Source of the DNA: Candidatus Ozemobacteraceae bacterium
Lineage (GTDB): Bacteria > Muiribacteriota > Ozemobacteria > Ozemobacterales > Ozemobacteraceae
Assembly (NCBI GenBank): GCA_035388825.1
Contig: DAOOQQ010000016.1
Span: forward strand, 12,334-76,333
DNA length: 64,000 nucleotides
Reading direction: 5' to 3'
Shown here: piece after piece, positions 1 through 64,000 of the stretch
Layout of the letters: every line of letters starts with the position of its first letter
Position numbering within the stretch: position 1 is the first letter of the stretch
The notes under the pieces: generated by a model
The model's database searches: none
Told to the model about the DNA's origin: nothing
The model's input: the letters and a program-made list of their open reading frames with translations, nothing else
Position numbers and translations under genes: made by a program

Positions 1-958
1 ATTCTGCGGAATATTTTTCCCGCAGAATCCCGGCCTGGTGCTGACCGCCCTGTATCTCATCAACCTGCTCGTCCTCGTCGGGGTCGGCCGGCTGCTCGCC
101 CGGCTGATGCCCCCCCTCACCCAGGCGCCGTTCATGCTCGAGATGCCCCCCTACCGCCTCCCGACCTGGCGCAGCCTCCGTTCGATGCTGTGGGATAAAA
201 CCTGGCACTTCCTCGAAAAAGCCAGCGGCGTCATTCTCGCCGGCACGATCCTGATCTGGAGCCTCACGGCCTTTCCGCGCGAGGTGCCGCTCAGCCGGCC
301 GTATGCGGCCGAGATCTCCGCCCTCCGAACCGCCCCGGCCACACCCGAGACCGCCGCCCGAATCGCCGATCTCGAATCCGACATGGCCCGTGAGACGATG
401 GAGCGCCGCTACATGGGCAGCCTGGGAAGAGCCCTCGAGCCGCTCGTCCGGCCCCTCGGGTTCGGCTGGCGCGAAGCCGTCTCCCTCGTGCCGGGCTTTC
501 TTGCCAAGGAGAGCATCGTCTCGACCCTCGCCGTGTTATATAATCCTATCGATAAAAACCTCGGAACCGCCATGCGCCGGGAAGGGGTGACGCCGGCCGT
601 CGGCTTCCTCTTCATGCTGTTCACGCTGCTCTACGTGCCCTGCCTGCCGACCGTCGGGGTGATCTGGCGCGAAACCCGCTCGTTCGGCTTCACCCTCGCC
701 GCCACCCTCCTGCCCGGCGTCCTCGCCTGGAGCCTCACCTTCGCGACCTCGCTCCTCATCGGAGCGGCGGCACCGACCCGCGCAGCCGCGACCGCCACCG
801 GGGCCGGTTCCGCGGACACCGTCGCGCTCTTCCTGACGATCGGCCTGGCGGTATGGTATCTTGTCCGCAGGTTGCGGGCCGACCTCGCGGGCGAGAGCCC
901 GTGCACGAGCTGCCAGGGAACGAGCTGCCGGATCGCCCGGAACGACACGCCACGATGA
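1..958 (+). CDS. feoB: Ferrous iron transporter FeoB, C-terminal membrane domain (5'-partial, continues upstream of window)
   Basis: Reading frame is open from nt 2. Polytopic C-terminal FeoB-like sequence (…FLFMLFTLLYVPCLPTVGVIWRETRS…) with a Cys-rich tail. Stop at 956-958. Confidence 0.8.
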   Translation, partial: FCGIFFPQNPGLVLTALYLINLLVLVGVGRLLARLMPPLTQAPFMLEMPPYRLPTWRSLRSMLWDKTWHFLEKASGVILAGTILIWSLTAFPREVPLSRPYAAEISALRTAPATPETAARIADLESDMARETMERRYMGSLGRALEPLVRPLGFGWREAVSLVPGFLAKESIVSTLAVLYNPIDKNLGTAMRREGVTPAVGFLFMLFTLLYVPCLPTVGVIWRETRSFGFTLAATLLPGVLAWSLTFATSLLIGAAAPTRAAATATGAGSADTVALFLTIGLAVWYLVRRLRADLAGESPCTSCQGTSCRIARNDTPR

Positions 959-975
959 CGAGGAGCGCACCCCGC

Positions 976-1461
976 ATGAAAGCATCCCCAGATCGCGCCC
1001 GGCCGAATCAGGGCCTTTCGAGCACGCTCGAGTCGTATCTCGAACACATCCACGAACTCCAGCGCAGATACGGCGCCGTGCGCGTCACCGACCTCGCCTC
1101 GGCGATGGGCTGCACCACGCCCTCGGCCACCAACGCCCTGCGCCGTCTCGCGAAACTCGAACTGATCAACTACGAGGCCTACCGGCCCGTCACTCTCACG
1201 AAGCTGGGCGAATCGGCCATCCGCCGCCTCGACTCGCGCCACCGCGTGCTGGCCGACTTTTTCCTCAACGTGCTCGAACTGCCCGGCGAATTCGCCGAGG
1301 AGGAGGCCTGCCGCCTCGAGCACCGCGTCTCGCCCGCCACCGTGACCCGGCTTGCCGAGTTCATGGAGTTTCTGCACGAGGGCGCCGGGGATGCCCCCCT
1401 CATCCGCCAGCAGCTCGAGTTTTCGAAATTCCGCGAGCGCAAGCGCAGCAGCCGCGGCTGA
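976..1461 (+). CDS. DtxR/MntR-family metal-dependent transcriptional repressor (HTH plus dimerisation domain)
   Basis: LESYLEHIHEL…VRVTDLASAMGCTTPSATNALRRLAKLELI… matches the DtxR N-terminal HTH and metal-binding/dimerisation region. An alternative ATG at 955 overlaps the feoB stop (ATGA). Confidence 0.75.
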   Translation: MKASPDRARPNQGLSSTLESYLEHIHELQRRYGAVRVTDLASAMGCTTPSATNALRRLAKLELINYEAYRPVTLTKLGESAIRRLDSRHRVLADFFLNVLELPGEFAEEEACRLEHRVSPATVTRLAEFMEFLHEGAGDAPLIRQQLEFSKFRERKRSSRG

Positions 1462-1473
1462 GCCGCCGAAACG

Positions 1474-1511
1474 CACCGCCGCCCCGGGACCTGTATCCCG
1501 GGGCGGCGGTG
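1474..1511. terminator. GC-rich perfect hairpin (CACCGCCGCCCCGGGA…TCCCGGGGCGGCGGTG) between convergent genes; bidirectional terminator-like, no U-tract
   Basis: 15-16 bp inverted repeat seen directly in the sequence. Confidence 0.5.
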
Positions 1512-1533
1512 TCTGGAACGGCCTGGATCTCTC

Positions 1534-1776
1534 TCAGTGCGTCGTGGCGGCGGCCATCTCTGTCTGGAAGCGGCTGTAAACCTCGTAGGTCGTCAGGCGT
1601 TCGAGCAGATCCTCGTCCTGACTCTCCATCCAGCCCAGAAACACATCATCCGTCATCAGCTCCGTGATCCCTACCATCGCGGGGTGCACCATACTCGTTA
1701 CGACCTCCTCGGCTACGCGATTTTTTTCGTTCCACATACTCTTTCGTACGTTTCCGTCCGATTCCGAAGAGTTCAT
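1534..1776 (-). CDS. Small hypothetical protein (about 67-80 aa)
   Basis: C-terminal 80 codons of a longer shadow ORF. Lower local GC. Possible internal start at about 1737 (MWNEKNR…) with a GAAAGAG RBS. No recognisable domain. Confidence 0.3.
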   Translation of the reverse strand: MNSSESDGNVRKSMWNEKNRVAEEVVTSMVHPAMVGITELMTDDVFLGWMESQDEDLLERLTTYEVYSRFQTEMAAATTH

Positions 1777-1917
1777 CGGCAGATTTTTGAAATTTGTTGA
1801 GGAATCTCGTGTTTTCAGCCCCGGACGCAGCCTTGCTTGATTCGATGCCCGCGTTCCGGTAGAATGCATCAGGACCCGTGCAGAACGGAACGACTCGGAA
1901 GAGAGGAAACGAAACCA

Positions 1918-2595
1918 ATGCCGATCATCACGATTTCCCGGGAACTCGGAGCGGGCGGGACGTTCATCGCCCTGAAGCTGGCCGAAGCCATCGGCGGCAC
2001 CTGCGTCGAGAAAGAGATCATCCACGAGATCGCCAAGAAAATGGGCAAATCCCACGAAGACCTGACGGATTTCGACCAGGACTCCTACAACCGCATCGGG
2101 GTGTTTTTCCAGGAGGCTCTTTCCAGCATCGCCAAGGGCGGCCGGGTGTTCCACCCGTTCGGCATGGGCCCTCTCGACTGGGAAACCACGAGCACCTATG
2201 TTCCGTCCTTCCCCGACCAGGAATACAAACACGATGAATACATCGATGTTCTGACCCAGGTCATCAAGGAGCTGGCCGCCAAGGGCAACGTCGTGCTGCT
2301 CGGCCGCGGTGCCGGCCGCATTCTTCACGATCACCCCGACGCCTTTCACCTGCGCGTCGTCGCCGATATGAAAGACCGGCTCGCCCGCGTGATGGACGAG
2401 CAGAAGATCGACGAGGAAAAGGCCCGCGAGTTGATCGAACGCCGCGATGCCTCGGCCGGCGCCTTTCTGAGCGACTTTTTCGAAGCCGACTGGAACGATC
2501 CGCATCTGTATCACCTGACCATCAACACCAGCCGCATCCCGGCCGAGGAGGCCGTGCCCCTCGTCCTCGCCGCCCTCAAGCGCCCCGCCGCCTGA
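1918..2595 (+). CDS. Cytidylate kinase-like family protein (P-loop NTPase)
   Basis: N-terminal ITISRELGAGG motif typical of the cytidylate-kinase-like family. RBS GAGAGGAAA upstream of the ATG. Confidence 0.7.
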   Translation: MPIITISRELGAGGTFIALKLAEAIGGTCVEKEIIHEIAKKMGKSHEDLTDFDQDSYNRIGVFFQEALSSIAKGGRVFHPFGMGPLDWETTSTYVPSFPDQEYKHDEYIDVLTQVIKELAAKGNVVLLGRGAGRILHDHPDAFHLRVVADMKDRLARVMDEQKIDEEKARELIERRDASAGAFLSDFFEADWNDPHLYHLTINTSRIPAEEAVPLVLAALKRPAA

Positions 2596-2605
2596 ACCCC
2601 GGATC

Positions 2606-3946
2606 ATGTCGAATCGTCTGTTCGGGCTGCTGCTCGTCGTCGCCGGCGTTCTCTCCTATCTGCTGTTCTCCTTCGAACCGCCGACCAACGAGCTCTGGCG
2701 GGCCCAGGCCCCGGGCGACATCACGACACCTCCCGCGCAGGTCGGTGAGACGTTCTGTTATCTGATCCGGCAGCAGCAGCTCGGCGCAATCGATGCCACC
2801 GGAAAGCTCTCGGGCCCCGTTCCCCTGCCCTCACAGGCCCGCCATCCGCTCGTCGGGCTCGCCTCGGGCGTTCTCGTGGCGGACCGGAGCGGGGGCTACA
2901 CCTGTTACTCCGCCGATCTGAAAGAACGCTGGAAGCGCGCGACGCTGACCCCCTCGGATCTCTCCCCGCTGCCGATCCCGGGTAACCTCGTCGTCGTCTC
3001 CGGTGCCCACGAAGTGCTGTTCGCGGTCGACGCGGACACGGGCGAGCAGGTCTGGGAGAGCCATTTCGACGGACGTGTCGTGCATCTCGTCTCAAGTGAG
3101 ACGATCGGCGTGGTCTACGGATACGACGATCTGAAGAAACCGTCCTGGAAACTCTGCGCGATCGACCCCGCTGACGGTTCCCTCCTCTGGACCTACCGGG
3201 ACCCCGTCGAAGACGCTCCGCCCTTCGTGTACGGCGGCTACTTCATCTTCTGCGACGCGACCGGCCGGCCGGTCGCCGTCGATCAGGAGACGGGCGAGAT
3301 CGTGTATCGCCATGAAAGTGAAGGCTATAAAATCGCCACCGTCACCGGACATTCGCTGCTGATCCTGGCCAACGGAGGCACGCGGCTCGATTGCAGCGAT
3401 CTGCCGACCGGGAAATCCTGGAGCGTGCTGCTCTCCTCCCCGTTCCTCGCCGCCCACGCGGTCGGGGATGCGATCCTGTTCGCCGACGGGCGCGGCATCA
3501 AATGCCTCGAGGCCACGACGGGCTTCGTCCGGTGGCAACGGGAGCTCGGAAAAACCTTCGACGCGTTCGTCCACCGGAACGGGCTCGGCATCACCTACAA
3601 GGACAACTTCCTTGCCCGCCAGACCCAGGTGACCCTCTTCACCGCCGATGCGAACAGAACCCTCTGGTCGGCCCTCGACAAGAGCCGCTTTTACAAGCCG
3701 ATGGCCCTCTCGAATGCCGATCTGATCGTCTGTCGCAGCGGCAACATCCGCCTCCTGCCGCTTCCGGCGACAACGCCGGGCACATCCGCCGTCGCGAGCG
3801 CTTCCATCGAGGTGCCGATCGACACGACCTTCTGGCAGATCCTCCCCGGCCAGCGCCCCGCCACCCCGGCCGTCGAGCCTCCAACCGCCGGCAAACCGGC
3901 ATCGGAATCCGCCCCCCCCACCGCCTCCGCCGCCGGCTGGGAGTGA
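2606..3946 (+). CDS. PQQ-like beta-propeller repeat protein with N-terminal signal anchor
   Basis: N-terminal hydrophobic helix. Repeated D/G-x-x-W and LWTYRD-type blade motifs. Pro/Ala-rich C-terminal tail. Confidence 0.6.
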   Translation: MSNRLFGLLLVVAGVLSYLLFSFEPPTNELWRAQAPGDITTPPAQVGETFCYLIRQQQLGAIDATGKLSGPVPLPSQARHPLVGLASGVLVADRSGGYTCYSADLKERWKRATLTPSDLSPLPIPGNLVVVSGAHEVLFAVDADTGEQVWESHFDGRVVHLVSSETIGVVYGYDDLKKPSWKLCAIDPADGSLLWTYRDPVEDAPPFVYGGYFIFCDATGRPVAVDQETGEIVYRHESEGYKIATVTGHSLLILANGGTRLDCSDLPTGKSWSVLLSSPFLAAHAVGDAILFADGRGIKCLEATTGFVRWQRELGKTFDAFVHRNGLGITYKDNFLARQTQVTLFTADANRTLWSALDKSRFYKPMALSNADLIVCRSGNIRLLPLPATTPGTSAVASASIEVPIDTTFWQILPGQRPATPAVEPPTAGKPASESAPPTASAAGWE

Positions 3947-4061
3947 CGTTAGCAGGAACGGCTCCGGCCCCGCTGCTGCGGGATTGGCGCGGCATTGCCG
4001 CGGGCGGGCGAATCGTGGTAGCATGGCCGTTCCCTGAGCGTTTTTCATGTTGGAGGCAAGA

Positions 4062-7000
4062 ATGAGTCACAAGGCTTTGACCGTCGGATTCGACATCGGT
4101 TCGGTCAGCATCAACACCGTCATCTGCGCACAGAACGGCGACCTGCTCGCCGAGCTTCCCTACCAGCGCCATTTCGGCCGCACCCTCGAGCTGTGCGCCC
4201 GCACCCTGGTCCAGGTCGAAGAGAAGTATGGCGCCGAGAATATTGCGCGCGTCGTCTTCACCGGAACCCACGGCGAAGCCATCGCCAGCGCCGTCGGCAC
4301 CACGTTCGAGATCGAGACGACCGCCCAGACGCGCGGCCTGCACCGGCTGATGCCCGAGGCCCGATCCGTGGTCTCGATCGGCGGCCACGATTCGGCCCTG
4401 CTGCTCGTCTCGCCCGCCAGAGACGGCTTTCTGCTCGAAGACTTCAAGCTGAACGAGGCCTGCGCCGCCGGCACCGGCAGCTTCATCGACCAGCAGGCCG
4501 AGCGCATCTTCTCCGACCACCAGGAGTTCGAGAAGATCGAGGAGCCGCAGCAGCGCATCGAGGCGATTCTCACGAAGTTCATCGCCGAGGGCCGCACTTC
4601 CGACCACCCCGCCAACGTTGCCTGCCGCTGCACGGTGTTCACCAAGTCCGACATGATCCACCTGCAGAACAAGGGCATCCCGGTGAAGCACATCATCGCC
4701 GGGCTTCACGAGGGCGTCGCGAAGAACTTCAAGTCGACCCTCATCAACAACCGCACCCTCGCCGAGCCTGTCGCCTTCATCGGCGGCTACGCCACGAACG
4801 ACCTGGCCCGTGCCGCGTTTTCCAAGATTCTCGGTGTGAACGTCGTCGTTCCCGAGCACCACACCGCCGTCGGTGCCCTCGGAGTCGCCCTCTCGGCCAT
4901 CGCTTCGGGAACCGGCCGCGCGGTGCGCAGTGCCGAGATCGCGAATCTCAAGAGCGACGCAGCCTTCAAGGCCCCGACCGTCGCCCCGCTCTGCCAGAAG
5001 CTCGCCCCGTTCACCCCGTGCGGCGAATCCTCCGGCCTGCCGTCGGGTAAAGATAAAATAGACGTCTATATGGGATTCGACATCGGCTCGACGACGACCA
5101 AGCTCGTGCTGATGGGCCTCGACCAGCGGATCATCTACAAGCGGTACATCCCGACCGAGGGCCAGCCCGTCACCGCGATCAAGAAGTGCCTCACCCACAT
5201 GAAGCAGCAGATCGACGTGTCGCGCGTCAACGTGCTCGGCGTGGGCACCACCGGCTCAGGCCGCGAGGTCGCGAACCTGTTCGTCGGCGCCGACGATGTC
5301 GTCAACGAGGTCACCGCCCACGCGCGCGGCACGACCCAGTTCCGGCCCGACGTCGACACCATTTTCGAGCTGGGCGGCCAGGATGCGAAATATACGTCCC
5401 TCCATCAGAGTTTCGTCGTCGACTTCCGCATGAACAAGGTGTGCGCCGCCGGCACCGGCAGCTTCCTCGAGGAGACGGCGAACAAGCTCGGCATCGACAT
5501 CGCCGGCGAATACGAGAGCCTCGCCCTCGCCGCGAAAACGCCGTTCAAGCTAACCGAGCGGTGCACGGTGTACATGGAATCCGACCTGATGTCCTACCTG
5601 CAGATGGGCGCCGCCCGCGAGGATCTGCTCGCCGGCCTGTCGCGCGCCGTCGTCCACAACTACCTCAACCGCGTCGTCCAGGACGGCAAGATCGGCAAGG
5701 TCATCAGCTTCCAGGGCGGCCCGTCGCTGAACAAGTCGGTTGTCGCGGCCTTCGAAGCCGTCGTCGGCAAGCCGATCGTCACCCTGCCCCACCGCGAGGT
5801 GATGGGCGCGATCGGTGCGGCTCTCCATGCGCGCGACGAAGCCGAGGCGGCCGCCCGCCGCGGTGAGACGGTGAAGCCCAGCCGGTTCCGCGGCTGGGGC
5901 GTCGTCGATGCGGCGTTCACCCACTCCGAGGAAGTCTGCAAGCGCAATCCGAACTGCCACAACCTGTGCAAGCTGCAGATCTACCGCATTGCCGGCGACG
6001 AGGCGGTGTACGGCGGCGAGTGCGGCATGTACGAGTCCCGCGCGAAGTCCACCGTGCGCGCCCCGGACTACAACCGCATCCGGCAGAACCTGTATTTCAA
6101 GGCCATGCAGGGGAAATACCGCGTGCTCGGTGAAGAGCCGGCGCAGGCCGTTTCCCCCGAAGGGAAGAAGCGGCCGACGCTGGGGATTCCGCGCTCGCTG
6201 AGCTTTTTCCAGACGGGACTGTTCTGGGTGCACCTGATGGACCGGCTCGGCTTCGACGTCGTGATCACCCCCGAGACCGACAATCGAATTGTAGACGCCG
6301 GTATAGAAGCGATGACCTGCGAGGCGTGCTTCCCCGTGAAGATCTCACACGGCCACGCAAGCAGGCTCAAGGGCCAGGTCGACTGGCTGTTCCTGCCCAT
6401 GATGATCGAGATGGAAGCGCCGTCCGACAAGAAGGGCTACTACTGCCCCTACCTCGAGGCGAACAGCTACATGCTGAAAGCCGCGCTCAAGCTCGACGAC
6501 AAGACCACGCTCATGCCCGCCATCTACCTGAAGTACGGCCGCGACGGTCTGGTCAAGGCATTCCGCGAGGAGTTCGCCCGGGTCGGTCTGCCGTTCGATC
6601 AGAAGGCGTTCGTTGCCGCGTATGACGAAGCCTGGGCCGCGCACACGGCGTTCACCCGGGAGCTGCGCGCGCTCGGCAAGACCGTGCTCGAGAAGCTCGG
6701 CGACCGGCGCGCGATCGTCGTCGTCGGCCGGCCCTACAGCGCCTACGACTCGCGCACGAACCTGAACCTGTTCGCCACGTTCAGCCGGCTCGGCGTCATC
6801 GCGATCCCGCAGGAGCTGCTGGATCTCGACCCGATCGAGATAGAGAACGACTACCCCAACATGTACTGGGGCTTCGGCGACAAGATCTTGAAAACCTCCC
6901 GCTATATCAACAACGACAAGCGGCTGTTCGGGCTGTATCTGACCAGTTTCTCGTGCGGCCCCGACTCGTTCATCCTGCACTTCTTCAACGACGAGATGAA

Positions 7001-8402
7001 CCGCACCGGCCGGCCGTATCTCGAGCTCGAGCTCGACGAGCACTCGGCCGGCGCCGGCGTCGAGACCCGCCTGCTGGCCTTCATCGACGTCATCAAGAAC
7101 CAGACCGACGTGCGCACCCTGCCCCAGGGCGTGAACGTCATCGCCCGCAAGGCCAAAGCCCCGCTCCAGGGCCGCACGATCTACCTGCCCAAGATGTCCC
7201 AGGGCTCGTTCGCCCTCGCCGCCGCGTTCGACGGGGTCGGGTGCAAGGCTGAGGTGATGCCGACGTACACGACGGCCGGCCTCGAGTTCGGCAAGAGCAA
7301 CACCTCGGGCAAGGAGTGCTTCCCCTGCACCGTCACGACGGGCGACATGTTCGAGACCGTCACGAAGCTGCGCGAGCAGGGCCGCGACGTCGAGAACGAG
7401 ATCGCCTTTTTCATGCCCGAGACCGAGGGCCCGTGCCGGTTCGGCCAGTACAACTACCTGCACCGCATGCTCCTCCAGCGGTACGGCTGCGGCGGCATCC
7501 CGATCCTCTCGCCCAGCTCCGAGGACAGCTACCGGTGCAAAGGCTTCTTCTCCGACGAGCAGGCGGCCGAGTTCCGCGGCCTCGCCTGGCAGGCGATCGT
7601 CTTCACCGACCTGATCGAGAAGTCCCTCTGGCGCGTGCGGCCGTATGAAAAAGAGAAGGGTCAGGCCGACGCCGTGTTCGCCGACGCCCTGCGCGACGGG
7701 ATCGAGGCGATCCGTGCCGGAGGCGGCCTGAAACTGATGAAAGTCGCGCGGCGGGCTGCATCGAACTTCTCGGCCATCCCCCGCACGGGAAAGGACAAGC
7801 CCCTCGTCGGTATTGTTGGCGAAATATATGTTCGCACACATAACGAGAGCAACCAGGAGCTGGTCAGGACACTCGAGTCGATGGGCTGCGAAACATTCAC
7901 CAGCTCGATCGGCGAATGGATCGATTACACGACCCACACGAGCATCGCCGACGCCCACGACCGCTGGAAAGACCGGCGCGGCTGGAACACCGGCAGCGAG
8001 CTCGCGAAGTCCTGGCTGATCGGCAAGGCGCAGCGCGTCGTCGCGAAGCTGATGGGCGTGCCGTTCTCGAAACTGCTGCACGGGCGGTTCGACCACTCGA
8101 CCGAGCATCTTCTGCATCTCGTGGACGGCATCTTCTCGAACCACATCAACGGCGAGGCGATCCTCTCGATCGGCGGCGCGTTCGCCTTCCGTGAGCACGG
8201 CTTCGACGGCGTCGTGAACGCGATGCCCTTCACCTGCATGCCCAGCACGATAGCGAGCGCTATTCTCAAGGTCCACCTGCGCCGGAAGATGCCCTTCGTC
8301 GACATGGTCTACGACGGCACGATCCTGCCCAACCGCACCACCAACCTCGCCACCTTCGCCTTCCAGGCGAAACAGCAGCGCGAAGCCCGCCAGGGCCGGT
8401 AA
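4062..8402 (+). CDS. Large fused CoA-substrate-specific enzyme activase (two BadF/BadG/BcrA/BcrD-type ATPase modules) plus 2-hydroxyacyl-CoA-dehydratase-like domain protein
   Basis: Two acetate/sugar-kinase-fold activase modules (GFDIGS…AAGTGSF, twice), followed by an HgdB/BcrB-like Cys-containing domain. GGAGG RBS before the ATG at 4062. Confidence 0.75.
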   Translation: MSHKALTVGFDIGSVSINTVICAQNGDLLAELPYQRHFGRTLELCARTLVQVEEKYGAENIARVVFTGTHGEAIASAVGTTFEIETTAQTRGLHRLMPEARSVVSIGGHDSALLLVSPARDGFLLEDFKLNEACAAGTGSFIDQQAERIFSDHQEFEKIEEPQQRIEAILTKFIAEGRTSDHPANVACRCTVFTKSDMIHLQNKGIPVKHIIAGLHEGVAKNFKSTLINNRTLAEPVAFIGGYATNDLARAAFSKILGVNVVVPEHHTAVGALGVALSAIASGTGRAVRSAEIANLKSDAAFKAPTVAPLCQKLAPFTPCGESSGLPSGKDKIDVYMGFDIGSTTTKLVLMGLDQRIIYKRYIPTEGQPVTAIKKCLTHMKQQIDVSRVNVLGVGTTGSGREVANLFVGADDVVNEVTAHARGTTQFRPDVDTIFELGGQDAKYTSLHQSFVVDFRMNKVCAAGTGSFLEETANKLGIDIAGEYESLALAAKTPFKLTERCTVYMESDLMSYLQMGAAREDLLAGLSRAVVHNYLNRVVQDGKIGKVISFQGGPSLNKSVVAAFEAVVGKPIVTLPHREVMGAIGAALHARDEAEAAARRGETVKPSRFRGWGVVDAAFTHSEEVCKRNPNCHNLCKLQIYRIAGDEAVYGGECGMYESRAKSTVRAPDYNRIRQNLYFKAMQGKYRVLGEEPAQAVSPEGKKRPTLGIPRSLSFFQTGLFWVHLMDRLGFDVVITPETDNRIVDAGIEAMTCEACFPVKISHGHASRLKGQVDWLFLPMMIEMEAPSDKKGYYCPYLEANSYMLKAALKLDDKTTLMPAIYLKYGRDGLVKAFREEFARVGLPFDQKAFVAAYDEAWAAHTAFTRELRALGKTVLEKLGDRRAIVVVGRPYSAYDSRTNLNLFATFSRLGVIAIPQELLDLDPIEIENDYPNMYWGFGDKILKTSRYINNDKRLFGLYLTSFSCGPDSFILHFFNDEMNRTGRPYLELELDEHSAGAGVETRLLAFIDVIKNQTDVRTLPQGVNVIARKAKAPLQGRTIYLPKMSQGSFALAAAFDGVGCKAEVMPTYTTAGLEFGKSNTSGKECFPCTVTTGDMFETVTKLREQGRDVENEIAFFMPETEGPCRFGQYNYLHRMLLQRYGCGGIPILSPSSEDSYRCKGFFSDEQAAEFRGLAWQAIVFTDLIEKSLWRVRPYEKEKGQADAVFADALRDGIEAIRAGGGLKLMKVARRAASNFSAIPRTGKDKPLVGIVGEIYVRTHNESNQELVRTLESMGCETFTSSIGEWIDYTTHTSIADAHDRWKDRRGWNTGSELAKSWLIGKAQRVVAKLMGVPFSKLLHGRFDHSTEHLLHLVDGIFSNHINGEAILSIGGAFAFREHGFDGVVNAMPFTCMPSTIASAILKVHLRRKMPFVDMVYDGTILPNRTTNLATFAFQAKQQREARQGR

Positions 8403-8415
8403 CCGGAATCACCAC

Positions 8416-8470
8416 AAAGGCACCAAGGCACAAAGAATCCTCTTCTTTCTTCGTGTCTTGGTGCCTTTGC
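8416..8470. terminator. Long imperfect hairpin (CAAAGGCACCAAG…CTTGGTGCCTTTG) downstream of the activase gene
   Basis: 13-bp perfect stem plus extension seen in the sequence. No clear U-tract. Confidence 0.45.
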
Positions 8471-8499
8471 GGTGTATCACTCAACGATCAGGGGATTCC

Positions 8500-9882
8500 A
8501 TGAGGGAGCCTTCCATGACGACATCGCCGACGGACCCGGCGTCCCGGTTCCGTGTTCTGATCATCGACGACGAGAAGAACATCCGCTCGACGCTCATGAT
8601 CTGCCTCGAGTCGATGGGACTGCACGCGACGGCGGCCGCCTCGCCGGAAGAAGCCCTGGTCGCGCTGGAAACGGACTTCTTCGACCTCGCCTTCCTCGAC
8701 CTGCGGCTCGGCACCGCGAGCGGGTTCGACCTCCTCCCCGGCCTTCTGGCGGCCAATCCCCACCTGCTGGTGATCGTCATCACCGCGTTCGCAAGCCTGG
8801 AAACCGCAATGGAAACGGTCCGGCGTGGCGCGTTCGATCTCCTCCCCAAGCCGTTCACGCCGGTTCAGGTCCGGCAGATGATCGAGAAGGTCCGAACGCG
8901 CCTCGCACTCGAGCACCGGCTCGACAAACTTGAGAGCGACCTTCGCGAAAGCTGTCCGGAAGCGAGCTTCGAGAGTCAGGCCCCGTCGATGCGCCAGGTC
9001 CTCGCTCTTGCGACAGGAGCTGCGGCCTCGGCTGCCTCCCTGCTCCTCCGCGGGGAAAGCGGAACGGGAAAAGGCGTGCTCGCACGGTTTCTCCATGCGT
9101 CGAGCCCGCGGCACTCCCAGCCCTTCGTCACGGTCTCCTGCCCAACGCTGACGGACGAACTTCTCGGCAGCGAGCTGTTCGGCCACGCCCGGGGGTCGTT
9201 CACCGGCGCCCTGCGCGACCGTCCCGGCAAGATCGAAACCGCGGAAAACGGCACGCTGTTCCTCGACGAAATATCCGAAATTGCGCCATCGGTTCAGGCC
9301 AGGCTCCTCCGGTTCCTCCAGGAGAAGCAGTTCGAGCGGCTCGGGGAAAACCGCGTGCGACGCTCCGATGTGCGGATCATCGCGGCAACCAACCGTGATC
9401 TGGAAGCGGCCGTGAAGGCGGGCACGTTCCGCGAAGACCTCCTGTTCCGGATCAACGTCGTCGAAATCACCCTGCCTCCCCTGCGTGAGCGGCGTGAGGA
9501 CATCCTCCCCCTCGCGCGGCGGTTCATCGGCTTTTTCGCCCGCCAGCTCGGCCGCCACCCCCCCGAATTGTCCCCTCGTGCGCAGGAAGCCCTGCTGGCC
9601 CATTCCTGGCCCGGCAACCTGCGCGAACTCCGCAACGCCATCGAACGCGCCCTGATCGTCTGGCCCGCTCCGCTGCTCGAGCCGGAGGCATTTCCGGAAC
9701 GCATCTCCCGGCCGAGTACCACCATCCCGATGATCGGGAGTGACATGTCCCTGGAGAATCTCGAAAAGGCCCACATTCTGCGGGTCCTCGCCCGCCACCC
9801 CACGCAGGAGGAAGCCGCGAAAATTCTCGGCATCGACACCTCGACCCTCTGGCGCAAGCGCCAGCGGTGGGAAAAAGCCTGA
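8500..9882 (+). CDS. Sigma-54-dependent response regulator (REC, AAA+ sigma-54 activator and Fis-type HTH; NtrC family)
   Basis: VLIIDDE receiver domain. GESGTGK Walker A. GAFREDLLFRINV and ESWPGNLRELRN sigma-54 activator motifs. C-terminal HTH. Confidence 0.85.
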   Translation: MREPSMTTSPTDPASRFRVLIIDDEKNIRSTLMICLESMGLHATAAASPEEALVALETDFFDLAFLDLRLGTASGFDLLPGLLAANPHLLVIVITAFASLETAMETVRRGAFDLLPKPFTPVQVRQMIEKVRTRLALEHRLDKLESDLRESCPEASFESQAPSMRQVLALATGAAASAASLLLRGESGTGKGVLARFLHASSPRHSQPFVTVSCPTLTDELLGSELFGHARGSFTGALRDRPGKIETAENGTLFLDEISEIAPSVQARLLRFLQEKQFERLGENRVRRSDVRIIAATNRDLEAAVKAGTFREDLLFRINVVEITLPPLRERREDILPLARRFIGFFARQLGRHPPELSPRAQEALLAHSWPGNLRELRNAIERALIVWPAPLLEPEAFPERISRPSTTIPMIGSDMSLENLEKAHILRVLARHPTQEEAAKILGIDTSTLWRKRQRWEKA

Positions 9883-11730
9883 TCAGCCCGCCATCGGCCC
9901 CCGTTCCTTCGGCTCGTCCGGATCCGATACCAGCGGCAGCGTGAACGCAAAACAGCTTCCGACCCCAACCCTGCTCGTGACAGAAATCTCCCCGCCATGA
10001 CCGGCAATGATCTCCCGGACGATCGACAGCCCCAAGCCGCTCCCCGAGCCTTTTGCGCCGGGAACCCGGTAAAAACGCTCGAACACACGCCCCAGATATT
10101 CCTCCGGAATCCCCTCCCCTTCATCGGCCACCTCGAACCGCACCGTCCGGTCTTTCAGGGACGCCCGGAGCAGGATGTCCCGCCCGCGCGGCGTGTGTTT
10201 CACGGCGTTCGCGACCAGATTGCGGAACACGACGTGAATCCTCTCCGAATCGGCGAGCACCCATTCATTCCCCAAGGCTATTTCGCTCACCAACTGGAGG
10301 CCGTTCTCCTCGGCAAGGAGCCTGTGCGCCGACAGGGCCTCCTCGAGCAGGAGTCGTGCCCTGACCGGGTGAGGGAGGATGCGGATCTTGCCCGACTGGA
10401 GCCGGGACAGGTCGAGAATCTCGTCGACAAGCGCCTGAAGGCGCTCGCAATCCTCGCGGGCGGCGAACAGCAGATCCTCGCGTCGTTCGGGTCGAGCCAC
10501 CGATCCCTCAAGAAGCAGATGAATGGCCATGTGGAGTGACGTCAGAGGTGTGCGGAACTCGTGAGCCACCGTCGCCACGAGATCATTCCGGAGCTGATCC
10601 ATGCGTCTCCAGCGGGTGACATCCTGAAACAGCACGATCGCCCCCCGAATCCCGTCCCGATCGGTGACCGGCATGCCGCGCAGCAGATAGAACACGTCGC
10701 CGCGAGGAAGCGGCACCCCGACCGCATCGTCGAACCCATGCGGCGCCCAGGGGCCCTTTCCGGAAAGGACGTGGTCCCGAATACGGACGATCAGATTGCG
10801 CAGTTTTTCCGGGAGAGCCGACTTGATCCATTTCCAGTCGAATTCGAGTTCCGCTTCGGCCACGGCGTTCACCTCGAGCAGACTGCCATCCGCGGCAAAG
10901 ATCGCGACGGGATCAGGAAGGCTGTCAATCGTCGCCTGCATCGAGTGTTGCGCCTGAAGCAGGTCACCCAGCGAGCTCTTCCGGTAGGTTTCCAGATGCT
11001 CCGTCATGGCGTTGAACTCCTTGGCCAGATCGGCAAACTCATCCTTCTCCTCGAGAACGGCGCGGACTTCGAGATCCCCTTCGCCCACCCGTCTGGCAGC
11101 CAATGCGAGGACATTGAGGGGCCGCAGGATCCGCTGCCCCATGAACATCGTCAGCGCGATGCCGCCGATCGAGGCCAGCAGACTCAGCAGGATCATGAGC
11201 CGGGTCACAAACTCGCCATGGGCCTTCACATCCTCGCTTTTACGCACCATCGCCGCCTGGTTCAGCGTCAGGATCGCCTCGGCGGTTTTCTTGAGCCGCA
11301 TGAAAACGGGATAGATGGCGGAAAAATACCGTTCCCGGAACGCATTCCCATCCAGCCCGGCCGCGCCATCATATAATCCCTGGTATTCTATCCATAGCGA
11401 TCGCAATATTTTTGCCAGCTCAGCTTCCCCCGACTCGGTGACGTTTCCTTCCTCGATCCGGATCTCCTCCTCGACCAGAGGCCGGAACTCGCGAATCATC
11501 CCCGTCCCCTCAGCCTGTCTGCCGCTCAGGCAGAACAGCATGCCCGAATCCAGGCGTTCCATACCATTCGTTATACGCTGAATCGCGAGCACGCTGCGGT
11601 AGTTGTCTTTCAGGATCCGCTGGGAATGGAGTCCGAGATCGGAAATCGTGAATGCCGCCATCAGTCCCACGCAGACGAGGGCGAGCACCGTCGGAATCAT
11701 CGCGATCAGCAGTTTGGTCTTCACACTCAT
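9883..11730 (-). CDS. Membrane sensor histidine kinase (KdpD-C-terminal-like: TM, PAS/GAF-like, HisKA, HATPase_c)
   Basis: N-terminal TM helix, HEFRTPLTS H-box and GSGLGLSIV G-box. Start ATG overlaps the stop of the upstream KdpD N-domain gene (ATGA). Confidence 0.8.
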   Translation of the reverse strand: MSVKTKLLIAMIPTVLALVCVGLMAAFTISDLGLHSQRILKDNYRSVLAIQRITNGMERLDSGMLFCLSGRQAEGTGMIREFRPLVEEEIRIEEGNVTESGEAELAKILRSLWIEYQGLYDGAAGLDGNAFRERYFSAIYPVFMRLKKTAEAILTLNQAAMVRKSEDVKAHGEFVTRLMILLSLLASIGGIALTMFMGQRILRPLNVLALAARRVGEGDLEVRAVLEEKDEFADLAKEFNAMTEHLETYRKSSLGDLLQAQHSMQATIDSLPDPVAIFAADGSLLEVNAVAEAELEFDWKWIKSALPEKLRNLIVRIRDHVLSGKGPWAPHGFDDAVGVPLPRGDVFYLLRGMPVTDRDGIRGAIVLFQDVTRWRRMDQLRNDLVATVAHEFRTPLTSLHMAIHLLLEGSVARPERREDLLFAAREDCERLQALVDEILDLSRLQSGKIRILPHPVRARLLLEEALSAHRLLAEENGLQLVSEIALGNEWVLADSERIHVVFRNLVANAVKHTPRGRDILLRASLKDRTVRFEVADEGEGIPEEYLGRVFERFYRVPGAKGSGSGLGLSIVREIIAGHGGEISVTSRVGVGSCFAFTLPLVSDPDEPKERGPMAG

Positions 11731-12884
11731 ATCACGTCCCCTTCCGGCTCGTAGGAAACGATATGCACATCGAGGCCCGAGGCCTGATTCAACAGTCTGT
11801 GCATGGGTGAAAGGCCCAGCCACTGTTTCCATCCCGGCTGCTCGGATCGTCCGACGATGATATGACCGACTCCGTGAGATCGGGCGAAGTCGATAAGGGC
11901 CGTCACCGAGTCGTCAGCCTTGAGCCGGACGATCTCGGCTCCAAGCTCCCGGGCTCTTTCCATGTTTTCAGCCAGGATCCGCTGCGATTCGGAGGGCTGG
12001 TCCCCGGACGGTTCACCCGGCGTCTCGACATAGACGACGAACCAGTGCCTGTTCAGTTTTCCGGCCAGCCGGGCCCCCTTCCGCAACAGGATCCCGGCCC
12101 GCGGAGAAAGGGAAGCAATGCAGACCATGATCCGGGCACCGACACCGCCACTGCCTGATTCGTCCCGCCCTTTCGGAGCACGGGCTTCACGCCGTTCGAT
12201 GGTTTCGGCAATCTCGCGCAGAGCCAGTTCGCGCAGGGAATTGAGTCGGGCATCCTGGAAGATGTGCTCCACCGCCCAGGCCATCCGGTCCGGCCCATAG
12301 ATTTTTCCCATCCTCAACCGCTCCATCAGTTCTTCAACCGGAAGGTCGGGGGTAACGATCTGGTCGGCGCGGTGCAGGAAGGTATCGGGAACCGTCTCGC
12401 GCATGCCCGATCCGATAATCGTTTCGACGACGTTCTTCAGACTCTCGAGGTGCAGGATATTGAACGCCCCGATCACATTGATGCCGGCATCGAGGAAGTC
12501 GAGAACGTCCTGATACCGCCGCCGGTTTTTGAAGCCCGGGGGATTCGTGTGAGGAATCTCGTCAACAACCACGATTTGAGGCATCCGCTGCAACACGGCT
12601 TCCCGGTCCATCTCCTCGATGACGAGACCCCGGTATTCCACCCGGTGCCGCGGAACGGTCTCGAGTTCGCCGATAAAACCGGCAACCTCGGCACGCCCGT
12701 GCGGCTCGACAAGCCCGAGAACGACGTCCACACCGCGTTTCCGCAACGCATGGGCCTCGAGCAGCATCTGGCAGGTCTTTCCCACACCGGGTGCATAGCC
12801 CAAATACAATTTGAGGTTCCCGATCCTCGAGCGTTCGACGAGATCGAGAAAGCTTTCCGGGTGTTGATCGCGAGTTGTTGTCAT
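11727..12884 (-). CDS. Stand-alone KdpD N-terminal sensor domain plus universal stress protein (Usp) domain protein
   Basis: GNLKLYLGYAPGVGKT P-loop of the KdpD N domain, followed by a Usp-like domain. No TM or kinase part, so it is the split N-half of KdpD. Confidence 0.75.
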   Translation of the reverse strand: MTTTRDQHPESFLDLVERSRIGNLKLYLGYAPGVGKTCQMLLEAHALRKRGVDVVLGLVEPHGRAEVAGFIGELETVPRHRVEYRGLVIEEMDREAVLQRMPQIVVVDEIPHTNPPGFKNRRRYQDVLDFLDAGINVIGAFNILHLESLKNVVETIIGSGMRETVPDTFLHRADQIVTPDLPVEELMERLRMGKIYGPDRMAWAVEHIFQDARLNSLRELALREIAETIERREARAPKGRDESGSGGVGARIMVCIASLSPRAGILLRKGARLAGKLNRHWFVVYVETPGEPSGDQPSESQRILAENMERARELGAEIVRLKADDSVTALIDFARSHGVGHIIVGRSEQPGWKQWLGLSPMHRLLNQASGLDVHIVSYEPEGDVI

Positions 12885-13564
12885 CAGTCAAGAAAGATCG
12901 GAACCTTTCCTCCGTTCAGCGTCAGCCGTTCAAGATTCCGTCGGGCGGTATCGAATCCCGGATCGAGCGCCAGGGCCGCGCGGTAACATTTCTGTGCCTC
13001 GAGCAGGTTGCCGGCCACTTCCAATGTTACACCCATCAGGGTGAGGACTTCGGGATTTCGTGCATCGAGTTTCGCTGCCGCCTGCAACTGTTCCTCTGCC
13101 GTATGGAACTCCGCACGTCTCATCGCCTCGCGTGCCAGACGCAGATGATCGCCGCTTGTCTGAGGAACGGGTGCATCACGGGCGGAGCAGGAATTCGGCC
13201 GGTCCATGCACTCCCTCACGATCGCACGCAGCCGGTTCGGCGCAAACGGCTTCTCGAGGACATCGATCGCCCCCAGCTTCATGGCTTCGACGATGTTCGA
13301 AACGGTCCCAAAGGCCGTGATGATGATGAAAGCGATGCCGGGGCAGATGCGCCTGATCCCTCGAAGAATCGCGATGCCCTCCATGCCAGGGAGTTGGAGA
13401 TCGAGAAGCGCCACGCGGAATCGGCCCGTCTTGAGCAGGGCAAATCCCTCCTCGCCGTCGGCAGCAGTCGAAACCTCCCAACCGTCCGTCTCGAGGGTTG
13501 TTTGTATCGTCAGTCGAATATTTTTGCAGTCATCGATGACCAGGATTTCACGGGATTCGTTCAT
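12884..13564 (-). CDS. Response regulator receiver domain fused to TPR repeats
   Basis: ILVIDD…LDLQLPGMEG…EKPF receiver motifs. C-terminal TPR-like helices. GGAGG RBS. Stop overlaps the downstream start (TGATG). Confidence 0.7.
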   Translation of the reverse strand: MNESREILVIDDCKNIRLTIQTTLETDGWEVSTAADGEEGFALLKTGRFRVALLDLQLPGMEGIAILRGIRRICPGIAFIIITAFGTVSNIVEAMKLGAIDVLEKPFAPNRLRAIVRECMDRPNSCSARDAPVPQTSGDHLRLAREAMRRAEFHTAEEQLQAAAKLDARNPEVLTLMGVTLEVAGNLLEAQKCYRAALALDPGFDTARRNLERLTLNGGKVPIFLD

Positions 13565-15635
13565 GGCACTCCTCCCTTTCTTCATTCCCTTGTGTGGAGT
13601 GGCGGGAACCGTTGCGGGAGAACGCACGACAGCCCAGGTGCCAGATCCCGGACAGACCTATGCAGAAAAGGGCGAGCAGTTCGCTCCCTCCCAGGGTCTC
13701 CGGATGGGCGAGCGGAGGTCCGAGGAGCTCCATCCTCACGGCATGAAGGTCGAGATCCCCGCCATGATCGGGGCAGATACGATGCAGAATGCCGAAGACC
13801 CGCACCAGGTGACCGCGCCGCTGCCGATTTCCCCCGACCAGCACGGCTGCAGAAGCGGCAAGGGGCTTCGGACAGAACACGGAAATCGGATTCCCCTCAT
13901 CGAGAATATTTAGCCATATACCACCCGAAGCCCGGAGCGGCTCACCGATCACCTCCCCGGAAACAGCGAACAGGCCACCATCCAGCACCTTGCTCTCCTC
14001 GGTGAGAAGAGCCGCGGAGGCCGTCACCCATCTGGGCTCGGGCTCCGGCTTTCCGGCTGAGGCCTGTGAAGCCGTCCCGCATATCGCGATCAACAGCAGC
14101 GCGACAAGCGCCTTTTGCCGAAGTCCGCCCCGGCCCCGGCCGCTGGCGAGGGCCAGAACATAGCCTCCCAGGACCAGGACGGCGGTGAATTCCAGACGGC
14201 CGAGCCACATGGCGAGGATATAGACGAGCTTCAGCCAGACGGGAGTCGCCGTCGTCGTCACCCCGCAGGAGAGCCCGGTGTTCGAAGCCGCCGACACGCC
14301 CTCGAACAATGCGTCGGCAACCGGATATCCGGCAAAGACGCCCGCCAGCGTCGTTCCGAGATAGAGCATGCCGAACAGGGCAACCAGCAAGAGGGTTCGG
14401 TAGCCCAGTTCCGGATCCAGCAACCGCGGTCGGAGATGATGCCAGCGCACCGTCACGATGGCATGCGGTGGCAGGAGTTGACGTTTCACGTCATACCAGA
14501 TCGTTTTCAGGAGCAACGCGAGACGCATGCCTTTGATGCCACCCGCCGTGCTGCATGCCGAGCCCCCGATCACCATCGCAAGCACAAGACAGAGAAATGC
14601 CGGCATCGGCCAGTCATGAATGAACTGCCGGGCATGCACTGTCATGTTGCCGGTGGTGGTGTGGGCCGAAGCAAGCTGATAGACGACCTTCCGCACGGCC
14701 ATCTCGGGCGACCCATAGACTCCTTCCCGCACGCAGAACCAGGTGGAAAGAATACTCAACAGCAACATCGTGACGGCGAACGACCGCACTTCCGTATTTC
14801 GCATGAGCTCACGGGGATTGCCCGAGAATACGGCATGATGCACCGCAAAATTCAGCGACCCAAGAACGAAGAGGACAAGCGTCACCGTCTCGACGGTTCC
14901 GGAATGATAGTAGAGCAGATTCTGGGAATGCGGCGCGAAACCGCCCGTTGACCAGGCCCCTTCGAACAGGTAGACAGCGTCGAGCATCGCCCGGAGAGGC
15001 TCCATTCCGGCCATCCGCAGACATGGATAGAGAATGGCCGTTCCGGCAGCGAGAAAACCGATGCTGATCCACCAGATCGTCCTGGCCGTATGCAGCACAC
15101 TTGGCCAGAGTCGCTCGTCCTTGCCCTCGGCGGCGTACAGACTGAAATACTCCGGTGCGCTCTCGGAGACAAAAACCAGAAAGAGCACGATGATTCCCTG
15201 CCCACCGAGGAATGTGACGAAATGCCGCAGAAACTGGAGGCCTTCCGGAGCGTGGTCCAGGTCTACAAGCAGGGTCAGACCGGTCGTGGTATATCCGGAC
15301 ATGGCATCGAAGCAGGCGTCGATGAATGAGGCGAAACACCCGGTCAGCCAGTAGGTCCATCCGGTCACCAGGGTCGCCTGGACCCAAACCAGGGCTGCGA
15401 GGACAAATGCAGCCTGGGCCGACAGGTTCCCACCGTCTCGGCAGCCTCTCTGGAAGAGCAGGCCTATCCAGATGGTCGTCACCCCTCCGAACGCGATCCT
15501 GACCGCAGTCGCATTCTCGCCGCACATCAGGCTGACAAGGGCTGGAATCAGGAACAGGATACCGAGAAAGACAGTGAAGCGTCCGAGAAATCGAAGGATT
15601 TCCCGCACTTCCGCATGCGCCGGACAGAGAAGCAT
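13548..15635 (-). CDS. trkH: Trk/Ktr-type K+ uptake membrane protein TrkH with an about 190-aa C-terminal extension resembling a lipobox signal plus BOF/YgiW OB-fold domain
   Basis: GYTTTG and SACSTAGGIK selectivity-filter-like motifs. The extension has a hydrophobic LLLIAICGTAS segment followed by GEVIGE…IWLNILDEGNPISV…, an OB-fold-like pattern. Confidence 0.75.
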   Translation of the reverse strand: MLLCPAHAEVREILRFLGRFTVFLGILFLIPALVSLMCGENATAVRIAFGGVTTIWIGLLFQRGCRDGGNLSAQAAFVLAALVWVQATLVTGWTYWLTGCFASFIDACFDAMSGYTTTGLTLLVDLDHAPEGLQFLRHFVTFLGGQGIIVLFLVFVSESAPEYFSLYAAEGKDERLWPSVLHTARTIWWISIGFLAAGTAILYPCLRMAGMEPLRAMLDAVYLFEGAWSTGGFAPHSQNLLYYHSGTVETVTLVLFVLGSLNFAVHHAVFSGNPRELMRNTEVRSFAVTMLLLSILSTWFCVREGVYGSPEMAVRKVVYQLASAHTTTGNMTVHARQFIHDWPMPAFLCLVLAMVIGGSACSTAGGIKGMRLALLLKTIWYDVKRQLLPPHAIVTVRWHHLRPRLLDPELGYRTLLLVALFGMLYLGTTLAGVFAGYPVADALFEGVSAASNTGLSCGVTTTATPVWLKLVYILAMWLGRLEFTAVLVLGGYVLALASGRGRGGLRQKALVALLLIAICGTASQASAGKPEPEPRWVTASAALLTEESKVLDGGLFAVSGEVIGEPLRASGGIWLNILDEGNPISVFCPKPLAASAAVLVGGNRQRRGHLVRVFGILHRICPDHGGDLDLHAVRMELLGPPLAHPETLGGSELLALFCIGLSGIWHLGCRAFSRNGSRHSTQGNEEREECHERIP

Positions 15636-15650
15636 ATCGTGCCTCGCCTT

Positions 15651-15782
15651 TCAGACGGCCAGCGCCAGAATCGACGCCGCAACGGCGATGATCCCGGCCA
15701 GGAAGAATGCCGCAAGAATTTCGATCGCAAACCCGGATGCAATCTCTGCCGCCAGAGAGGCGGCCTTTCCCGGACGGCGCAT
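15651..15782 (-). CDS. Small hydrophobic peptide (about 43 aa) between trkA and trkH
   Basis: GGAGGTGAAG RBS, then ATG. Translation MRRPGKAASLAAEIASGFAIEILAAFFLAGIIAVAASILALAV. Not in the ORF track (under 60 aa). Local base count is ambiguous by 1 nt. Confidence 0.35.
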   Translation of the reverse strand: MRRPGKAASLAAEIASGFAIEILAAFFLAGIIAVAASILALAV

Positions 15783-15783
15783 A

Positions 15784-16497
15784 TCACTTCACCTCCATGG
15801 CGGCCAAGCCCGCCTTCCCTGCGGGCGTTCTCTTCACGGCGGGCCCTAGAACGATGAGGCGGACCGCAACCTCGGCGCTGCTCTTCACGACGATGTACAA
15901 TTGATCACCCGCGCATATCGCCGTCTCACCACGCGGAATCACCACCTCGCCTCCCCGCTCCAGAATTGCAACGACAGCATCCCGGGGCAGTTCGAGCTCT
16001 TTCAGGGTTTTTCCCACGACAGGCGAGAAACGGTCGATGTGATACCGGGAAAAGCAGACTTCGCCGCCCTTCATGACGAACAGGGTCATCTCCTTCACCA
16101 GCGCCGACTCCGTCTCGATCGCACGAGCGATCAGCCGGGCCGCCGACACGGGAAAGTCGACACCCATTGTCTTGAACACCTGCTCGTGGACCGGATCATT
16201 CACCCGGCCGATCGTGCGCGAAACGGAAAAATGCTTCTTGGCGAGACCGCATACGATCATGTTGTCCTTGTCGCTGCCCGTCACGGCAGCAAGACAATCA
16301 GCCCTGCCGATTCCCGCTTCCTGCAACGCGCTCAGGCTCGTTCCGTCGTCATTGATGATCAGTCCGTCGAAATCCTGTGCCAGCCGCCGGCAGCTCTCCA
16401 ATTCCCGGTCGATGACGACGACATCGTGCCCCTCGCGGTGAAAGGATCTCGCCAGGTCGGCTCCAACGGCCCCAGCACCGATGATGATGATATACAT
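15784..16497 (-). CDS. trkA: Trk system K+ uptake protein TrkA (NAD-binding RCK_N plus RCK_C)
   Basis: MYIIIIGAGAVG Rossmann motif and RCK_C-like C-terminus. AAGGAGG RBS. Confidence 0.85.
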   Translation of the reverse strand: MYIIIIGAGAVGADLARSFHREGHDVVVIDRELESCRRLAQDFDGLIINDDGTSLSALQEAGIGRADCLAAVTGSDKDNMIVCGLAKKHFSVSRTIGRVNDPVHEQVFKTMGVDFPVSAARLIARAIETESALVKEMTLFVMKGGEVCFSRYHIDRFSPVVGKTLKELELPRDAVVAILERGGEVVIPRGETAICAGDQLYIVVKSSAEVAVRLIVLGPAVKRTPAGKAGLAAMEVK

Positions 16498-16860
16498 GGT
16501 ATCCTCCTTGGGCTTCGAACACGGAATCCAGCGCCGAGCTCCGTCGGACGCCCGTAACGGACCTCGCAGCTTTCATGCCCTTCCGCGGAATTCGTCGCAA
16601 ACCCGTGCTGCAAAGCAATCTGGTCGCATTTCACCATCCTCCGTTCCCTCGCTCGAACTGCATCTCGCACGGTCCATCGTTAAGGGATATTGCAATTTGC
16701 ATGCAGCCCGATACACCCCATCCACCCCACACCGAAAACCGGCAGCAACGCAGGCCAACCTCTGGTATACAGGCTCAACCAAAGGCATCGCGCCTTGACA
16801 AGCCGTCGTCCGCTGGATATACTTAGTAATGCCGCACGAAGGAATTATTGGAGGATTATT

Positions 16861-17127
16861 ATGGCATCTCTAAAAACAAACTTAGTAAAAATTGGCAATT
16901 CCCAAGGCGTCCGCCTTCCGAAGGCGGTTCTCCAGCAAATTCATCTCATTGATGAAATTGAGATTGAAATCAAGAGGGACTGCCTTGTTTTGAAACCAGC
17001 CAATAATCCTCGGGCCGGGTGGGATGAAGGTTTTAAAAAGGCAATGAAGGCAATTCCAGATTCTGAGCTGGAAGCCTGGGAAAAATTGCAACTTCAAAAT
17101 GATGAAGAAGAATGGTCATGGAAATAA
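16861..17127 (+). CDS. mazE: Type II antitoxin, MazE/PemI (SpoVT/AbrB-fold) family
   Basis: VKIGNSQGVRLPKAVL swapped-hairpin motif. GGAGG RBS. Low-GC insert. Confidence 0.75.
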   Translation: MASLKTNLVKIGNSQGVRLPKAVLQQIHLIDEIEIEIKRDCLVLKPANNPRAGWDEGFKKAMKAIPDSELEAWEKLQLQNDEEEWSWK

Positions 17128-17441
17128 AAAGATTTGATGTATTTTTGGTTTCCTTTGATCCTTCTGTCGGCTCAGAAATCAGAAAATCTCGACCTGCTGT
17201 GATCATTTCTCCAGATGAGATGAACCGACATTTGAAAACTGTCATAGTTGCACCTCTCACTTCGACAATGAAAAAATACCCAAGCAGAGTTGAAGTCCAT
17301 TTTGAAAATGTTCAAGGTGAAATTGCATTAGACCAAATAAGAACGATTGACAAAACGAGGTTAAAAAAGCGACTTGCCAAAATCGATGAGAGAATCACTG
17401 AAAGAATCTGCGAAATTCTTACAAGAATGTTTAGTAAATAA
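17112..17441 (+). CDS. mazF: Type II toxin, MazF/PemK mRNA interferase family
   Basis: FDVFLVSFDPSVGSEIRKSRPAVIIS PemK/MazF signature. Overlaps the mazE stop. Confidence 0.8.
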   Translation: MVMEIKRFDVFLVSFDPSVGSEIRKSRPAVIISPDEMNRHLKTVIVAPLTSTMKKYPSRVEVHFENVQGEIALDQIRTIDKTRLKKRLAKIDERITERICEILTRMFSK

Positions 17442-17538
17442 ATCCGTATAACGCGGACGGTATCCGGCAAAACGGCTTGCATCACGGATTCCGGTCTGAT
17501 ATCGTAGCTTCGAAAATAGGCTCAACTGTGAGAGACCC

Positions 17539-20235
<2,697 letters not shown>

Positions 20236-20298
20236 TTACAGTTATTATACAGCCCGCAATCCGGAGCGCGAACCGCCGGGTTCCTGCGCGTCACCCCA

Positions 20299-21726
20299 CT
20301 ACAGGGCACCCTGGGCGGCGTTGTCCATGCTTTTCCAGACATCGATGGCGCCGGGAAGGGGCTTTCGCAGGTCTCTCAGGGAAACGACCGGACCCTTTCC
20401 GGTGTTCATGCGGAGCTGGAATGCCTTGATCGCGAGGCCGTTCTCGGTCTTCTCGAGCTGGGCCTCCGGGAAGCCGGCCGGGAACGCGTCGGCAGGGCCG
20501 AACACGAGACTCCAGTTGTCGGGCAGTTCGGGTGCGGCATTGAAGTTCGACAGGTCGAGGAACTCGAGCTTGTCCTTGTGGAAATGGAACACCAGTTTCC
20601 CGGCCAGCTCCGCCGGACCTTCCGTCTCCTGATGGCGTCCGACGACCCACAGCCGGGTCGTCTCGGTCGCGGACGGGTCGACGAGCGTGAACAGCACATC
20701 GGGCGAGAGGCTCTCGACGCTGGCGAGGGCTTCGCGTTCGAACATCAGGTCGAGCGGGGCCATCGGCACCGGGGCGCGGGGCAGCATCGCCAGCTTGAGA
20801 TACAGCCGGTCCTCGTCGTTCTCGAAGGCGTATCCCTGGCGGAACACATAGACTTCGGGCGCCCGGAACAGAAACTCGGTCTTGCCGGTGTCGACGAGCT
20901 TCTGGAGCAGCGGCTTCACGTCGTCGACGAGCGTCTTGTCCTCGGTCGCGGCCCGGATCAGACACCGGAACGCCTCGAGCAGATCCCCCTGGAGGATCGC
21001 CACGCGGCCTGCCTTCAGCAACTGGGCGGGAGCCGGCGTTCCCTTGCCGAGCGCCGCCTGGAGCTCGTCATGAACGGCGGCGGCAAGCCCTTCGTCATCG
21101 CGGGCCAGCACGTCGGGATTGGCTTCGGCAGCCTTTTCCAGGGCATCGATTGCCTGCGCGTTCTCCTTGCGCGACCAGTGGGCCATCGCAAGGTCGAACA
21201 GGGCATCCGGAGCGCCGCCGGCCGCCGCCGACTTCGCTTTCGCCAGCTCGGCGTCGCCGGCCCGTTTCCGGACCTTCTTCACCGGCTCGACATAAGGCCT
21301 GGGTTCGGCATATTTGACCTCGAAATGGCCGACTTCGGGGCCCCAGTTCCAGTTCGTGTACACCTGCTCGTTCGGGAACAGCCGGCCCGTCTTGCGGAGA
21401 CTGTTGCTCTTGCGGTTCTCGTTCGCCTCGCGCTCGAGCCGTTCGCGGCACTTCTTGACCCAGAACACCGATAGCAGGTCATGCTCGTCGAGCAGCCGCA
21501 TCGACTCGAACACGGCCTGCGCTTCCTCATACCGGCGCCGGTTGTACAGGTCCTGCCCGGCGGCGAAGAGGCGCGAAAGCTTCACGCTGAGCGGTGTTCG
21601 CGAATAATACGTGAGGTCGGGCGTGTTCGAGTTCTGCTGCAACGCAGATCCGGGCGCCTGAGCGAAGCCGGCCAGGCACACGCCGAAAACGGAACCGCAA
21701 AGCAACGGCATGACAAGACGTCTCAT
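20299..21726 (-). CDS. Secreted hypothetical protein (signal peptide; TPR-like N-terminal region)
   Basis: MRRLVMPLLCGSVFGVCLAGFAQA signal peptide. No assignable catalytic domain. Confidence 0.55.
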   Translation of the reverse strand: MRRLVMPLLCGSVFGVCLAGFAQAPGSALQQNSNTPDLTYYSRTPLSVKLSRLFAAGQDLYNRRRYEEAQAVFESMRLLDEHDLLSVFWVKKCRERLEREANENRKSNSLRKTGRLFPNEQVYTNWNWGPEVGHFEVKYAEPRPYVEPVKKVRKRAGDAELAKAKSAAAGGAPDALFDLAMAHWSRKENAQAIDALEKAAEANPDVLARDDEGLAAAVHDELQAALGKGTPAPAQLLKAGRVAILQGDLLEAFRCLIRAATEDKTLVDDVKPLLQKLVDTGKTEFLFRAPEVYVFRQGYAFENDEDRLYLKLAMLPRAPVPMAPLDLMFEREALASVESLSPDVLFTLVDPSATETTRLWVVGRHQETEGPAELAGKLVFHFHKDKLEFLDLSNFNAAPELPDNWSLVFGPADAFPAGFPEAQLEKTENGLAIKAFQLRMNTGKGPVVSLRDLRKPLPGAIDVWKSMDNAAQGAL

Positions 21727-21765
21727 ACCATCAGACCATCGGCAGGTTCGGCTTCGCATCGAAGA

Positions 21766-22434
21766 TCAGGGGACGACCATGATCGAGAAGTCGCTGACGA
21801 CGAGCTTGAGGCCGTTCATGTAGACGGCCGCCAGCAGCACGCGCTCCCAGGGGATGCCGGTGAGCCGCAACGACATCTCGCCGCTGATCGTGTCCGTCAT
21901 CAGGATGTTCGTTCCGGCATGTTTGCGCAGAACCCGGATGATCGAGGGGATGTCGAGCGCGCCGAAAATCCCGCCGAAGGTGCGGGCCGCAGGCAGCTTC
22001 AACTGGTCCATCCGGGCGACCGCATCGAAAAACCGTTCGAGGCGCGATCGCTCGGCGACGTACAGACACCCGTCCCAGATCCGCCAATCGTAGCCCGACG
22101 GATGGAGGGCGGCATCGAGGGTCTGACCGAGGGTACCGGTCGCGACTTCGTCGACCGTGCCGCGCACGTCGCGGGAGACGAGCAGGGAAAGGCCCTGAAC
22201 TTCGCTGATTTTCACGAGCAGATCCCGGCGTTCGACGTTGCGGGCCGAGAGGTGCCACGGCCGTTCCTCGACGGGCAGGGCCGCCGCCGCAGACGCCGTG
22301 ACGATCACGGAGGGGGCGGATCCGGCGATCCCCGGCTCACCCGGCGGAACCACCTGCGCCGCGGCGCCCCCGCAGGCGATCATGAGCCCCGCCAGGAGGG
22401 CAAGGAACCTTCCGCGGAATCGTCTTGTTCGCAT
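21766..22434 (-). CDS. Secreted hypothetical protein (signal peptide)
   Basis: N-terminal RRxFRGRFLALLAGLMIACGGAAAQ signal. Downstream in a three-gene minus-strand cluster. Confidence 0.5.
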   Translation of the reverse strand: MRTRRFRGRFLALLAGLMIACGGAAAQVVPPGEPGIAGSAPSVIVTASAAAALPVEERPWHLSARNVERRDLLVKISEVQGLSLLVSRDVRGTVDEVATGTLGQTLDAALHPSGYDWRIWDGCLYVAERSRLERFFDAVARMDQLKLPAARTFGGIFGALDIPSIIRVLRKHAGTNILMTDTISGEMSLRLTGIPWERVLLAAVYMNGLKLVVSDFSIMVVP

Positions 22435-22479
22435 ACTCTCACTCCGAATCGTATATCTATATTTGTGGCTATATCCGAA

Positions 22480-23040
22480 TCATTCCGACATGCCGCCGAG
22501 GATGTTCTGCATTTCGGGGCTTTCGATCAGTTGTTTCATCTTCTCGTTTTTCATCAGGAACTCGTAATCGCCGCTCTGAATCGCCTTCATGATCTCTTCA
22601 TCCTGCATGACGTTCTGCATGTCCGGGGATTCCCCGAGCCCGGTGACCCCATCCAGAAACGAACCGTTCATGAGCATGGATTGCACCTGGGTGTTGACGT
22701 TCTTCTGCTGCTCGGCGAGGTTGTCGGATGCCGGAGCGGTGGATGAGGGCCGCGCGGACTGGCTCCGCTCCGGGGTGGGCCGCTTCGGCCCGTCCTCGCG
22801 AACCGGAGGGACTGGAACGGAAGCCGCGTCGGCGGTGGCGATGAGAGCGATCTGGTCGGCGGGGATGCGCAGTTCCCCGAGAGCGCCGGACCGGATGCGG
22901 TAGACCCCGTCTTTCATCTCGACGAGCTCCCCGCGCAGCACCGAGCGGTCTTTGAGGGTGAACTGCATCTGGGGGCCGGCCAGAAGCGGGGCGATGCCCA
23001 GCGCGCCCAGAATCAGGGCGGAGAAGAGGCGGGTGTTCAT
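22480..23040 (-). CDS. Secreted hypothetical protein (signal peptide, Met/Gln-rich C-terminus)
   Basis: MNTRLFSALILGALGIAPLLA signal peptide. Confidence 0.5.
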   Translation of the reverse strand: MNTRLFSALILGALGIAPLLAGPQMQFTLKDRSVLRGELVEMKDGVYRIRSGALGELRIPADQIALIATADAASVPVPPVREDGPKRPTPERSQSARPSSTAPASDNLAEQQKNVNTQVQSMLMNGSFLDGVTGLGESPDMQNVMQDEEIMKAIQSGDYEFLMKNEKMKQLIESPEMQNILGGMSE

Positions 23041-23241
23041 GGGGCACCTCCATTGCTGCCCGTCCGGACAGGCATTTCGGTCATTCTACCCCGCGGCAGA
23101 ACGTCCGTCAACGCAGTCGGAAAGAAACGGCATCGATATATTTGATCAGATGTTCCATGCATCCGGGCTATCCGCGATCCTCTGCGGATCGGCGTCCTGG
23201 GCCAGGAGACGAAGCGGGGCAAAAAGATTCTGTCGGGGGAT

Positions 23242-23270
23242 ATTGACCTCGTCCGTCCCCTTCCCTATAA
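23242..23270 (+). promoter_or_regulatory. Near-consensus sigma-70 promoter for dfx (TTGACC, 17-bp spacer, TATAAT)
   Basis: Exact hexamers and 17-bp spacer seen in the sequence, about 45 nt upstream of the dfx ATG. Confidence 0.6.
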
Positions 23271-23318
23271 TGGCGCGTGACCCGGGCACCACATCATCAT
23301 GATCGAGAGGAGTTCTTC

Positions 23319-23699
23319 ATGATTCAGCGAAATGAGCTGTACAAGTGCGCTCACTGCGGGAACATCGTCGAGGTTGCCCATGCCGGCGGCCCCGTCGTGG
23401 TCTGCTGCGGCGAGCCGATGACGAAGCTGGTCGAGAACACCGTCGACGCGTCGAAGGAGAAGCACGTTCCGGTGATCGAGCGCCAGAACGGCGGCATCCT
23501 GGTCAAGGTCGGCAGCGTCGCCCACCCCATGGAAGAGAAGCATTACATCGAGATGATCCAGCTGATCGTCGACAACAAGGTCTGCACCCAGTATCTGAAG
23601 CCGGGCGACAAGCCCGAGGCGTTCTTCCCCGTGACCGCCGCGAAGGTGACCGTGCGCGAGTATTGCAACCTGCACGGCCTCTGGAAGAGCGAAGGCTGA
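23319..23699 (+). CDS. dfx: Desulfoferrodoxin (2Fe superoxide reductase)
   Basis: N-terminal desulforedoxin CxxC…CC motif (CAHCGN…VVCCGEPM), then the SOR domain. GAGAGGAG RBS. Confidence 0.9.
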
Positions 23700-23867
23700 C
23701 CGGCAGCGTTCTCCACCGGGATTCAAGACAGGGTATCGTCACAAATCCGGAGGGAGGACGCGTATGCGCGACGTCATTTAGACAGCCGCGGGGGCGGCTG
23801 GCCTTGCGGTCTGCCGCCCCCGCCATACAGATCGAACGAAGCGTGCGTCCCTGATCCGGTTGTTCCG

Positions 23868-25028
23868 TCAGTAGCGCCGGCCCCGACGAGAGGGCCGGCG
23901 TTTTTCTTTGGCGTCGGCCTGGGATCCCGTTTCGGCGACCGGGAACGCGAGCTGGACCGCGTTCGAGCGGCCCGAGGGATCCGACCCCGAGACGGCGAGC
24001 GAGCCTCCCGAGGGAAGGCCGTCGTCGCGGAGGATGAGGCCGGACATCTGGAACGCCAGCTTCCAGGGCCGCCCCCAGGCATCGCGGCCTTCGACCGTGA
24101 GCGCGCCGTCGATCGGGCCGCCGGCGGTCATCGCGCCGCGGACCGAGACGCCGCTGCGTCCCCGGGCGGTGAAGTTCAGGTCGGCGTGGACATGGCCGGC
24201 AACGGGCAGGATGCGGCCGTCGAGGCGGGTTTGGAACGCGCCGAACTTGCGGTATTCCCAGGCTCCGTAGGACCGGTCGCGGACGACCGTTTCGTCGGCA
24301 CGCGCCTCGAATCGGGGCATGACGGGGAAGGCGGCGAGACCGAGCAGCTTGGCGCCGGTGCGGCCGTTGTCGAGGATCCGGGTGAGCGCCTCGTTGCTGC
24401 GGGGATCATCAGCCAGGCTGCGCAGGGCCGCGAAGCCGCGGGTGAGTTTCCGGACGATCCCGGTCTGGTCGGGCGTCAGCGTCTGCGCCGCGGCGGCCGG
24501 AGCGGCCGTTCCGGGGGTTGCAGACACCGCGAAGGGCATCGGCGGCATTGACGGGGTAGGCGCAAAGCCGCCTGTAATCGCAGGCGGCGGGGGCGGCGGC
24601 GGAAGGGGCATGCCGGAGGCGGGCTCCGGGGCCATGGCCGGGGGCTGCGCGGCGGCATCGGCAGGCGGCAGGGAGGCGACCGGCGAAACGGGGGGCGGCA
24701 TGAAGGCCGTGGCCGGCGGCTGGAAGCTGACCGGACTGGGCGGCATCGACGGCGGCGTGGGGCCGGCCTCGGCGGGGGGTGCGGCGACTCCCGGCAGGGT
24801 CGAGACAGGGGGCAGGGCCCCCGAAACCGGTGCCGGCGGCAGGGCGGCCGGGATCGGTTCGTTGCTCAGCAGCGGGGCATCGGAACTTCCCGACGCCGGC
24901 AGGGCGATCGAGGGCGGCGGCGGCGGCAGAAACGCCGGCTGCTCGCCCGTAACGCCGGTCTGCGCCTGGAGCACGGCCGGAACGAACAGGCCGCACAGCG
25001 TGATGACGCACCAGGTGGTTCTTCTCAT
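23868..25028 (-). CDS. Proline-rich secreted hypothetical protein
   Basis: Signal peptide MRRTTWCVITLCGLFVPAVLQA. A long PPPP/AP-rich low-complexity region, then a C-terminal globular domain. Confidence 0.5.
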   Translation of the reverse strand: MRRTTWCVITLCGLFVPAVLQAQTGVTGEQPAFLPPPPPSIALPASGSSDAPLLSNEPIPAALPPAPVSGALPPVSTLPGVAAPPAEAGPTPPSMPPSPVSFQPPATAFMPPPVSPVASLPPADAAAQPPAMAPEPASGMPLPPPPPPPAITGGFAPTPSMPPMPFAVSATPGTAAPAAAAQTLTPDQTGIVRKLTRGFAALRSLADDPRSNEALTRILDNGRTGAKLLGLAAFPVMPRFEARADETVVRDRSYGAWEYRKFGAFQTRLDGRILPVAGHVHADLNFTARGRSGVSVRGAMTAGGPIDGALTVEGRDAWGRPWKLAFQMSGLILRDDGLPSGGSLAVSGSDPSGRSNAVQLAFPVAETGSQADAKEKRRPSRRGRRY

Positions 25029-25180
25029 CTGATTCCCCTTCTCGGATGAATGCTGTCACAGGACGCCTTCAGCATACCCGCCGCCGCCCCCGAAGGCAAC
25101 CAGCACATCCCCGTCGGCCGATTTTGTCGAAAAAGGGCTTGAAACTCACCCCCGCCTGCGGTATACTGACAAGCGTCCCT

Positions 25181-25253
25181 GGGGCTGTAGCTCAGCTGGG
25201 AGAGCGCTACATTCGCATTGTAGAGGCCGTCGGTTCGATCCCGATCAGCTCCA
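25181..25253 (+). tRNA. tRNA-Ala (anticodon CGC)
   Basis: Cloverleaf folded by hand. Acceptor stem GGGGCTG/CAGCTCC has the G3:U70 Ala identity pair. D-arm is GCTCAGCTGGGAGAGC. Anticodon loop TTCGCAT. T-arm GGTTCGATCC. No encoded CCA. Confidence 0.85.
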
Positions 25254-25291
25254 CTGAAGGGCAATCCACGATTGCCCACAATTATCCGAGA

Positions 25292-25317
25292 AACCCGCTG
25301 ATAAAGCGGGTTTTTTG
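25292..25317 (+). terminator. Rho-independent terminator (CCCGCT-gataa-AGCGGG plus T6) after the tRNA
   Basis: Hairpin plus U-tract seen in the sequence. Confidence 0.7.
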
Positions 25318-25419
25318 CTTTTAACCGTCCCTAATCGTCCCGTATCGTTTTTGTAAATCCGGGGGTATCTGGGGGTATTGTTGGGGGTATCGACGTATAT
25401 TCGAAGGAGCGATACCCCC

Positions 25420-26643
25420 ATGCTGACCGACCTCGCCATCCGCAAGCTCAAGGCGCCTGATAAAGCCACGAAGATCTACTTTGAAAAGGGCCTCCTCCTC
25501 CTCCATACCCCTAACGGGTCAAAACTGTGGAGGTTCAAGTATCGATACGACGGCAAAGAGAAGCTTCTGGCACTCGGCGCGTATCCTGACGTCACCCTGA
25601 AAGAAGCTGTTGAGCGGCGTGACGCCGCACGCAAACTGCTTTCCTCGGGTATCGACCCGAATGAGCACAGGAAGAGCGACAAAACGACAAAGGCCAGGAA
25701 CGCGGCAAACACGTTCGAGGCTGTCGCGCGCGAGTGGTTCGGCAGGCTTGCGCCGACCTGGGCGGAAAGTCATTCGCGAAGGGTCATGCAGTTATTCGAA
25801 CGAGATATTTTCCCCTGGCTGGGCTCTCGTCCGATCGCCGACCTCGCAACACAGCCCGACGAAATACTCCGAGTTCTTCGGCGTATCGAGGAACGCGGCG
25901 CAGTGGAGACCGCCCACAGGGCGCGGTCGATTTGCGGCGAGGTTTTTCTGTATGCCATTCCGGATCGCGCCCACCGAAATCCGTGCGACGACCTTCGGAA
26001 AAAAATCCAGCCGTCGAAGAAATCGAATTTTGCCGCGATAACAGAACCAGAAAAAATCGGCGAGCTGCTTCGGATCATGGACGGGTATAACGGCGGACTG
26101 ATCGTCCGGAGCGCTCTTCTCCTGATGCCCCTCGTCTTCGTTCGCCCCGGCGAACTCCGGCAGGCCGAATGGAAGGACATCGACCTCGACACGGCGGAGT
26201 GGCGCTACCTCGTCACGAAGACGAAGACCCATCACATCGTGCCATTATGCCGCCAGGCCGTCGAAATTCTTCAGGAACTCCACCCGGTGACCGGCAGCGG
26301 TCGATACGTTTTCCCGAGCGCCCGGTCGGCTGATCGCCCCATGAGCAACAACGCCGTTCTTGCCGCGATGCGGAGCCTGGGGATCGAGAAGCACGAAATG
26401 TGCGCACACGGTTTTCGGGCGACGGCAAGAACGCTCCTCGACGAAGTCCTGCACTACTCTCTCGACATCATCGAACATCAACTCGCGCACAATGTTCGCG
26501 ATCCCCTCGGTCGGGCTTATAACAGAACGACCCACCTCCCAGAGCGCAAACGTATGATGCAGGAGTGGGGAGACTACCTTGATAATCTGAAAAGCGACAA
26601 CATCAAACGCACTTTCCCGAGTTTAGCTGTACACATGACATGA
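25420..26643 (+). CDS. int: Tyrosine-type site-specific integrase, P4-like (DUF4102 N-domain plus catalytic core)
   Basis: N-terminal LTDLAIRKLK…KLWRFKYR arm-binding pattern. C-terminal HGFRAT…HQLAH…Y catalytic residues. Lies directly downstream of the tRNA. Confidence 0.85.
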   Translation: MLTDLAIRKLKAPDKATKIYFEKGLLLLHTPNGSKLWRFKYRYDGKEKLLALGAYPDVTLKEAVERRDAARKLLSSGIDPNEHRKSDKTTKARNAANTFEAVAREWFGRLAPTWAESHSRRVMQLFERDIFPWLGSRPIADLATQPDEILRVLRRIEERGAVETAHRARSICGEVFLYAIPDRAHRNPCDDLRKKIQPSKKSNFAAITEPEKIGELLRIMDGYNGGLIVRSALLLMPLVFVRPGELRQAEWKDIDLDTAEWRYLVTKTKTHHIVPLCRQAVEILQELHPVTGSGRYVFPSARSADRPMSNNAVLAAMRSLGIEKHEMCAHGFRATARTLLDEVLHYSLDIIEHQLAHNVRDPLGRAYNRTTHLPERKRMMQEWGDYLDNLKSDNIKRTFPSLAVHMT

Positions 26644-28475
26644 ATTATTCTCGTAGATATTTTCAAGATTCAATAAGGTGAGAACTTCTTGATGATCTTT
26701 GTCGAACAAGTGAAGTATTCGATGCCACACCCCATCGATTCTGATCTGCGTGGCGCGAATCGCGTCGAAAAGAGTCAGAATCGAGTTCCAGGTAGGGGCA
26801 TCCGTTCGCTTGTGGCCAAGGTAGGCTACAGTCCCGCCTCGCTTGCGCAGGGACTTCCGAAGATCTCGCTGTATCAGAGCCCCTGTCAGCAGCGCCAGAA
26901 GGAAAATGAACCCCATCGCCTGAATTCGTTCAGGGGTCTTCAAAAAGATCGGCCCCATCGCCATCGGGCCTTTCAGCCAGTGAAACCCGATCTCCACCGT
27001 TTTCTGCTCTTTGTAGAGTGCCAGCATCTGAACGTCAGACATCTTGCGCCTGTCGGTGACGGTCGTCAGCAGAACGAAAAAACCATCAGGATCCAGTCCT
27101 TCTGCGGAGGTCGAACCTTGGCCCGATACATTCAATCGCACTCGCCAGATGGGCGTGGATTTGGCAGAAGCCCCCTTGGCGGGGCGGCCGGGCCTTCGTT
27201 TTTCCGGCTTTTCATCCTGAATGATATCGAAGCTCATCGAATGATACTGGGCCTTGGTGGCTTTCCATTCATGAGACACTATTTTCCTGGCATCGGCCTC
27301 GCAGGCGAACTCGCGTGCCTCCAGCTTCTGTGCCCACGTTTTCAACCGTTCTTCTTCCTTCTTTCTGGCATGAAGCCGGCCAGCCGCTTTTTGTTTCGAC
27401 AGTTGAGAAGAGTAGACGGCCATCACCCGAAGCCACACCGAGCGGCCGGGCTTCCCCGGTTCCTCGATCAGCACGGGAATGTCCCAGCTTGCTCCACGAT
27501 ACTCCTCGCCCTCCTCGGTAGCTCCCAGGACGGGAAGATCCTTTTGTTTGCAGGCATGATCAATGGCTTCGGCGCGAAGATTCCATGTCTCCGGAATCAA
27601 AGTCAGAATGGGCATCTTCAGATCGGCTGCCTGCGCCATGGTTGCAATGGAGCAGAGCTTGGAATCTCCGATCATGACGGCCTCATCGGAGCGCAGATCT
27701 TCAAGCATTCCCGCCAACTGGACCATCTGCTTCCGAAACAGCTCGGGTTCGGCGGCATTTCCATTTTCAAAGTTGCCAATGAGCGGAACACCTTCTTCGG
27801 ACATGACCAGCCCCCAGACAAGCTGCAGCAAGTCTGGCCGATGATCCTTGCTGAAACCTCGTGCCGGAACTGGTGGCTGGGGCAGACCGGACAGGGGAGA
27901 CTCGGAGCCCGGGTAGGCCCCGTGCAATACGATACTGGTGAAATCCGCATGGAAGCGCTTGATCTTCAAGCCAAAGGTCTTGATCGCTGCGAAAATAACA
28001 GCGGCGTAGAGCCGAGCCGTGTTCCCATACAGCGCATCAAGCGACCAGCCCAGCCGATTATCGGTGAACTGGTCGGCGGTAAGCCCTGGATGCCGAAGAA
28101 GACCGGCAAGATCGATATCCTTCAGACGGTCGTCGACCTGGTAGAGCCGATGTTCCCTCAAAAACATAGCCAGAAGCATCGCGATAACGCTTTCCCCGTG
28201 CGAAACATGAGCCTGACCCGCGACGGGAAGTGCCTGATCGACGGTGTCCTTGATGTGCAGACGATCGAAGTAGGACATCAGCAGGGGAATCGCCCCGAGA
28301 TACTCCTGACGAGTTTCAGGGACCTGGGTGTTCGAAGCCATAGCCGCCTCCGCAGGATGGTGATGAAACCAGCCTACGGCAGAATCTCGGTTCGTACAAG
28401 TCCCTCTGAAAGCAGGATCAGAAGCCATCAAGAAAAATATCTCTCCTCAAAATCGGTACGTCGGGAAAGTGCGAT
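26605..28475 (-). mobile_element. IS1634-family (IS4 superfamily) insertion sequence, approximate boundaries
   Basis: Transposase ORF flanked by imperfect terminal inverted repeats CGCACTTTCCCGA (about 26605) and TCGGGAAAGTGCG (about 28463). The left end lies inside the 3' end of the integrase gene. Confidence 0.55.
26623..28341 (-). CDS. IS1634-family DDE transposase
   Basis: IS4/IS1634-type DDE region over its full length. GGAGG RBS before the ATG at 28341. Confidence 0.75.
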   Translation of the reverse strand: MASNTQVPETRQEYLGAIPLLMSYFDRLHIKDTVDQALPVAGQAHVSHGESVIAMLLAMFLREHRLYQVDDRLKDIDLAGLLRHPGLTADQFTDNRLGWSLDALYGNTARLYAAVIFAAIKTFGLKIKRFHADFTSIVLHGAYPGSESPLSGLPQPPVPARGFSKDHRPDLLQLVWGLVMSEEGVPLIGNFENGNAAEPELFRKQMVQLAGMLEDLRSDEAVMIGDSKLCSIATMAQAADLKMPILTLIPETWNLRAEAIDHACKQKDLPVLGATEEGEEYRGASWDIPVLIEEPGKPGRSVWLRVMAVYSSQLSKQKAAGRLHARKKEEERLKTWAQKLEAREFACEADARKIVSHEWKATKAQYHSMSFDIIQDEKPEKRRPGRPAKGASAKSTPIWRVRLNVSGQGSTSAEGLDPDGFFVLLTTVTDRRKMSDVQMLALYKEQKTVEIGFHWLKGPMAMGPIFLKTPERIQAMGFIFLLALLTGALIQRDLRKSLRKRGGTVAYLGHKRTDAPTWNSILTLFDAIRATQIRIDGVWHRILHLFDKDHQEVLTLLNLENIYENNSCHVYS

Positions 28476-29018
28476 CAAACTCGGTGTTGCTTAATAATTC
28501 AACCTAATGCCAAGCAAATACCGCCATCACTTTCATATTTTTTTAGTGCGTTCGCTATAAATTTTGAATAGACAGGACAAATGAATATTTCATATTAATA
28601 TTTTTTAAAGCCATGCGCCGTAATTTTTCAATAACTACGTCATATGCTTGGTAGCATATTATATTTGTATGAGGCTACAGTGCATTTTTTACGGCGCATC
28701 GCCGAAATTTTTATTCTAAATATTTTGTTTGACATACATATACCCAATCCGTTATACTGCGTTCGTTCCTGGACGAACTTTCATCTCTAACAGACCAGGA
28801 GCCCCCAAAAAAATGTCATGTGACGCCAGGTCGGGATTCACCTGGCCCGCCCCCTCGTTTTTGCTACCAACCACTAGCTGACACAGTCGTAACGAGCCCG
28901 CCAAAGCAGCGCCGATAACCCCCGGCAGTTTGGCGGGCTTCCTATCTTCCCCGCATGTGAATGGCGCTGAAAACGCGCCCTTGTTTTCATGGAACCTTTT
29001 CGTTCAAGGAGCAGCAGT

Positions 29019-29228
29019 ATGGAACCAACAAAACCCTGTTTCTATCGAGTATCAGACATTGTCGGCGACCCTAAAAACGGCATCCCTGGGCTTATCCCAA
29101 TCGGACGAAGCACGTGGTGGGCATGGGTAAAGCAAGGGCGCGTTAAGAAGCCAATCAAGTGGGGTCCTCGGACTTCCGCCTGGGAAGCCGAATACATCCA
29201 CACCCTGATCGAATCTTTGAAAGGATAA
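29019..29228 (+). CDS. alpA: AlpA-family phage/island transcriptional regulator (excisionase-like HTH)
   Basis: IGRSTWWAWVKQGRVKKPIKWGPRTSAW matches the AlpA signature closely. Confidence 0.8.
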   Translation: MEPTKPCFYRVSDIVGDPKNGIPGLIPIGRSTWWAWVKQGRVKKPIKWGPRTSAWEAEYIHTLIESLKG

Positions 29229-29293
29229 TATCAAATAATGGCAAGAATACTAAATAAAAAAAAGGCCGCCGAAGCGGCCCAAGAAAAATCTGG

Positions 29294-29567
29294 TTATGCA
29301 ACCTTTTTTCTGTAAATTTCCTCTTCCGGTGTAAGTGAATGAATCGTCTCGACATCCAAATAGTGAGGACTATTTATCCAATCCTCGTGCGTTTCGATCA
29401 GAAGAGCTGCTATCAGCCTGATTGCCGACTCTTCGTTTGGAAATATCGAGACGACCCGCGTTCGTCTTCTGAGTTCACGGTTGAAGCGTTCGACGACGTT
29501 CGACGTTCGAAGCCGCTTCCAAAGCTTTCGGGGAAACGAAAAATACGTCAGGGCCTGGTCGATGTTG
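29294..29567 (-). pseudogene. IS256-family transposase C-terminal fragment
   Basis: …TSNVVERFNRELRRRTRVVSIFPNEESAIRLIAALLIETHEDW… matches the IS256 transposase C-terminus. Truncated by the IS3 element inserted at 29568. Confidence 0.7.
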
Positions 29568-29627
29568 TGAAGTGGACCCGGTTTGGTGGACACTTTTTCG
29601 CTTATGATTGAGAAGGAGGTGTCCCCC

Positions 29628-29942
29628 ATGCCCAAGACTCGCCCCCCATATCCACCGGAATTCCGCCAGCAGCTCGTAGACCTCGTTCTGGCCGGTCGGA
29701 GTCCAGAAGACCTGGCCAAGGAGTTCGAACCGTCGGCGGTGACGATTCGTAACTGGGTCGTCCAAGCCAAACGCGACGGAGCAAAGTCGCCATCGGGTCT
29801 GAGTTTGTCCGAGCGCGATGAGCTGACCCGGCTGCGACGTGAAAACAAGCGACTTCGCGTTGAACGAGATATCTTGTCAAAAGCAGCTGCCTGGTTCGCT
29901 CGGGAGACGAATTCGATCCCCGACAAATCTTCGAATTCGTAA
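29628..29942 (+). CDS. IS3-family transposase OrfA (HTH)
   Basis: PEFRQQLVDLV…leucine-zipper region typical of IS3 OrfA. GGAGG RBS. Confidence 0.8.
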   Translation: MPKTRPPYPPEFRQQLVDLVLAGRSPEDLAKEFEPSAVTIRNWVVQAKRDGAKSPSGLSLSERDELTRLRRENKRLRVERDILSKAAAWFARETNSIPDKSSNS

Positions 29943-29956
29943 AGGCGCACCAGGAA

Positions 29957-30787
29957 ATGTATCCGATCGCTACCATGTGTCGCCTGCTGCGCGTCTCCAC
30001 CAGCGGCTACTATGCGTGGATCAATCGCCCGCCTTCCGCTCGCTCTTTGCGCGATCATGAACTGACTGCTCGCATTTGTAAGATTCACGAGGGCTCTCGC
30101 GAGACCTATGGCCGACTGCGAATCCATGCGGAATTGATGACTGAAGGGACACGCATTGGCGGAAAACGTGTTGCTCGGCTGATGCGAGAAGCCGGCATCC
30201 AGGGGGTTACTCGTCGCAAGGCGTGTCGAACGACGATTCGAGGGCGCGCTCCGCACATGATTCCCGATCTCGTCGATCGGAAGTTTGTTGCAGACGGTCC
30301 CAATCGCCTTTGGGTCGCAGACATCACCTACATCCCCACTTGGGCAGGTTTTCTCTTCCTGGCAGTCGTTCTCGACGCCTTCTCCAGGAAGATCATCGGC
30401 TGGGCGATGGAGGGCAACTTGCGCACTGAACTCGTGTTGCAAGCTTTGAACATGGCTCTTCACCAACGCAGACCAACGGAGGTCGTTCATCATTCCGATC
30501 AAGGCTGCCAATACACCTCAATCGCCTTCGGAAATCGTTGCAAGGAAGCGGGTGTCCGCCCTTCAACGGGATCGGTCGGTGATTGCTTCGACAATGCGAT
30601 GTGCGAGAGTTTCTTCGCAACACTGGAGTGCGAACTTCTCGTACGCCGCCGGTTCAAGACGCAATCCGAAGCACGAATGGCCGTCTTCGAATTCATCGAA
30701 GGCTGGTATAATCCCAGAAGACGGCATTCCGGTTTGGACTATTGCTCCCCCGTGGAATACGAAAGACGGCACACACAGGCTGCATGA
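29957..30787 (+). CDS. IS3-family transposase OrfB (DDE integrase core). Probably made as an OrfAB fusion by -1 frameshift.
   Basis: …KAHQEMYPIATMCRLL… and the DDE(35)E core …HHSDQGCQYTS…NAMCESFF…. Confidence 0.8.
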   Translation: MYPIATMCRLLRVSTSGYYAWINRPPSARSLRDHELTARICKIHEGSRETYGRLRIHAELMTEGTRIGGKRVARLMREAGIQGVTRRKACRTTIRGRAPHMIPDLVDRKFVADGPNRLWVADITYIPTWAGFLFLAVVLDAFSRKIIGWAMEGNLRTELVLQALNMALHQRRPTEVVHHSDQGCQYTSIAFGNRCKEAGVRPSTGSVGDCFDNAMCESFFATLECELLVRRRFKTQSEARMAVFEFIEGWYNPRRRHSGLDYCSPVEYERRHTQAA

Positions 30788-30905
30788 TGACGAAAGTCCC
30801 GAACCGTCCACTAAACCGGGTCCACTTCAGACCACTGGTAATGAGGGTTAGCCTGGCGTGCGGATCCAATGCTCTGACCATCGGCGTAACCACCGCCCAT
30901 GCCTG

Positions 30906-31115
30906 TCACGCCATCACATCCTTAACAAGCCCTGGAACTGCCTGCCTTGTGACGGAAGGCTCCAGGGCGTTCTTGAACAATCGTTCGAGAAAGCCCATGC
31001 TATCTCCTTCTTGCATCCCAAGTGGCAATCGGGGTCGATACGAATCGATCACCCGTTCCAAGGGAATCATTTCGAGAACGTCAGGCGGAAGAGAGGAATT
31101 TCCCAGGATTCGCAG
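30906..31115 (-). pseudogene. IS256-family transposase internal fragment
   Basis: …PLGMQEGDSMGFLERLFKNALE…PGLVKDV resembles the central region of IS256 Tpase (…GFMIQSGESEETWTTFFEYLKERGL…VISDAHKGL). Out of phase with fragment 29294-29567. Confidence 0.45.
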
Positions 31116-34100
31116 AGAAGTTGCGATTTCCCGGCAGGATCTGTATCCTCGCGATGCCGGCGGACGATCGCGTGGCACTTTGCCTCGATGACATGTCGTC
31201 CATCCATTTTCTGCGGGAGGGATTCTGCCGCACGCTTCGACAAGTGGCAAACCTCGATGCCGTCGACGAATATCCCGTTGTTTTTCAGGTTGCCCGGGTG
31301 CTCGTAAGACATCGTATTCATGACCTGTGCAATCTGCTCATGGGCATTCGAACGACCGGCAAACGAGAGATAAACGTCAGACATGCCCATTTCCCAGACT
31401 CTGATGTCGGGAAGGTTGTCATGGATGCTTTCTGATCGGGTTTCCGTCTTCGTATGTGAAAATATTTCATGTGCAATACTTCCTGGCGCATCCGTGCCGA
31501 TGATGGAAAGGGCGTTTTGTGCGCGCGACATGGCGACGTATGCCACCCGATGGCTATCCGGGCCGGCCTTCAGGCCTTCCGGGACGACCACGACAGCCGG
31601 GAACTCCAGTCCCTTCGAGGCGTGCATCGTCGACAGGGTGATCCGGCCGGGCCGCTTCAACATTCCCATACGCTTCTCTCGGCTCACGTCATGCATGAAC
31701 GAAACGAACTGCGTCGGGCTCGGCGAGGCGGTTTCCTCGAGATAATCCTCCACGAGCTGATCGATCAATTCTTCCCACGGATTGCCCGCCCCACCCCTCG
31801 ATAACCGGCCCTGCCCGACCAGCTCACGAAATCCCGCCTGCCTCATTTCCCGCTCGGGCTGGCTCTCCATATATTGTATGAGATGATATATTTCGCGCAC
31901 GTTCAGCAGGGGAACTTCAGGCCGCCTGATGCAATGAGTCGCGAATCCACGGGTTTCGAGCAGATACTTCACCCTGAAAAGATCATCGTTTGCGAATGTA
32001 AGAATTGCAATGTCCTCAGGCGCAAACCCGTCCTTGCGAAGCCGCTCGACCTCGGCGAGAACCTCGCCAAACACCTGTGCAGGCCCGGCAACCCTGATGA
32101 CGGACGGACGGCGGCTGTTCTCAGGAACCAGCATCCCAGCTTTCGCCGAAACCAATTTCTCGTTTGCCTTCATGCGGCCGGGAAGCCGCCGGATGAACTC
32201 CTCGCAAAAACTGGTGATCGGCTCGGATGACCGGTAATTGGTCAGCAGGCGATGGACCGCGGGCTTGTAATCCGCTTCGAACCGCCGAATGAACTTCACG
32301 TCCGACCCTTTCCACTCGTAAATGTTCTGATCGTCGTCGCCGACCGCCAGAAGGCGCACTTCCCGTTCTGCATCGGGTTCGTCCTTGCGCGAAAGAAGGG
32401 CCAGCATCCGGTATTCGTCTTCGTCGATATCCTGGTATTCGTCGGCAAGAATGTACCGCACCCGGCTCAAAAGCCCTTCCGTCATGGAATCGCGGTCCTC
32501 GCCCGTCACCGACTCCAGGGCGCTCACGGCGTCTTTCATGATGGTCTTCATCAGGTCCTCGCGTCGCGTCGCCCTGTCCCCTCCGGCCTGAGCCGCCAGC
32601 GACCGGCTCGCGATGCGCAGGGCCAGGCCGTGGTAGGTGCTTACGAAAATGTACTGGCTGTCGTTGCCGAGCAGTTCGCGCAGGCGTTTGCGTATTTCGA
32701 GAACCGTCGAGCGGTTGAACGCGACCACGAGAACGCCGCCCCGAGGCACCCGCTCAACGCGCACAAGCCAGGCGGCACGATGAACCAGCGACTTCGTTTT
32801 CCCGCTTCCCGGCCCCGCCAAAATCAGAATGTTCCTCGTCTTGCCTTCGGTCACGATCGCCCGTTGCGCGTCCGACAGGGAATACTCAGGCCTGTGACCT
32901 TCCTGCAGCGCCTTCCCGGTAATCCTGGCGAGGCTTTCCTCGCCGGTCGGATACTGAAGCAGTTCCTTTCGCCGGTGGAAGTAGCGATCGTAGAACTCCT
33001 GCCGCGAGAGCGAGAAATACTCCTTCACCATCGTCATCGCGCTCCGGATGTCGCTTTTCCCGAACTCGGCATACTTCCCCATCACGTGCACCTGGGCGAT
33101 CTTCTCGTCGAAGAAATCATCGAGAGACCGGCACTCGCCGGCAGCCGGGGGGCGGTCATCCTTGAGTTTCAGCGTCAACGCAGGCCGGAACACCGAGAGC
33201 CCGTTCTGGATATGGAGCGCGTGCGTCTCGTTCAGCGACAGAAGCACCCTCCTGACGGCGTTGAAACTCTCGGACGACGTTCGCGGTGGGTCTTTCACCG
33301 GCAGGAGATTCTCGAGTTCGTCGACGGTGAACTCGACGCGTTGTTCCCGGCCCTGCCTGTTGCATCGTTTTCTGAGCAGGTCGAGATACCCACTGCCGAT
33401 CTTCTGGCGGTAGGGAATCATGCTCCGGATCTCCCCCGGGCTCATGCTCCGCTTCAGCCGGCAACGGTCATACCCCTGCGACACGAATGTCACAAGACCG
33501 TCGCGCCGCCAGATTTTCAGAACGGGGAACAGGTCTTTCGCTCGCACGTTCTCGAACGACCGGTCTGCGGAAAGCTGCGTCGCGCACAAGCGCAGGTCGA
33601 GTGTGCTGCCGTCCTCGTCCCCCCATGCCTCCGTTTCGGCAAGCATGTCGAGGATGCGGCTTTCGATACGGCAGAATGAATCCCAGCGGGACACGGCATC
33701 GTCCTTCTCGTCCGGCAGGTTGTTGAAAAGTGCCGTGCAGTTGATGGAGTGTGAAATCAGTCCGACGTTCCGCATCTCCCGCAGGGTCGAAATGAGATTC
33801 TCGGTCGACTGGCCGAGCTGGACGGTCATCGCGTCGGTGTTCAGCAGGTCATCGGCGTTCGCGTTGTAGAGGTGCCGGATAAGACGCCCCCACTGTGCCT
33901 GCCTGTATTCCGTCAAGCCAAGCTTTCGAATGATCTCCAGCGCGGCATCCAGGGTCGGCGGCACAGGCTTCGCCTCGATCACGGAGGTGCGGTTCCACGA
34001 GCGTTCGAGCCGGTTGAGCTTTTCGAGCCAGGAAATGGCGATCTTGACCTTGGTGTCTGCCATCGGTTCCGATGCATCGATTTTATCGGTGGTGGTCTCT

Positions 34101-36163
34101 TCGTCCCTGAGGATCTCGCCCGTCGTCCGGACGATCTCGCCGCGCCCCGGGCCGGCTTTCTGCTTGCGCGCGAGGTTCCGAATTCCCCGGAAGATGCCGA
34201 TCAGATCGCCGTGCGCGATGCGGCTCGACATGCACAGCTGGAATTGGAACTCGATATCATCGGCTGAAAAGATGAGGTGGCAGTCAGCCTTTTCCTGGTC
34301 TCGCCCAGCCCTGCCGGCCTCCTGGAGATAGTTTTCGAGGGAACCTGGAATCTCGGTGTGGATCACCACCCGGACGTCGGGCTTGTCGACGCCCATGCCG
34401 AAAGCGTTCGTGGCGCACATCACCCGGAGACGGCCGGCCAGGAACTCCTCCTGCACACGCCGCTTGTCGTCGGGGGTGCGGCCCGCGTGAAAGAAGTCGG
34501 CCTTAAACCCCGATGCCTGAAGTTTCTTGGCGAGGTTTTCGGCCGCCTTGCGTTTTGCGGTGAACAGGATCGCGCCGCCCCCGTCTCGGAGCCCCTCTTT
34601 CAGGATCTCGATGGCAAGCCCGATCTTGTTGTATCCGTCCGGGTTCGCGTCGCGGCCGTTCATCGTGTCGAGCCCGTGAACATGGAACCGGAGATTCTTC
34701 CGATCGGCCGTGCCGATGAACAGGTGCATCTCTTTGCCGGCCTCCTGTCGGAAATAGGTGCGTATCTCCTCGATCACGTCGAGCTTCGCCGTGGCGGTGA
34801 AGCAGGCAATCGGCGGCAGGGAGGCGGTTTCCCCGAGCACCTCCTTCAGGAACGAGCACAGGAACAGGTAGTCGGGCCGGAAATCGTGGCCCCATTTCGA
34901 CAGGCAGTGCGCCTCGTCGACGACGACAAGGCCGATCTCCCGCTGGGAAAGGGTGTCGCGGAACGAGCGGTTGCGCATCTGCTCGGGGGCGACCCACAGG
35001 ATGTCGATATCGCCGAGGGCGACTTTTTCGTGGGTCTCTGCCCGCTCGAAGACGGAAAGCAGGCCGTTGAGCGCCCCGACGTTCGGGATGCCGCGCCGTG
35101 CGAGGGCGTCGACCTGGTCTTTCATCAGCGATTGGAGCGGCGAGATGATGAGGGTCAGCAGGTTTCTCTGCCGCGCCTGCATCAGTGCGGGAAGCTGGTA
35201 ACAGAGCGACTTGCCGCCGCCGGTCGGCAGGACGACGAGGCAGTCCCGGCCTTCGAGGATCGCTTCGACGACATCCTGCTGGGAAACGGGCGGCGGCCCT
35301 TCGAGAACGGGCCTGAATGCGTCGAAGGGGTGAAAAAACCGCTTGAGCGACTCGAGGGGTGAATGATACTCCCGGCAATACTCGCATGTACCGCACGGCC
35401 TGCGCCGAAGGGCATGAAGGATCTCGACGGCCCGGGGAAACGCATGGACCACCCACGGAGCGAGTCGCGACATGCCGTCTGCGACGGAAAGCCAGGCAAG
35501 CGCCATCGCAAGGGCGATCCACTCCGGCCGGCGCCCGCCGCCGGTGTCGAAAAGTTCTTCAAGGGCTTTCCGGCAGGCTTTTCCGGAAAAGGTCTCGCGC
35601 GCCTGGCGGAACGTCTCGTCAAGGTCCAGGGGCTTCGCCCCGGTTTCACGGGCGATGGCCGCAGCGCAACCGCGTGTCACGTCATCCTGGCCAAGCAGAC
35701 ACAGATACAGCGGCAGAAGCGGGTCGGCGCGGAACTGCCCGAGCTGTTCCCGAAAAAGGGCGAGCGCCGCCTCGGAATCGCGCAGCGGGTCGTTCCGGCT
35801 CGATTCGGTCGGCTTGTATCCTTTCCATAGTTTATGATATGGGTGCCGCGGCCAGGCCAGCGGCGACAGGAGGAGCGTATCGATGACCGGGAGTTTCAGC
35901 AGGGCATGATCGGGAGCATGTCGTTTCAGCCACTCGAGATCATGCGCCAGGACATTGTGCCCGAGGACGAACCCCGAATCGCGGCCATATATCTCGAGGC
36001 TTTTCAAGACAACCCGCGGATCGTTCCACGGCCCCGTCTCCCTGAACGCCTGCTGTCCCTCCCGAAACGCCCCCGCCGCCAGCAATGTCCCCGAGACAGG
36101 ATGCACCTCGAGATCGACCGCCACGATTCCGTCGAATATGCTCGCCAACTCGTTTCTCATCAC
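31067..36163 (-). CDS. Giant multidomain DNA enzyme: N-terminal DEDDh 3'-5' exonuclease, then a RecQ-family SF2 helicase, then a UvrD/Rep-like SF1 helicase (1698 aa)
   Basis: VAVDLE…HNVLAHD exo motifs. Zn-ribbon RRRPCGTCEYC. RecQ motifs LVVLPTGGGKSLCYQLPAL, VVVDEAHCLSKWGHDFRPDY and QEAGRAGRD. UvrD motifs ILILAGPGSGKTK, ILADEYQD, VGDDDQNIYEWKG, TMHASKGLEF and VAMSRAQ. Confidence 0.8.
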   Translation of the reverse strand: MMRNELASIFDGIVAVDLEVHPVSGTLLAAGAFREGQQAFRETGPWNDPRVVLKSLEIYGRDSGFVLGHNVLAHDLEWLKRHAPDHALLKLPVIDTLLLSPLAWPRHPYHKLWKGYKPTESSRNDPLRDSEAALALFREQLGQFRADPLLPLYLCLLGQDDVTRGCAAAIARETGAKPLDLDETFRQARETFSGKACRKALEELFDTGGGRRPEWIALAMALAWLSVADGMSRLAPWVVHAFPRAVEILHALRRRPCGTCEYCREYHSPLESLKRFFHPFDAFRPVLEGPPPVSQQDVVEAILEGRDCLVVLPTGGGKSLCYQLPALMQARQRNLLTLIISPLQSLMKDQVDALARRGIPNVGALNGLLSVFERAETHEKVALGDIDILWVAPEQMRNRSFRDTLSQREIGLVVVDEAHCLSKWGHDFRPDYLFLCSFLKEVLGETASLPPIACFTATAKLDVIEEIRTYFRQEAGKEMHLFIGTADRKNLRFHVHGLDTMNGRDANPDGYNKIGLAIEILKEGLRDGGGAILFTAKRKAAENLAKKLQASGFKADFFHAGRTPDDKRRVQEEFLAGRLRVMCATNAFGMGVDKPDVRVVIHTEIPGSLENYLQEAGRAGRDQEKADCHLIFSADDIEFQFQLCMSSRIAHGDLIGIFRGIRNLARKQKAGPGRGEIVRTTGEILRDEETTTDKIDASEPMADTKVKIAISWLEKLNRLERSWNRTSVIEAKPVPPTLDAALEIIRKLGLTEYRQAQWGRLIRHLYNANADDLLNTDAMTVQLGQSTENLISTLREMRNVGLISHSINCTALFNNLPDEKDDAVSRWDSFCRIESRILDMLAETEAWGDEDGSTLDLRLCATQLSADRSFENVRAKDLFPVLKIWRRDGLVTFVSQGYDRCRLKRSMSPGEIRSMIPYRQKIGSGYLDLLRKRCNRQGREQRVEFTVDELENLLPVKDPPRTSSESFNAVRRVLLSLNETHALHIQNGLSVFRPALTLKLKDDRPPAAGECRSLDDFFDEKIAQVHVMGKYAEFGKSDIRSAMTMVKEYFSLSRQEFYDRYFHRRKELLQYPTGEESLARITGKALQEGHRPEYSLSDAQRAIVTEGKTRNILILAGPGSGKTKSLVHRAAWLVRVERVPRGGVLVVAFNRSTVLEIRKRLRELLGNDSQYIFVSTYHGLALRIASRSLAAQAGGDRATRREDLMKTIMKDAVSALESVTGEDRDSMTEGLLSRVRYILADEYQDIDEDEYRMLALLSRKDEPDAEREVRLLAVGDDDQNIYEWKGSDVKFIRRFEADYKPAVHRLLTNYRSSEPITSFCEEFIRRLPGRMKANEKLVSAKAGMLVPENSRRPSVIRVAGPAQVFGEVLAEVERLRKDGFAPEDIAILTFANDDLFRVKYLLETRGFATHCIRRPEVPLLNVREIYHLIQYMESQPEREMRQAGFRELVGQGRLSRGGAGNPWEELIDQLVEDYLEETASPSPTQFVSFMHDVSREKRMGMLKRPGRITLSTMHASKGLEFPAVVVVPEGLKAGPDSHRVAYVAMSRAQNALSIIGTDAPGSIAHEIFSHTKTETRSESIHDNLPDIRVWEMGMSDVYLSFAGRSNAHEQIAQVMNTMSYEHPGNLKNNGIFVDGIEVCHLSKRAAESLPQKMDGRHVIEAKCHAIVRRHREDTDPAGKSQLLCESWEIPLFRLTFSK

Positions 36164-36549
36164 ATCCGCAGCAAATGACCGTATTTACTTCTCGCCGTCG
36201 GCATCACAGCCTGGCTCTGAAATATGCATGTGTGTTATATATTTCTTTTGTTTTATATTCGGACCTGACTCTATCAAATCGCTTTTTCGAGGCCGAAAAA
36301 GTATCTACTTTATCGAGTATTGTATAACGATATATCATAAACCGTCGACACCTATGTTCTTTCGTTGGAACAGAACGATGGCCTCCATGAATTCCAGCCT
36401 CTCTGACGGCATAATCCCCTACGTCAGGAAGGAAAAAACAATGATCAGCCAGGAATATGATTTCGGCGCAATAAAATACAAATCGTTGTATCGGATGAGT
36501 TGCACGCCATTTTGGAAAGGTAGCAAACGTGATATGGTATGATAGATTG

Positions 36550-36709
36550 ATTGGATTTACCGGAAGCCCTTCAAAAGCAGGTTCTTGATTACGTCAGGCA
36601 GTTGCGTGTTCACCCCCGGCCGGGCGACCGGGGCGATCAGATGCTCAGGTTTGCCGACATGTTCACTTCCGAAGAGGGAGCTGACATTCTGAATTGTATC
36701 GAAGCATGA
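36550..36709 (+). CDS. Small antitoxin-like ORF with TTG start
   Basis: …DLPEALQKQVLDYVRQLR… resembles the small helical antitoxins found upstream of PIN toxins. Followed 16 nt later by a PIN C-terminal fragment. Confidence 0.3.
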
Positions 36710-36725
36710 TGCGGACGGATAGATC

Positions 36726-36870
36726 ATGACCAATTACGGTGAGGTGAAGGCTGCACTGCAAAGTCTTGGAAAGCTGATTCTCGAAAACGATCAGTTGATC
36801 GCCGCACTAGCTCTACAACATAATCTCACCCTCATGTCTAGCGACACTCATTTTGCATTTATCCTGGGAC
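36726..36870 (+). pseudogene. VapC/PIN-domain toxin C-terminal remnant (about 45 aa of PIN; N-terminal about 85 aa missing)
   Basis: …ENDQLIAALALQHNLTLMSSDTHFAF… matches the PIN C-terminal motif (…D…IAATA…LTLVT.N…F). Confidence 0.4.
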
Positions 36871-37062
36871 TTATCATTGTTACTATATTCGTCACACATT
36901 GGAACCTGATAATGTGGGGGCTCTCTCTCATGCAAAGGACTCACGATTTCTCACCCCACAATGCCGGGCGTACACAGATACAGCGGACCGCCGTTGGCGC
37001 TACCCGGAGGCCGCTGCTCTGTAGCGTTAGGTGGCGAGGGTTTCCAGAAAGGAAATTTTAAA

Positions 37063-39786
37063 ATGACAAAGAAGAACATTATCTGGAGTGAGATTCAAAG
37101 AAGGGCAATGGCCTTCGTAAAACGGTGGGCGGGAGAGACTGACGAGCAGCGTGAATCTCAAACGTTCTGGAATGAATTTTTTGGGATTTTTGATGTCGAT
37201 CGGCGCGAGGTCGCAAGGTTTGAAGACAGAGCAAAGCGCCATTCAACCGGAAAAAAGGGCCGTCTTGATTTGTTCTGGCCCAAGGTGATAGCTGTCGAGC
37301 AAAAGTCAAAGGGTAAAGATCTTGATGACGCTGAATGGCAACTATCCGATTATGAATTCGATCGCCATATGACCCCTGAATTGTTTGTAGTGTCTGACTT
37401 CAACCAATTTCGCATATGGAACTTAGAAACCGGGGACCGCTATACATTTACAATTACAGAACTTCCAAAATACACTACCTTATTTGCACATTTGGCAGGC
37501 TACAAACACGAATCTTTCAAACATGAAGAGAAAGTAAGTCGAGAGGCTGCCGAATTACTGGGGCAACTATTTGAGTATCTTGACGATAACGGGTACAGCG
37601 GTCATCCATTAAGAGTATTTATCGTTCGCCTTCTCTTCTGCGTTTTTGCTGATGACACTAATGTTTGGAGACGAGGTCTTTTTGATGACTTTATTACTTA
37701 CCGCACATCGGAAGATGGATCAGATGTCGGTCCTCAGCTAAATCTTCTCTTTCAGGTATTAAACCAAAATGAGGAAAGTCGGCAAAAGAATCTTGACGAA
37801 GATCTAGCAGCCTTTCCCTATATAAACGGCGGGCTTTTCTCTGAAAATATTCCTATCCCGTTCTTTGACACGAAGGCGCGCTCTCTGTTGCTTCAGGCGT
37901 CGAGTTTTGATTGGACACCAGTTTCCCCGATTATTTTTGGGAGCTTGTTCCAAAGTGTAAAAGATAAAGAGGCTCGAAGAACAACAGGGGAACACTATAC
38001 ATCTGAGGCAAACATTCTCCGAGTAATTAAGCCACTATTCTTAGATAAGCTTGAAGCTGAGCTTAACTCAATAAAAAGAAATAATGCCGAGCTAATAGAA
38101 TTTCATCAGAAGTTGTCTCAAATAAAGGTCCTTGATCCCGCTTGTGGGTGTGGTAACTTTCTCGCTGTTGCCTATCGGGAACTCAGGCGACTGGAAACGC
38201 GAACATTGCTTCTTTTGCACTCGAAAAACGGGAAAATCCAAAGGGTGCTAAACATAGCCAACCTTGTCAAGGTTTCTGTAAGCCAATTCTTTGGCATAGA
38301 AATAGCAGAATTTCCAGCCCGAATTGCAGAAACAGCCATGTATCTGGTTGATCATCTTGAAAACCTTGAACTCTCAGCGAAGTTTGGCCAGTATTTTGTT
38401 CGATTTCCAATTACCACTGAAGCACACATAAAAATCGGCAATGCGTTACGGTTAGATTGGAACTCAGTCGTTCCTGCCGAGGAAGTTTCCTATGTTACCG
38501 GAAATCCTCCATTTGGAGGACATCGTTATCGGACCGAAGAGCAATCCGAAGATTTAAGGATTGTCTGGGGAAGCGGGTATAACAAGCTTCTAGACTATGT
38601 AACTGGGTGGTACAAAGTTGCTTCTATGTATGGAAAGGAGAAAGAAATCCGTTTTGCTTTTGTTTCAACGAATTCCATCTCCCAAGGTGAACAAGTTGAA
38701 CATCTTTGGGAATCACTCTATTCTGATGGTTTTCACTTGGACTATGCTTACACCCCTTTTGTTTGGACGACAGAGGCAAAAGGAAAGGCGCATGTACACG
38801 TTGTAATTGAGGGATTTGTCCATGGTGATACAAATCGACAGAACTTACTTTACTCCTTAGACTCCTCTTCAGACGTTTGGAAAACTCTAAGCGTGCCTTC
38901 TATTAGTCCGTATTTGGTGGCTGGCCCGGAGATGGTTGTAAAAAAGCACCAACAACCTTTGTCCGCCCTTTTGCCCCCAGCGGCTTACGGAAGCCTTCCA
39001 GCCGATGGTGGTGGTCTGGTTGTTCATCCAGAGGATCTATCCCAAATCGATGAACCAGTAAAGAAGTATCTTAAACGTTTTATAGGGTCAAAGGAGCTAA
39101 TCAATGGGATTGACCGATGGTGTCTTTGGATGCCGGAAGGGCCGACTCCCTCTGAACTCAAAAATTCACCATTTCTAAAGGCGCGTTTTCTGACTGTACG
39201 ACAATTTCGAGAGAAAAGCCCCAACCTTGATACTAAGGAACTTTCTGCACAACCGTATAGATTCTTTCACATCGCAAAACCTAGATCCGAGTACATTGCT
39301 GTTCCCGCTCAGGTTGCCAACAAACGGCCCTGGTATACGGTCGAATTTTTGGGTCCAGAAACCATTCCCTCAAATACCCTCTATTACATAGATGATCCTA
39401 CTGGTTTGGTTTTTGGATTGCTTTCATCAAGCATGTACATGGCTTGGCAGAGAGCAATTGGCGGAAGAATTAAATCTGATCCGCGATTTGGAAAGGCCGT
39501 TTACCACTCCTTTCCTTTTCCTTCAATGTTATCAAACGAAGCAATCGAAAAGGTTAAGGAAGCGGGAAAGGGCCTACTTAAAGCTCGCAAGGCTTCAAAT
39601 AGAAGATCTCTATCGGAAATGTATGAAGCCGATTGCATCCACCCAGAGATATTAAAGGCACACATCGAGTTGGACAGGGCCGTTGACACCATATTCAACG
39701 CAAATAAGAAACACTGGACAGACGAGGAACGTCTAGCTGTCTTACTTTTGCGCTACGAAGAATATCAATCGAATAAACAAGATTGA
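37063..39786 (+). CDS. MmeI-family Type IIL restriction-modification enzyme (single-chain endonuclease plus N6-adenine methyltransferase)
   Basis: Collinear similarity to MmeI over the whole length: DLFWP…E(x)K nuclease motif, HYTSEANILRVIKPLFLD, LDPACGCGNFL, GNPPFGG and the C-terminal target-recognition domain. Low-GC gene. Confidence 0.85.
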   Translation: MTKKNIIWSEIQRRAMAFVKRWAGETDEQRESQTFWNEFFGIFDVDRREVARFEDRAKRHSTGKKGRLDLFWPKVIAVEQKSKGKDLDDAEWQLSDYEFDRHMTPELFVVSDFNQFRIWNLETGDRYTFTITELPKYTTLFAHLAGYKHESFKHEEKVSREAAELLGQLFEYLDDNGYSGHPLRVFIVRLLFCVFADDTNVWRRGLFDDFITYRTSEDGSDVGPQLNLLFQVLNQNEESRQKNLDEDLAAFPYINGGLFSENIPIPFFDTKARSLLLQASSFDWTPVSPIIFGSLFQSVKDKEARRTTGEHYTSEANILRVIKPLFLDKLEAELNSIKRNNAELIEFHQKLSQIKVLDPACGCGNFLAVAYRELRRLETRTLLLLHSKNGKIQRVLNIANLVKVSVSQFFGIEIAEFPARIAETAMYLVDHLENLELSAKFGQYFVRFPITTEAHIKIGNALRLDWNSVVPAEEVSYVTGNPPFGGHRYRTEEQSEDLRIVWGSGYNKLLDYVTGWYKVASMYGKEKEIRFAFVSTNSISQGEQVEHLWESLYSDGFHLDYAYTPFVWTTEAKGKAHVHVVIEGFVHGDTNRQNLLYSLDSSSDVWKTLSVPSISPYLVAGPEMVVKKHQQPLSALLPPAAYGSLPADGGGLVVHPEDLSQIDEPVKKYLKRFIGSKELINGIDRWCLWMPEGPTPSELKNSPFLKARFLTVRQFREKSPNLDTKELSAQPYRFFHIAKPRSEYIAVPAQVANKRPWYTVEFLGPETIPSNTLYYIDDPTGLVFGLLSSSMYMAWQRAIGGRIKSDPRFGKAVYHSFPFPSMLSNEAIEKVKEAGKGLLKARKASNRRSLSEMYEADCIHPEILKAHIELDRAVDTIFNANKKHWTDEERLAVLLLRYEEYQSNKQD

Positions 39787-40211
39787 TTTAAATGCCAACT
39801 AATAGGGCAAAGGGAAACTTTAACAGCCCGCGGATAAAGCTTAATGCTATTGTCACGCACTCTATAATATAGTATTATTTTTACCTTCTCCATCTTTTGG
39901 ATTTTTTCGATGGCATTGGAAAAGCGGAAGTAAGCAACTGTCAAGAAACCCGAACATTTTCGAATGTCACGGAACCGGGAAACCAGGGCCACACACCTAA
40001 TTTTCATTTTAGCTTCCCGTAATGCATCTCAATGAACGGCACTCCATGATTGAATATGGCGTTGATGAGTTGCTCATTATACTTGTTGCCAACAAATGAA
40101 CCCTGCGTCTGTCGCATGAAGCGACATAATGAGTAATCGACTGCCACACTGAAGAGCCAACGGCTACTTCTATTCTGAGGGCAATATCGCTTGCATTGAT
40201 CTTCTGGTTTC

Positions 40212-41324
40212 ATGTATGGTGATCTCTATATGAATGATCACCCGTGTGCCGATGAACAATTGAAAGATGAAATGCGTAGTGGCATCATACGGCTCTTGGC
40301 GGATCTACGGCAGCCGGGGGCCTGCGAACTGCTTGCCATGCTTGAAAAGCAGATCGGTTGGCGCGTGCGGCAGTATTTTTTCGAGGTCGTCGGAGCGTTT
40401 CGGGATGACCACCTTCTGACGAGCTACCAACGGGAGTATTTCCGAACCACCCTCACCGACAAGGAGTGCATTGATGCGCTTCATGGCGGGGGGCGGCGGT
40501 GGGATGAATCCCGGAGCACGATCGACGAGCTTTTTCAGTGCGGCAAAGCGTATCGTTCATCAAAAGCCTTTCAGGAGATGATCACGTTCTCGGCCCAGTT
40601 CAGGAATTACGCCCCCTACAACAACATGCTGGTGAAGCTCCAGAATCCGTCGTGCAGCTTCTACGCAACGCGCGATGACTGGGAACGCCGGTTCAATCGC
40701 AGGGTCAATGAAGAGGCGCGAGCGATGCTGATTCTCGCTCCCATGCATCCCGTCATGCTGGTGTATGACCTCGATTCGACCACGGGCCCCGCCCTTCCGG
40801 AGAAACTGCTGGATTTCACGAGGGTCGACGGTCGCTTCGATCAAAAGCTGCTTCCCCGGTTGCTCGACAACTGTCTTCGGGATTCCATCGTCGTTGAGTT
40901 CGTCGAGCTTTCGTCCACGTTTGGCGGTTACGCAACGACACGTTGCCGAGGCACCGGCGCAAAGATGAGGGTCGCCATCCATGACAAGCTGCAGCCCGCC
41001 TCTCGCTTCTCGGTTCTCTGCCACGAACTCGCCCATATCTATCTCGGGCATCTGGGCTCGGACGAAGACAACTTCTGGCCGACCCGCATCAACCTGACGC
41101 ACGCGGCGATTGAAGTCGAGGCCGAAGCGACGGCTTACATCGTCTGTGTACGGCTCGGCCTCAAACCCTGTTCTGAAGCGTATATCTGCAGTTATATCGA
41201 AAACGATTCGATTCCGGCGGGCGTCAGCATCGAACTGATCACGAAGGTCGCCGGCAAGCTCGAAGAGATGGCAACCCGGCGCCTTCCGGCCCGCAAAGAG
41301 AAACCGCCCAAAAAAGCCCGTTGA
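40212..41324 (+). CDS. Zincin-like metallopeptidase (HExxH; ImmA/IrrE- or ArdC-like) with long N-terminal extension
   Basis: HELAHIYLGH motif near the C-terminus. The central region has an ArdC-N/DUF1738-like pattern (weak). Start could also be 40230. Confidence 0.5.
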   Translation: MYGDLYMNDHPCADEQLKDEMRSGIIRLLADLRQPGACELLAMLEKQIGWRVRQYFFEVVGAFRDDHLLTSYQREYFRTTLTDKECIDALHGGGRRWDESRSTIDELFQCGKAYRSSKAFQEMITFSAQFRNYAPYNNMLVKLQNPSCSFYATRDDWERRFNRRVNEEARAMLILAPMHPVMLVYDLDSTTGPALPEKLLDFTRVDGRFDQKLLPRLLDNCLRDSIVVEFVELSSTFGGYATTRCRGTGAKMRVAIHDKLQPASRFSVLCHELAHIYLGHLGSDEDNFWPTRINLTHAAIEVEAEATAYIVCVRLGLKPCSEAYICSYIENDSIPAGVSIELITKVAGKLEEMATRRLPARKEKPPKKAR

Positions 41325-41391
41325 TCAGTCAGCGCCACATCGTTCGATGTGGCGCTGTTGTTGCCGGGATGAATTCCCCTGAATTCATGGC

Positions 41392-42072
41392 TCAGATGAC
41401 AAGTTCAAGGAAGTCGCCGGTCGTGAAGAAACCTTTTCGGAGGCCGGTGAACGCCCAGTAGCAGAAATCTTCGGAGTTCGCCATGATGCAATGCGTTCCA
41501 AGAGCTGCTTTGATACGGTTTTTGATGGTGTCGGGTGATGATATTTTCGGAGGCGGCTCGACCGGGACGAGATTCTTCTCGGAATGGCCTTCCTGCTGGG
41601 CAAGCCTCATGAACTCGGAATAACTCAGCTCGCAGACGGTGTCGCGGGCCCGCGTGTTCCCGGGCTGGCCGATCGTGACGAACGTGTACCGGCATCCCGA
41701 GTCATGGCGGCACAGGATTGCATACGGGTTCCTGGAGCCGAGAAACGCTCCGTTGTCGAAGCAGACCATCAGGTGATCGGTTCCGGGCGTCATGTGCAGC
41801 CCGGCGAACGCGGCGGCGCGGATGTTTCCCGAACACTGCTCGCCGGCGGTCTCGAGGTCAGCTTTCAGTTTTTGTATGGTGGCCAATACATTTTCGCGGC
41901 TCTCCTCCCCATCCTGGTCATCTTTTTTCTTCTTCGTCCACTTCATCCCGGTGCGGCTGACGGCGGGCTGTTCATCCTCAACCACGGATACGGCGGTCTT
42001 TTTTTTTTTTATACGCGATTTCCTCCGATGCAGTTTGAATTGGGCACAGGATGAACATAGCCGCGGTTTCAT
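41392..42072 (-). CDS. Hypothetical protein (start may be the internal ATG at 41946)
   Basis: ORF only. Lys-rich N-terminal region encoded across an A12/T12 homopolymer. No domain recognised. Confidence 0.35.
   Translation of the reverse strand: MKPRLCSSCAQFKLHRRKSRIKKKKTAVSVVEDEQPAVSRTGMKWTKKKKDDQDGEESRENVLATIQKLKADLETAGEQCSGNIRAAAFAGLHMTPGTDHLMVCFDNGAFLGSRNPYAILCRHDSGCRYTFVTIGQPGNTRARDTVCELSYSEFMRLAQQEGHSEKNLVPVEPPPKISSPDTIKNRIKAALGTHCIMANSEDFCYWAFTGLRKGFFTTGDFLELVI
41999..42010. repeat. T12 homopolymeric tract (A12 on the minus strand) in the 5' region or leader of ORF 41392-42072
   Basis: A run of 12 consecutive T read directly. A striking outlier in a high-GC genome. Confidence 0.8.
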
Positions 42073-42160
42073 ACGATGTAAAATTCAAAGATTCTATCCG
42101 GCGTATCGAAATCTGTTATACTTGCGCCAGTAGGCTCCCAATCGAACCGCGCCGGGGGGG

Positions 42161-43042
42161 ATGACGATGGATGTCAGGCTGTTGCGATATTTTCACGCCG
42201 TTGCGCGCCTGAAAAGCTTTTCGAAAGCGGCTGACGCGCTGTCCATTTCCCAGCCCGCGCTCAGCCAGGGGGTGAAGAATCTCGAAAAGGAGCTTCACTG
42301 CAGTCTCTTCATTCGTGGCAAAACCCTCCAGGTGACCGACGAGGGGGAAAAGTTATTTTCGCATTGCGAGGAATTGTTCCGGGTCCTTGAAAATATCGTT
42401 GACGATATAAGCAACACGAAGAGTCCCAGGAAGGGAACCATCAGGGTCGGGGTCCTCGAGAGCGTCCTTCTCTACTGGATGCCGGCCATTCTCGGCGACT
42501 ACTTCACGAAGTATCCGAACGTGTCGGCCGCGTTCGAGAAGTCTGAGACCGTGGCGATCGAAAGCGGCGTGCTCGATGACAAACTCCATCTCGGAATCAT
42601 TTCCCGGCCGTCTTTTTCACGCAAGCTCGAAGATATCGAGCTTGCTTCGTTCTCGCACAAACTCGTCGTTTCGAGCGAGTTCAGCGAAGACCTTCCCGGC
42701 CTCGCGAAGCATCTTCCCCTCTTTCTCCTGGGGAACTGGCAGGAACGGGCGCTGACCTCGGGAACGGATCTTTTTGCCCGCGTTCCCGCCCTTCGGACGC
42801 TCAATCCGACCAACTGCGCGGTCCTGGTCCGCCAGATCGTCGCGAACAAGCTGGGAATGGCCGTTCTGCCTGCGTATCTCGCAGGCCCCGATCTTCGCGT
42901 GATCGAAGACTACCCCCTGCTGAAGATGGGTTTGTACCTGATCCGCCGGAAGAATCGGCGGCAGAATCCTCTCGTCAACCAGTTCGCCGACTTCGTCTGC
43001 GAATGGCAGGCACGTTCGGCATTGATATCATCGCTAGACTGA
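42161..43042 (+). CDS. LysR-family transcriptional regulator
   Basis: N-terminal LysR HTH (LRYFHAVARLKSFSKAADALSISQPALSQ). C-terminal substrate-binding domain. Confidence 0.8.
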   Translation: MTMDVRLLRYFHAVARLKSFSKAADALSISQPALSQGVKNLEKELHCSLFIRGKTLQVTDEGEKLFSHCEELFRVLENIVDDISNTKSPRKGTIRVGVLESVLLYWMPAILGDYFTKYPNVSAAFEKSETVAIESGVLDDKLHLGIISRPSFSRKLEDIELASFSHKLVVSSEFSEDLPGLAKHLPLFLLGNWQERALTSGTDLFARVPALRTLNPTNCAVLVRQIVANKLGMAVLPAYLAGPDLRVIEDYPLLKMGLYLIRRKNRRQNPLVNQFADFVCEWQARSALISSLD

Positions 43043-43348
43043 CAGGCGTTCCCTTCGGCGTCACGCGCAACGTCTATATAGACGAACATCCCGCAGTATC
43101 AGGCGCAGGTTTTCCACCCTACGACTATTGTTGCGGTTGAGACTGTTCGCTGAATGAGCGGTTTCAAAAAATAGATTTTGAAAACTGTTAAGTTGTTGCC
43201 TGGGAAATTCGAATATACCAATAGAAGGAAATAAGTAGCCCGACAAGAATCCGCCACGTTTCGAAGCAGACGATCGTCGGCCCCTGCCCCACCTACCTGT
43301 CCGCCGTCCGTTACGGGTTTTCCGAAAACGCGATTCCGGAGGTGTCGT

Positions 43349-43642
43349 ATGAGCGTTCGAGGCGTCGTCAAGCGATACGCGCTGATCATCGAGAAGGTGA
43401 CGCGGTGCCGGTTTCCCACGCTGGAGGCGATTCAGCGGTTCCTGTGCTCGCACGGGTTCGAGGTGTCGAAGCGGACGATCCAGCGGGACATCGAAGGCAT
43501 CGAGCTCGAGTTCGGCATTTCGATCACGTATGACCGGCCGCACCGGGGATATGCTCTCATCCGGGAAGAGGGCGAAACCCCCGACATCTTCCTCCGCTTT
43601 CTCGCGATGACCGGCGGCCGCGGAACCGGAACCCAGACATGA
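43349..43642 (+). CDS. Small HTH protein (DeoR/YafY-type HTH_11-like N-domain, no WYL domain)
   Basis: …FPTLEAIQRFLCSHGFEVSKRTIQRDIEGIEL… resembles the N-terminal HTH of YafY/PafBC/BrxR-type regulators. Only 97 aa. Confidence 0.45.
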   Translation: MSVRGVVKRYALIIEKVTRCRFPTLEAIQRFLCSHGFEVSKRTIQRDIEGIELEFGISITYDRPHRGYALIREEGETPDIFLRFLAMTGGRGTGTQT

Positions 43643-43870
43643 GCCCCGGAAGGATAGAGCGCTTCAGAACGTCACCTGGCAACCACGACACCTCTTGTCA
43701 TAGTCAGTGATATAGGATTCACCGGAATTCTGTCGGTCTGATGCTCCGCACCTGAAGTTTCGGTCCGTTTAGGCGACGCACACATCATCCCAGTCATTCT
43801 TTTCGCGACCGGCGGTTTCATCATGAAGCCGGTCATCGTTCGACGCGCGACGGAAACGAACGGAGGAACC

Positions 43871-46066
43871 ATGGGTACCATGCTGATCAACTGTGACGAC
43901 ACCCAGGCGGGCGTGCGGTTCCTGGCCCTGCGGTGCATGCGGCACTGCATCGCGACCCACCATGCGCTGTTCGACAAGGAGGCCATCGAGAAAATCTTCG
44001 CGTTCCTGCCGAAGCCCGAACTCGTCAGCCTGCTGACGCGGCTCCACCCCAAGCTCCGGCGCGTGGGGAAACGCTGGATCAGCCACGGCCTGTACCAGTA
44101 TGCGTTCCTCGAGCCGCCCGTTCCCGACGACGTTGCCCGTGCCGTCGCCGAGCTCGAGCCCGTTCATGCCCTCTATATCCCCGAGATCCTCGCGGTCATC
44201 GACCGCCTGCTCGCCGACATTGCGCCCGACGGCGAGACGCCGAACTCGGCGCCGTTCCCACAACTGGCGGAGATCACGCGCGTGTTCCGGCTTTCCGAAG
44301 ACGAGAGCGCGATCCTGGCGTTCTGCTTCATCAACGGCATCCATTCGCCGTTCAACGAGGTCATCCAGAAGCTCGGCGGCTTCCTGAACTTCGGGTTGAG
44401 CGGCAACCTCGTCTCGCTGTTCCACCCCATTCCCCGCGCGCGCGCCGACGCGATCTGCTCGAGCGGCGGCCTTCTCAGGCGGCTCGGCTTCATCAACGAG
44501 AACCTGGTGCCGACCCCCGAGATCTGCGAGTTTCTCCAGGGCTTCCGGACCCGGCCGCTCAACGATATGTATTACACGATGTATGACGAACGGCCGGTTC
44601 CCGCCGACCGCCTCGTGATGCGAACGGAAGACATCGAGACGATCGGCACGCTCGTAGCGAACCGCCGTCCGGGTGAAGGGCTCGACATCCTGTTCTCCGG
44701 CCCGGCCGGAACGGGCAAAACGGAATCTGCCCGCTCGCTCGCGACGTTTTTCGGTCTTCGACTCTTCGAGATCCGCGCCCGATGCGACACCCAGGAAAAC
44801 GTCGCAGAAGTCCCCTTCCGCATGCGCGCCCTTCGTGCCTGCCGGAACGCCCTCGCCGGCCGAGCCGACGCCGCGATCCTGATCGACGAGGCCGACGCCA
44901 TGGTCGCAACTCCCCTTGCCGCGTTCGATCTCACGCCCGGAACAGCCGGCAAAGCCGTTATCAACGAGACCCTCGACACGGCCGCCGACATTCAGATCTG
45001 GATCGTCAACCATGCGGAAACGCTCGATCCGTCCGTCCGGAGACGGTTCGCCCACGCCGTCCGGTTCGAACGAGCCTCGGCGAGGATGCGCCGGATGATC
45101 TGGGAAACCGCCCGCGCACGGTATGGAATGACCCGACTGCTCGACGACGCGGCGATCGCCGACCTCGCCGAACGGTACGAGACGGATGCGGGAGGCATCG
45201 ACTCCGCCCTCAGGCACACCCGGCATCTTTCCGGAAACGGCGTTGCCCCGGGTGAGGTCCTGGCTCAGATCGAACGGCTTCTCGCCGGCCAGGCGCGGTT
45301 CACACCGGGCGAGTCCGGTCATGGGCCGGCGGGCTTCGATCGCGAGCCCACGGTGGGCATCGAGCATCTGAACATCGAGCCGCGCGCCGATCTCGACATG
45401 ATAGTGCACGCTATAGCAGGTGTATCGGGTGAAGACCGGCTTCCGGCGCTCCGAATCCTTCTGCAGGGCCCTCCCGGAACCGGGAAGTCGCGGTTCGCCG
45501 CGGAACTCGCCCGCCGCATCGGGAGGCCCCTGCGGGTGAAGACGGCCGCCGCGATCCTCAGCCCCTTCGTCGGGCTGGCCGAGCGGGCCGTGCACGAGGC
45601 GTTCCGCGAAGCAGCTTCCGAAGGCGCGGTGCTGTTCTTCGACGAGATCGACAGCCTGCTGTTCACACGCGACCGGGCATCGGCGAGCTGGGACGTCTCC
45701 CGTGTCAACGAACTGCTTTCGGCGATGGACAGCCACCCGGGCATCTTCCTCGCCGCGACGAACCACCTCCAGGCCATCGACCCTGCCGCCCTGCGCCGGT
45801 TCGAGTTCAGACTGGACTTCGGCCCCCTCGACGGAAACGACGCGAAAGCCTTTTACGAAACCCTGCTGGCGCCCCTGGCGGGCGTGGAAACTCCCGAACA
45901 GGTTCATCGCCGGTTCGCATCTCTTCCCCGGTTGACGCCGGCCGATTTCACCCGGGTCCGCAGGCGGTTCACTCTCCGGACGGCTTCCCGTCCCGATCAC
46001 GCAGCCCTGATCGGCGCACTCGAAGCCGGATGCACCAGGGACCAGTGGAAAGGAGCACGATCATGA
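43871..46066 (+). CDS. Tandem-AAA+ ATPase, paralog 1 (N-domain of unknown function; divergent AAA module 1; classical AAA module 2)
   Basis: Module 1 has FSGPAGTGKTE…ILIDEAD. Module 2 has LLQGPPGTGKS…LFFDEIDSLL…ATNH…IDPAALRRFEF (classical-clade AAA second region of homology). GGAGGAA RBS. Confidence 0.75.
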   Translation: MGTMLINCDDTQAGVRFLALRCMRHCIATHHALFDKEAIEKIFAFLPKPELVSLLTRLHPKLRRVGKRWISHGLYQYAFLEPPVPDDVARAVAELEPVHALYIPEILAVIDRLLADIAPDGETPNSAPFPQLAEITRVFRLSEDESAILAFCFINGIHSPFNEVIQKLGGFLNFGLSGNLVSLFHPIPRARADAICSSGGLLRRLGFINENLVPTPEICEFLQGFRTRPLNDMYYTMYDERPVPADRLVMRTEDIETIGTLVANRRPGEGLDILFSGPAGTGKTESARSLATFFGLRLFEIRARCDTQENVAEVPFRMRALRACRNALAGRADAAILIDEADAMVATPLAAFDLTPGTAGKAVINETLDTAADIQIWIVNHAETLDPSVRRRFAHAVRFERASARMRRMIWETARARYGMTRLLDDAAIADLAERYETDAGGIDSALRHTRHLSGNGVAPGEVLAQIERLLAGQARFTPGESGHGPAGFDREPTVGIEHLNIEPRADLDMIVHAIAGVSGEDRLPALRILLQGPPGTGKSRFAAELARRIGRPLRVKTAAAILSPFVGLAERAVHEAFREAASEGAVLFFDEIDSLLFTRDRASASWDVSRVNELLSAMDSHPGIFLAATNHLQAIDPAALRRFEFRLDFGPLDGNDAKAFYETLLAPLAGVETPEQVHRRFASLPRLTPADFTRVRRRFTLRTASRPDHAALIGALEAGCTRDQWKGARS

Positions 46067-48375
46067 GCAGATGGACGAATCTGAATAACCGGTTGAAACA
46101 CCGAATCCAACATTCAGGGGCCCTGTATTTCGACGCAAGAAACCCCCTTCATCTCTGTGACAAAGGCGCCCAACTCATCGTTCTGCGGGCAGGCGTCACG
46201 TATCTGATGCGTTTCGGCAAGTCCCTGGATCGCGAGCCGGCAACGCCCCTTGATCGCGAGCCGGCGAGGGCCCTATTCGATCTTCTTCCGGTTTCGGCGC
46301 GAAAACCGTTCTTCAAGAACCTGTATCGGGTCATGGCGCCACGTGAAACGGCCCTCAGAAAAGACAAACGCTTCGATAATCTCTTCAGCAGCCCTCCGGA
46401 CTTCGACGATATCGTCACATTCCTGAGGTATTACCCAGATTCGCATCAGGTTCTGCATGAGGGTTTTCAGATAGAGGTTGAGCGGCTCGAACGCAACATA
46501 GCCTCCCATGCCTCACCATTCATGAAGAAACTCGAGGAGGTGAAGTCGACATTCCGACTGAGCCCTATCGAAGCTCATATCGTGGCTCTCGGCGCCCTCT
46601 ACCAATTGTCGAAAATCATGGAATGTCTCGTCGACTCGTTGCCTCGATGCCGCCATGGCAGGCGTATGCAGTTGAAACTTTTCGAGTTTCTCGATGCGAA
46701 TCGTCTGGATATGCTCAAATATGCATCCCCTGAAGGAGCGCTTCAGAAACTCGGCCTGCTCGACAGGGACGGCGACATCAGGGGCGAGGTTGTCGAGTTT
46801 CTCGTCGGCGGGCGCAGAGAGCCTCTGACGAGTTCGTATTTCGATCGGTTCAAAGGCCCATCTCTTCCGCTCGAAAAGCTCATGATCGTAAAGAAAGATG
46901 TCGAGACGATCCGGACGCTTCTTTCGAATCGGAAACCGAAACAGGGCATCAACATTCTGCTCGCCGGCCCGCCTGGCACCGGAAAGACCGAGACCGTGCA
47001 TTCGCTCGCGAAGGAGCTCGGCCTCAATCTGTTCGAGATCGCCTCGATGCAGAAAAGGCATGACGGCGATGGCGATATCGGCCAGAGTAACGATTACTTT
47101 CGCATGAGAGCTCTCGTCGCATGCAGGTATGCGTTCGGCGATTACCCCGATACCGCCGTGCTGATCGACGAATCGGATTCCCTTCTCGGCGGAGGCGGCT
47201 CAAGAAGCCTCTTCGGCCCTTCGAGGTCTTCCCTCGGAAAGGCGATGATCAATGACGGGCTCGACACGGCCGTCTGCCCACAGTTCTGGATCGCCAACGA
47301 TATCGACGGAATCGATCCGTCGACGAGGCGCCGGTTCGATTACGCGATCAGGTACGAGCGCCCGACGCCGAAAGACCGCGTGTCGATCTGGGAAACGGCG
47401 GCTAACAAACACGGGATGGCCGGCCTTCTGCGGCCCGAAGACCTCGAACGGTTCGCCCGGGAATGGCCTGTCAGCGCAGGCGGCATCGACTCCGCCCTCA
47501 GGAATGCGGCGCGCGTTCCGAAGAAAGCGATGACCCGTTCCGAATTCGTCGCCTATATCAACCGCCTCATCGAATCACAGCTTCTGTTCACCGAAGAGGA
47601 AGGGAAGGCCGAAACCGTCCGGGCCGCATCGGAGGAGCAGGTCGCGATCGAGATGCTGAACATCGAGCCGGCGGCGAACCTGAAATGCATTCTCGAGGTC
47701 GTAGCCAGGTGGCGTGAAGCACCGGAAAAGCGGGGCCTGAACATCCTGCTCCAGGGGCCGCCCGGCACGGGAAAGACGCATTTCGCGCGCAGGCTCGCCG
47801 AGCTGCTGGGCCGACCTCTGCATGCGAAGACCGGCTCCGAGATCCTGAGCCCCTACGTCGGGATGACGGAGAAGACGATCCGCGAGGTGTTCCGGCAGGC
47901 CGGCCGCGAGTCGGCGGTGCTGTTCCTCGACGAGATCGACAGCCTGCTTTCGAGCCGGGAAAAGGCCGTGCGAAGCTGGGAGGTGACGCAGGTGAACGAA
48001 CTGCTCTCGGCGCTCGAGTCGTTCGACGGGGTGTTCGTGGCGGCGACGAACCATGTCTCGACGCTGGATTCAGCCTCGATGCGGCGCTTCCACTTCCAGC
48101 TCGAGTTCGGGCCGCTGACGCCGGCAGGTGCGGAGACGTTCTATCGCGATCTTCTCGCCGGGTTTGCGGGCGGCGACGTTCCGGCCGGGGTGGCGGCGCA
48201 ACTCAGGCGGCTGACGGGGCTCGTTCCGAGCGATTTCGCGAACGTGCGCAAGCGCCTCACGCTGGTGCCCGGCATGACCGCGACGCACGACGAGCTTCTC
48301 GGCGGCCTCGCCGACATGTGCAAAGCCCGCTTCCCGCGCCGAAAGCAGGCGATCGGCTTCAACAACAACGGATGA
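46063..48375 (+). CDS. Tandem-AAA+ ATPase, paralog 2 (same architecture as 43871-46066)
   Basis: LLAGPPGTGKTE…LIDESD and LLQGPPGTGKTH…LFLDEIDSLL…ATNH…LDSASMRRFHF. Start overlaps the upstream stop (ATGA). Confidence 0.75.
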   Translation: MSRWTNLNNRLKHRIQHSGALYFDARNPLHLCDKGAQLIVLRAGVTYLMRFGKSLDREPATPLDREPARALFDLLPVSARKPFFKNLYRVMAPRETALRKDKRFDNLFSSPPDFDDIVTFLRYYPDSHQVLHEGFQIEVERLERNIASHASPFMKKLEEVKSTFRLSPIEAHIVALGALYQLSKIMECLVDSLPRCRHGRRMQLKLFEFLDANRLDMLKYASPEGALQKLGLLDRDGDIRGEVVEFLVGGRREPLTSSYFDRFKGPSLPLEKLMIVKKDVETIRTLLSNRKPKQGINILLAGPPGTGKTETVHSLAKELGLNLFEIASMQKRHDGDGDIGQSNDYFRMRALVACRYAFGDYPDTAVLIDESDSLLGGGGSRSLFGPSRSSLGKAMINDGLDTAVCPQFWIANDIDGIDPSTRRRFDYAIRYERPTPKDRVSIWETAANKHGMAGLLRPEDLERFAREWPVSAGGIDSALRNAARVPKKAMTRSEFVAYINRLIESQLLFTEEEGKAETVRAASEEQVAIEMLNIEPAANLKCILEVVARWREAPEKRGLNILLQGPPGTGKTHFARRLAELLGRPLHAKTGSEILSPYVGMTEKTIREVFRQAGRESAVLFLDEIDSLLSSREKAVRSWEVTQVNELLSALESFDGVFVAATNHVSTLDSASMRRFHFQLEFGPLTPAGAETFYRDLLAGFAGGDVPAGVAAQLRRLTGLVPSDFANVRKRLTLVPGMTATHDELLGGLADMCKARFPRRKQAIGFNNNG

Positions 48376-48938
48376 AGGAGGGAGACGTGAAAGCGCTCAT
48401 CATCGCCGACGTCGACGATCTCAAATGGCGTGGCGGAAGCGGCAAGGCGGATATCGTCATCTCGTGCGGGGATACGGCGGAGTGCCTGGTCCTGGAAGCG
48501 GCACGAGCGTTCATGTGCGACTGCATCGTGGCGGTGAAAGGGAACCACGACCCAGATACCCCGTTCATGCCGCCGGTAGTCGATCTGCATCTCGCCGTGC
48601 GGGAGTTCGGCGGGCTGAGATTCGCCGGGTTCGGCGGGGCATGGCGGTACAAGCCACGCGGGCTTCATCTCTACGAACAGGATGAAGTCGAGGCCGAACT
48701 TGCGAAACTGCCGCCCGTGGACATTCTCGTCTGCCACAACTCCCCTCTTGGGGTTCACGACAGACCTGACGGCATTCACACAGGTTTTTCAGGGCTCAAC
48801 ACGTATATCCGGCAGTCCCGGCCCCGGCTTCTGATTCACGGTCACCAGCACCAGAACATCGAGACGCTCGTCGACACGACCCGCGTCATCGGCGTCTACG
48901 GCCATCGCCTGCTCGATCTGCCCAGCGTATTGCCATGA
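48372..48938 (+). CDS. Calcineurin-like metallophosphoesterase
   Basis: …DIVISCGD…, VKGNHD and LIHGHQH metal-ligand motifs. Start overlaps the AAA2 stop (ATGA). Confidence 0.7.
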   Translation: MKEGDVKALIIADVDDLKWRGGSGKADIVISCGDTAECLVLEAARAFMCDCIVAVKGNHDPDTPFMPPVVDLHLAVREFGGLRFAGFGGAWRYKPRGLHLYEQDEVEAELAKLPPVDILVCHNSPLGVHDRPDGIHTGFSGLNTYIRQSRPRLLIHGHQHQNIETLVDTTRVIGVYGHRLLDLPSVLP

Positions 48939-48955
48939 ACAAAAGGATGAGCTGA

Positions 48956-49459
48956 ATGGAATTCAAACATACGATCGATGCCATTGCGAAGAAGACACCG
49001 AGAGAAGAAGCCGATGCTCGTCGAGCAGGTCTTCTTCGACTGGATGAGCCTGCGAGAGGGGCGGAGGTCGGGCTCTGGTGGTTGATCGAAAACAACATCT
49101 TTCGTCTGGCCCAGCCATGGTCCCAAGCACCTGAGGAGGACGGCTGGCACATGATCGAGGACATCCATGACCATGCCTGGGCTGACATGAAAGCCGCTTT
49201 GGCGTCGAGGTTTCCTTCGATCATTCACCTCAGATACAACGACCCCGAACGAGGTCGGGTCTGGTATCGCCCTCGAGAGAATACTTTCTTCATTACCTGC
49301 TCCAAGCTCATCAAAGCTGAACAAGCCATCATTCGTACAATCATGGAGAAGTTCGGGATAACCGCAAAGGCCGTCCGTGTCGTGAATGACCCACAGTATG
49401 ACGTTCGTCCGTTGCCATTGCAGGACAGGAATACACCGAATGAAATTCCACGCATTTGA
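48956..49459 (+). CDS. Hypothetical protein
   Basis: ORF 18 nt after the phosphoesterase gene. No recognisable domain. Confidence 0.4.
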   Translation: MEFKHTIDAIAKKTPREEADARRAGLLRLDEPARGAEVGLWWLIENNIFRLAQPWSQAPEEDGWHMIEDIHDHAWADMKAALASRFPSIIHLRYNDPERGRVWYRPRENTFFITCSKLIKAEQAIIRTIMEKFGITAKAVRVVNDPQYDVRPLPLQDRNTPNEIPRI

Positions 49460-49743
49460 ATGGAGAAGTATATATGCCTGGGTTTATAGATGATCTCAGA
49501 ATTCTCGTCAGGCAATGCCTTGCCTGCGACGGCAGGGATCGGTTCGTTCGGTCTCTTGGATACAGAAACATTTCGAAGGGGCTTCGCCGGATCGATGCGT
49601 TTCTCTGCGGCGGAGAACCGGCGCAGGATCGTCTCGACCGGCTGGCGCATATTCTCGGCCTGGATCCGGCTGACGTCGTATGCAAAGCACCAACGCTATC
49701 ACTGGCCCACATGGGGTGCCTCAAACCCGGGGGAATATTATGA
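49456..49743 (+). CDS. Hypothetical protein; N-terminal module (RSLGYRNISKGLRRIDAFLCG…DRLAHILGLDP) paralogous to the N-terminus of ORF 63392-63985
   Basis: Shared R-x-LGYRN-x-x-KG-x-RRI-x-x-FL-x-G…L-x-L-x-P motif between the two ORFs. Confidence 0.4.
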   Translation: MNGEVYMPGFIDDLRILVRQCLACDGRDRFVRSLGYRNISKGLRRIDAFLCGGEPAQDRLDRLAHILGLDPADVVCKAPTLSLAHMGCLKPGGIL

Positions 49744-50372
49744 TGATTCCAATACAGTATTCAGATCCAAGCGATTCGAAGACGTCCTTTCATATTGTTA
49801 CTCATATTCAAGCCAGTGAAATCAAGTATTTCACCGATAAGCGTTTTGGAGAGTGCTTTTGGTCGAATGATGTAAAGGCACCGAAAGAAGAACAATGCCA
49901 GGAATATATGATGCGGTTGTTTTCTTTGGCAAGCCTTCCTCCAGAATCGAAATTCACTTCAGCTTTCATAAAATCACCATGCTTTTCTTGTGAGCATTGT
50001 TGGGAATATGGATCTATATCCTTATTTTTGGAATTAGAAAGGATAAGAGAATCAACAATCGTCTTCAATGGCGATGTGAAGAATTTGGCTTTCAAGATTT
50101 TCGGCCAGAATTGCTCACCGAAAAAGTATTTGAGATTTCATTCCCTTGACATCCCAGCATTTCACATGTTGGTCCATCTTCAAAGATACTATTGGAATTA
50201 CATGGCTCATGCGATGTTCAAAAAGCCGTTTTTCCCTCGAATGGTTGGAAGCTATTTCGAAGTAAGGATTTTGCGGCCGATTACCAGGAAGGACATAAGC
50301 ATGATTGTAATTCCGATGGATCTTGATAAAGCCTCGGTTAAAAGGGTCGAAGAATTGGCTAACTCAGATTGA
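49740..50372 (+). CDS. Hypothetical protein (AT-rich gene)
   Basis: ORF only. Low GC. Confidence 0.35.
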   Translation: MMIPIQYSDPSDSKTSFHIVTHIQASEIKYFTDKRFGECFWSNDVKAPKEEQCQEYMMRLFSLASLPPESKFTSAFIKSPCFSCEHCWEYGSISLFLELERIRESTIVFNGDVKNLAFKIFGQNCSPKKYLRFHSLDIPAFHMLVHLQRYYWNYMAHAMFKKPFFPRMVGSYFEVRILRPITRKDISMIVIPMDLDKASVKRVEELANSD

Positions 50373-50424
50373 AGAACGCCCTGACAAATGATTCGACAAG
50401 GTAATTATCAAAAGGAGGTCTCGA

Positions 50425-50838
50425 ATGAGTGTTCTTCTCCTCGAAGACAACGAGTCAAGAATCAGGCGCTTCGAGAAACTCGGGCTGAACGTGCTTGTCT
50501 GCCGTAATGCATTCGAGGCGATCGCCAGGTTGTATACGCATCGCGATACGATACGCCTCATCTCCCTCGATCATGATCTGACGCCGCGCGAGAACGCCTG
50601 TGGCTCGCTCGGAATCGCCTGCGCCTGTCATGTCGTCGACCTTCTTTGTGTCATGCCGACCTTCTGCCCGGTGATGATCCACACATCGAACGAACAGGCC
50701 GCGGCCTTGATGAAACACCGCCTCGTCAGTTGCGGCTGGCCCGTCATCTGGGTGAAAACGGATGCACCCTTTCCCGACGACTGGATCGAAACTCTCTGGA
50801 AGGAAGCCGTACGTTCCGCCGGGCTCATGCCTTCATGA
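50425..50838 (+). CDS. Small stand-alone CheY-like (receiver-fold) protein with conserved Cys cluster, paralog A
   Basis: LLLEDNESRI…LISLDHDL…CGSLGIACACHVVD…FCPVMIHTSNE…WPVIWVKTD…PDDWI. Acidic, Asp, Thr/Ser and Lys sit at the canonical receiver positions. GGAGG RBS. Confidence 0.55.
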   Translation: MSVLLLEDNESRIRRFEKLGLNVLVCRNAFEAIARLYTHRDTIRLISLDHDLTPRENACGSLGIACACHVVDLLCVMPTFCPVMIHTSNEQAAALMKHRLVSCGWPVIWVKTDAPFPDDWIETLWKEAVRSAGLMPS

Positions 50839-50868
50839 TCTCGAGATATCGACGATCGAGGTGAGCAG

Positions 50869-51342
50869 ATGATCGAACATCTGGATAGAGTGACAGCAGG
50901 CGAAGCCATTCTCCATTTGTGGATCACCTGTCTTCGAAGTCGTGTCGAGCCGAAGCTGGCGTTCATCGAGATCGATGAGGGTGTGATCCGGTGCCGCCCC
51001 AAAACGCTGGATAAATGCCGATTCTTCAAGGAGTATCTTCTTCCCTTCGAAGCCGGAAGCCCACCGGAAGCGGGATTGGATATCGTCACCACCTCGACGG
51101 CTCGGCTTCAACGCGGCGTTCTTTTCTATCATCTTCGACGGAAGGAACTTCTTCTCCTCCTCCCCTGCCGGGAGATGGCGAATCCGGTATTGATGTTCGC
51201 TGTTCTCCGAGAATTGGGCCTTGATTCGCTGCCGGTGGGATTCGCCAGGCGAAGAAAGGACGGCAGAATCCGACGCATTCCAAATCTGAGAGTTCTCTAC
51301 AGATTTCTCCGTCTTCACCCTGATATTCAGATATATGTCTGA
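50869..51342 (+). CDS. Hypothetical protein (partner gene downstream of REC-like paralog A)
   Basis: ORF only. Confidence 0.35.
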   Translation: MIEHLDRVTAGEAILHLWITCLRSRVEPKLAFIEIDEGVIRCRPKTLDKCRFFKEYLLPFEAGSPPEAGLDIVTTSTARLQRGVLFYHLRRKELLLLLPCREMANPVLMFAVLRELGLDSLPVGFARRRKDGRIRRIPNLRVLYRFLRLHPDIQIYV

Positions 51343-51443
51343 TCGCTCGTCATCTCCTGCGTTCGTATGAAATCGCCGACGGCACCCGGGGTGAAACATG
51401 TTTGTTTCTATTTATGTCGGTATAGATAAGAAAGAGGTCTCAC

Positions 51444-51878
51444 ATGAAAATTCTGGTTCTCGAAGACGACCCATTTCGGATTTCGATCATGAAAGCCCTT
51501 CTGAAGAAAGAGCGAATTCCATTCTCGATCTGTCCGGACCCCATCGATTTCCTCGTGGAACTGACCTTCAAATCTGCCGAAACGACGATCATCTCCCTGG
51601 ACCATGATCTGTCACGCATCGTACGACCGTGCGGCATCTACAGCTTCGATTGCGGCTGCGCCGTGGTCAGGTTCATGAGCCGGATGAAACCTGTTTGCCC
51701 CGTCCTGGTCCATTCCCGGAACGATCAAGAACGGCTGAGGATGATCGAAGATCTGACCGGCGCCGGATGGCTCGCTCAGCCCGTCATCGAAGACCCGACG
51801 AATGAAACCAACTGGGTCGAAAGCGCATGGATCGAGGCAATTCGTACAATGCACAAGAATGGGGAAAATAACCCCTAA
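51444..51878 (+). CDS. Small stand-alone CheY-like protein with Cys cluster, paralog B
   Basis: ILVLEDDPFRI…IISLDHDL…CGIYSFDCGCAVV…VCPVLVHSRND… Same motif positions as paralogs A and C. Confidence 0.55.
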   Translation: MKILVLEDDPFRISIMKALLKKERIPFSICPDPIDFLVELTFKSAETTIISLDHDLSRIVRPCGIYSFDCGCAVVRFMSRMKPVCPVLVHSRNDQERLRMIEDLTGAGWLAQPVIEDPTNETNWVESAWIEAIRTMHKNGENNP

Positions 51879-51896
51879 CCAACCGCGTGAGAATGC

Positions 51897-51925
51897 TTGA
51901 CATATAGAAACCATTTCTATATATT
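51897..51925 (+). promoter_or_regulatory. Sigma-70-like promoter TTGACA, 17-bp spacer, TATATT, with palindromic operator (TATAGAAA-cca-TTTCTATA) in the spacer; the ATG at 51932 suggests a leaderless transcript
   Basis: Hexamers, 17-bp spacer and 8-bp inverted-repeat arms seen directly. A second copy lies at about 54836-54864. Confidence 0.55.
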
Positions 51926-51931
51926 AGTTTT

Positions 51932-52156
51932 ATGACTACCAAGCAGCGCTTCCGGAACAAATACCGCCTCGAGATCCGCGAGCGGGACCACAATCCGGCG
52001 CATGCGCATCTTTTCGGCGGCGGTGTCGATGTGGTCATCGATCTGATCACTCTCGAGACGTCGGGCGACTGCCCCCGCGATCTCCTGGACGAGGTCGTCG
52101 GGTATGTGAGGGCGCACCGCGATGAACTGATGGAGGAGTGGAAAAAATGGCACTGA
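51932..52156 (+). CDS. DUF4160-family small protein
   Basis: …NPAHAHLF… matches the DUF4160 signature (HNPPHFH-like). Overlaps the downstream DUF2442 gene. Confidence 0.55.
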   Translation: MTTKQRFRNKYRLEIRERDHNPAHAHLFGGGVDVVIDLITLETSGDCPRDLLDEVVGYVRAHRDELMEEWKKWH

Positions 52157-52670
52157 TGAAACGGCCAAGACTGACGGCCATCAAGGCGATGCCGAATTTC
52201 AAAATGCGCCTGACTTTCCTGAACGGGGCAACCTACGTCGTCGACTTTCTTCCGCTTTTCGAGGAATCGAAAGGGCTTGCCCCTTTGCGCAATCAGAAGG
52301 CATTCGCCGACGCCATGATGGACGAATGGGGCTGGGAGATCGAATGGCCGGCGTTCGACATTCAGATCGGCGCCGACACCCTCTGGATGGACGCTCAGGC
52401 GCAGGCCGCGAAAGATCCCGCGACCCGCGACTTCATCATGTGGCGGGCGAGGAACGGCCTTTCCCTTGCCGACGCAGCCCGGGCCCTTGGCATCACGTCG
52501 CGAACCGTCTCGGCCTACGGCACGGGCGAAAGGCCGGTCCCGCTCTACATCACCCTTGCCTGCAAAGGCTGGGAGGCCGAACGCCAGCCCGGACACAAAA
52601 AAGCGGCCTGATTACAAATCAGGTCGGGTTGTCGTTCGCCGATATCGTATGCAATCCAGAGACATCAAGA
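52077..52670 (+). repeat. Direct repeat copy 1 (3' end of DUF4160 gene plus complete DUF2442-HTH gene), about 98% identical to 58008-58600 over the coding part
   Basis: Hand alignment: identical 157-aa ORFs. 3' flanks are homologous but diverged. Confidence 0.7.
52138..52611 (+). CDS. DUF2442 domain protein fused to XRE-like HTH (copy 1)
   Basis: …PRLTAIKAMPNFKMRLTFLNGATYVVDF… is the DUF2442 pattern. C-terminal LSLADAARALGITSRTVSAY is an HTH. The 157-aa protein is identical to copy 2 at 58068-58541. Confidence 0.55.
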   Translation: MEKMALMKRPRLTAIKAMPNFKMRLTFLNGATYVVDFLPLFEESKGLAPLRNQKAFADAMMDEWGWEIEWPAFDIQIGADTLWMDAQAQAAKDPATRDFIMWRARNGLSLADAARALGITSRTVSAYGTGERPVPLYITLACKGWEAERQPGHKKAA

Positions 52671-52921
52671 AAACTCTCTGTATGAACAGCCTGGCGACCA
52701 CTTGGTCCGACCGACCTCGTTTTAAAAACCTGAATTTGAAGTAATCCGTCCAATATGATACGGTTTCGAGGTCAACGTCTCTACGCGCCGTTGATGTTGA
52801 CGGATTCCTTCGGAACATATGGACGAATCAATGGAATACGCAGTTTACTAGATCAAGGCCCGTGCGCGGCCCCCAATTACTGCTGGAACGCCTTGTTGGG
52901 TATAATATATAGGAGTATATT

Positions 52922-54664
52922 ATGGCTTCACAGTTACTAAAAGAAGTTCTCATTTCCGCGAAAAAGTGTGATCTTTTGCTTCCTGATTTTCAGCGAGATT
53001 TTGTGTGGAAGCCACCCGCAGTGATCAAGCTCATTTGCTCAATATTAAACAAGTATCCAATCGGGGGACTGCTCTTCATGGAGACCGAAGGGGATTATCA
53101 GACAAGGCCCCTTGATGGTATCCCCCCAAGAGACGAAAATGAAAATCAGCCACCCATCAAGACACTAATCTTAGACGGTCAACAAAGATTAACTTCATGC
53201 TATAAAGCGTTCTTCGGAGAAATGAAGGATGCGCGCTACCCCGGCCGCTACTTCTTTGACTATAAAAAGTATGTTCTTTCTCCAAATGTGACAGGTAGCG
53301 AAATTGAAGATTATATTGTATTTCGAAAAAGGAACGAGGTTCAAGCACAACTTTCTCAGACAGCCGCAGAACAAACCGCGGGATTGTTTCCATTGGATAT
53401 CATTTTCGACAAACCTCGCGGAACGGACTACACCCAATGGCTCGCGGGTTTCAATTTTTCTGCGGCTGGTAACGACCCCGAAAAATATGCCCATTTAACA
53501 TCTATAACAGCATCCTTTCAAAGAATAATTGAGAATGTAACCTCCTATCAACTTCAGTTTGAAGCAATTCCTCGTGCGACCAGCCCAGAAGTAATATGCA
53601 CGGTATTCGAGACAATAAACACAACCGGTAAACGATTAACTGTTTTTGATCTACTTGTTGCACGATGTTTTCCAAAACAGATAAAGCTCAGAGAAATGCT
53701 CATCAAAGCCGTCGATGATCCCGTCATAAGAAGGTTTGACGATGACGAGGGAGAAGAACTTTGCACAATTGCTCTGCCAAGAATCATTTCATTAATGCAT
53801 AAGAATTCTGCAAAGCGGGGTGACTTGTTAACACTTGAACCTGAGGTAATTGGTCAAAGATGGGATGAGGCAGTGTCTGCTCTTAGGAAAAGCCTCGAGC
53901 TTGTATGGAAGGTTTTTGGTTCAATTGGCCTTCGATTTGTTCCGCTCCCAGACATGATTCCCCCGATAGCTGTTATTTTAAGCCATCCGAAGTTCGATCA
54001 ATCCAATCCAGAAAACCAGAACATGCTTAAGAAATGGTATTGGAGGTGTGTGTTTTCACAGTATTTTAGCAGTTCTTCGGATACAAAAGCGGCTCGAACC
54101 GTAAAAGAATGGACCGATTCAAATGAAGGCTGGCTCTTTGAAAGCAAGAATATTCCTGAGGTGGTCAAGAACTTTTCATTAAGCAAATATGTTTTATCAG
54201 ATGTTGCACGAAGTGATAATGCAATATACCGAGGAGTTATGAGTTTACTCATTGCAAATGGCGCAGAGGATTTTGGCCCTTCAAGGACAAAGATTGTCGA
54301 TTTACTACCTGGAGAGGTCGATGACCACCACATTTATCCGGTAAGGTTCCTCGAGCCTTCTGGTATTCGCGGAAACACAGTCAATTTTATCGCCAATAGA
54401 ACCCCATTATATAAACTAACAAATCAAAACATCGGAAACGACGCCCCGTGTGTGTATTTACAAGATGCTAACAGGGTATCTACTGAAGTAAGGAAAATGC
54501 TTCCTTCACATGGTATTCCTGAAATTATTTTCAAGGAATTTACGAAGGAGCAATATGAAAGATTTACACGAGATCGGGCATCGACGCTTCTTGAGATGAT
54601 AAAAAAGGCGGTTGAAGTGAACGAAATTGACGAGAGCCCAACAGGCGGTTCGAGCGGAAACTGA
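52922..54664 (+). CDS. GmrSD-family Type IV (modification-dependent) restriction endonuclease (DUF262/ParB-like plus DUF1524/His-Me finger)
   Basis: N-terminal LLPDFQRDFVW…LDGQQRLT DUF262 motifs. C-terminal …VDDHHIYPV… DUF1524 motif. Low-GC gene. Confidence 0.7.
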   Translation: MASQLLKEVLISAKKCDLLLPDFQRDFVWKPPAVIKLICSILNKYPIGGLLFMETEGDYQTRPLDGIPPRDENENQPPIKTLILDGQQRLTSCYKAFFGEMKDARYPGRYFFDYKKYVLSPNVTGSEIEDYIVFRKRNEVQAQLSQTAAEQTAGLFPLDIIFDKPRGTDYTQWLAGFNFSAAGNDPEKYAHLTSITASFQRIIENVTSYQLQFEAIPRATSPEVICTVFETINTTGKRLTVFDLLVARCFPKQIKLREMLIKAVDDPVIRRFDDDEGEELCTIALPRIISLMHKNSAKRGDLLTLEPEVIGQRWDEAVSALRKSLELVWKVFGSIGLRFVPLPDMIPPIAVILSHPKFDQSNPENQNMLKKWYWRCVFSQYFSSSSDTKAARTVKEWTDSNEGWLFESKNIPEVVKNFSLSKYVLSDVARSDNAIYRGVMSLLIANGAEDFGPSRTKIVDLLPGEVDDHHIYPVRFLEPSGIRGNTVNFIANRTPLYKLTNQNIGNDAPCVYLQDANRVSTEVRKMLPSHGIPEIIFKEFTKEQYERFTRDRASTLLEMIKKAVEVNEIDESPTGGSSGN

Positions 54665-54866
54665 ACGCCGGCCAGCGGTCTTGCATACGCCAGGCATGGG
54701 CTAATCCTTCAATTCAGCTCAACCGTGTTGCTCGAAGTCGAATGGAGGTTTGAATGCGTGGGCGTCCATATTTTTCCAGCCTCCTTCAAAGCCGCGCAGG
54801 AGCATCTCGCAAGTATGGGTTTCGAGAATGTTTGACATATAGAAACTATTTCTATATATTCGTTTT

Positions 54867-54968
54867 ATGACCACCAAGCACCGCTTCCGGAACAAATACC
54901 GCCTCGAGATCCGCGAGCGGGACCACAATCCGGCGCATGCGCATCTTTTCCGCGCAGGAAATCCATGA
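54867..54968 (+). pseudogene. Truncated DUF4160 gene (first about 28 codons conserved, then diverges to a stop at codon 34) with its own promoter/operator copy upstream (about 54836-54864)
   Basis: About 117 bp (54829-54945) is about 93% identical to 51890-52005. Confidence 0.6.
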
Positions 54969-55326
54969 CCTGAGAAAGTACAATCCGCCCCTCGTTCATG
55001 TTTACACCCTCCACCAATTATCGGGTGGGGGCAAACAGCCGGGAGAATCACCTCGGTTGAAATCGAAAAATCACTTCATCCTCGAAATTACCTACATTCA
55101 TCATGGTTTTCGAGAATTCTCAAATTGATATATTTTGAAAGGAGTTCATTTGTGTCCCTTTCTTCAATGTGGAATGACCAACCTGATCAGCTTGCCGACA
55201 AACAAATTCAACAAATCATTAGCTTTGCGGGCGAGGGAAAGCTGGCTGACGACTCTGCAACCTCAAAAGAGTTTAGAGACTTCCTTCAGTTGGTTACCTC
55301 GGACTTCCTGAATAAATACGTTAATG

Positions 55327-56228
55327 AACCTATCCCAGAAATATGATTGACCGTTGTACTTTCGGATCCTTGACGGTACCATCTTGGCATGGAGGTGATA
55401 CCATGCCAGGAAAATTCATTGGTCTTTCCAACTGCCAATGGGAATTGTTGAGTTCCCTCTTGCCACCCGAGCCGGAAGTCCGCTGGAAAGGGCAGCCTCC
55501 AGCCCCCTTTCGACCAATTCTTAACACTATATTCTACGTCCTGATTACTGGGTGCCGGTGGTGTGATGTCCCGGTGGGACCCAAGTGGGGAAAGCGAACC
55601 ACCTCTCATCGGTGGCTGGGAGCCTGGCTTTCTGATGGAACCTTGAAGAAAATGAAAGCCCGCCTTCTTGGCGCCGCCCATCTGGCGGGAAAGATCGACT
55701 GGAGCAACGGATCTATCGATGGGTCTTTTGCGGCAGGAAAGGGAGGCGGAGAGGGCGTTGATTACGGATTCAAGGGGAAAGGAGTTCTGACCCACGCCTT
55801 GGTAGATGGCAACGGATTGCCTTTGGCCGTGACTTCCACCGGGGCTTCGGGCAACGAACGAGAGCAGGTTGAACCTCTCTTGGACGCAGTTGCGCTGGAA
55901 ACGGGAAAAAAGGGGCGTCAGAAGAAGCGCCCTCGGTCCCTGGAGCTCGATAAAGGTTACGACGCCAGGGATCTGCGGAAAAAAAATCCGGGGTCGAGGA
56001 ATTCTCCCAAAGATTCCCCGACGAAGATGGAAAAAGGGAAAACAGCCCAGGGGGCGCAAGTTGGGAAAGCTGGAAAATCGTTGGAAGGTTGAAAGGAATT
56101 TCGCATGGTTGCAAAGAAAATTTCGGCGACTCTCTACCCGCTGGGAGAGACGCTGGAAATTCTGGGAAGGCTTCTTGATGCTGTCTATATGCATAACATG
56201 GGTTAATGTATTACTGGGATAGGTTCAT
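55327..56228 (+). mobile_element. IS5-family (IS427/IS1031-group) insertion sequence, about 0.9 kb, terminal inverted repeats GAACCTATCCCAGWAATA
   Basis: Inverted repeats found by hand at both ends. Transposase in two overlapping frames. Confidence 0.7.
55403..56222 (+). CDS. IS5-family transposase (two overlapping frames, 55403-56092 and 55869-56222; probable programmed frameshift)
   Basis: …CQWELLSSLLPPEP…ILNTIFYVLITGCRWCDVP… and C-terminal …KLENRWKVERNFAWLQRKFRRLSTRWERRWKFWEGFL…, IS5/IS427 hallmarks. Confidence 0.75.
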
Positions 56229-56737
56229 GAATGCCTCGAAGAAAAATTTGCGAATAGTGATTTTGCGCTTCAGGATATTGTTAATGAAATAGGTCGGCGC
56301 CTTGGATTTACCGTTGAAAATGGCCGTTACCATGGAAAAAAGAACGACATTGGTCACGACGGGCTTTGGATTCTCAACAACGAAAGCTCACTTATCCTAG
56401 AGGTCAAGACCACTGATGCATACCGAATTGATTTGGACCGGATTGCAGAGTATCGAACAAAGCTTGTCGAAGGAAAAAGAGTTTCCGAAAAGGCTTCTTC
56501 CATATTAATTGTTGTTGGACGCCAGGACACGGGTGATCTTGAAGCTCAGATAAGAGGCTCTCGGCATGCGTGGGACATCCGCCTGATAAGCGCAGAAGCA
56601 CTGCTTCGGTTAGTTGAGTTAAAAGAGAATCTGGACGACCCCACTGTTTCAACAAGAATTTCCGGCATTCTGATCCCTCGGGAGTATACGCGTGTTGACG
56701 CAATTATTGACCTTGTCTTCCAGCTTCGGAAGACGCC

Positions 56738-57175
56738 TTGATAGACGAAAAACAAACCCCGGAAGACGAGAAAGAGGATGAAAAGCAACCTGGACATGGA
56801 ATACTTGCAAACTTCAACCAGAATTTGGCCAATTTAATCCAAGAAAAACTGAAGACTCCTCTAATCAAAATCGCGAGAGCAATGTTTTCTTCTCCCAATG
56901 GCGACACAGTTGCCGTATGTAAGGCTTCCAAGGAGCACAGTCCTGACGAAAACCCAAATTACTGGTTTGGATTTTATGTCTTTCAGCACGAGATTCTCTC
57001 AAAGGCCGAGAAAGGCTATATTGTATTTGGATGCGGCAGCCCAAAGCAGACGCTTCTAATACCTTACAAGGAGTTTTCCAATCTTCATGGAGGAATGCAT
57101 AAGACAAATGACAAGAAGCCATATTGGCATGTTGTAATTTATCGGAATGGAGATTCGTTTATTCTCCATCGGTAG
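56738..57175 (+). CDS. Hypothetical protein (Glu/Lys-rich N-terminus; start overlaps the upstream stop, possibly a second domain of the nuclease-like gene)
   Basis: ORF only. ATGA overlap with 56741. Confidence 0.35.
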   Translation: MIDEKQTPEDEKEDEKQPGHGILANFNQNLANLIQEKLKTPLIKIARAMFSSPNGDTVAVCKASKEHSPDENPNYWFGFYVFQHEILSKAEKGYIVFGCGSPKQTLLIPYKEFSNLHGGMHKTNDKKPYWHVVIYRNGDSFILHR

Positions 57176-57421
57176 AAAAACGAGGAAAAGACCGATTTGT
57201 CCAAATACCTAATCATATAACATGCGTGTTGAGCGGAACGCCGATACTGGCCACGGGGCTTGCGTGCGCAAGTCCCGCGCCCAAAGCGCCCCGGGCCCCT
57301 CGCTTCGCCGTTGGCTACGCCCGGCGCCTGCTCAAGCGCGGCGTTCGGCAATGAGAAAATAGGCAACCCACCAAGTCTCAATTGCTCGATTAGATCCGTG
57401 TATCGTGACAGGAAAAAATCA

Positions 57422-57985
57422 ATGAAATTCTATTACTTACACATCCCTAAGTATCGTTATGGTTCATACTTGCAATTGTTCTCCAATGAGAAGGAGTGCT
57501 TCTCTTTCGATCTTTCCAATGAGGCTTCCGGAAAGATAAATTTCAAAGTTGATAGGCAAAAGTTTACCATTGAAAAATTAGGATATGGTGATTTTGAAAT
57601 TTCTAAGGATGAAGTCGATGATGTCGAGCATGAGCTTAAACTCGACAATTGTTTTAAGAACATTTCGAAAGACATTTCAAAATATTTTGTAAAAGAGAAG
57701 AGAAGCAGTAATCAAGAAATAATTAACTATATTATGATTTCTGGCAGGTTGCGATGCAAAAAGATGCCTTCCATTGGGTTTTCAGAAATCACTTTGGTTG
57801 ATTTCAACGGATTTTCCGTAAATGGACGTATTGTTGCCTATTTTAAAACAGATTCCTTGGACGAGCTTGGGATTACAATTGCAATCGACAGCGACATACA
57901 TCCTTGGATTTGTTTCTGCTCCGAAAATGTTAAAATTTCGAGGAACAAGATTTGTCGAACAAAGCGTTCCAGCGGACAGCAGTGA
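57422..57985 (+). CDS. Hypothetical protein (AT-rich)
   Basis: ORF only. Very low GC. Confidence 0.35.
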   Translation: MKFYYLHIPKYRYGSYLQLFSNEKECFSFDLSNEASGKINFKVDRQKFTIEKLGYGDFEISKDEVDDVEHELKLDNCFKNISKDISKYFVKEKRSSNQEIINYIMISGRLRCKKMPSIGFSEITLVDFNGFSVNGRIVAYFKTDSLDELGITIAIDSDIHPWICFCSENVKISRNKICRTKRSSGQQ

Positions 57986-58007
57986 AAAATTAATATGTAG
58001 AACAGTG

Positions 58008-58600
58008 CGATCTTCTGGACGAGGTTGTCGGGTATGTGAGGGCGCACCGCGATGAACTGCTGGAGGTGTGGAAAAAATGGCACTGATGAAACGGCCAAGA
58101 CTGACGGCCATCAAGGCGATGCCGAATTTCAAAATGCGCCTGACTTTCCTGAACGGGGCAACCTACGTCGTCGACTTTCTTCCGCTTTTCGAGGAATCGA
58201 AAGGGCTTGCCCCTTTGCGCAATCAGAAGGCATTCGCCGACGCCATGATGGACGAATGGGGCTGGGAGATCGAATGGCCGGCGTTCGACATTCAGATCGG
58301 CGCCGACACCCTCTGGATGGACGCTCAGGCGCAGGCCGCGAAAGATCCCGCGACCCGCGACTTCATCATGTGGCGGGCGAGGAACGGCCTTTCCCTTGCC
58401 GACGCAGCCCGGGCCCTTGGCATCACGTCGCGAACCGTCTCGGCCTACGGCACGGGCGAAAGGCCGGTCCCGCTCTACATCACCCTTGCCTGCAAAGGCT
58501 GGGAGGCCGAACGCCAGCCAGGACACAAAAAAGCGGCCTGATTACATATCAGCCTGGGCCGTCGTTTACCGGCATCGTATGCAAAGCCGTGTCAGAGGCG
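58008..58600 (+). repeat. Direct repeat copy 2 (3' fragment of DUF4160 gene plus complete DUF2442-HTH gene)
   Basis: Aligned by hand to 52077-52670. Confidence 0.7.
58068..58541 (+). CDS. DUF2442 domain protein fused to XRE-like HTH (copy 2, identical protein to 52138-52611)
   Basis: Identical 157-aa translation in the ORF track. Confidence 0.55.
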   Translation: MEKMALMKRPRLTAIKAMPNFKMRLTFLNGATYVVDFLPLFEESKGLAPLRNQKAFADAMMDEWGWEIEWPAFDIQIGADTLWMDAQAQAAKDPATRDFIMWRARNGLSLADAARALGITSRTVSAYGTGERPVPLYITLACKGWEAERQPGHKKAA

Positions 58601-58721
58601 AAAATCTCTGCATCAACAGCTTGATGACCACTCATGCCATCCAAACCTCATCGAACGCCGCAGACAAGCGGAACTTTGGGCCGTGCGCCGGCCTTGATTC
58701 AACAAGGCCCCTGAACGGCTT

Positions 58722-59969
58722 TCAATTTCCGCTCGAATCGCTGGTTAGCTGTTTCTTTTTCGAGTTTACCCTTGTAATTACCTGGATGACACCCTGGGTA
58801 GTTTGCTTTTCTCCAGATATTGCATCAGCAGACTGTTTCTCGAATTCGGCAGAATTAAAGTCCCCGCCGATCTGGTCAATAATCTCTGCATAAATTGCCT
58901 GACACAAGTGAGGGAAGAATGACTCCTCATTTTTCTTTTCCACAAAATTCTCCAGATCGTTATCTTCGCCAAATTGTCGTTGCTCGCCGAGATTCTTCTT
59001 TGCATTGTTTACGAGGTTGATTACCTGGCAATATGGATTCTTCTCATCCTGGAAGAACTTCTTCTCGAAACCATTCAGGACGGAAACGATCTTTTCATTC
59101 AAAAAAGTATCCCGATACCCAGCCTGAACACGAAGATGGTTCCTGGGCCGGGCTACAATGCTGATTGATGAATCAAAAGCGAATGTATCGTCTTCTTCGC
59201 GAAACAATCGGACTTTCAAGACGCCAATTCCATTGTCATTGGCAAAGTCAATTGCGTCCTCATCAAGTTCGGTTTCTCGCTCCTCAAATACATCAAAAAC
59301 AACCAGCCATTTTTCATTTGCCCAGCTTCCATTGATTGCAGTTTCCGCCAGCGCAGAGAGTAGTTCTCCGCGAATCAACGGGCCGCACTTCAATTCAATT
59401 GATGACAGAACCCAGTTGGGGAGGTTGTCAACCGACTGAATTAATCTGCCTATTTCTGGATTCGCAAAAGCTTTTTTAAATTCATTCTCGCGAACCATTA
59501 TCATATCAGGATTTGCCCACTTTTGATTCGATTGCTTGGGCGGAAGCGACAGAACTTTAGCCTCAAATTTCCTTTCCAATACTATTGAAGCTGGCAGATG
59601 CAAGAACGCTTCCCAGTTTTCCCGTTCTTCTTGATTCGTTTGTTCAGAAGGTTTCTTTCCTCTTTTCAGTTTTCCATCCTTGCCTTCCCCCTCAGTTATG
59701 GAAACTCTGCTTTCGGCAATCTCGGAAAGTAACTGGTATCCCTTTTTTGGCCCAGGGTGGTGGAGTGTTCTACCTACGGCCCTTTTTAAATAGTTAATGA
59801 GATTTGTTTCAACTTGTAAATCCGACAATTCATCGGTGGTAATGCTGACTTCATTGAAAGACCTTGTGACAAGGTCAGCGATTTGGCCCGCTGAAAGATT
59901 TGAGGTCATTTTCAAAGCGAGAAGCTTCTCCAACTTTTCTTGAAGTCCCGGAAATTTCGCTTTGCTCAT
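58722..59969 (-). CDS. Hypothetical protein (415 aa, AT-rich)
   Basis: ORF only. No confident domain. Confidence 0.4.
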   Translation of the reverse strand: MSKAKFPGLQEKLEKLLALKMTSNLSAGQIADLVTRSFNEVSITTDELSDLQVETNLINYLKRAVGRTLHHPGPKKGYQLLSEIAESRVSITEGEGKDGKLKRGKKPSEQTNQEERENWEAFLHLPASIVLERKFEAKVLSLPPKQSNQKWANPDMIMVRENEFKKAFANPEIGRLIQSVDNLPNWVLSSIELKCGPLIRGELLSALAETAINGSWANEKWLVVFDVFEERETELDEDAIDFANDNGIGVLKVRLFREEDDTFAFDSSISIVARPRNHLRVQAGYRDTFLNEKIVSVLNGFEKKFFQDEKNPYCQVINLVNNAKKNLGEQRQFGEDNDLENFVEKKNEESFFPHLCQAIYAEIIDQIGGDFNSAEFEKQSADAISGEKQTTQGVIQVITRVNSKKKQLTSDSSGN

Positions 59970-60085
59970 AAAAACTCCTTAACTGTTTTTGACAGCTATG
60001 TGCGCATTCCTATAAATCCGCCCATCTGCTCCGAATGAATTCGTCCGACCTTTCGGAGCAAAGCCGCACGCCTCACGACACGAAA

Positions 60086-62251
60086 TTATTTTCTGATCCC
60101 TGGAGAGCTTAAGAACGCGATCATGCTCATATTGATGATGTCGGATCGAATATTCGGCTCGATGATTTCGCTCACATCGATTTTCGCATCGGGTCTTGGA
60201 AAGAGCTCTACAGCGGCCGCGGCAATCTCGAAAAGGTCGTCGCTCATGCCGGGTTGTGGGCAGGTGAACCAGATGATGGCGTATGCGGCTTCGGAGAGGA
60301 TTGGTTCACTGCGAATCTTTTCGAGAAGAAGGTTGCGGGTTCCAGACCATCGGAAAATGCGGAATGATGGATAGTTTCGCAATGCCGCGAACAGCTTTCC
60401 CGGATCGAGCGTCGAAACGATTTCCTCCCCCCAGCCACCTGGGAGAAGGCCATCGGCGCCCGGCAGGCGACCTCCGGCCGGTTCAGGCATCATGCAGAGA
60501 TGTGTCTCACACCCGGTTTTAGAAATCGTTTTGAATCGGGGTGGCCCTTCGAGTATGCGCATGATGACGAACGACGCAGATGGAATTCCGAACGCCTTCT
60601 TAATCTCGGCGGCCATCTTCCAGTTCCAGGTGATGTCTTCCGAGATGTCCACCGTGAAACAGGCTTTTTCGAGATCGTATCGAACGACACCGCGCGGAAT
60701 ATCCAGGGCCGTGTTCGTTTCGAGCTCGGGGAACCGGGAGATCATCGCCGGCCAGAAATCAGAGAACACGAGTTTCGATGTGAGATACTTCCCGATCGTT
60801 TTCCCGCGTCGCAGACTCGAGGAAAAGGGAATGACCTTGTTTTCGTGAATCCAGAACAGCCCCAGGCGAGGCGACCGCTTCCGTCGGGAAAGGCGGTTCA
60901 GGCGACGCTCGATTCGCGCCCATGCGCAATCGTCGAACGGCCATTTCTCGATCTTCGGCTGATACCGTTTCAACGCTTCTTCTCGCAGAACACCAGGTGT
61001 TTCGGATTCCCAGAGTTCATCGAGAAAGCCGGGAAATCGTTCATTGAACTCGGCAATGGACCTCTCAACATTCAGCAAGCCTTCCGGCAGTCTTTCGGTT
61101 TCGGGTCGATCTATCGATCGGATGGCATCGTCAAGAATCACGGCGCAGTCATCATCAAAGGCGTGGCGCATGATCGCCTCGATATATGCGGGGCCCCCGG
61201 CTTCCTTCAGCCGCCCGGTTTGGCGCAGGCGGTCGATGACCTTGTCATACAGGAGCCACTCCTTTCGGGCGTGCATTTCCACCATCTGCCCGAACAGCGT
61301 CTTGTGCTCGGGAATCATGAATCGTTCCGGCGTGAGTTTCGAAAACACCTTCTCCTTCAGCTCCGACAGATGCCCGCCGTCGGAGAGCAGCACTCCGAGC
61401 AGGAGAGCCTCCTCCTCCCGTGGCGGAGTCCGAATCTCCTCCGGGCAAGCGGTATCGAAGAAAAAGATCCCGTCACATTCGATAACATCTGCAGCATCAC
61501 CGGCATAGACGCCCATGCCGACGTCAAGCTCGACAGAGTCATCATCTAAATACCTTACGATATCTTTGCAGAACTCATCGGCGCGAGGTTGCAATTCCCG
61601 TTCCGAAAAGTGCAGGAATACGGATCCGGAAGAAGCCTTTCTATAGTTACAATGACACTTCATCGAATGAAGATCGGCGTATCGCCCCGTCCAGGTGATG
61701 ACCTTATACGCAGGATATGATTCAAGTTTCTTCAGCAGACGTTCATGGGAGAATCTGAAGATTTCCTCAGACGCGCGTCGCATGGTGAAACCGTTGTTTC
61801 TCCCCTTTTTCACGGTGAGCCTCGGCGTTTCGATGGTTCGCAGCCGGGGAATGACGACAGATCGTGCCGGGATATGGAATCGCCGCCTGATCACAGCGAT
61901 CAGCGCCCTGTTCGAAAGAATTTCGGCCGGTGCGACGATCTCGAATGCCCCGTTCACCAGCTCAAAGGTGACGTAGCCGTCGCACATCCCCTGCCCCTCT
62001 TGCCGGCGAAGCTCCGGGAAACGCTGAATCACCCTTCTCTGGTGCTCCGCGAGAGAGTTCATGGCGAGCAGCCAGATGTGATCCTGCTCCGTTTTGTCGA
62101 GGCTGACGGTCTGGATGAAGATGTTCCCCCGATACACGACGAAATGCCCGAGCCGGGGCATCGGCGTCAGGGAGAGCAGGAACTTCAGCCGCTTTTCGAT
62201 ACGGTCCCATTGTTTCTCGTCGTGGAGCCAATCATGCCGGTAGAGTTTCAT
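60086..62251 (-). CDS. Large hypothetical protein with an internally duplicated about 130-aa module flanking a DnaB-helicase-N-terminal-like domain
   Basis: Residues about 1-130 and about 440-570 align (KLYRHDWLHDEKQWDRIEKRLKFL…PRLGHFVVY vs KRYQPKIEKWPFDDCAWARIERRLNRL…PRLGLFWIH). The central EALLLGVLLSDGGHLSELKEKVFSKLTPERFMIPEHKTLFGQMVEMHARKEWLLYDKVIDRLRQTGRLKEAGGPAYIEAI resembles DnaB_N. Confidence 0.45.
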   Translation of the reverse strand: MKLYRHDWLHDEKQWDRIEKRLKFLLSLTPMPRLGHFVVYRGNIFIQTVSLDKTEQDHIWLLAMNSLAEHQRRVIQRFPELRRQEGQGMCDGYVTFELVNGAFEIVAPAEILSNRALIAVIRRRFHIPARSVVIPRLRTIETPRLTVKKGRNNGFTMRRASEEIFRFSHERLLKKLESYPAYKVITWTGRYADLHSMKCHCNYRKASSGSVFLHFSERELQPRADEFCKDIVRYLDDDSVELDVGMGVYAGDAADVIECDGIFFFDTACPEEIRTPPREEEALLLGVLLSDGGHLSELKEKVFSKLTPERFMIPEHKTLFGQMVEMHARKEWLLYDKVIDRLRQTGRLKEAGGPAYIEAIMRHAFDDDCAVILDDAIRSIDRPETERLPEGLLNVERSIAEFNERFPGFLDELWESETPGVLREEALKRYQPKIEKWPFDDCAWARIERRLNRLSRRKRSPRLGLFWIHENKVIPFSSSLRRGKTIGKYLTSKLVFSDFWPAMISRFPELETNTALDIPRGVVRYDLEKACFTVDISEDITWNWKMAAEIKKAFGIPSASFVIMRILEGPPRFKTISKTGCETHLCMMPEPAGGRLPGADGLLPGGWGEEIVSTLDPGKLFAALRNYPSFRIFRWSGTRNLLLEKIRSEPILSEAAYAIIWFTCPQPGMSDDLFEIAAAAVELFPRPDAKIDVSEIIEPNIRSDIINMSMIAFLSSPGIRK

Positions 62252-62322
62252 TCAGGCACCCTCCTTTCCATTATCTGCCGTGCGAGGAACTGGCGCGTCG
62301 ATACGGGCAGATGTGCGAATCA

Positions 62323-62832
62323 TCATGGTTGCCCCCTCTCGGCAGGCGGTTCGTTCCGGGGGTCTGCAACCATAAGCCGTGCAGAAAACTCTTCCTTCCT
62401 GAAATGTTTTACAAAACGGCCGCAGCAAAAATCAGACAGGATGATCTTCCGTTTCGCAAAGAAGAATTCCCAGGCTTCATCGGCTATCGCGTCATCGGAT
62501 TGCGGGTCGCGAAGGTCGTATATATCGCGGCTCTCAAAGTGGACCCAGAGCCCGCTGCCGGCTTTCCAGAAAAGCGCACACCAGTCCTTCCCATAATATG
62601 TATCGTTCAATATGTATGTCCAGTGAAAATGTCGGCAATAGCCATGCGTTTCGAGAAGTCGCGTGATTCTGCACGGGTGATCGATATGGCGGAGATGCTC
62701 GAGCGGATCAGTTCCGATCATCGTGTTGGAAAAGCGCTCGGGTTCGGATTTCCGAATTGCCAGTTCGAGACTTTCGGGAAAGGGGAAATGCTTCCTGATA
62801 AACGCCTCGCGCCTGCGTTTGTATTCGTTCAT
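62323..62832 (-). CDS. Hypothetical protein (partner gene downstream of REC-like paralog C)
   Basis: ORF with GGAAGGGAAG RBS. Cys/His/Trp-rich. No domain recognised. Confidence 0.35.
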   Translation of the reverse strand: MNEYKRRREAFIRKHFPFPESLELAIRKSEPERFSNTMIGTDPLEHLRHIDHPCRITRLLETHGYCRHFHWTYILNDTYYGKDWCALFWKAGSGLWVHFESRDIYDLRDPQSDDAIADEAWEFFFAKRKIILSDFCCGRFVKHFRKEEFSARLMVADPRNEPPAERGQP

Positions 62833-62849
62833 TCCGCTTCCCTTCCTTC

Positions 62850-63260
62850 TCATTTTATGCCCAGGGCTTCGAGAGCACGGTCTTTCCAGATGGTCTGGAT
62901 CCAGTCGTCGGGGTAAAGAAGTTCGGATTTCACCCAGATGACGTTCCACCCGTGCCGGGCAAGACGTTGCTTCATGACAAGCGCGCCCACCTCGTTCGAC
63001 GTGTGAATCATCACCGGGCAGAAGGGCGCCAGAAGATTCAGGAAGTCGACGACGAAACAGCCGCAGGCGATTCCGAGGTTGCCGCAGGGGGTCTCGTGGG
63101 GTTGCAGGTCGTGGTCCAACGAGAGAAGCTGAATCATCGTGCGATGGGAATGAAGGTATGCGACAGCCTCGAACGCGTCATTTCTAACGGCAATATCCAG
63201 ACCCAGGTCTGCAAACTGGCGAATCCGGGTTTCACTGTCTTCAAGAAGAAAGATGCCCAT
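62850..63260 (-). CDS. Small stand-alone CheY-like protein with Cys cluster, paralog C
   Basis: IFLLEDSETRI…LLSLDHDL…CGNLGIACGCFVVD…FCPVMIHTSNE…WNVIWVKSE…PDDWI. About 60% identical to paralog A. Confidence 0.55.
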   Translation of the reverse strand: MGIFLLEDSETRIRQFADLGLDIAVRNDAFEAVAYLHSHRTMIQLLSLDHDLQPHETPCGNLGIACGCFVVDFLNLLAPFCPVMIHTSNEVGALVMKQRLARHGWNVIWVKSELLYPDDWIQTIWKDRALEALGIK

Positions 63261-63391
63261 GTGGTTGCTACCTGCCTTTCTTCGATATTTCAAGCCGACA
63301 TTTTCCCGCCCCGATGCCGAATGTTCTACAATCAACACCGCTTTTCTGACGTATATGTCGAACGAAATGCTCGCCAGTCAGGCCGGTCTGG

Positions 63392-63985
63392 TCACGTCGT
63401 GCAGTTTCTGAATACCCCCGGGGGAATTTCACGGCCTTTATAGGAAAGCATCATGGGGGGAATCGATTTGGCGGCGGCTTCGAAGGGCCCGATGAAACGT
63501 CCATCGGTGTCGAATTTCATGCCGTTGTCGTATGTCTGCTGGTATCGATAGCCGGTGATCTTCCCGAAGGTGATGATCACGCCCTTGCTCGATTCATAGT
63601 GGCGGCGGATGATTTCGCCGATTTCTTCATGGCTCATGTTCTCCGACCTGACGGGGACGAAGCGCATAGAGGGAGCACCAGAGACGATAGCGGCAAAAAT
63701 CGGGGAAGGAATCGTACGTTCGGTCTCGACAAACAGGTGGGGCTGAAACTCAGCTCGTGCTTTCGCGATCCGTGCGGCGATCTCCTGTTTACAATCGCGT
63801 TCGAGCTCCTCGACCACCTTTCGGATCATTATATTCGGCTCGAGATGCAACGCCACGGCGATACGACACAGCAGGTCTTCTCCTTTATCGACACCGGCGA
63901 GAAACTTTTCGATGCGGCGGATCCCTTTCGCCGAATTCCTGTATCCGAGGGCGCGTGAAAAGGGTCCGCGTCCGTCTCGTTTCAC
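63392..63985 (-). CDS. Hypothetical protein; N-terminal RALGYRNSAKGIRRIEKFLAG module paralogous to ORF 49456-49743
   Basis: Shared N-terminal motif. Rest unknown. Confidence 0.4.
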   Translation of the reverse strand: MKRDGRGPFSRALGYRNSAKGIRRIEKFLAGVDKGEDLLCRIAVALHLEPNIMIRKVVEELERDCKQEIAARIAKARAEFQPHLFVETERTIPSPIFAAIVSGAPSMRFVPVRSENMSHEEIGEIIRRHYESSKGVIITFGKITGYRYQQTYDNGMKFDTDGRFIGPFEAAAKSIPPMMLSYKGREIPPGVFRNCTT

Positions 63986-64000
63986 GGCTTGCCCGACCAG

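Follow-up and report, generated by a model that had tools for sequence, protein, structure and literature searches.

Cysteine-Triplet cREC Paralogs in a Tandem-AAA ATPase Gene Cluster of a Candidatus Ozemobacteraceae Conflict Island

Introduction

The cREC (cyclic-phosphate processing Receiver; Pfam PF20274) family comprises receiver-like proteins for which nucleotide processing has been predicted (Iyer et al. 2021 PMC7824862; 2022 PMC9503650), and no experimental demonstration of cREC activity has been reported to date (PMC9503650). Most cRECs are described as borne by phages or prophages and are predicted to be counter-nucleotide enzymes (PMC7824862, PMC9503650), and the family is reported to lack any linkage to histidine kinases (PMC7824862).

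Here we analyze a 64,000-nucleotide stretch of DNA (GCA_035388825.1 DAOOQQ010000016.1:12334-76333), referred to below as the window, from a Candidatus Ozemobacteraceae MAG; it contains a defense/conflict island that has integrated at tRNA-Ala. The island includes the tRNA-Ala, a P4-type integrase, an MmeI-type IIG enzyme, a DpdF/GajB-like helicase and a GmrSD-like gene, and GC content falls across it. Three cREC genes lie here in two arms on opposite strands, an arrangement and a conflict setting that had already been recognized in a sequence-only reading of the window. The Cys-triplet cRECs, along with their AAA+ ATPase gene cluster, represent a rare variant within a family already described; all of the evidence is drawn from a small number of related lineages, represented by MAGs and metagenome contigs.

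Results and Discussion

The three cREC genes are as follows.

50425-50838, plus strand: cREC A, a type-1 Cys-cluster cREC
51444-51878, plus strand: cREC B, a type-2 Cys-cluster cREC (PF20274 at 27.3 bits, cut-off 27)
62850-63260, minus strand: cREC C, a type-1 Cys-cluster cREC (PF20274 at 31.4 bits)

All three score above the PF20274 gathering score in Pfam profile searches, none matches Pfam Response_reg at E≤0.1, and their fold is of the response-regulator receiver type, (beta-alpha)5. The open reading frames are present and related as the sequence-only reading had proposed, with BLASTP identities of 57% for A/C (E 7e-58), 31% for A/B (E 6e-21) and 30% for B/C (E 6e-19). Judged by these sequence comparisons, they are diverged paralogs of the cREC family that fall outside the CheY-type two-component receivers and His-Asp phosphorelays. 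The CheY-like label given to them earlier is thus replaced by PF20274: Response_reg is not matched, the cluster holds no histidine kinase and the Lys after beta5 is not a family feature. cREC C is the ortholog of cREC136 of the sister MAGs (82-84% identity to the L001 and L056 cREC), and a fourth member of 177 aa (cREC177) is located just past the window end, upstream of the gene that we call YRN.

Common to A, B and C are LLED, SLDHDL, H[TS]xN and the cluster C-x6-C-x-C ... CPV, so that the receiver motifs and conserved Cys residues noted earlier stand, with the exception of WVK, which occurs in A and C only and whose Lys faces a gap in 125 of the 153 family representatives. The family signature ED / SxDHD / CP / H[ST][ST]N / W..W is present in all three and near-invariant over the 153 representatives. 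The C-x6-C-x-C triplet is found in only 7 of the 153 and stands where a Gly-rich DPGxG beta3-alpha3 loop is usual in cRECs. Orthologs of cREC B (P0009, P0010) retain the Cys pattern, and L054 carries a cREC B-type protein in tandem with another cREC.

The receiver-type fold leaves room for a reading in which the cRECs would be phospho-accepting or ligand-binding switches, allosteric on the AAA2 ATPases or YRN described below and without substrate turnover, either as orphan receivers whose D49 takes its phosphate from an unlinked kinase or a small-molecule donor, or by simply binding a nucleotide. These are stand-alone proteins of ~137 aa, as is CheY, and several paralogs per locus would suit partner-specific switches. 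cREC A and C place E7/D8, D49, T87 and K111 at the five canonical receiver positions; because they hold all of the phospho-acceptor residues, including the Lys after beta5, a phospho-switch is possible. We nevertheless consider this reading rather unlikely, given the lack of any Response_reg match, the absence of the Lys from cREC B as well as from 125 of 153 relatives, and the near-invariance among the 153 representatives of H50, D51, H86 and N89, all foreign to receivers. In addition, no histidine kinase or Hpt protein is found within the island, the nearest hybrid kinase (17.5-20.2 kb) lying outside it, and the family is reported never to occur in linkage with such kinases (PMC7824862).

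The plus arm begins well upstream of cREC A and contains the following features.

43186-43218, plus strand: upstream element GTTAARTT-N-TTCGAATATAY, ~32 nt, a putative shared promoter/operator ahead of the plus-arm operon
43349-43642, plus strand: p97, a small winged-HTH protein with no WYL domain, resembling the HTH part of WYL-type regulators
43823-46066, plus strand: AAA2a, two tandem classical AAA domains and an N-terminal helical domain (Pfam AAA twice, E 1.4e-35)
46063-48375, plus strand: AAA2b, a second tandem-AAA ATPase (Pfam AAA twice, E 3e-42), overlapping the AAA2a stop
48372-48938, plus strand: calcineurin-like metallophosphoesterase (Pfam Metallophos_2 and Metallophos), its start overlapping the AAA2b stop
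48956-49459, plus strand: p167, an 'X' domain protein matching both ends of p721 (below)
49474-49743, plus strand: YRNs, an internally deleted YRN paralog (89 aa gene call)
49740-50372, plus strand: p210, between YRNs and cREC A, 48% identical to p209 of L001

Stops and starts overlap or abut from AAA2a to p210, with short gaps onward to cREC A, giving the order winged HTH, two tandem-AAA ATPases, metallophosphoesterase, p167, YRNs, p210, cREC A, cREC B. The ~32-nt element recurs 5' of cREC177 and of YRN (L010-L013) as well as 5' of cREC173, the first gene of the sister cluster in L001; it is thus ahead of three operon starts and of the L001 cluster, and may serve as a promoter/operator. The match of p97 to the PADLOC WYL model covers positions 16-62 of 229 (E 2e-5); p97 also has a weak ArgR wHTH match and is 64-67% identical to 97-aa genes of L001 and L056. 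AAA2a and AAA2b share 39% identity over 706 aa, and AAA2b is 54-61% identical to AAA2 genes of L001, L002 and L056. The metallophosphoesterase matches the PADLOC candidate PDC-S10 (E 4e-14) and, under the cut-off, the NCBIfam YfcE subfamily. p167 has zero matches in Pfam, PHROG, NCBIfam and PADLOC and aligns with residues 451-570 (E 4e-5) and 56-148 (E 0.013) of p721. No significant database-family match was obtained for p210, and a relationship to p169 of the minus arm was ruled out (hhalign probability 0.2%).

The minus arm reads YRN, cREC C, p169, p721 (X-DnaB_N-X), p415.

63392-64000, minus strand: YRN, a putative XRE-like HTH N-domain and a C-terminal domain, its 5' end ~30 nt past the window
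62323-62832, minus strand: p169, a conserved gene 3' of type-1 cREC, 63-65% identical to p155 of L001 and L056
60086-62251, minus strand: p721, an X domain, a DnaB_N-like domain (Pfam DnaB N-terminal domain, E 1.3e-10, residues 279-364) and a second X domain
58722-59969, minus strand: p415, the last minus-arm gene, 3' of p721 in four independent assemblies

In the AF2 model of YRN the N-domain has pLDDT values of 74-88 and the C-terminal domain values below 50; Foldseek matches are weak and consistently to Cro/C1/HigA-type HTH proteins, so that YRN, going by the model, is probably an XRE-like HTH followed by a C-terminal domain. Two members of this family had been placed upstream of cREC genes (49456-49743 and 63392-63985), and their relationship holds (49% over 53 aa, E 1e-13); however, the short copy is internally deleted and p210 intervenes before cREC A. 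YRNs retains 72 aa at the N-terminus (the HTH-like N-domain) together with the C-terminal tail, and is 54% identical to the L001 YRN over 74 aa. A 388-aa X-DnaB_N protein of L056 matches p721 twice, p169 has zero database or PDB matches, and p415, missing from L001 and L056, has zero matches in any library searched. Six cluster proteins lack either annotation or any relative detectable beyond this lineage, and no gene of the cluster was recognized as an effector, be it nuclease, protease or pore.

In sister Ozemobacteraceae MAGs the families that occupy two arms in the window are joined in one co-directional cluster. Such a cluster is found in L001/L015, L056-L058/L061 and L074, and a minimal set, AAA2 - 87 aa - YRN - cREC, is seen in L014. 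In L001 and L056 the gene 3' of cREC is p155, and L074 carries the p155/p169 family too; a type-1 cREC followed by this family occurs in 4/5 lineages. The position of the p210 family differs between loci, its L074 homolog being placed after p155. The conserved partners of cREC are tandem-AAA ATPases, YRN and the X-DnaB_N protein.

Between the arms lie a single GmrSD-like gene, an IS of ~0.9 kb, three small ORFs and two DUF4160/DUF2442-HTH copies, and two regions adjoin the plus-arm cREC genes.

50839-51443, no strand assigned: spacer of ~600 nt, with overlapping candidate ORFs at 50869-51342 (plus) and 50833-51399 (minus)
51889-52702, plus strand: repeat copy 1, DUF4160 (51932-52156) and DUF2442-HTH (52138-52611), by Pfam

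The two spacer ORFs have low and similar coding scores (0.079 and 0.048), no homolog in the sister loci and no Pfam match. Copy 1 is preceded by an 11/12 sigma-70-like site at 51897-51925 and matches 54824-54954 and 58007-58632 as a direct repeat; the module lies outside the cREC system. The link between the arms passes through this 626-bp repeat (95% identity), where most assemblies break.

These data bear on the proposal of the sequence-only reading that the locus consists of toxin-immunity-like modules, each with a conserved core and a variable partner, whose inverted pair could flip the bracketed segment. The arms are indeed inverted and carry paralogous genes, the neighbors of the three cRECs differ within the window and the p210 family changes position between loci. 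However, the claim of a different gene 3' of each cREC is weak. Behind cREC C lies p169, whose counterparts come after the orthologous cREC in three other lineages as well, and with this family 3' of type-1 cREC in 4/5 lineages the idea of a variable partner has little support; the 'partner' of cREC A is unverifiable as a gene, falling in a 600-nt stretch with two competing low-scoring ORFs; and that of cREC B is a duplicated DUF4160/DUF2442-HTH pair, independently promoted from its own strong promoter-like site. The 11-kb bracketed segment also takes in p415 and the 721-aa DnaB_N protein, both members of the minus-arm operon. Inversion by recombination of the cassettes is unsupported because their DNA similarity amounts to 249 bp at 73%, with a further 51 bp at 72.5% and a longest exact match of 19 nt; no inverted repeat of at least 30 nt was found, and no invertase domain among the ORFs scanned. 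Across 58379-64000 the window is matched at 100% identity by contigs from three further samples, the plus-arm side has the support of L004, and the same local junctions appear in independent assemblies. Homologous inversion is therefore largely refuted: the cassettes are alike as proteins only and form no recombination switch. We regard the proposal as a whole as very improbable.

It might also be argued that the adjacency and relative orientation of the arms are an assembly artifact of the DUF4160/DUF2442 repeat, at which L005, L006, L010, L011 and L013 break. Among the contigs fetched, NODE_281 alone spans IS-p102-p145-p241-copy 2, a count that left out a 79.2-kb NCBI contig also carrying cREC A sequence. 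Yet the copies are ~5% different over 626 nt and therefore distinguishable; p415 adjoins sequence specific to copy 2 in three independent samples, and the junction of cREC B is with copy 1. As the repeat is direct, the arms would be inverted at either junction. An artifact appears improbable.

More distant relatives offer an indication of function. In at least 20 Verrucomicrobiota/Planctomycetota loci a cREC is fused to an ADP-ribosylglycohydrolase (ARH), beside Nudix/NrtR, nicotinamidase and NadR-like genes, and L067/L068 hold a distant AAA2 and YRN pair with a PTP-SAK-ARH fusion and an NrtR-like Nudix. AAA2b can be aligned collinearly through both of its AAA domains, at 28-33%, with the AAA2 proteins of L068 and of proteobacterial plasmids; AAA2 relatives occur on seven such plasmids, where WYL genes adjoin in five, PD-(D/E)XK, RecB-like or DUF2779 genes are found in all seven and ARH or Macro in three. 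Genes for ARH, Macro, Nudix, WYL and nuclease proteins thus adjoin distant ATPase/YRN relatives. The window cluster itself shows no detectable NAD+/ADP-ribose enzyme, RNA ligase or full WYL domain, and its link to ADP-ribose would be one of analogy with these relatives at 28-33% identity.

The explanation that we prefer, with about even confidence, is that the cRECs would be processing or regulatory subunits, acting on nucleotide or ADP-ribose derivatives, of one multi-operon conflict system centered on AAA+ ATPases, defensive or counter-defensive in nature. Its parts would be the two tandem-AAA ATPases, the WYL-type wHTH, YRN, the calcineurin-like phosphoesterase, the X-DnaB_N protein and the orphan proteins, with the inverted cassettes as remnants, left by duplication and rearrangement, of a cluster whose genes run in one direction in sister genomes. 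The invariant Asp/His pocket (D8, D49-H50-D51, H86-[ST]-[ST]-N89) would bind or hydrolyze a phosphoester of a nucleotide-derived molecule, candidate substrates being a 2',3'- or 1'',2''-cyclic phosphate or an ADP-ribose derivative. The cRECs could in this way take the 'eraser/reset' role that ARH or Macro proteins hold beside related ATPases, and so gate the ATPase/effector part of the system. Since the Cys triplet replaces a Gly-rich loop, substrate binding or regulation may differ, an effect that could involve metal or redox state.

The same predicted chemistry could serve counter-defense, with the cREC and phosphoesterase genes, if not the whole cluster, as cargo of the mobile island that degrades host cADPR isomers, cyclic oligonucleotides or 2',3'-cyclic ends, as proposed for phage cRECs. 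Such a role fits a mostly phage- and prophage-borne family of predicted counter-nucleotide enzymes (PMC7824862, PMC9503650), the matches of cREC A to phage family phrog_1479 and to phage cREC structures, the integrase-bearing island and the several paralogs, which could address several signals. We regard it as a live alternative, though a rather unlikely one: tblastn of 50,697 phage records gave zero matches and no close relative is seen on viral contigs, the neighborhood consists of restriction and defense genes, not of genes for phage structure or replication, a close operonic tie to two large ATPases and regulators would be odd for simple signal sponges or degraders, and in L001 the cluster sits amid chromosomal sugar-metabolism genes.

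Comparison with Known Systems

With described cRECs the window proteins share the PF20274 gathering score, the (beta-alpha)5 fold, the signature and the lack of a histidine kinase link; a calcineurin-like phosphoesterase, which occasionally co-occurs in reported phage cREC neighborhoods, is present here as well. They differ in being stand-alone, with 3-4 paralogs per locus, in the C-x6-C-x-C (7/153) replacing the DPGxG loop, in having tandem-AAA ATPases, YRN and X-DnaB_N as neighbors rather than sirtuin, KptA, Nudix, ARH or RNA-ligase genes, and in that the phage collections searched contain no close relative of them. The Verrucomicrobiota/Planctomycetota cREC-ARH loci (L016-L050) belong to the same family (29-40% identity, with a CPV[ML][IV]H[TS]xN block), likewise carry several members per locus and fit the conflict and NAD-ADPr theme predicted for it. 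There, however, cREC forms the N-terminal part of an ARH fusion, next to which lie NrtR-like Nudix, nicotinamidase, NadR-like and NAD-kinase-like genes (the last two labels being read off sequence), none of which occurs in the window, and the Cys triplet, AAA2 and YRN are absent.

Common to CheY receivers (PF00072) and the window cRECs are the acidic pocket after beta1 and beta3 and the Thr/Ser after beta4, with the Lys after beta5 in cREC A and C, though not conserved in the cREC family; a Response_reg match and cognate kinase are lacking, and His50, Asp51, His86 and Asn89 are foreign to CheY. The D2 AAA of AAA2a and AAA2b matches the IetA/IteA models of the anti-phage system IetAS (the AAA ATPase IetA/IteA with the protease IetS) with E values of 1e-35 to 1e-37, over the AAA core only (~130-180 of 367-374 profile positions) and with an NCBIfam score of 121.6 bits against a cut-off of 510; the window has no subtilase partner, and its ATPases differ in their N-domain and in carrying two AAA domains.

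The tandem-AAA plasmid modules (for example NZ_CP109792.1, NZ_CP020471.1 and NZ_CP117420.1), whose combination of tandem-AAA, WYL, PD-(D/E)XK and ARH/Macro genes we did not find under a published name, and L068 have ATPases that align collinearly with that of the window, at 28-33%, through both AAA domains and some of the N-domain, a likeness for which orthology is not rigorously established. An adjoining WYL-type HTH regulator is shared, as is, in L067/L068, an adjoining YRN homolog. Whereas the plasmids carry WYL and PD-(D/E)XK genes, the window has just the HTH part of a WYL-type regulator and no detectable PD-(D/E)XK nuclease. Both place a phosphoester- or ADPr-processing enzyme, known or predicted, in the neighboring slot, the cRECs and metallophosphoesterase of the window standing where ARH or Macro is found there.

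The small Cys-rich proteins and their family

The locus carries three small Cys-rich proteins, found where the sequence-only reading had placed them and paralogous by BLASTP:
50425-50838, plus strand, cREC A
51444-51878, plus strand, cREC B
62850-63260, minus strand, cREC C

cREC A and cREC C are 57% identical (E 7e-58), and cREC B is ∼31% identical to each of them (E 6e-21 to A, 6e-19 to C). LLED, SLDHDL, H[TS]xN and a Cys cluster, C59-x6-C66-x-C68 ... C81-P-V, occur in all three, while a WVK motif also ascribed to the whole set is present in cREC A and cREC C and absent from cREC B. The proteins had been described as CheY-like receivers. They match instead PF20274 (cREC_REC), the 'cyclic-phosphate processing Receiver domain', with 35.8 bits for A, 31.4 for C and a marginal 27.3 for B relative to the Pfam gathering score of 27 bits, and none of A, B or C matches Response_reg (PF00072) at E≤0.1. 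Proteins of sister loci carry a precomputed PF20274 assignment. AlphaFold2 confidently predicts for cREC A (pLDDT 88.2, pTM 0.84) five β-α units arranged in the receiver-like Rossmannoid (βα)5 fold. When this fold was searched against viral models the top match was a phage protein annotated as cREC, with further phage cRECs next; the PDB sequence and profile search gave no significant solved structure. The three proteins are almost certainly paralogous members of the cREC family.

A profile search returned 1,921 cREC relatives at E≤1e-3 among 1.84 billion cluster representatives. The best 153 of these, on which signature columns were counted, share E7-D8, S47-x-D49-H50-D51, C81-P82, H86-[ST]87-[ST]88-N89, W105, W120 and W125. 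All of cREC A, B and C have E7, D8, D49, H50, D51, C81, P82, H86, N89, W105, W120 and W125, columns that are kept in from 131 (C81) to all 153 representatives (H86 in 153/153); A and C have T at position 87 and S at position 88, where B has S and R, respectively. The Cys triplet is another matter, occurring complete in just 7 of the 153, with the corresponding loop reading DPGxG in other representatives. These seven fall into two subfamilies with ∼31% identity between them, type 1 (A, C and their orthologs) and type 2 (B and its orthologs P0009 and P0010). A word-indexed search of 5.8 billion proteins gave five clusters of Cys-type cRECs, which are thus rare.

That the cRECs are true switches, responding to phosphorylation or to a ligand, is a less probable competing explanation, in line with the retention of all five receiver positions in cREC A and cREC C. 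The receiver Lys that follows β5, K111, is found in A, C and the type-1 orthologs, is missing from B and is a gap in 125 of the 153 relatives. No cognate histidine kinase or phosphotransfer partner occurs in the cluster of the window or in three of the sister loci (L001, L014, L056), and the ORFs scanned over 25-64 kb showed no HisKA or HATPase domain; cRECs are described as never associated with histidine kinases, and the present ones conform. The sole two-component gene among the scanned ORFs lies 30 kb from the cRECs and outside the genomic island described below: 17539-20235, plus strand, a self-contained hybrid histidine kinase with four PAS domains, HisKA, HATPase_c and its own receiver.

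The cREC family has been defined by comparative genomics alone, with a predicted metal-independent resolution of 2',3'- or 1'',2''-cyclic phosphates (PMC7824862, PMC9503650), and its members 'remain experimentally uncharacterized' (PMC9503650); our literature search found no experimental work on cREC or PF20274. In the literature cRECs are found in up to 18% of jumbo phages. Neither a scan of viral contigs nor tblastn against phage records found a counterpart of the present proteins. A role of the cREC cluster as counter-defence cargo is likewise a less probable competing explanation.

Organization of the two arms

The cRECs are distributed over two oppositely oriented groups of genes, a plus arm and a minus arm, in which orphan proteins are named by their length in residues (p97 and so on):
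Plus arm, in order: p97, AAA2a, AAA2b, metallophosphoesterase, p167, short YRN, p210, cREC A; then a 600-nt spacer and cREC B
p97: winged HTH matching the HTH part of the WYL model alone
AAA2a and AAA2b: each with two classical AAA domains
48372-48938, calcineurin-like metallophosphoesterase matching the PADLOC candidate PDC-S10
49474-49743, short YRN (89 aa)
Minus arm, in order: YRN, cREC C, p169, p721, p415
p721: X - DnaB_N-like - X, where X is an unannotated domain also present in p167

Genes of the plus arm are tightly packed over 43.8-50.4 kb, with stops and starts that overlap or nearly abut. The cRECs are thus no isolated cassettes. The 600-nt spacer has no verifiable gene: of two candidate ORFs neither is favored by coding score, and tblastn found no remnant of p155/p169 at 50.84-51.44 kb.

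A second paralog family with the motif RxLGYRNxxKGxRRIxxFLxG, referred to here as YRN, had been recognized correctly (49% identity over 53 aa, E 1e-13). On the plus side the short YRN is separated from cREC A by p210. With its middle missing and only the first 72 residues and the C-terminal tail kept, the short YRN is an internally deleted copy of the full-length protein, whose gene starts ∼30 nt past the window end. YRN is rare as well (four clusters in the word-indexed search of 5.8 billion proteins), and none was found in a plasmid collection. Only the N-terminal helical domain of its AlphaFold2 model is confident, and since pLDDT is below 50 for the C-terminal domain the fold search informs on the N-domain only, which it weakly suggests to be HTH-like. 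YRN, p169, p210 and the X domain had no significant match in PDB profile searches. Subsets of YRN, p169, p210, p167 and p415 were also compared with Pfam, PHROGs, NCBIfam and PADLOC, to no informative result, the best orphan matches being weak and at chance level (UbiD_N, E 0.065; phrog_1825, E 0.008). The notion that p169 and p210 are distant homologs, and so a third family common to both arms, was rejected on an hhalign probability of 0.2%.

Four assemblies of the same strain (L010-L013) extend beyond the window and place a fourth cREC upstream of YRN, just past the window end at the equivalent of ∼64.2-64.8 kb. It has 177 aa, reads SLDYDL and carries neither the Cys triplet nor CPV. Beyond it these assemblies hold a HepT/MNT toxin-antitoxin pair, a PDDEXK_1 protein and an IstB-like ATPase.

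A probable single system in sister genomes

The families of the two arms recur in sister MAGs and contigs, gathered there into one co-directional cluster:
L001 and L015: cREC173 - AAA2 - p97 - p209 - p59 - p130 - YRN - X.DnaB_N - cREC136 - p155 - AAA2
L056-L058 and L061: the order of L001 without cREC173 and p209; ∼9 kb in L056
L074: this core again, with p155 followed by p210
L014: a minimal AAA2 - 87 aa - YRN - cREC, adjoining an integrase

Set against these co-directional clusters, the arms of the window represent one system that has been rearranged and in part duplicated. The ortholog of the sister cREC is cREC C, at 82-84% identity, and cREC A, at 59-64%, is a more diverged duplicate. The sequence-only reading had paired each cREC with a different partner gene; in four of the five lineages the gene after the type-1 cREC is p155/p169, evidence against a variable partner. 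It is very probable that the cRECs belong to one conserved system.

Small proteins encoded between AAA2 and YRN (59 aa, L056 7146-7325; 87 aa, L014 2448-2711) share the motif W..PD[LM]R..Q, which we take to resemble YihD/DUF1040; the 87-aa protein has no match in Pfam.

A conserved ∼32-nt element, GTTAARTT..TTCGAATATA, also written GTTAARTT..(G)GAA..TTCGAATATAY and containing the palindrome TTCGAA, was found in two divergent genomes ahead of four genes, namely p97, the 177-aa cREC, YRN and the first gene of a sister cluster:
Window, 43186-43218 (before p97)
L010, 2951-2981 and 3715-3744
L001, 3371-3401

Within the window the strict pattern gave no further copy, and its 11-mer core occurs just once, at 43208. 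Its position ahead of four operon starts suggests that this candidate promoter/operator may confer common regulation on the operons.

The path between the arms and the question of inversion

It had been suggested that the arms, as inverted repeats, could mediate inversion of the segment between them, and also that they might be toxin-immunity, anti-defence or diversified signalling modules. No inverted repeat of ≥30 nt was found within 44-64 kb. Comparison of arm with arm by blastn gave two segments, one of 249 bp (73%) within the cREC genes and one of 51 bp (72.5%) within YRN, cREC A and cREC C share 64% identity as DNA, and the longest exact match between arms in a k-mer scan is 19 nt. On these results inversion by homologous recombination was rejected. 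No invertase was found among scanned ORFs of 49-64 kb, in which an IS5-family transposase is the lone recombination enzyme, and no alternative orientation was seen, all contigs examined from other samples agreeing with the junctions of the window. The toxin-immunity and inversion model is now very unlikely, and the invertible segment, the more eye-catching part of the original idea, does not hold.

What links the arms is a set of direct repeats of a DUF4160/DUF2442-HTH unit:
51889-52019 and 54824-54954, direct repeat, 95.4%
52077-52702 and 58007-58632, direct repeat, 94.9%
52922-54664, GmrSD-like gene
55321-56231, ∼0.9-kb IS whose 23-nt terminal inverted repeats are 91% complementary

The DUF4160 and DUF2442-HTH pair occurs twice at ∼95% identity (99% over 300 nt), flanking the GmrSD-like gene, and the second DUF4160 copy is interrupted by ∼3 kb that include the 0.9-kb IS. 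Over 58379-64000 three other samples gave contigs that match the window at 100% identity and end within the repeat, and other contigs support the order cREC B, first repeat copy, GmrSD, IS. The concordance of these contigs establishes that the local junctions are reproducible; the full path between the arms is spanned by one assembly alone among those examined. Most metagenome assemblies break at the DUF4160/DUF2442-HTH repeat. The IS5-family transposase (DUF4096 and DDE_Tnp_1) apparently lies in two pieces in different frames, at 55125-55346 and 55343-56092. Between the IS and the second repeat copy, 56433-57985 holds three orphan ORFs of low GC (102, 145 and 241 aa); the first two, 56433-56741 and 56738-57175, overlap by 4 nt in different frames, and the gene models of the public assemblies differ here (97 and 187 aa).

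The surrounding island

From ∼25.2 kb to the window end the GC content drops from ∼65% to 43-57%, and the genes encountered from this point include the following:
25181-26643, tRNA-Ala(CGC) and, directly after it, a P4-type integrase (Arm-DNA-bind_3, Phage_int_M, Phage_integrase)
31067-36163, minus strand, 1,698-aa double helicase, DEAD/Helicase_C (PADLOC DpdF, E 2e-109) plus UvrD-type (GajB-like)
36961-39786, plus strand, complete MmeI-type IIG restriction-methyltransferase (992 bits, PADLOC REase_MTase_IIG)
40212-41324, plus strand, 370-aa protein with a weak M78/IrrE peptidase domain
After the 370-aa protein, minus strand, 226-aa orphan
42161-43042, LysR regulator
Elsewhere on the island, a Mutator transposase

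The tRNA and integrase at 25181-26643 likely mark the left boundary of a genomic island, at least 39 kb long, which encloses the whole cREC locus. The fusion of DEAD and UvrD helicases is, by its domain matches, an unusual gene of apparent defence type. Just ahead of the tRNA, 24001-25000 has a GC spike of 74.6% and positive GC skew and overlaps a 386-aa ORF, 23868-25028, on the minus strand.

Proposed function

We propose a conflict system centred on AAA+ ATPases, in which the cRECs would be subunits that process nucleotides or phosphoesters, or at least bind nucleotides. The cRECs would act through the Asp/His pocket that defines the family and reset or erase, like ARH (ADP-ribosylglycohydrolase) or Macro proteins in related modules. 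The HTH proteins p97 and YRN would regulate the operons, and the tandem-AAA ATPases with their partners X-DnaB_N, p169, p210 and p415 would supply sensing and effector functions. A role of the cluster in conflict is moderately favored; an enzymatic eraser role of the cRECs, put forward by analogy, is more tentative and falls somewhat short of an even chance. More speculative still, and on balance unlikely, is an undescribed immune or counter-immune system of modular design in which an HTH regulator and a tandem-AAA ATPase would be joined by an 'eraser' slot filled with a new class of Cys-triplet cRECs, which would be metal- or redox-dependent enzymes or sensors for signals derived from nucleotides, with separate paralogs per signal, in which X-DnaB_N would sense invading replication machinery, and of which plasmid modules of WYL, AAA2, nuclease and ARH or Macro would be the commoner form.

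cRECs are widespread and their activity is only predicted, and the stand-alone Cys-triplet versions of 136-144 aa, encoded in a compact conserved operon, are easy biochemical targets; those studied here are tractable proteins for a first biochemical test of the family.

Relation to known systems

Forty genome loci with a cREC relative were compared, those from outside the Ozemobacteraceae being mostly from Verrucomicrobiota and Planctomycetota. In many of the latter cREC is fused to ARH, and in these large, conserved loci (L016-L050) the neighbors of cREC-ARH include extra ARH paralogs, NrtR-like Nudix, nicotinamidase, PP2C-like, SPFH, NAD-kinase-like and NadR-like proteins, a classical NAD+/ADP-ribose context. 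Unlike these loci, the cluster of the window is without ARH, NrtR-like Nudix, nicotinamidase, NadR-like or NAD-kinase-like genes; a search of the window for ARH, Macro, Nudix, sirtuin and RNA ligase found none, and its neighbors of NAD+/ADP-ribose, RNA-repair or WYL type are the calcineurin-like phosphoesterase and p97 (HTH part of the WYL model) alone. A link of this cluster to NAD+/ADP-ribose is therefore indirect, since it runs through relatives of AAA2 and YRN only.

One such relative came from a metagenome scan that gave YRN homologs at 26-39% identity, where in two loci (L067, L068) the homolog lies beside an AAA2-type ATPase, a PTP-SAK-ADP-ribosylglycohydrolase fusion and an NrtR-like Nudix protein (module at 70-5128 in L068). 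Others are tandem-AAA ATPases of proteobacterial plasmids, with the same architecture as the AAA2 of the window and collinear with it over both AAA domains (458-634 residues, 28-33% identity, E 1e-33 to 1e-57), scores to which generic AAA similarity adds, so that AAA2 orthology is provisional. A plasmid search with the AAA2 N-domain of the window found none, and its alignment returned one fragment in a word-indexed protein search. Annotated neighbors at the seven plasmid loci (L076-L082) include WYL proteins in five, PD-(D/E)XK, RecB-like or DUF2779 proteins in all seven, ARH or Macro in three and a WGR protein in one. HEPN proteins and PTP-SAK-ARH fusions were also seen across L068 and L076-L082. 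These neighbors indicate that the ATPase family is repeatedly accompanied by an HTH/WYL regulator, a nuclease and an enzyme in an ADP-ribose 'eraser' position, one that, by analogy, the cRECs and the metallophosphoesterase may fill in the Ozemobacteraceae version. The plasmid modules have a WYL regulator and a PD-(D/E)XK nuclease, whereas the window has p97, the HTH part alone, and no nuclease was found in it; phmmer queries with the plasmid nucleases gave no relative in the window at E≤1. The literature search gave no published name for the WYL-AAA-nuclease-ARH module.

IetAS was also considered for the window ATPase, whose match to IteA_antiphage reaches 121.6 bits relative to a cut-off of 510 and covers the AAA core alone. 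The match falls short of a full-length IetA/IteA-type ATPase and no IetS subtilase/protease gene was found among the scanned ORFs of the window, results that speak against IetAS.

Distant relatives tie the ATPase family to ADP-ribose erasers, WYL regulators and nucleases, and it may represent an unrecognised family of conflict systems, a result that a specialist in conflict-system genomics would find plausible rather than startling and that overturns no current view. The cREC family itself is already known, from prediction alone. What is new is the Cys-triplet subfamily, the presence of several stand-alone paralogs per locus and a neighborhood dominated by tandem-AAA ATPases, YRN and X-DnaB_N, giving cREC a new context of AAA+ ATPases rather than NAD+ enzymes.

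Follow-up and report, generated by a model that had tools for sequence, protein, structure and literature searches.

In higBA toxin-antitoxin (TA) systems, the toxin gene comes first and an XRE-type HTH antitoxin acts on a palindromic operator that overlaps the promoter. Bacterial chromosomes also carry orphan antitoxins, some of which can neutralise a homologous toxin from another locus, a function known as anti-addiction; the ccd on the chromosome of Erwinia chrysanthemi is an example. Closer in domain content to the locus described here is DhiTA of Dickeya dadantii 3937, in which a DUF4160 gene is followed by an overlapping DUF2442 gene in one operon; the toxin is growth-inhibitory and is neutralised by the antitoxin, which also represses the promoter, although less strongly than the TA complex does (PMC8198452). 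The Persistence-Enhancing Module of Thermus thermophilus is likewise composed of a DUF4160 ORF (87 aa) and a downstream DUF2442 ORF (92 aa), a pair that stabilises its plasmid and whose first ORF is tolerated only in the presence of the second (PMC12724237). In addition, DUF4160 serves as an effector domain in the Menshen NsnC proteins (PMC12065111). Finally, NE0471 of Nitrosomonas europaea (PDB 2AUW) joins an N-terminal DUF2442 beta domain to a C-terminal HTH, and is a structural-genomics 'hypothetical protein' to which the depositors gave a molecule name without function.

The DUF4160/DUF2442-HTH module and its promoter

The 64,000 nucleotides analysed here, referred to as the window, contain two DhiTA-type cassettes: an intact one (copy 1, positions 51889-52702) and one whose toxin gene is broken (copy 2). 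The features of copy 1, together with the two promoters, are the following:

51897-51925, plus strand: promoter P1 of copy 1, with -35 TTGACA at 51897-51902 and -10 TATATT at 51920-51925
51932-52156, plus strand: intact DUF4160 toxin gene, 74 aa, DhiT superfamily (Pfam PF13711)
52147-52611, plus strand: antitoxin gene of copy 1, DUF2442 plus XRE-type HTH, 154 aa (Pfam DUF2442, HTH_31)
52612-52702, plus strand: 3' flank of copy 1, 71% identical to the 3' flank of copy 2 at 58542-58632
54832-54860, plus strand: promoter P2 of copy 2, with -35 at 54832-54837, palindrome at 54838-54856 and -10 at 54855-54860

The two genes of copy 1 are co-directional, with the toxin first, and overlap by 10 nt, the Shine-Dalgarno sequence of the antitoxin being embedded in the last toxin codons; among 80 genome loci encoding the antitoxin, 75 have DUF4160 directly upstream. 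The toxin matches PF13711 (DUF4160) over residues 17-71 (34.6 bits, gathering threshold 23, E 2e-8). With the NCBIfam model toxin_DhiT (NF048015) it scores 31.7 bits, under the 100-bit equivalog cut-off, so that on profile evidence it belongs to the DhiT superfamily, yet is no equivalog of the Dickeya DhiT. Its structure model reaches a pLDDT of 96, and the fold matched no known enzymatic homologue; ten residues are invariant, among them D19, H20, P22, H24 and H26. As for the antitoxin, the start is at ATG 52147, with an in-frame GTG at 52138, and 645 homologues begin at MA.MKRPRL. The protein matches PF10387 (DUF2442) over residues 14-85 (36 bits, threshold 23.9) as well as HTH_31, and in its structure model a five-helix domain comes after a beta domain. 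Moreover, its profile aligns over both domains with PDB 2AUW, positions 6-147 corresponding to chain residues 8-146 (E 2e-28).

These matches place the family within the known DhiTA type II TA superfamily, in a subfamily with an XRE-type HTH antitoxin (NE0471, PDB 2AUW). The NE0471 family can be placed here as putative antitoxins and repressors that pair with a DhiT-like toxin. The sequence-only reading from which this analysis started had assigned DUF4160/DUF2442 pairs an unknown role, a view superseded by the experimental validation of the superfamily (PMC8198452, PMC12724237). The module shares family content, gene order, overlap and single-operon arrangement with DhiTA but, unlike it, encodes an antitoxin with a C-terminal XRE-type HTH, which matches no DhiA-like NCBIfam model. 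The Thermus antitoxin is also unlike that of the window, being too short for an HTH domain, and the Thermus pair is plasmid-borne, whereas the window module is chromosomal, duplicated and partly decayed. With higBA, the module has in common the reversed gene order, the XRE-type HTH antitoxin and a palindrome overlapping the promoter; unlike in higBA, the toxin fold is unrelated and the operon is predicted to be leaderless, its transcripts starting at the toxin ATG. By analogy with distant relatives, the HTH-fused subfamily would be expected to show toxicity, neutralisation and operator binding.

In P1, the 17-nt spacer between TTGACA and TATATT contains the palindrome TATAGAAA-CCA-TTTCTATA (51903-51921), the right arm of which runs into the -10. 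The -10 and the toxin ATG are separated by 6 nt, and the mRNA is therefore predicted to be leaderless. Within 51.7-58.8 kb, no site other than P1 and P2 reaches an 11-of-12 sigma-70 match, and no third site in the whole 64-kb window resembles the palindrome at two mismatches or fewer. The same layout is found in related loci, namely TTGAC, then TATAGAAA-N3-TTTCTATA with the right arm over the -10 hexamer TAnnAT, and the palindrome (called at no more than 3 mismatches over 16 positions) is kept in 108 of 151 related loci as opposed to none of 252 control zones. The family-wide logo reproduces the arrangement of P1, with GAAA and TTTC cores of 1.5-2.0 bits despite their position in a promoter spacer and with information-free bases between the -10 and the ATG; at the one variable position of the arms, no compensatory co-variation is seen. 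Of 101 unique sequences, 70 have the ATG at exactly 6 nt past the -10. This conserved layout supports a model of a leaderless, operator-controlled operon, as the sequence-only reading had proposed for the duplicated promoter with its spacer palindrome. Conservation of a putative operator between -35 and -10, the HTH domain of the antitoxin and the published autoregulation of DhiTA suggest that the antitoxin autoregulates through the palindrome (PMC8198452). The putative palindromic operator and the predicted leaderless start are features of the window module on which the DhiTA paper is silent (PMC8198452).

The split second copy

Self-BLAST of the window returns two repeat pairs, 51889-52019 with 54824-54954 (131 nt, 95.4% identity, E 2e-54) and 52077-52702 with 58007-58632 (626 nt, 94.9% identity, E 0), and a repeat search finds the same two. 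The copies are direct repeats 5,930 bp apart, and copy 2 consists of two fragments, collinear and non-overlapping, which are jointly short of only 57 of 723 nt. Specifically, toxin nucleotides 52020-52076 have no counterpart in the split copy, which instead carries 3,052 nt. The features of copy 2 are the following:

54824-54954, plus strand: 5' fragment, 43 nt of promoter (P2) and toxin codons 1-29
54955-58006, plus strand: replacement DNA, 3,052 nt, GC about 0.43 outside the insertion sequence, supplanting 57 nt of the toxin gene
55152-57175, plus strand: pseudogene of a family of about 390 aa, from homologue alignment
55326-56226, plus strand: insertion sequence of the IS5 family, 901 nt long; its terminal inverted repeats are GAACCTATCCCAG, its target duplication the 2-bp AT
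57422-57985, plus strand: AT-rich ORF, 187 aa, called in five assemblies
58007-58086, plus strand: 3' toxin remnant, codons 49-74, start codon absent
58077-58541 (ORF from 58068), plus strand: intact antitoxin gene of copy 2, protein identical to that of copy 1
58542-58632, plus strand: 3' flank of copy 2, 71% identical to 52612-52702

The 5' toxin ORF (54867-54968) stops after 33 codons, and the 3' remnant corresponds to the predicted C-terminal helix only; the two pieces diverge from copy 1 by 4.6% and 6.6%, respectively. At least five independent metagenome assemblies carry identical junctions: both are crossed at 100% identity in L003 (ERZ27257431) and L190 (SRR4244858), the left one is covered by L004 and L005, and the right one by L191, L192 and L193. 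This recurrence rules out an assembly artefact as the source of the repeat. The sequence-only reading had rightly described one full and one split module and a premature stop in the split toxin, although its fragment coordinates were off by a few bases and its figure of 93% for the 5' fragment is corrected to 95.4%. It had also spoken of 3 kb of inserted DNA. Foreign DNA it is, but a clean insertion is ruled out by the 57 nt lost and by junctions devoid of target duplication; neither target duplication nor terminal inverted repeats are found for 54955-58006.

The replacement DNA holds one gene broken twice, by the insertion sequence and by a frameshift, and the 187-aa ORF, which has no family match in Pfam, PADLOC or NCBIfam. 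The broken gene survives as three pieces (55152-55325, 56229-56741 and 56738-57175), the first two parted by the insertion sequence and one AT copy, the third reached via a frameshift near 56725-56745. Removal of 901 nt and one AT restores the frame, giving KYVNECL where a homologue has KYANECL. The family counts 3,179 homologues of about 390 aa without a precomputed Pfam domain, and the C-terminal piece aligns with residues 238-365 of one of them (P0216). A '145-aa ORF', one of two AT-rich ORFs previously listed, is accordingly no separate gene but this frameshifted C-terminus; the 187-aa ORF stands. Similarly, disruption of a gene by an IS5 element is borne out, whereas its 'nuclease-like' nature is not: the gene has no Pfam, NCBIfam or PDB sequence match and one marginal PADLOC match (E 0.0024), and the PD-(D/E)xK identity has in its favour only a D...EVK motif noticed by eye. 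The insertion sequence, present once in the 64-kb window, has the DDE transposase, terminal inverted repeats (23 nt, 91% complementary) and short target duplication of the IS5 family; its transposase is spread over two frames and matches NF033580 (115.3 bits, cut-off 110), DUF4096 and DDE_Tnp_1.

The reading that we favour, which we hold as a whole to be highly probable, is that of two direct-repeat DhiTA-type cassettes, the toxin of copy 2 having been replaced, with gene conversion between the copies and putative autoregulation. Each cassette extends from the sigma-70 promoter through the antitoxin stop codon. The DUF2442-HTH antitoxin would occupy the palindrome as a dimer, either by itself or together with the toxin acting as co-repressor, and block RNA polymerase. 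In copy 2, illegitimate recombination swapped 57 nt of the toxin gene for 3,052 nt of foreign DNA; upstream of this DNA remain P2 and 29 toxin codons, and downstream of it the final 26 codons with an intact antitoxin gene. The resulting genome would possess a single toxin gene but two each of antitoxin genes and operators, and the surplus antitoxin may buffer the remaining toxin, as an anti-addiction function or a stage of decay. Unlike ccd-type orphans, this antitoxin gene lies 5.9 kb from an intact copy, to which gene conversion keeps it similar. Since all ORFs from P2 through antitoxin copy 2 are on the plus strand and no plus-strand terminator-like site is predicted between them, P2 probably drives a single autoregulated unit that spans the insert genes and, 3 kb and an insertion sequence further on, antitoxin copy 2.

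Exchange between the copies and the alternatives

Mismatches between the copies are very unevenly spread: the 192 nt of promoter and toxin pieces hold 10, the 474 nt of antitoxin ORF hold 1, and the first 91 nt of 3' flank hold 26 (Fisher p = 3e-5 and 2e-21); a hairpin lies across the copy-1 stop codon (52604-52626). The antitoxin ORFs (52138/52147-52611 and 58068/58077-58541) differ by a single synonymous base (52590 C/A), and their proteins, identical as previously claimed, are both deposited at NCBI within one MAG (HOY66622.1 and HOY66628.1). A sister-strain contig equals the window across 13.3 kb except for 13 SNPs, all in the copy-1 antitoxin gene. In L002, L178 and L179 the 13 SNPs fall within 52215-52431 (clustering p ~4e-22), and at every one of these sites copy 1 of the window has the copy-2 base. 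Three contigs from three samples (L181-L183) have in common the private SNP 52029T and switch alleles at a different point; they end within the repeat, and their mosaic could stem from a single-module genome or a chimeric path. L193 bears copy-1 bases at 58060 and 58067 amid an otherwise copy-2 context, and even in the 'unconverted' haplotype, stretches of 77 and 158 nt free of SNPs adjoin a tract diverged by 6%. These haplotypes directly support repeated exchange between the copies through gene conversion, in both directions, which explains the identical antitoxin ORFs of the window assembly and upholds the gene conversion earlier proposed from an identical ORF with diverged flanks.

Toxin decay next to an intact antitoxin gene is typical of the family: the toxin gene is partial or absent in 27 of 151 related loci (~18%), all picked for encoding the antitoxin, a sampling to which loci with a toxin and no antitoxin are invisible. 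In particular, 5'-truncated toxins starting near codon 45-54 recur in other genomes without a nearby 5' fragment. This recurrence, the absence of target duplication and the missing 57 nt would fit the idea that each fragment stems from a module copy of its own, or that the promoter was duplicated separately. We give this idea very little credence, as the fragments have the same orientation, the right order and no overlap, the toxin parts diverge alike from copy 1, and the 64-kb window has no third antitoxin gene or other module remnant. Hardly more probable is a small autoregulated transcription-factor operon without TA function, its first gene a harmless accessory lost by neutral drift. A toxin well under the DhiT equivalog cut-off and lacking a known enzymatic homologue of its fold would suit such an operon, but the Pfam families, order and overlap are shared with two independently validated TA pairs, the ten invariant residues suggest that the protein has an active site or some specific interface, DUF4160 is an effector domain in NsnC (PMC12065111), and one-sided decay is expected if only the toxin is harmful, the reverse being invisible in this sample.

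It is quite unlikely that the identity of the antitoxin ORFs reflects the collapse by the assembler of paralogous bubbles about 6% apart, the duplication itself being real in either case. The window haplotype comes from short-read metagenome assemblies, where de Bruijn bubble collapse of 6%-diverged paralogues could mimic a conversion tract; moreover, the fully identical haplotype is found only in ERZ761564 NODE_281 and an NCBI TPA MAG contig of comparable length, two sequences that may derive from the same reads, while three other assemblies retain the 13 SNPs in copy 1. However, the window retains copy-specific bases to either side of the tract, at 52084-52137 and at 52590, a pattern unexpected for simple collapse. 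In addition, L193, from another sample and assembler, is a reciprocal mosaic within unique copy-2 context that as an artefact would take two path switches via only 33 nt of identity, and the private SNP and different switch point of L181-L183 as well as the SNP-free tracts of the 'unconverted' haplotype speak for conversion. A further proposal, which adds a claim of origin compatible with the favoured reading and is unlikely, is that homologous recombination at the module brought in or removes the 5.93-kb segment, with its GmrSD gene, P2, broken gene and 187-aa ORF, in one piece. Circular or other foreign DNA with a module diverged by about 5% would have entered by a single crossover within the chromosomal module, generating two hybrid direct repeats between which recombination can delete the segment again, the TA module acting as a portable homology anchor for defence genes. 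One contig (L088, JGI 3300010356) does run from the left flank through 5' alleles of copy 1 into 3' alleles and the 3' flank of copy 2, and on to the 415-aa gene; this haplotype has a single module, lacks the 5.93 kb and switches between 52138 and 52214. Likewise in favour are the low GC of the segment relative to the module and to positions 1-49000, the homology to modules of other species, bounded exactly by the -35 and the stop codon with none beyond, the module pairs at two unrelated loci, L165 (bracketing 5.8 kb of conflict-type genes) and L035 (in tandem, only ~0.6 kb between copies), and module relatives on plasmids and viral contigs. Nevertheless, L088 is no evidence of arrival, because repeat-repeat deletion yields the same product, and it may be a chimeric path via a 452-nt exact repeat, its sample also having the insert (L192). 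No integrase, replication gene, circular-junction contig or DNA match to plasmids was found, and the 71% identical 3' flanks fit an old local duplication at least equally well.

The segment between the copies

Upstream of P2, the segment between the module copies carries one further gene:

52922-54664, plus strand: GmrSD/DUF262-type gene, 580 aa, GC 0.44 (Pfam GmrSD_N)

GmrSD-type type IV restriction enzymes combine an N-terminal DUF262 (GmrSD_N) with a C-terminal DUF1524 His-Me nuclease domain. The 580-aa protein matches GmrSD_N (E 6e-27) and the PADLOC models HEC-05 and PDC-M55C (~1e-23), the alignment to HEC-05 covering residues 6-566; a DDHHIYP motif is visible in its translation, and its C-terminal domain has no Pfam match at E <= 0.01. 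The GC content is 0.43-0.44 in the segment between the copies, 0.59 in the module and 0.60 over positions 1-49000. The host is a Candidatus Ozemobacteraceae from anaerobic digesters, and the locus lies within a low-GC defence/conflict island.

A duplicated module of the DhiTA superfamily

The sequence-only reading, which described one full DUF4160/DUF2442-HTH module and a second copy split by inserted DNA, proved accurate, as self-BLAST and a repeat search of the window both recover two direct repeats: 51889-52019 matches 54824-54954 (131 nt, 95.4% identity, six mismatches) and 52077-52702 matches 58007-58632 (626 nt, 94.9% identity). The feature is real, and most of it is already covered by existing knowledge; apart from both repeats, these searches found no module-like sequence in the 64 kb. 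Copy 2 lacks 57 nt of the toxin gene (52020-52076) and carries 3,052 nt (54955-58006) in their place. The genes and elements concerned are the following:

51932-52156, toxin gene of copy 1, DUF4160
52147-52611, antitoxin gene of copy 1, DUF2442 plus XRE-type HTH
55152-57175, gene disrupted by an insertion sequence (IS), within copy 2
55326-56226, the IS5-family element, 901 nt, transposase NF033580 at 115 bits
57422-57985, 187-aa ORF, the only other ORF in the insert

A profile built from 29 homologues of the antitoxin finds PDB 2AUW (NE0471) over both domains (E 2e-28), and in the AlphaFold model of the antitoxin a beta domain precedes a five-helix domain. On the NCBIfam DhiT equivalog model the window toxin reaches 31.7 bits, against a cut-off of 100, and is thus a distant member of the superfamily and not a DhiT orthologue. 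The window module adds a new member to the DhiTA superfamily, within the HTH-fused, NE0471-like subfamily. It shares with DhiTA of Dickeya dadantii, a type II toxin-antitoxin (TA) system of the DUF4160/DUF2442 type, the toxin-first order of two overlapping genes (PMC8198452). The DhiTA toxin is growth-inhibitory in both Dickeya and E. coli and is neutralised by the antitoxin, which represses the DhiTA promoter by ~50%, the complex doing so more strongly (PMC8198452). In addition, a homologous pair stabilises Thermus plasmids, its first ORF being tolerated only with the second (PMC12724237), and DUF4160 serves as an effector domain in Menshen NsnC (PMC12065111). The NE0471 family, with a solved but unannotated structure, is now interpretable as the repressor-antitoxin that partners a DhiT-like toxin.

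Across the stop codon of the copy-1 antitoxin gene lies a 10-bp hairpin (52604-52626, CGGCCTGATT-ACA-AATCAGGTCG) followed by a T-poor tail, which may be a terminator or an mRNA-stabilising element and whose copy-2 counterpart is weaker. An Rfam scan of 51.5-59.0 kb for RNA families returned only a chance snoRNA match (E 0.1).

The DNA inserted in copy 2 has a GC content of about 0.43, versus 0.59 for the module. Its IS5-family element, present once in the window, is bounded by inverted repeats GAACCTATCCCAG and by a 2-bp target duplication (AT), and its removal restores an ORF with the junction KYVNECL, compared with KYANECL in a homologue. The '145-aa ORF' at 56738-57175, previously counted as a separate gene, does not stand as such, since it aligns to residues 238-365 of an about 390-aa homologue. 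From the restored junction and this C-terminal alignment, the IS-disrupted gene and the '145-aa ORF' are one gene, broken by the IS and by a frameshift. Its 3,179 homologues at E <= 0.001 (represented in our set by proteins P0216-P0335) are about 390 aa long, occur in many phyla, show about 60% identity over the N-terminal 222 aa and contain no Pfam domain. The family has a D...EVK motif, visible in the broken gene, and a conserved block 'VVGRQDTGDLEAQIRGSRHAWDIRLIS'; for an assignment as a nuclease, Pfam, NCBIfam and PDB sequence searches gave no match and PADLOC a marginal one (E 0.0024). The 187-aa ORF and the 415-aa gene neighbouring copy 2 have no match in Pfam, NCBIfam or PADLOC.

The ends of the insert show neither a target duplication nor terminal repeats, and the insert therefore arrived via illegitimate recombination, with loss of the 57 nt. 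A plasmid origin of the segment 52612-58006 was considered and rejected, the segment matching no plasmid at the DNA level. A 120-nt GC-rich patch (57234-57353) with 8-bp complementary ends, GAACGCCG and CGGCGTTC, stands out in the AT-rich DNA that separates the pseudogene from the 187-aa ORF; as a candidate structured element or repeat it was set aside, since it occurs nowhere else in the window, its folding z-score is only -1.8 and it has no Rfam match.

Exchange between the copies in natural haplotypes

The same DNA has been assembled independently from several anaerobic-digester metagenomes, the organism being Candidatus Ozemobacteraceae by source annotation, and the repeat is therefore not an assembly artefact. 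Specifically, both junctions of the insert are spanned at 100% identity by contigs L003 (ERZ27257431, k141) and L190 (SRR4244858), the side from the GmrSD gene to P2, the promoter of copy 2, is covered by L004 (NCBI GCA_029567375.1) and L005, and contigs from three JGI samples (L191, L192 and L193) cover the other junction, where the 187-aa ORF, the toxin remnant and the antitoxin follow one another.

The two copies differ unevenly along their length. Mismatches amount to 10 per 192 nt in the promoter and toxin pieces, to one synonymous change (52590) in the antitoxin ORFs (474 nt), and to 26 per 91 nt 3' of the antitoxin stop, with no similarity further out; these regimes are statistically distinct (Fisher p = 3e-5, 2e-21 and 1e-7). 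Purifying selection alone was rejected as the cause of the identical antitoxin ORFs, as a sister haplotype has 12 synonymous differences. That haplotype, H1, is represented by L002 (JGI 3300010355). Over 13,307 nt, this contig departs from the window at just 13 SNPs, which all fall between 52215 and 52431, inside the copy-1 antitoxin gene, and at each of which copy 1 of the window has the base of the window's copy 2. The chance of such clustering is about 4e-22, and H1 recurs in contigs from two other samples (L178 and L179). Compared with copy 2, H1 carries 12 synonymous and two non-synonymous changes (Q50H, M57V), and the divergence before conversion, 13/217 nt or 6%, is the same as that of the toxin pieces. 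In a second haplotype, H2 (L181-L183, three samples, with the private SNP 52029T in common), copy-2 alleles begin between 52231 and 52277. Finally, in haplotype H4, the stretch of contig L193 that lies between the unique insert and copy-2 bases carries copy-1 bases at 58060 and 58067, a mosaic that represents transfer the other way.

H1 itself contains two tracts, of 77 and 158 nt, that are free of SNPs and adjoin the 6% tract, and the neutral 3' flank is 29% diverged between the copies; from these two observations, the duplication is old and has been repeatedly homogenised. Alternatively, the window haplotype could have arisen by bubble collapse in one assembly, which we consider distinctly improbable, because copy-specific bases are kept on both sides of the tract and because L193 shows its own mosaic. 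The module has been caught duplicated and half-decayed, with population-level evidence of gene conversion. Several natural haplotypes of one uncultured population display conversion between TA paralogues in progress and in both directions, a process that, to our knowledge, is seldom visible in metagenomes.

A different arrangement is found in L088 (JGI 3300010356), in which the left flank and the copy-1 5' alleles are joined to the copy-2 3' alleles, the copy-2 3' flank and the 415-aa neighbour. In window coordinates, 51759-52137 is joined to 58145-59281, leaving one hybrid module without the 5.93-kb segment that separates the copies. L088 could reflect a real deletion, produced when one repeat recombined with the other, or an empty site ancestral to a Campbell-type integration, or else a chimeric path taken by the assembler; the same sample also contains the insert (L192). 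Direct-repeat module pairs occur in two unrelated genomes as well. At L165:870-8441 the copies have 895 nt in common at 97.4% identity and lie 6.7 kb apart, with a nonsense codon in one toxin and, between them, a ParS-like antitoxin, a WYL regulator and RtcB/Hen1; at L035:5702-7905 the copies are in tandem, at 92% identity. An unlikely proposal is that DhiTA-like cassettes provide defence genes with portable homology anchors and with regulatory front ends. The low-GC 5.93-kb segment, with its GmrSD gene and other cargo, would then be gained and lost via recombination between module copies, L088 being the empty site. The captured cargo would come under autoregulation of the TA kind, exerted through the orphan promoter/operator P2 and the antitoxin that was kept. 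As parallels, L165 flanks conflict genes and L035 shows pairing only. If the anchor proposal were true, module pairs around conflict genes would be a recurrent route to defence islands.

Operator-promoter, mobility and toxin decay across the family

Antitoxin homologues number 645, at about 60-67% identity, from Beta- and Gammaproteobacteria and Desulfobacterota, and 161 loci were collected for comparison. DUF4160 lies directly 5' of the antitoxin gene in 75/80 genome loci. The palindrome TATAGAAA-N3-TTTCTATA, scored at <=3 of 16 mismatches in the zone 5' of the toxin gene, is present in 108 of 151 testable loci and in none of 252 control zones. In the window, the palindromes of P1 (the copy-1 promoter) and P2 are the only sites with <=2 mismatches to it, and P1 and P2 are the only 11-of-12 sigma-70 matches within 7 kb.

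The logo of 101 unique promoter sequences gives the consensus TTGAc-N-TATaGAAA-tnA-TTTCTATA, with a family -35/-10 spacing of 17 nt; the right arm of the palindrome overlaps the -10 hexamer TAnnAT, and the GAAA and TTTC cores reach 1.5-2.0 bits despite their location in the promoter spacer. The start codon lies exactly 6 nt past the -10 in 70/101 sequences, and there is no Shine-Dalgarno sequence 5' of the toxin start in this logo, since the bases between the -10 and the start codon carry no information. There is strong comparative support for a predicted leaderless toxin transcript and for an operator that would overlap the RNA polymerase site. Compensatory co-variation of the palindrome was considered and dropped, because its sole variable arm position (A:T 49, G:T 22, A:C 18, G:C 4) does not co-vary. 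The very well conserved leaderless promoter of the subfamily, with its built-in palindromic operator, offers an operator sequence that is ready for testing.

Against the closest other modules (L006, L089 and L090), DNA homology begins at the -35 and stops at the stop codon, which defines the limits of the cassette. Its downstream neighbours are diverse, including type I restriction R subunits, other TAs, IS elements and conjugation genes; a fixed downstream partner was rejected, any one family occurring in <=6 of 114 loci. Relatives of the HTH-fused antitoxin are carried by 13 IMG/VR viral contigs (L194-L206), several of about 33 kb, and by 12 plasmids (listed as H1-H12), mostly sphingomonad, five of them predicted to be conjugative. 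The cassette is autonomous and mobile. A protein-based scan of metagenome contigs for more haplotypes gave distant relatives only, and a scan for exact 40-nt DNA matches, in a contig collection that does not include the source samples, gave none.

In the mechanism proposed here, a dimer of the antitoxin HTH would bind the palindrome and thereby block RNA polymerase, and the toxin, by analogy with DhiTA, would act as co-repressor. With the copy-2 toxin destroyed, the genome would retain a single toxin gene against two antitoxin genes and two operators, and the balance should move toward neutralisation, as an anti-addiction or decay stage. From P2 to the copy-2 antitoxin, all ORFs are + strand and the intervening DNA has no predicted + strand terminator-like site, so that P2 could plausibly drive the cargo and the copy-2 antitoxin as one autoregulated unit.

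Duplication, loss of the toxin and retention of the antitoxin are a textbook stage in the life cycle of a TA module. Among 151 loci with an antitoxin homologue, the toxin gene is full-length in 124, partial in 23 and undetectable in 4, the lesions comprising nonsense codons, frameshifts, internal deletions, 5' replacement and IS fusion; window copy 2 is one more case of this decay. In about 12/16 cases of 5' truncation or internal deletion, the 3' toxin remnant starts at codon 45-54 (L017, L037, L048, L050, L058, L092, L108, L049, L121, L038; in the window, 58007-58086, from codon 49), a clustering with a post hoc binomial p of about 7e-8. The starts fall where the predicted beta core gives way to the C-terminal helix. 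An internal antitoxin promoter in the toxin 3' end was rejected, as codons 49-66 show no synonymous constraint in 86 toxin genes; such constraint is confined there to codons 68, 71 and 72, the Shine-Dalgarno and start region.

Two individual loci deserve mention. At L017:2277-2800, an internal toxin deletion has joined the leaderless start codon, in frame, to the antitoxin, so that the operator-promoter directly drives an antitoxin with an N-terminal extension (MTTLPSCGG...MAKMASMKRPRL...). At L079:88-270, in another genome, the 3' end of a transposase-like ORF (MFSYISMNWRGRPLTSHE...) takes the place of the 5' part of the toxin gene, as if an IS had inactivated the toxin.

The surrounding island

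The module lies within a lower-GC, conflict-type island (43800-63400). This contains two paralogous AAA+ ATPase genes (45359-45833 versus 47647-48120, 68% identity), a metallophosphatase and the 415-aa gene without family, together with:

50425-50838, small cREC_REC (cyclic-phosphate receiver) protein
51444-51878, small cREC_REC protein
near 62.9-63.3 kb, minus strand, small cREC_REC protein (at least three in all)
60086-62251, minus strand, DnaB-like 721-aa gene

The inverted similarity between 50561-50804 and 62881-63124 (73%) gives the island a mirror-like arrangement.
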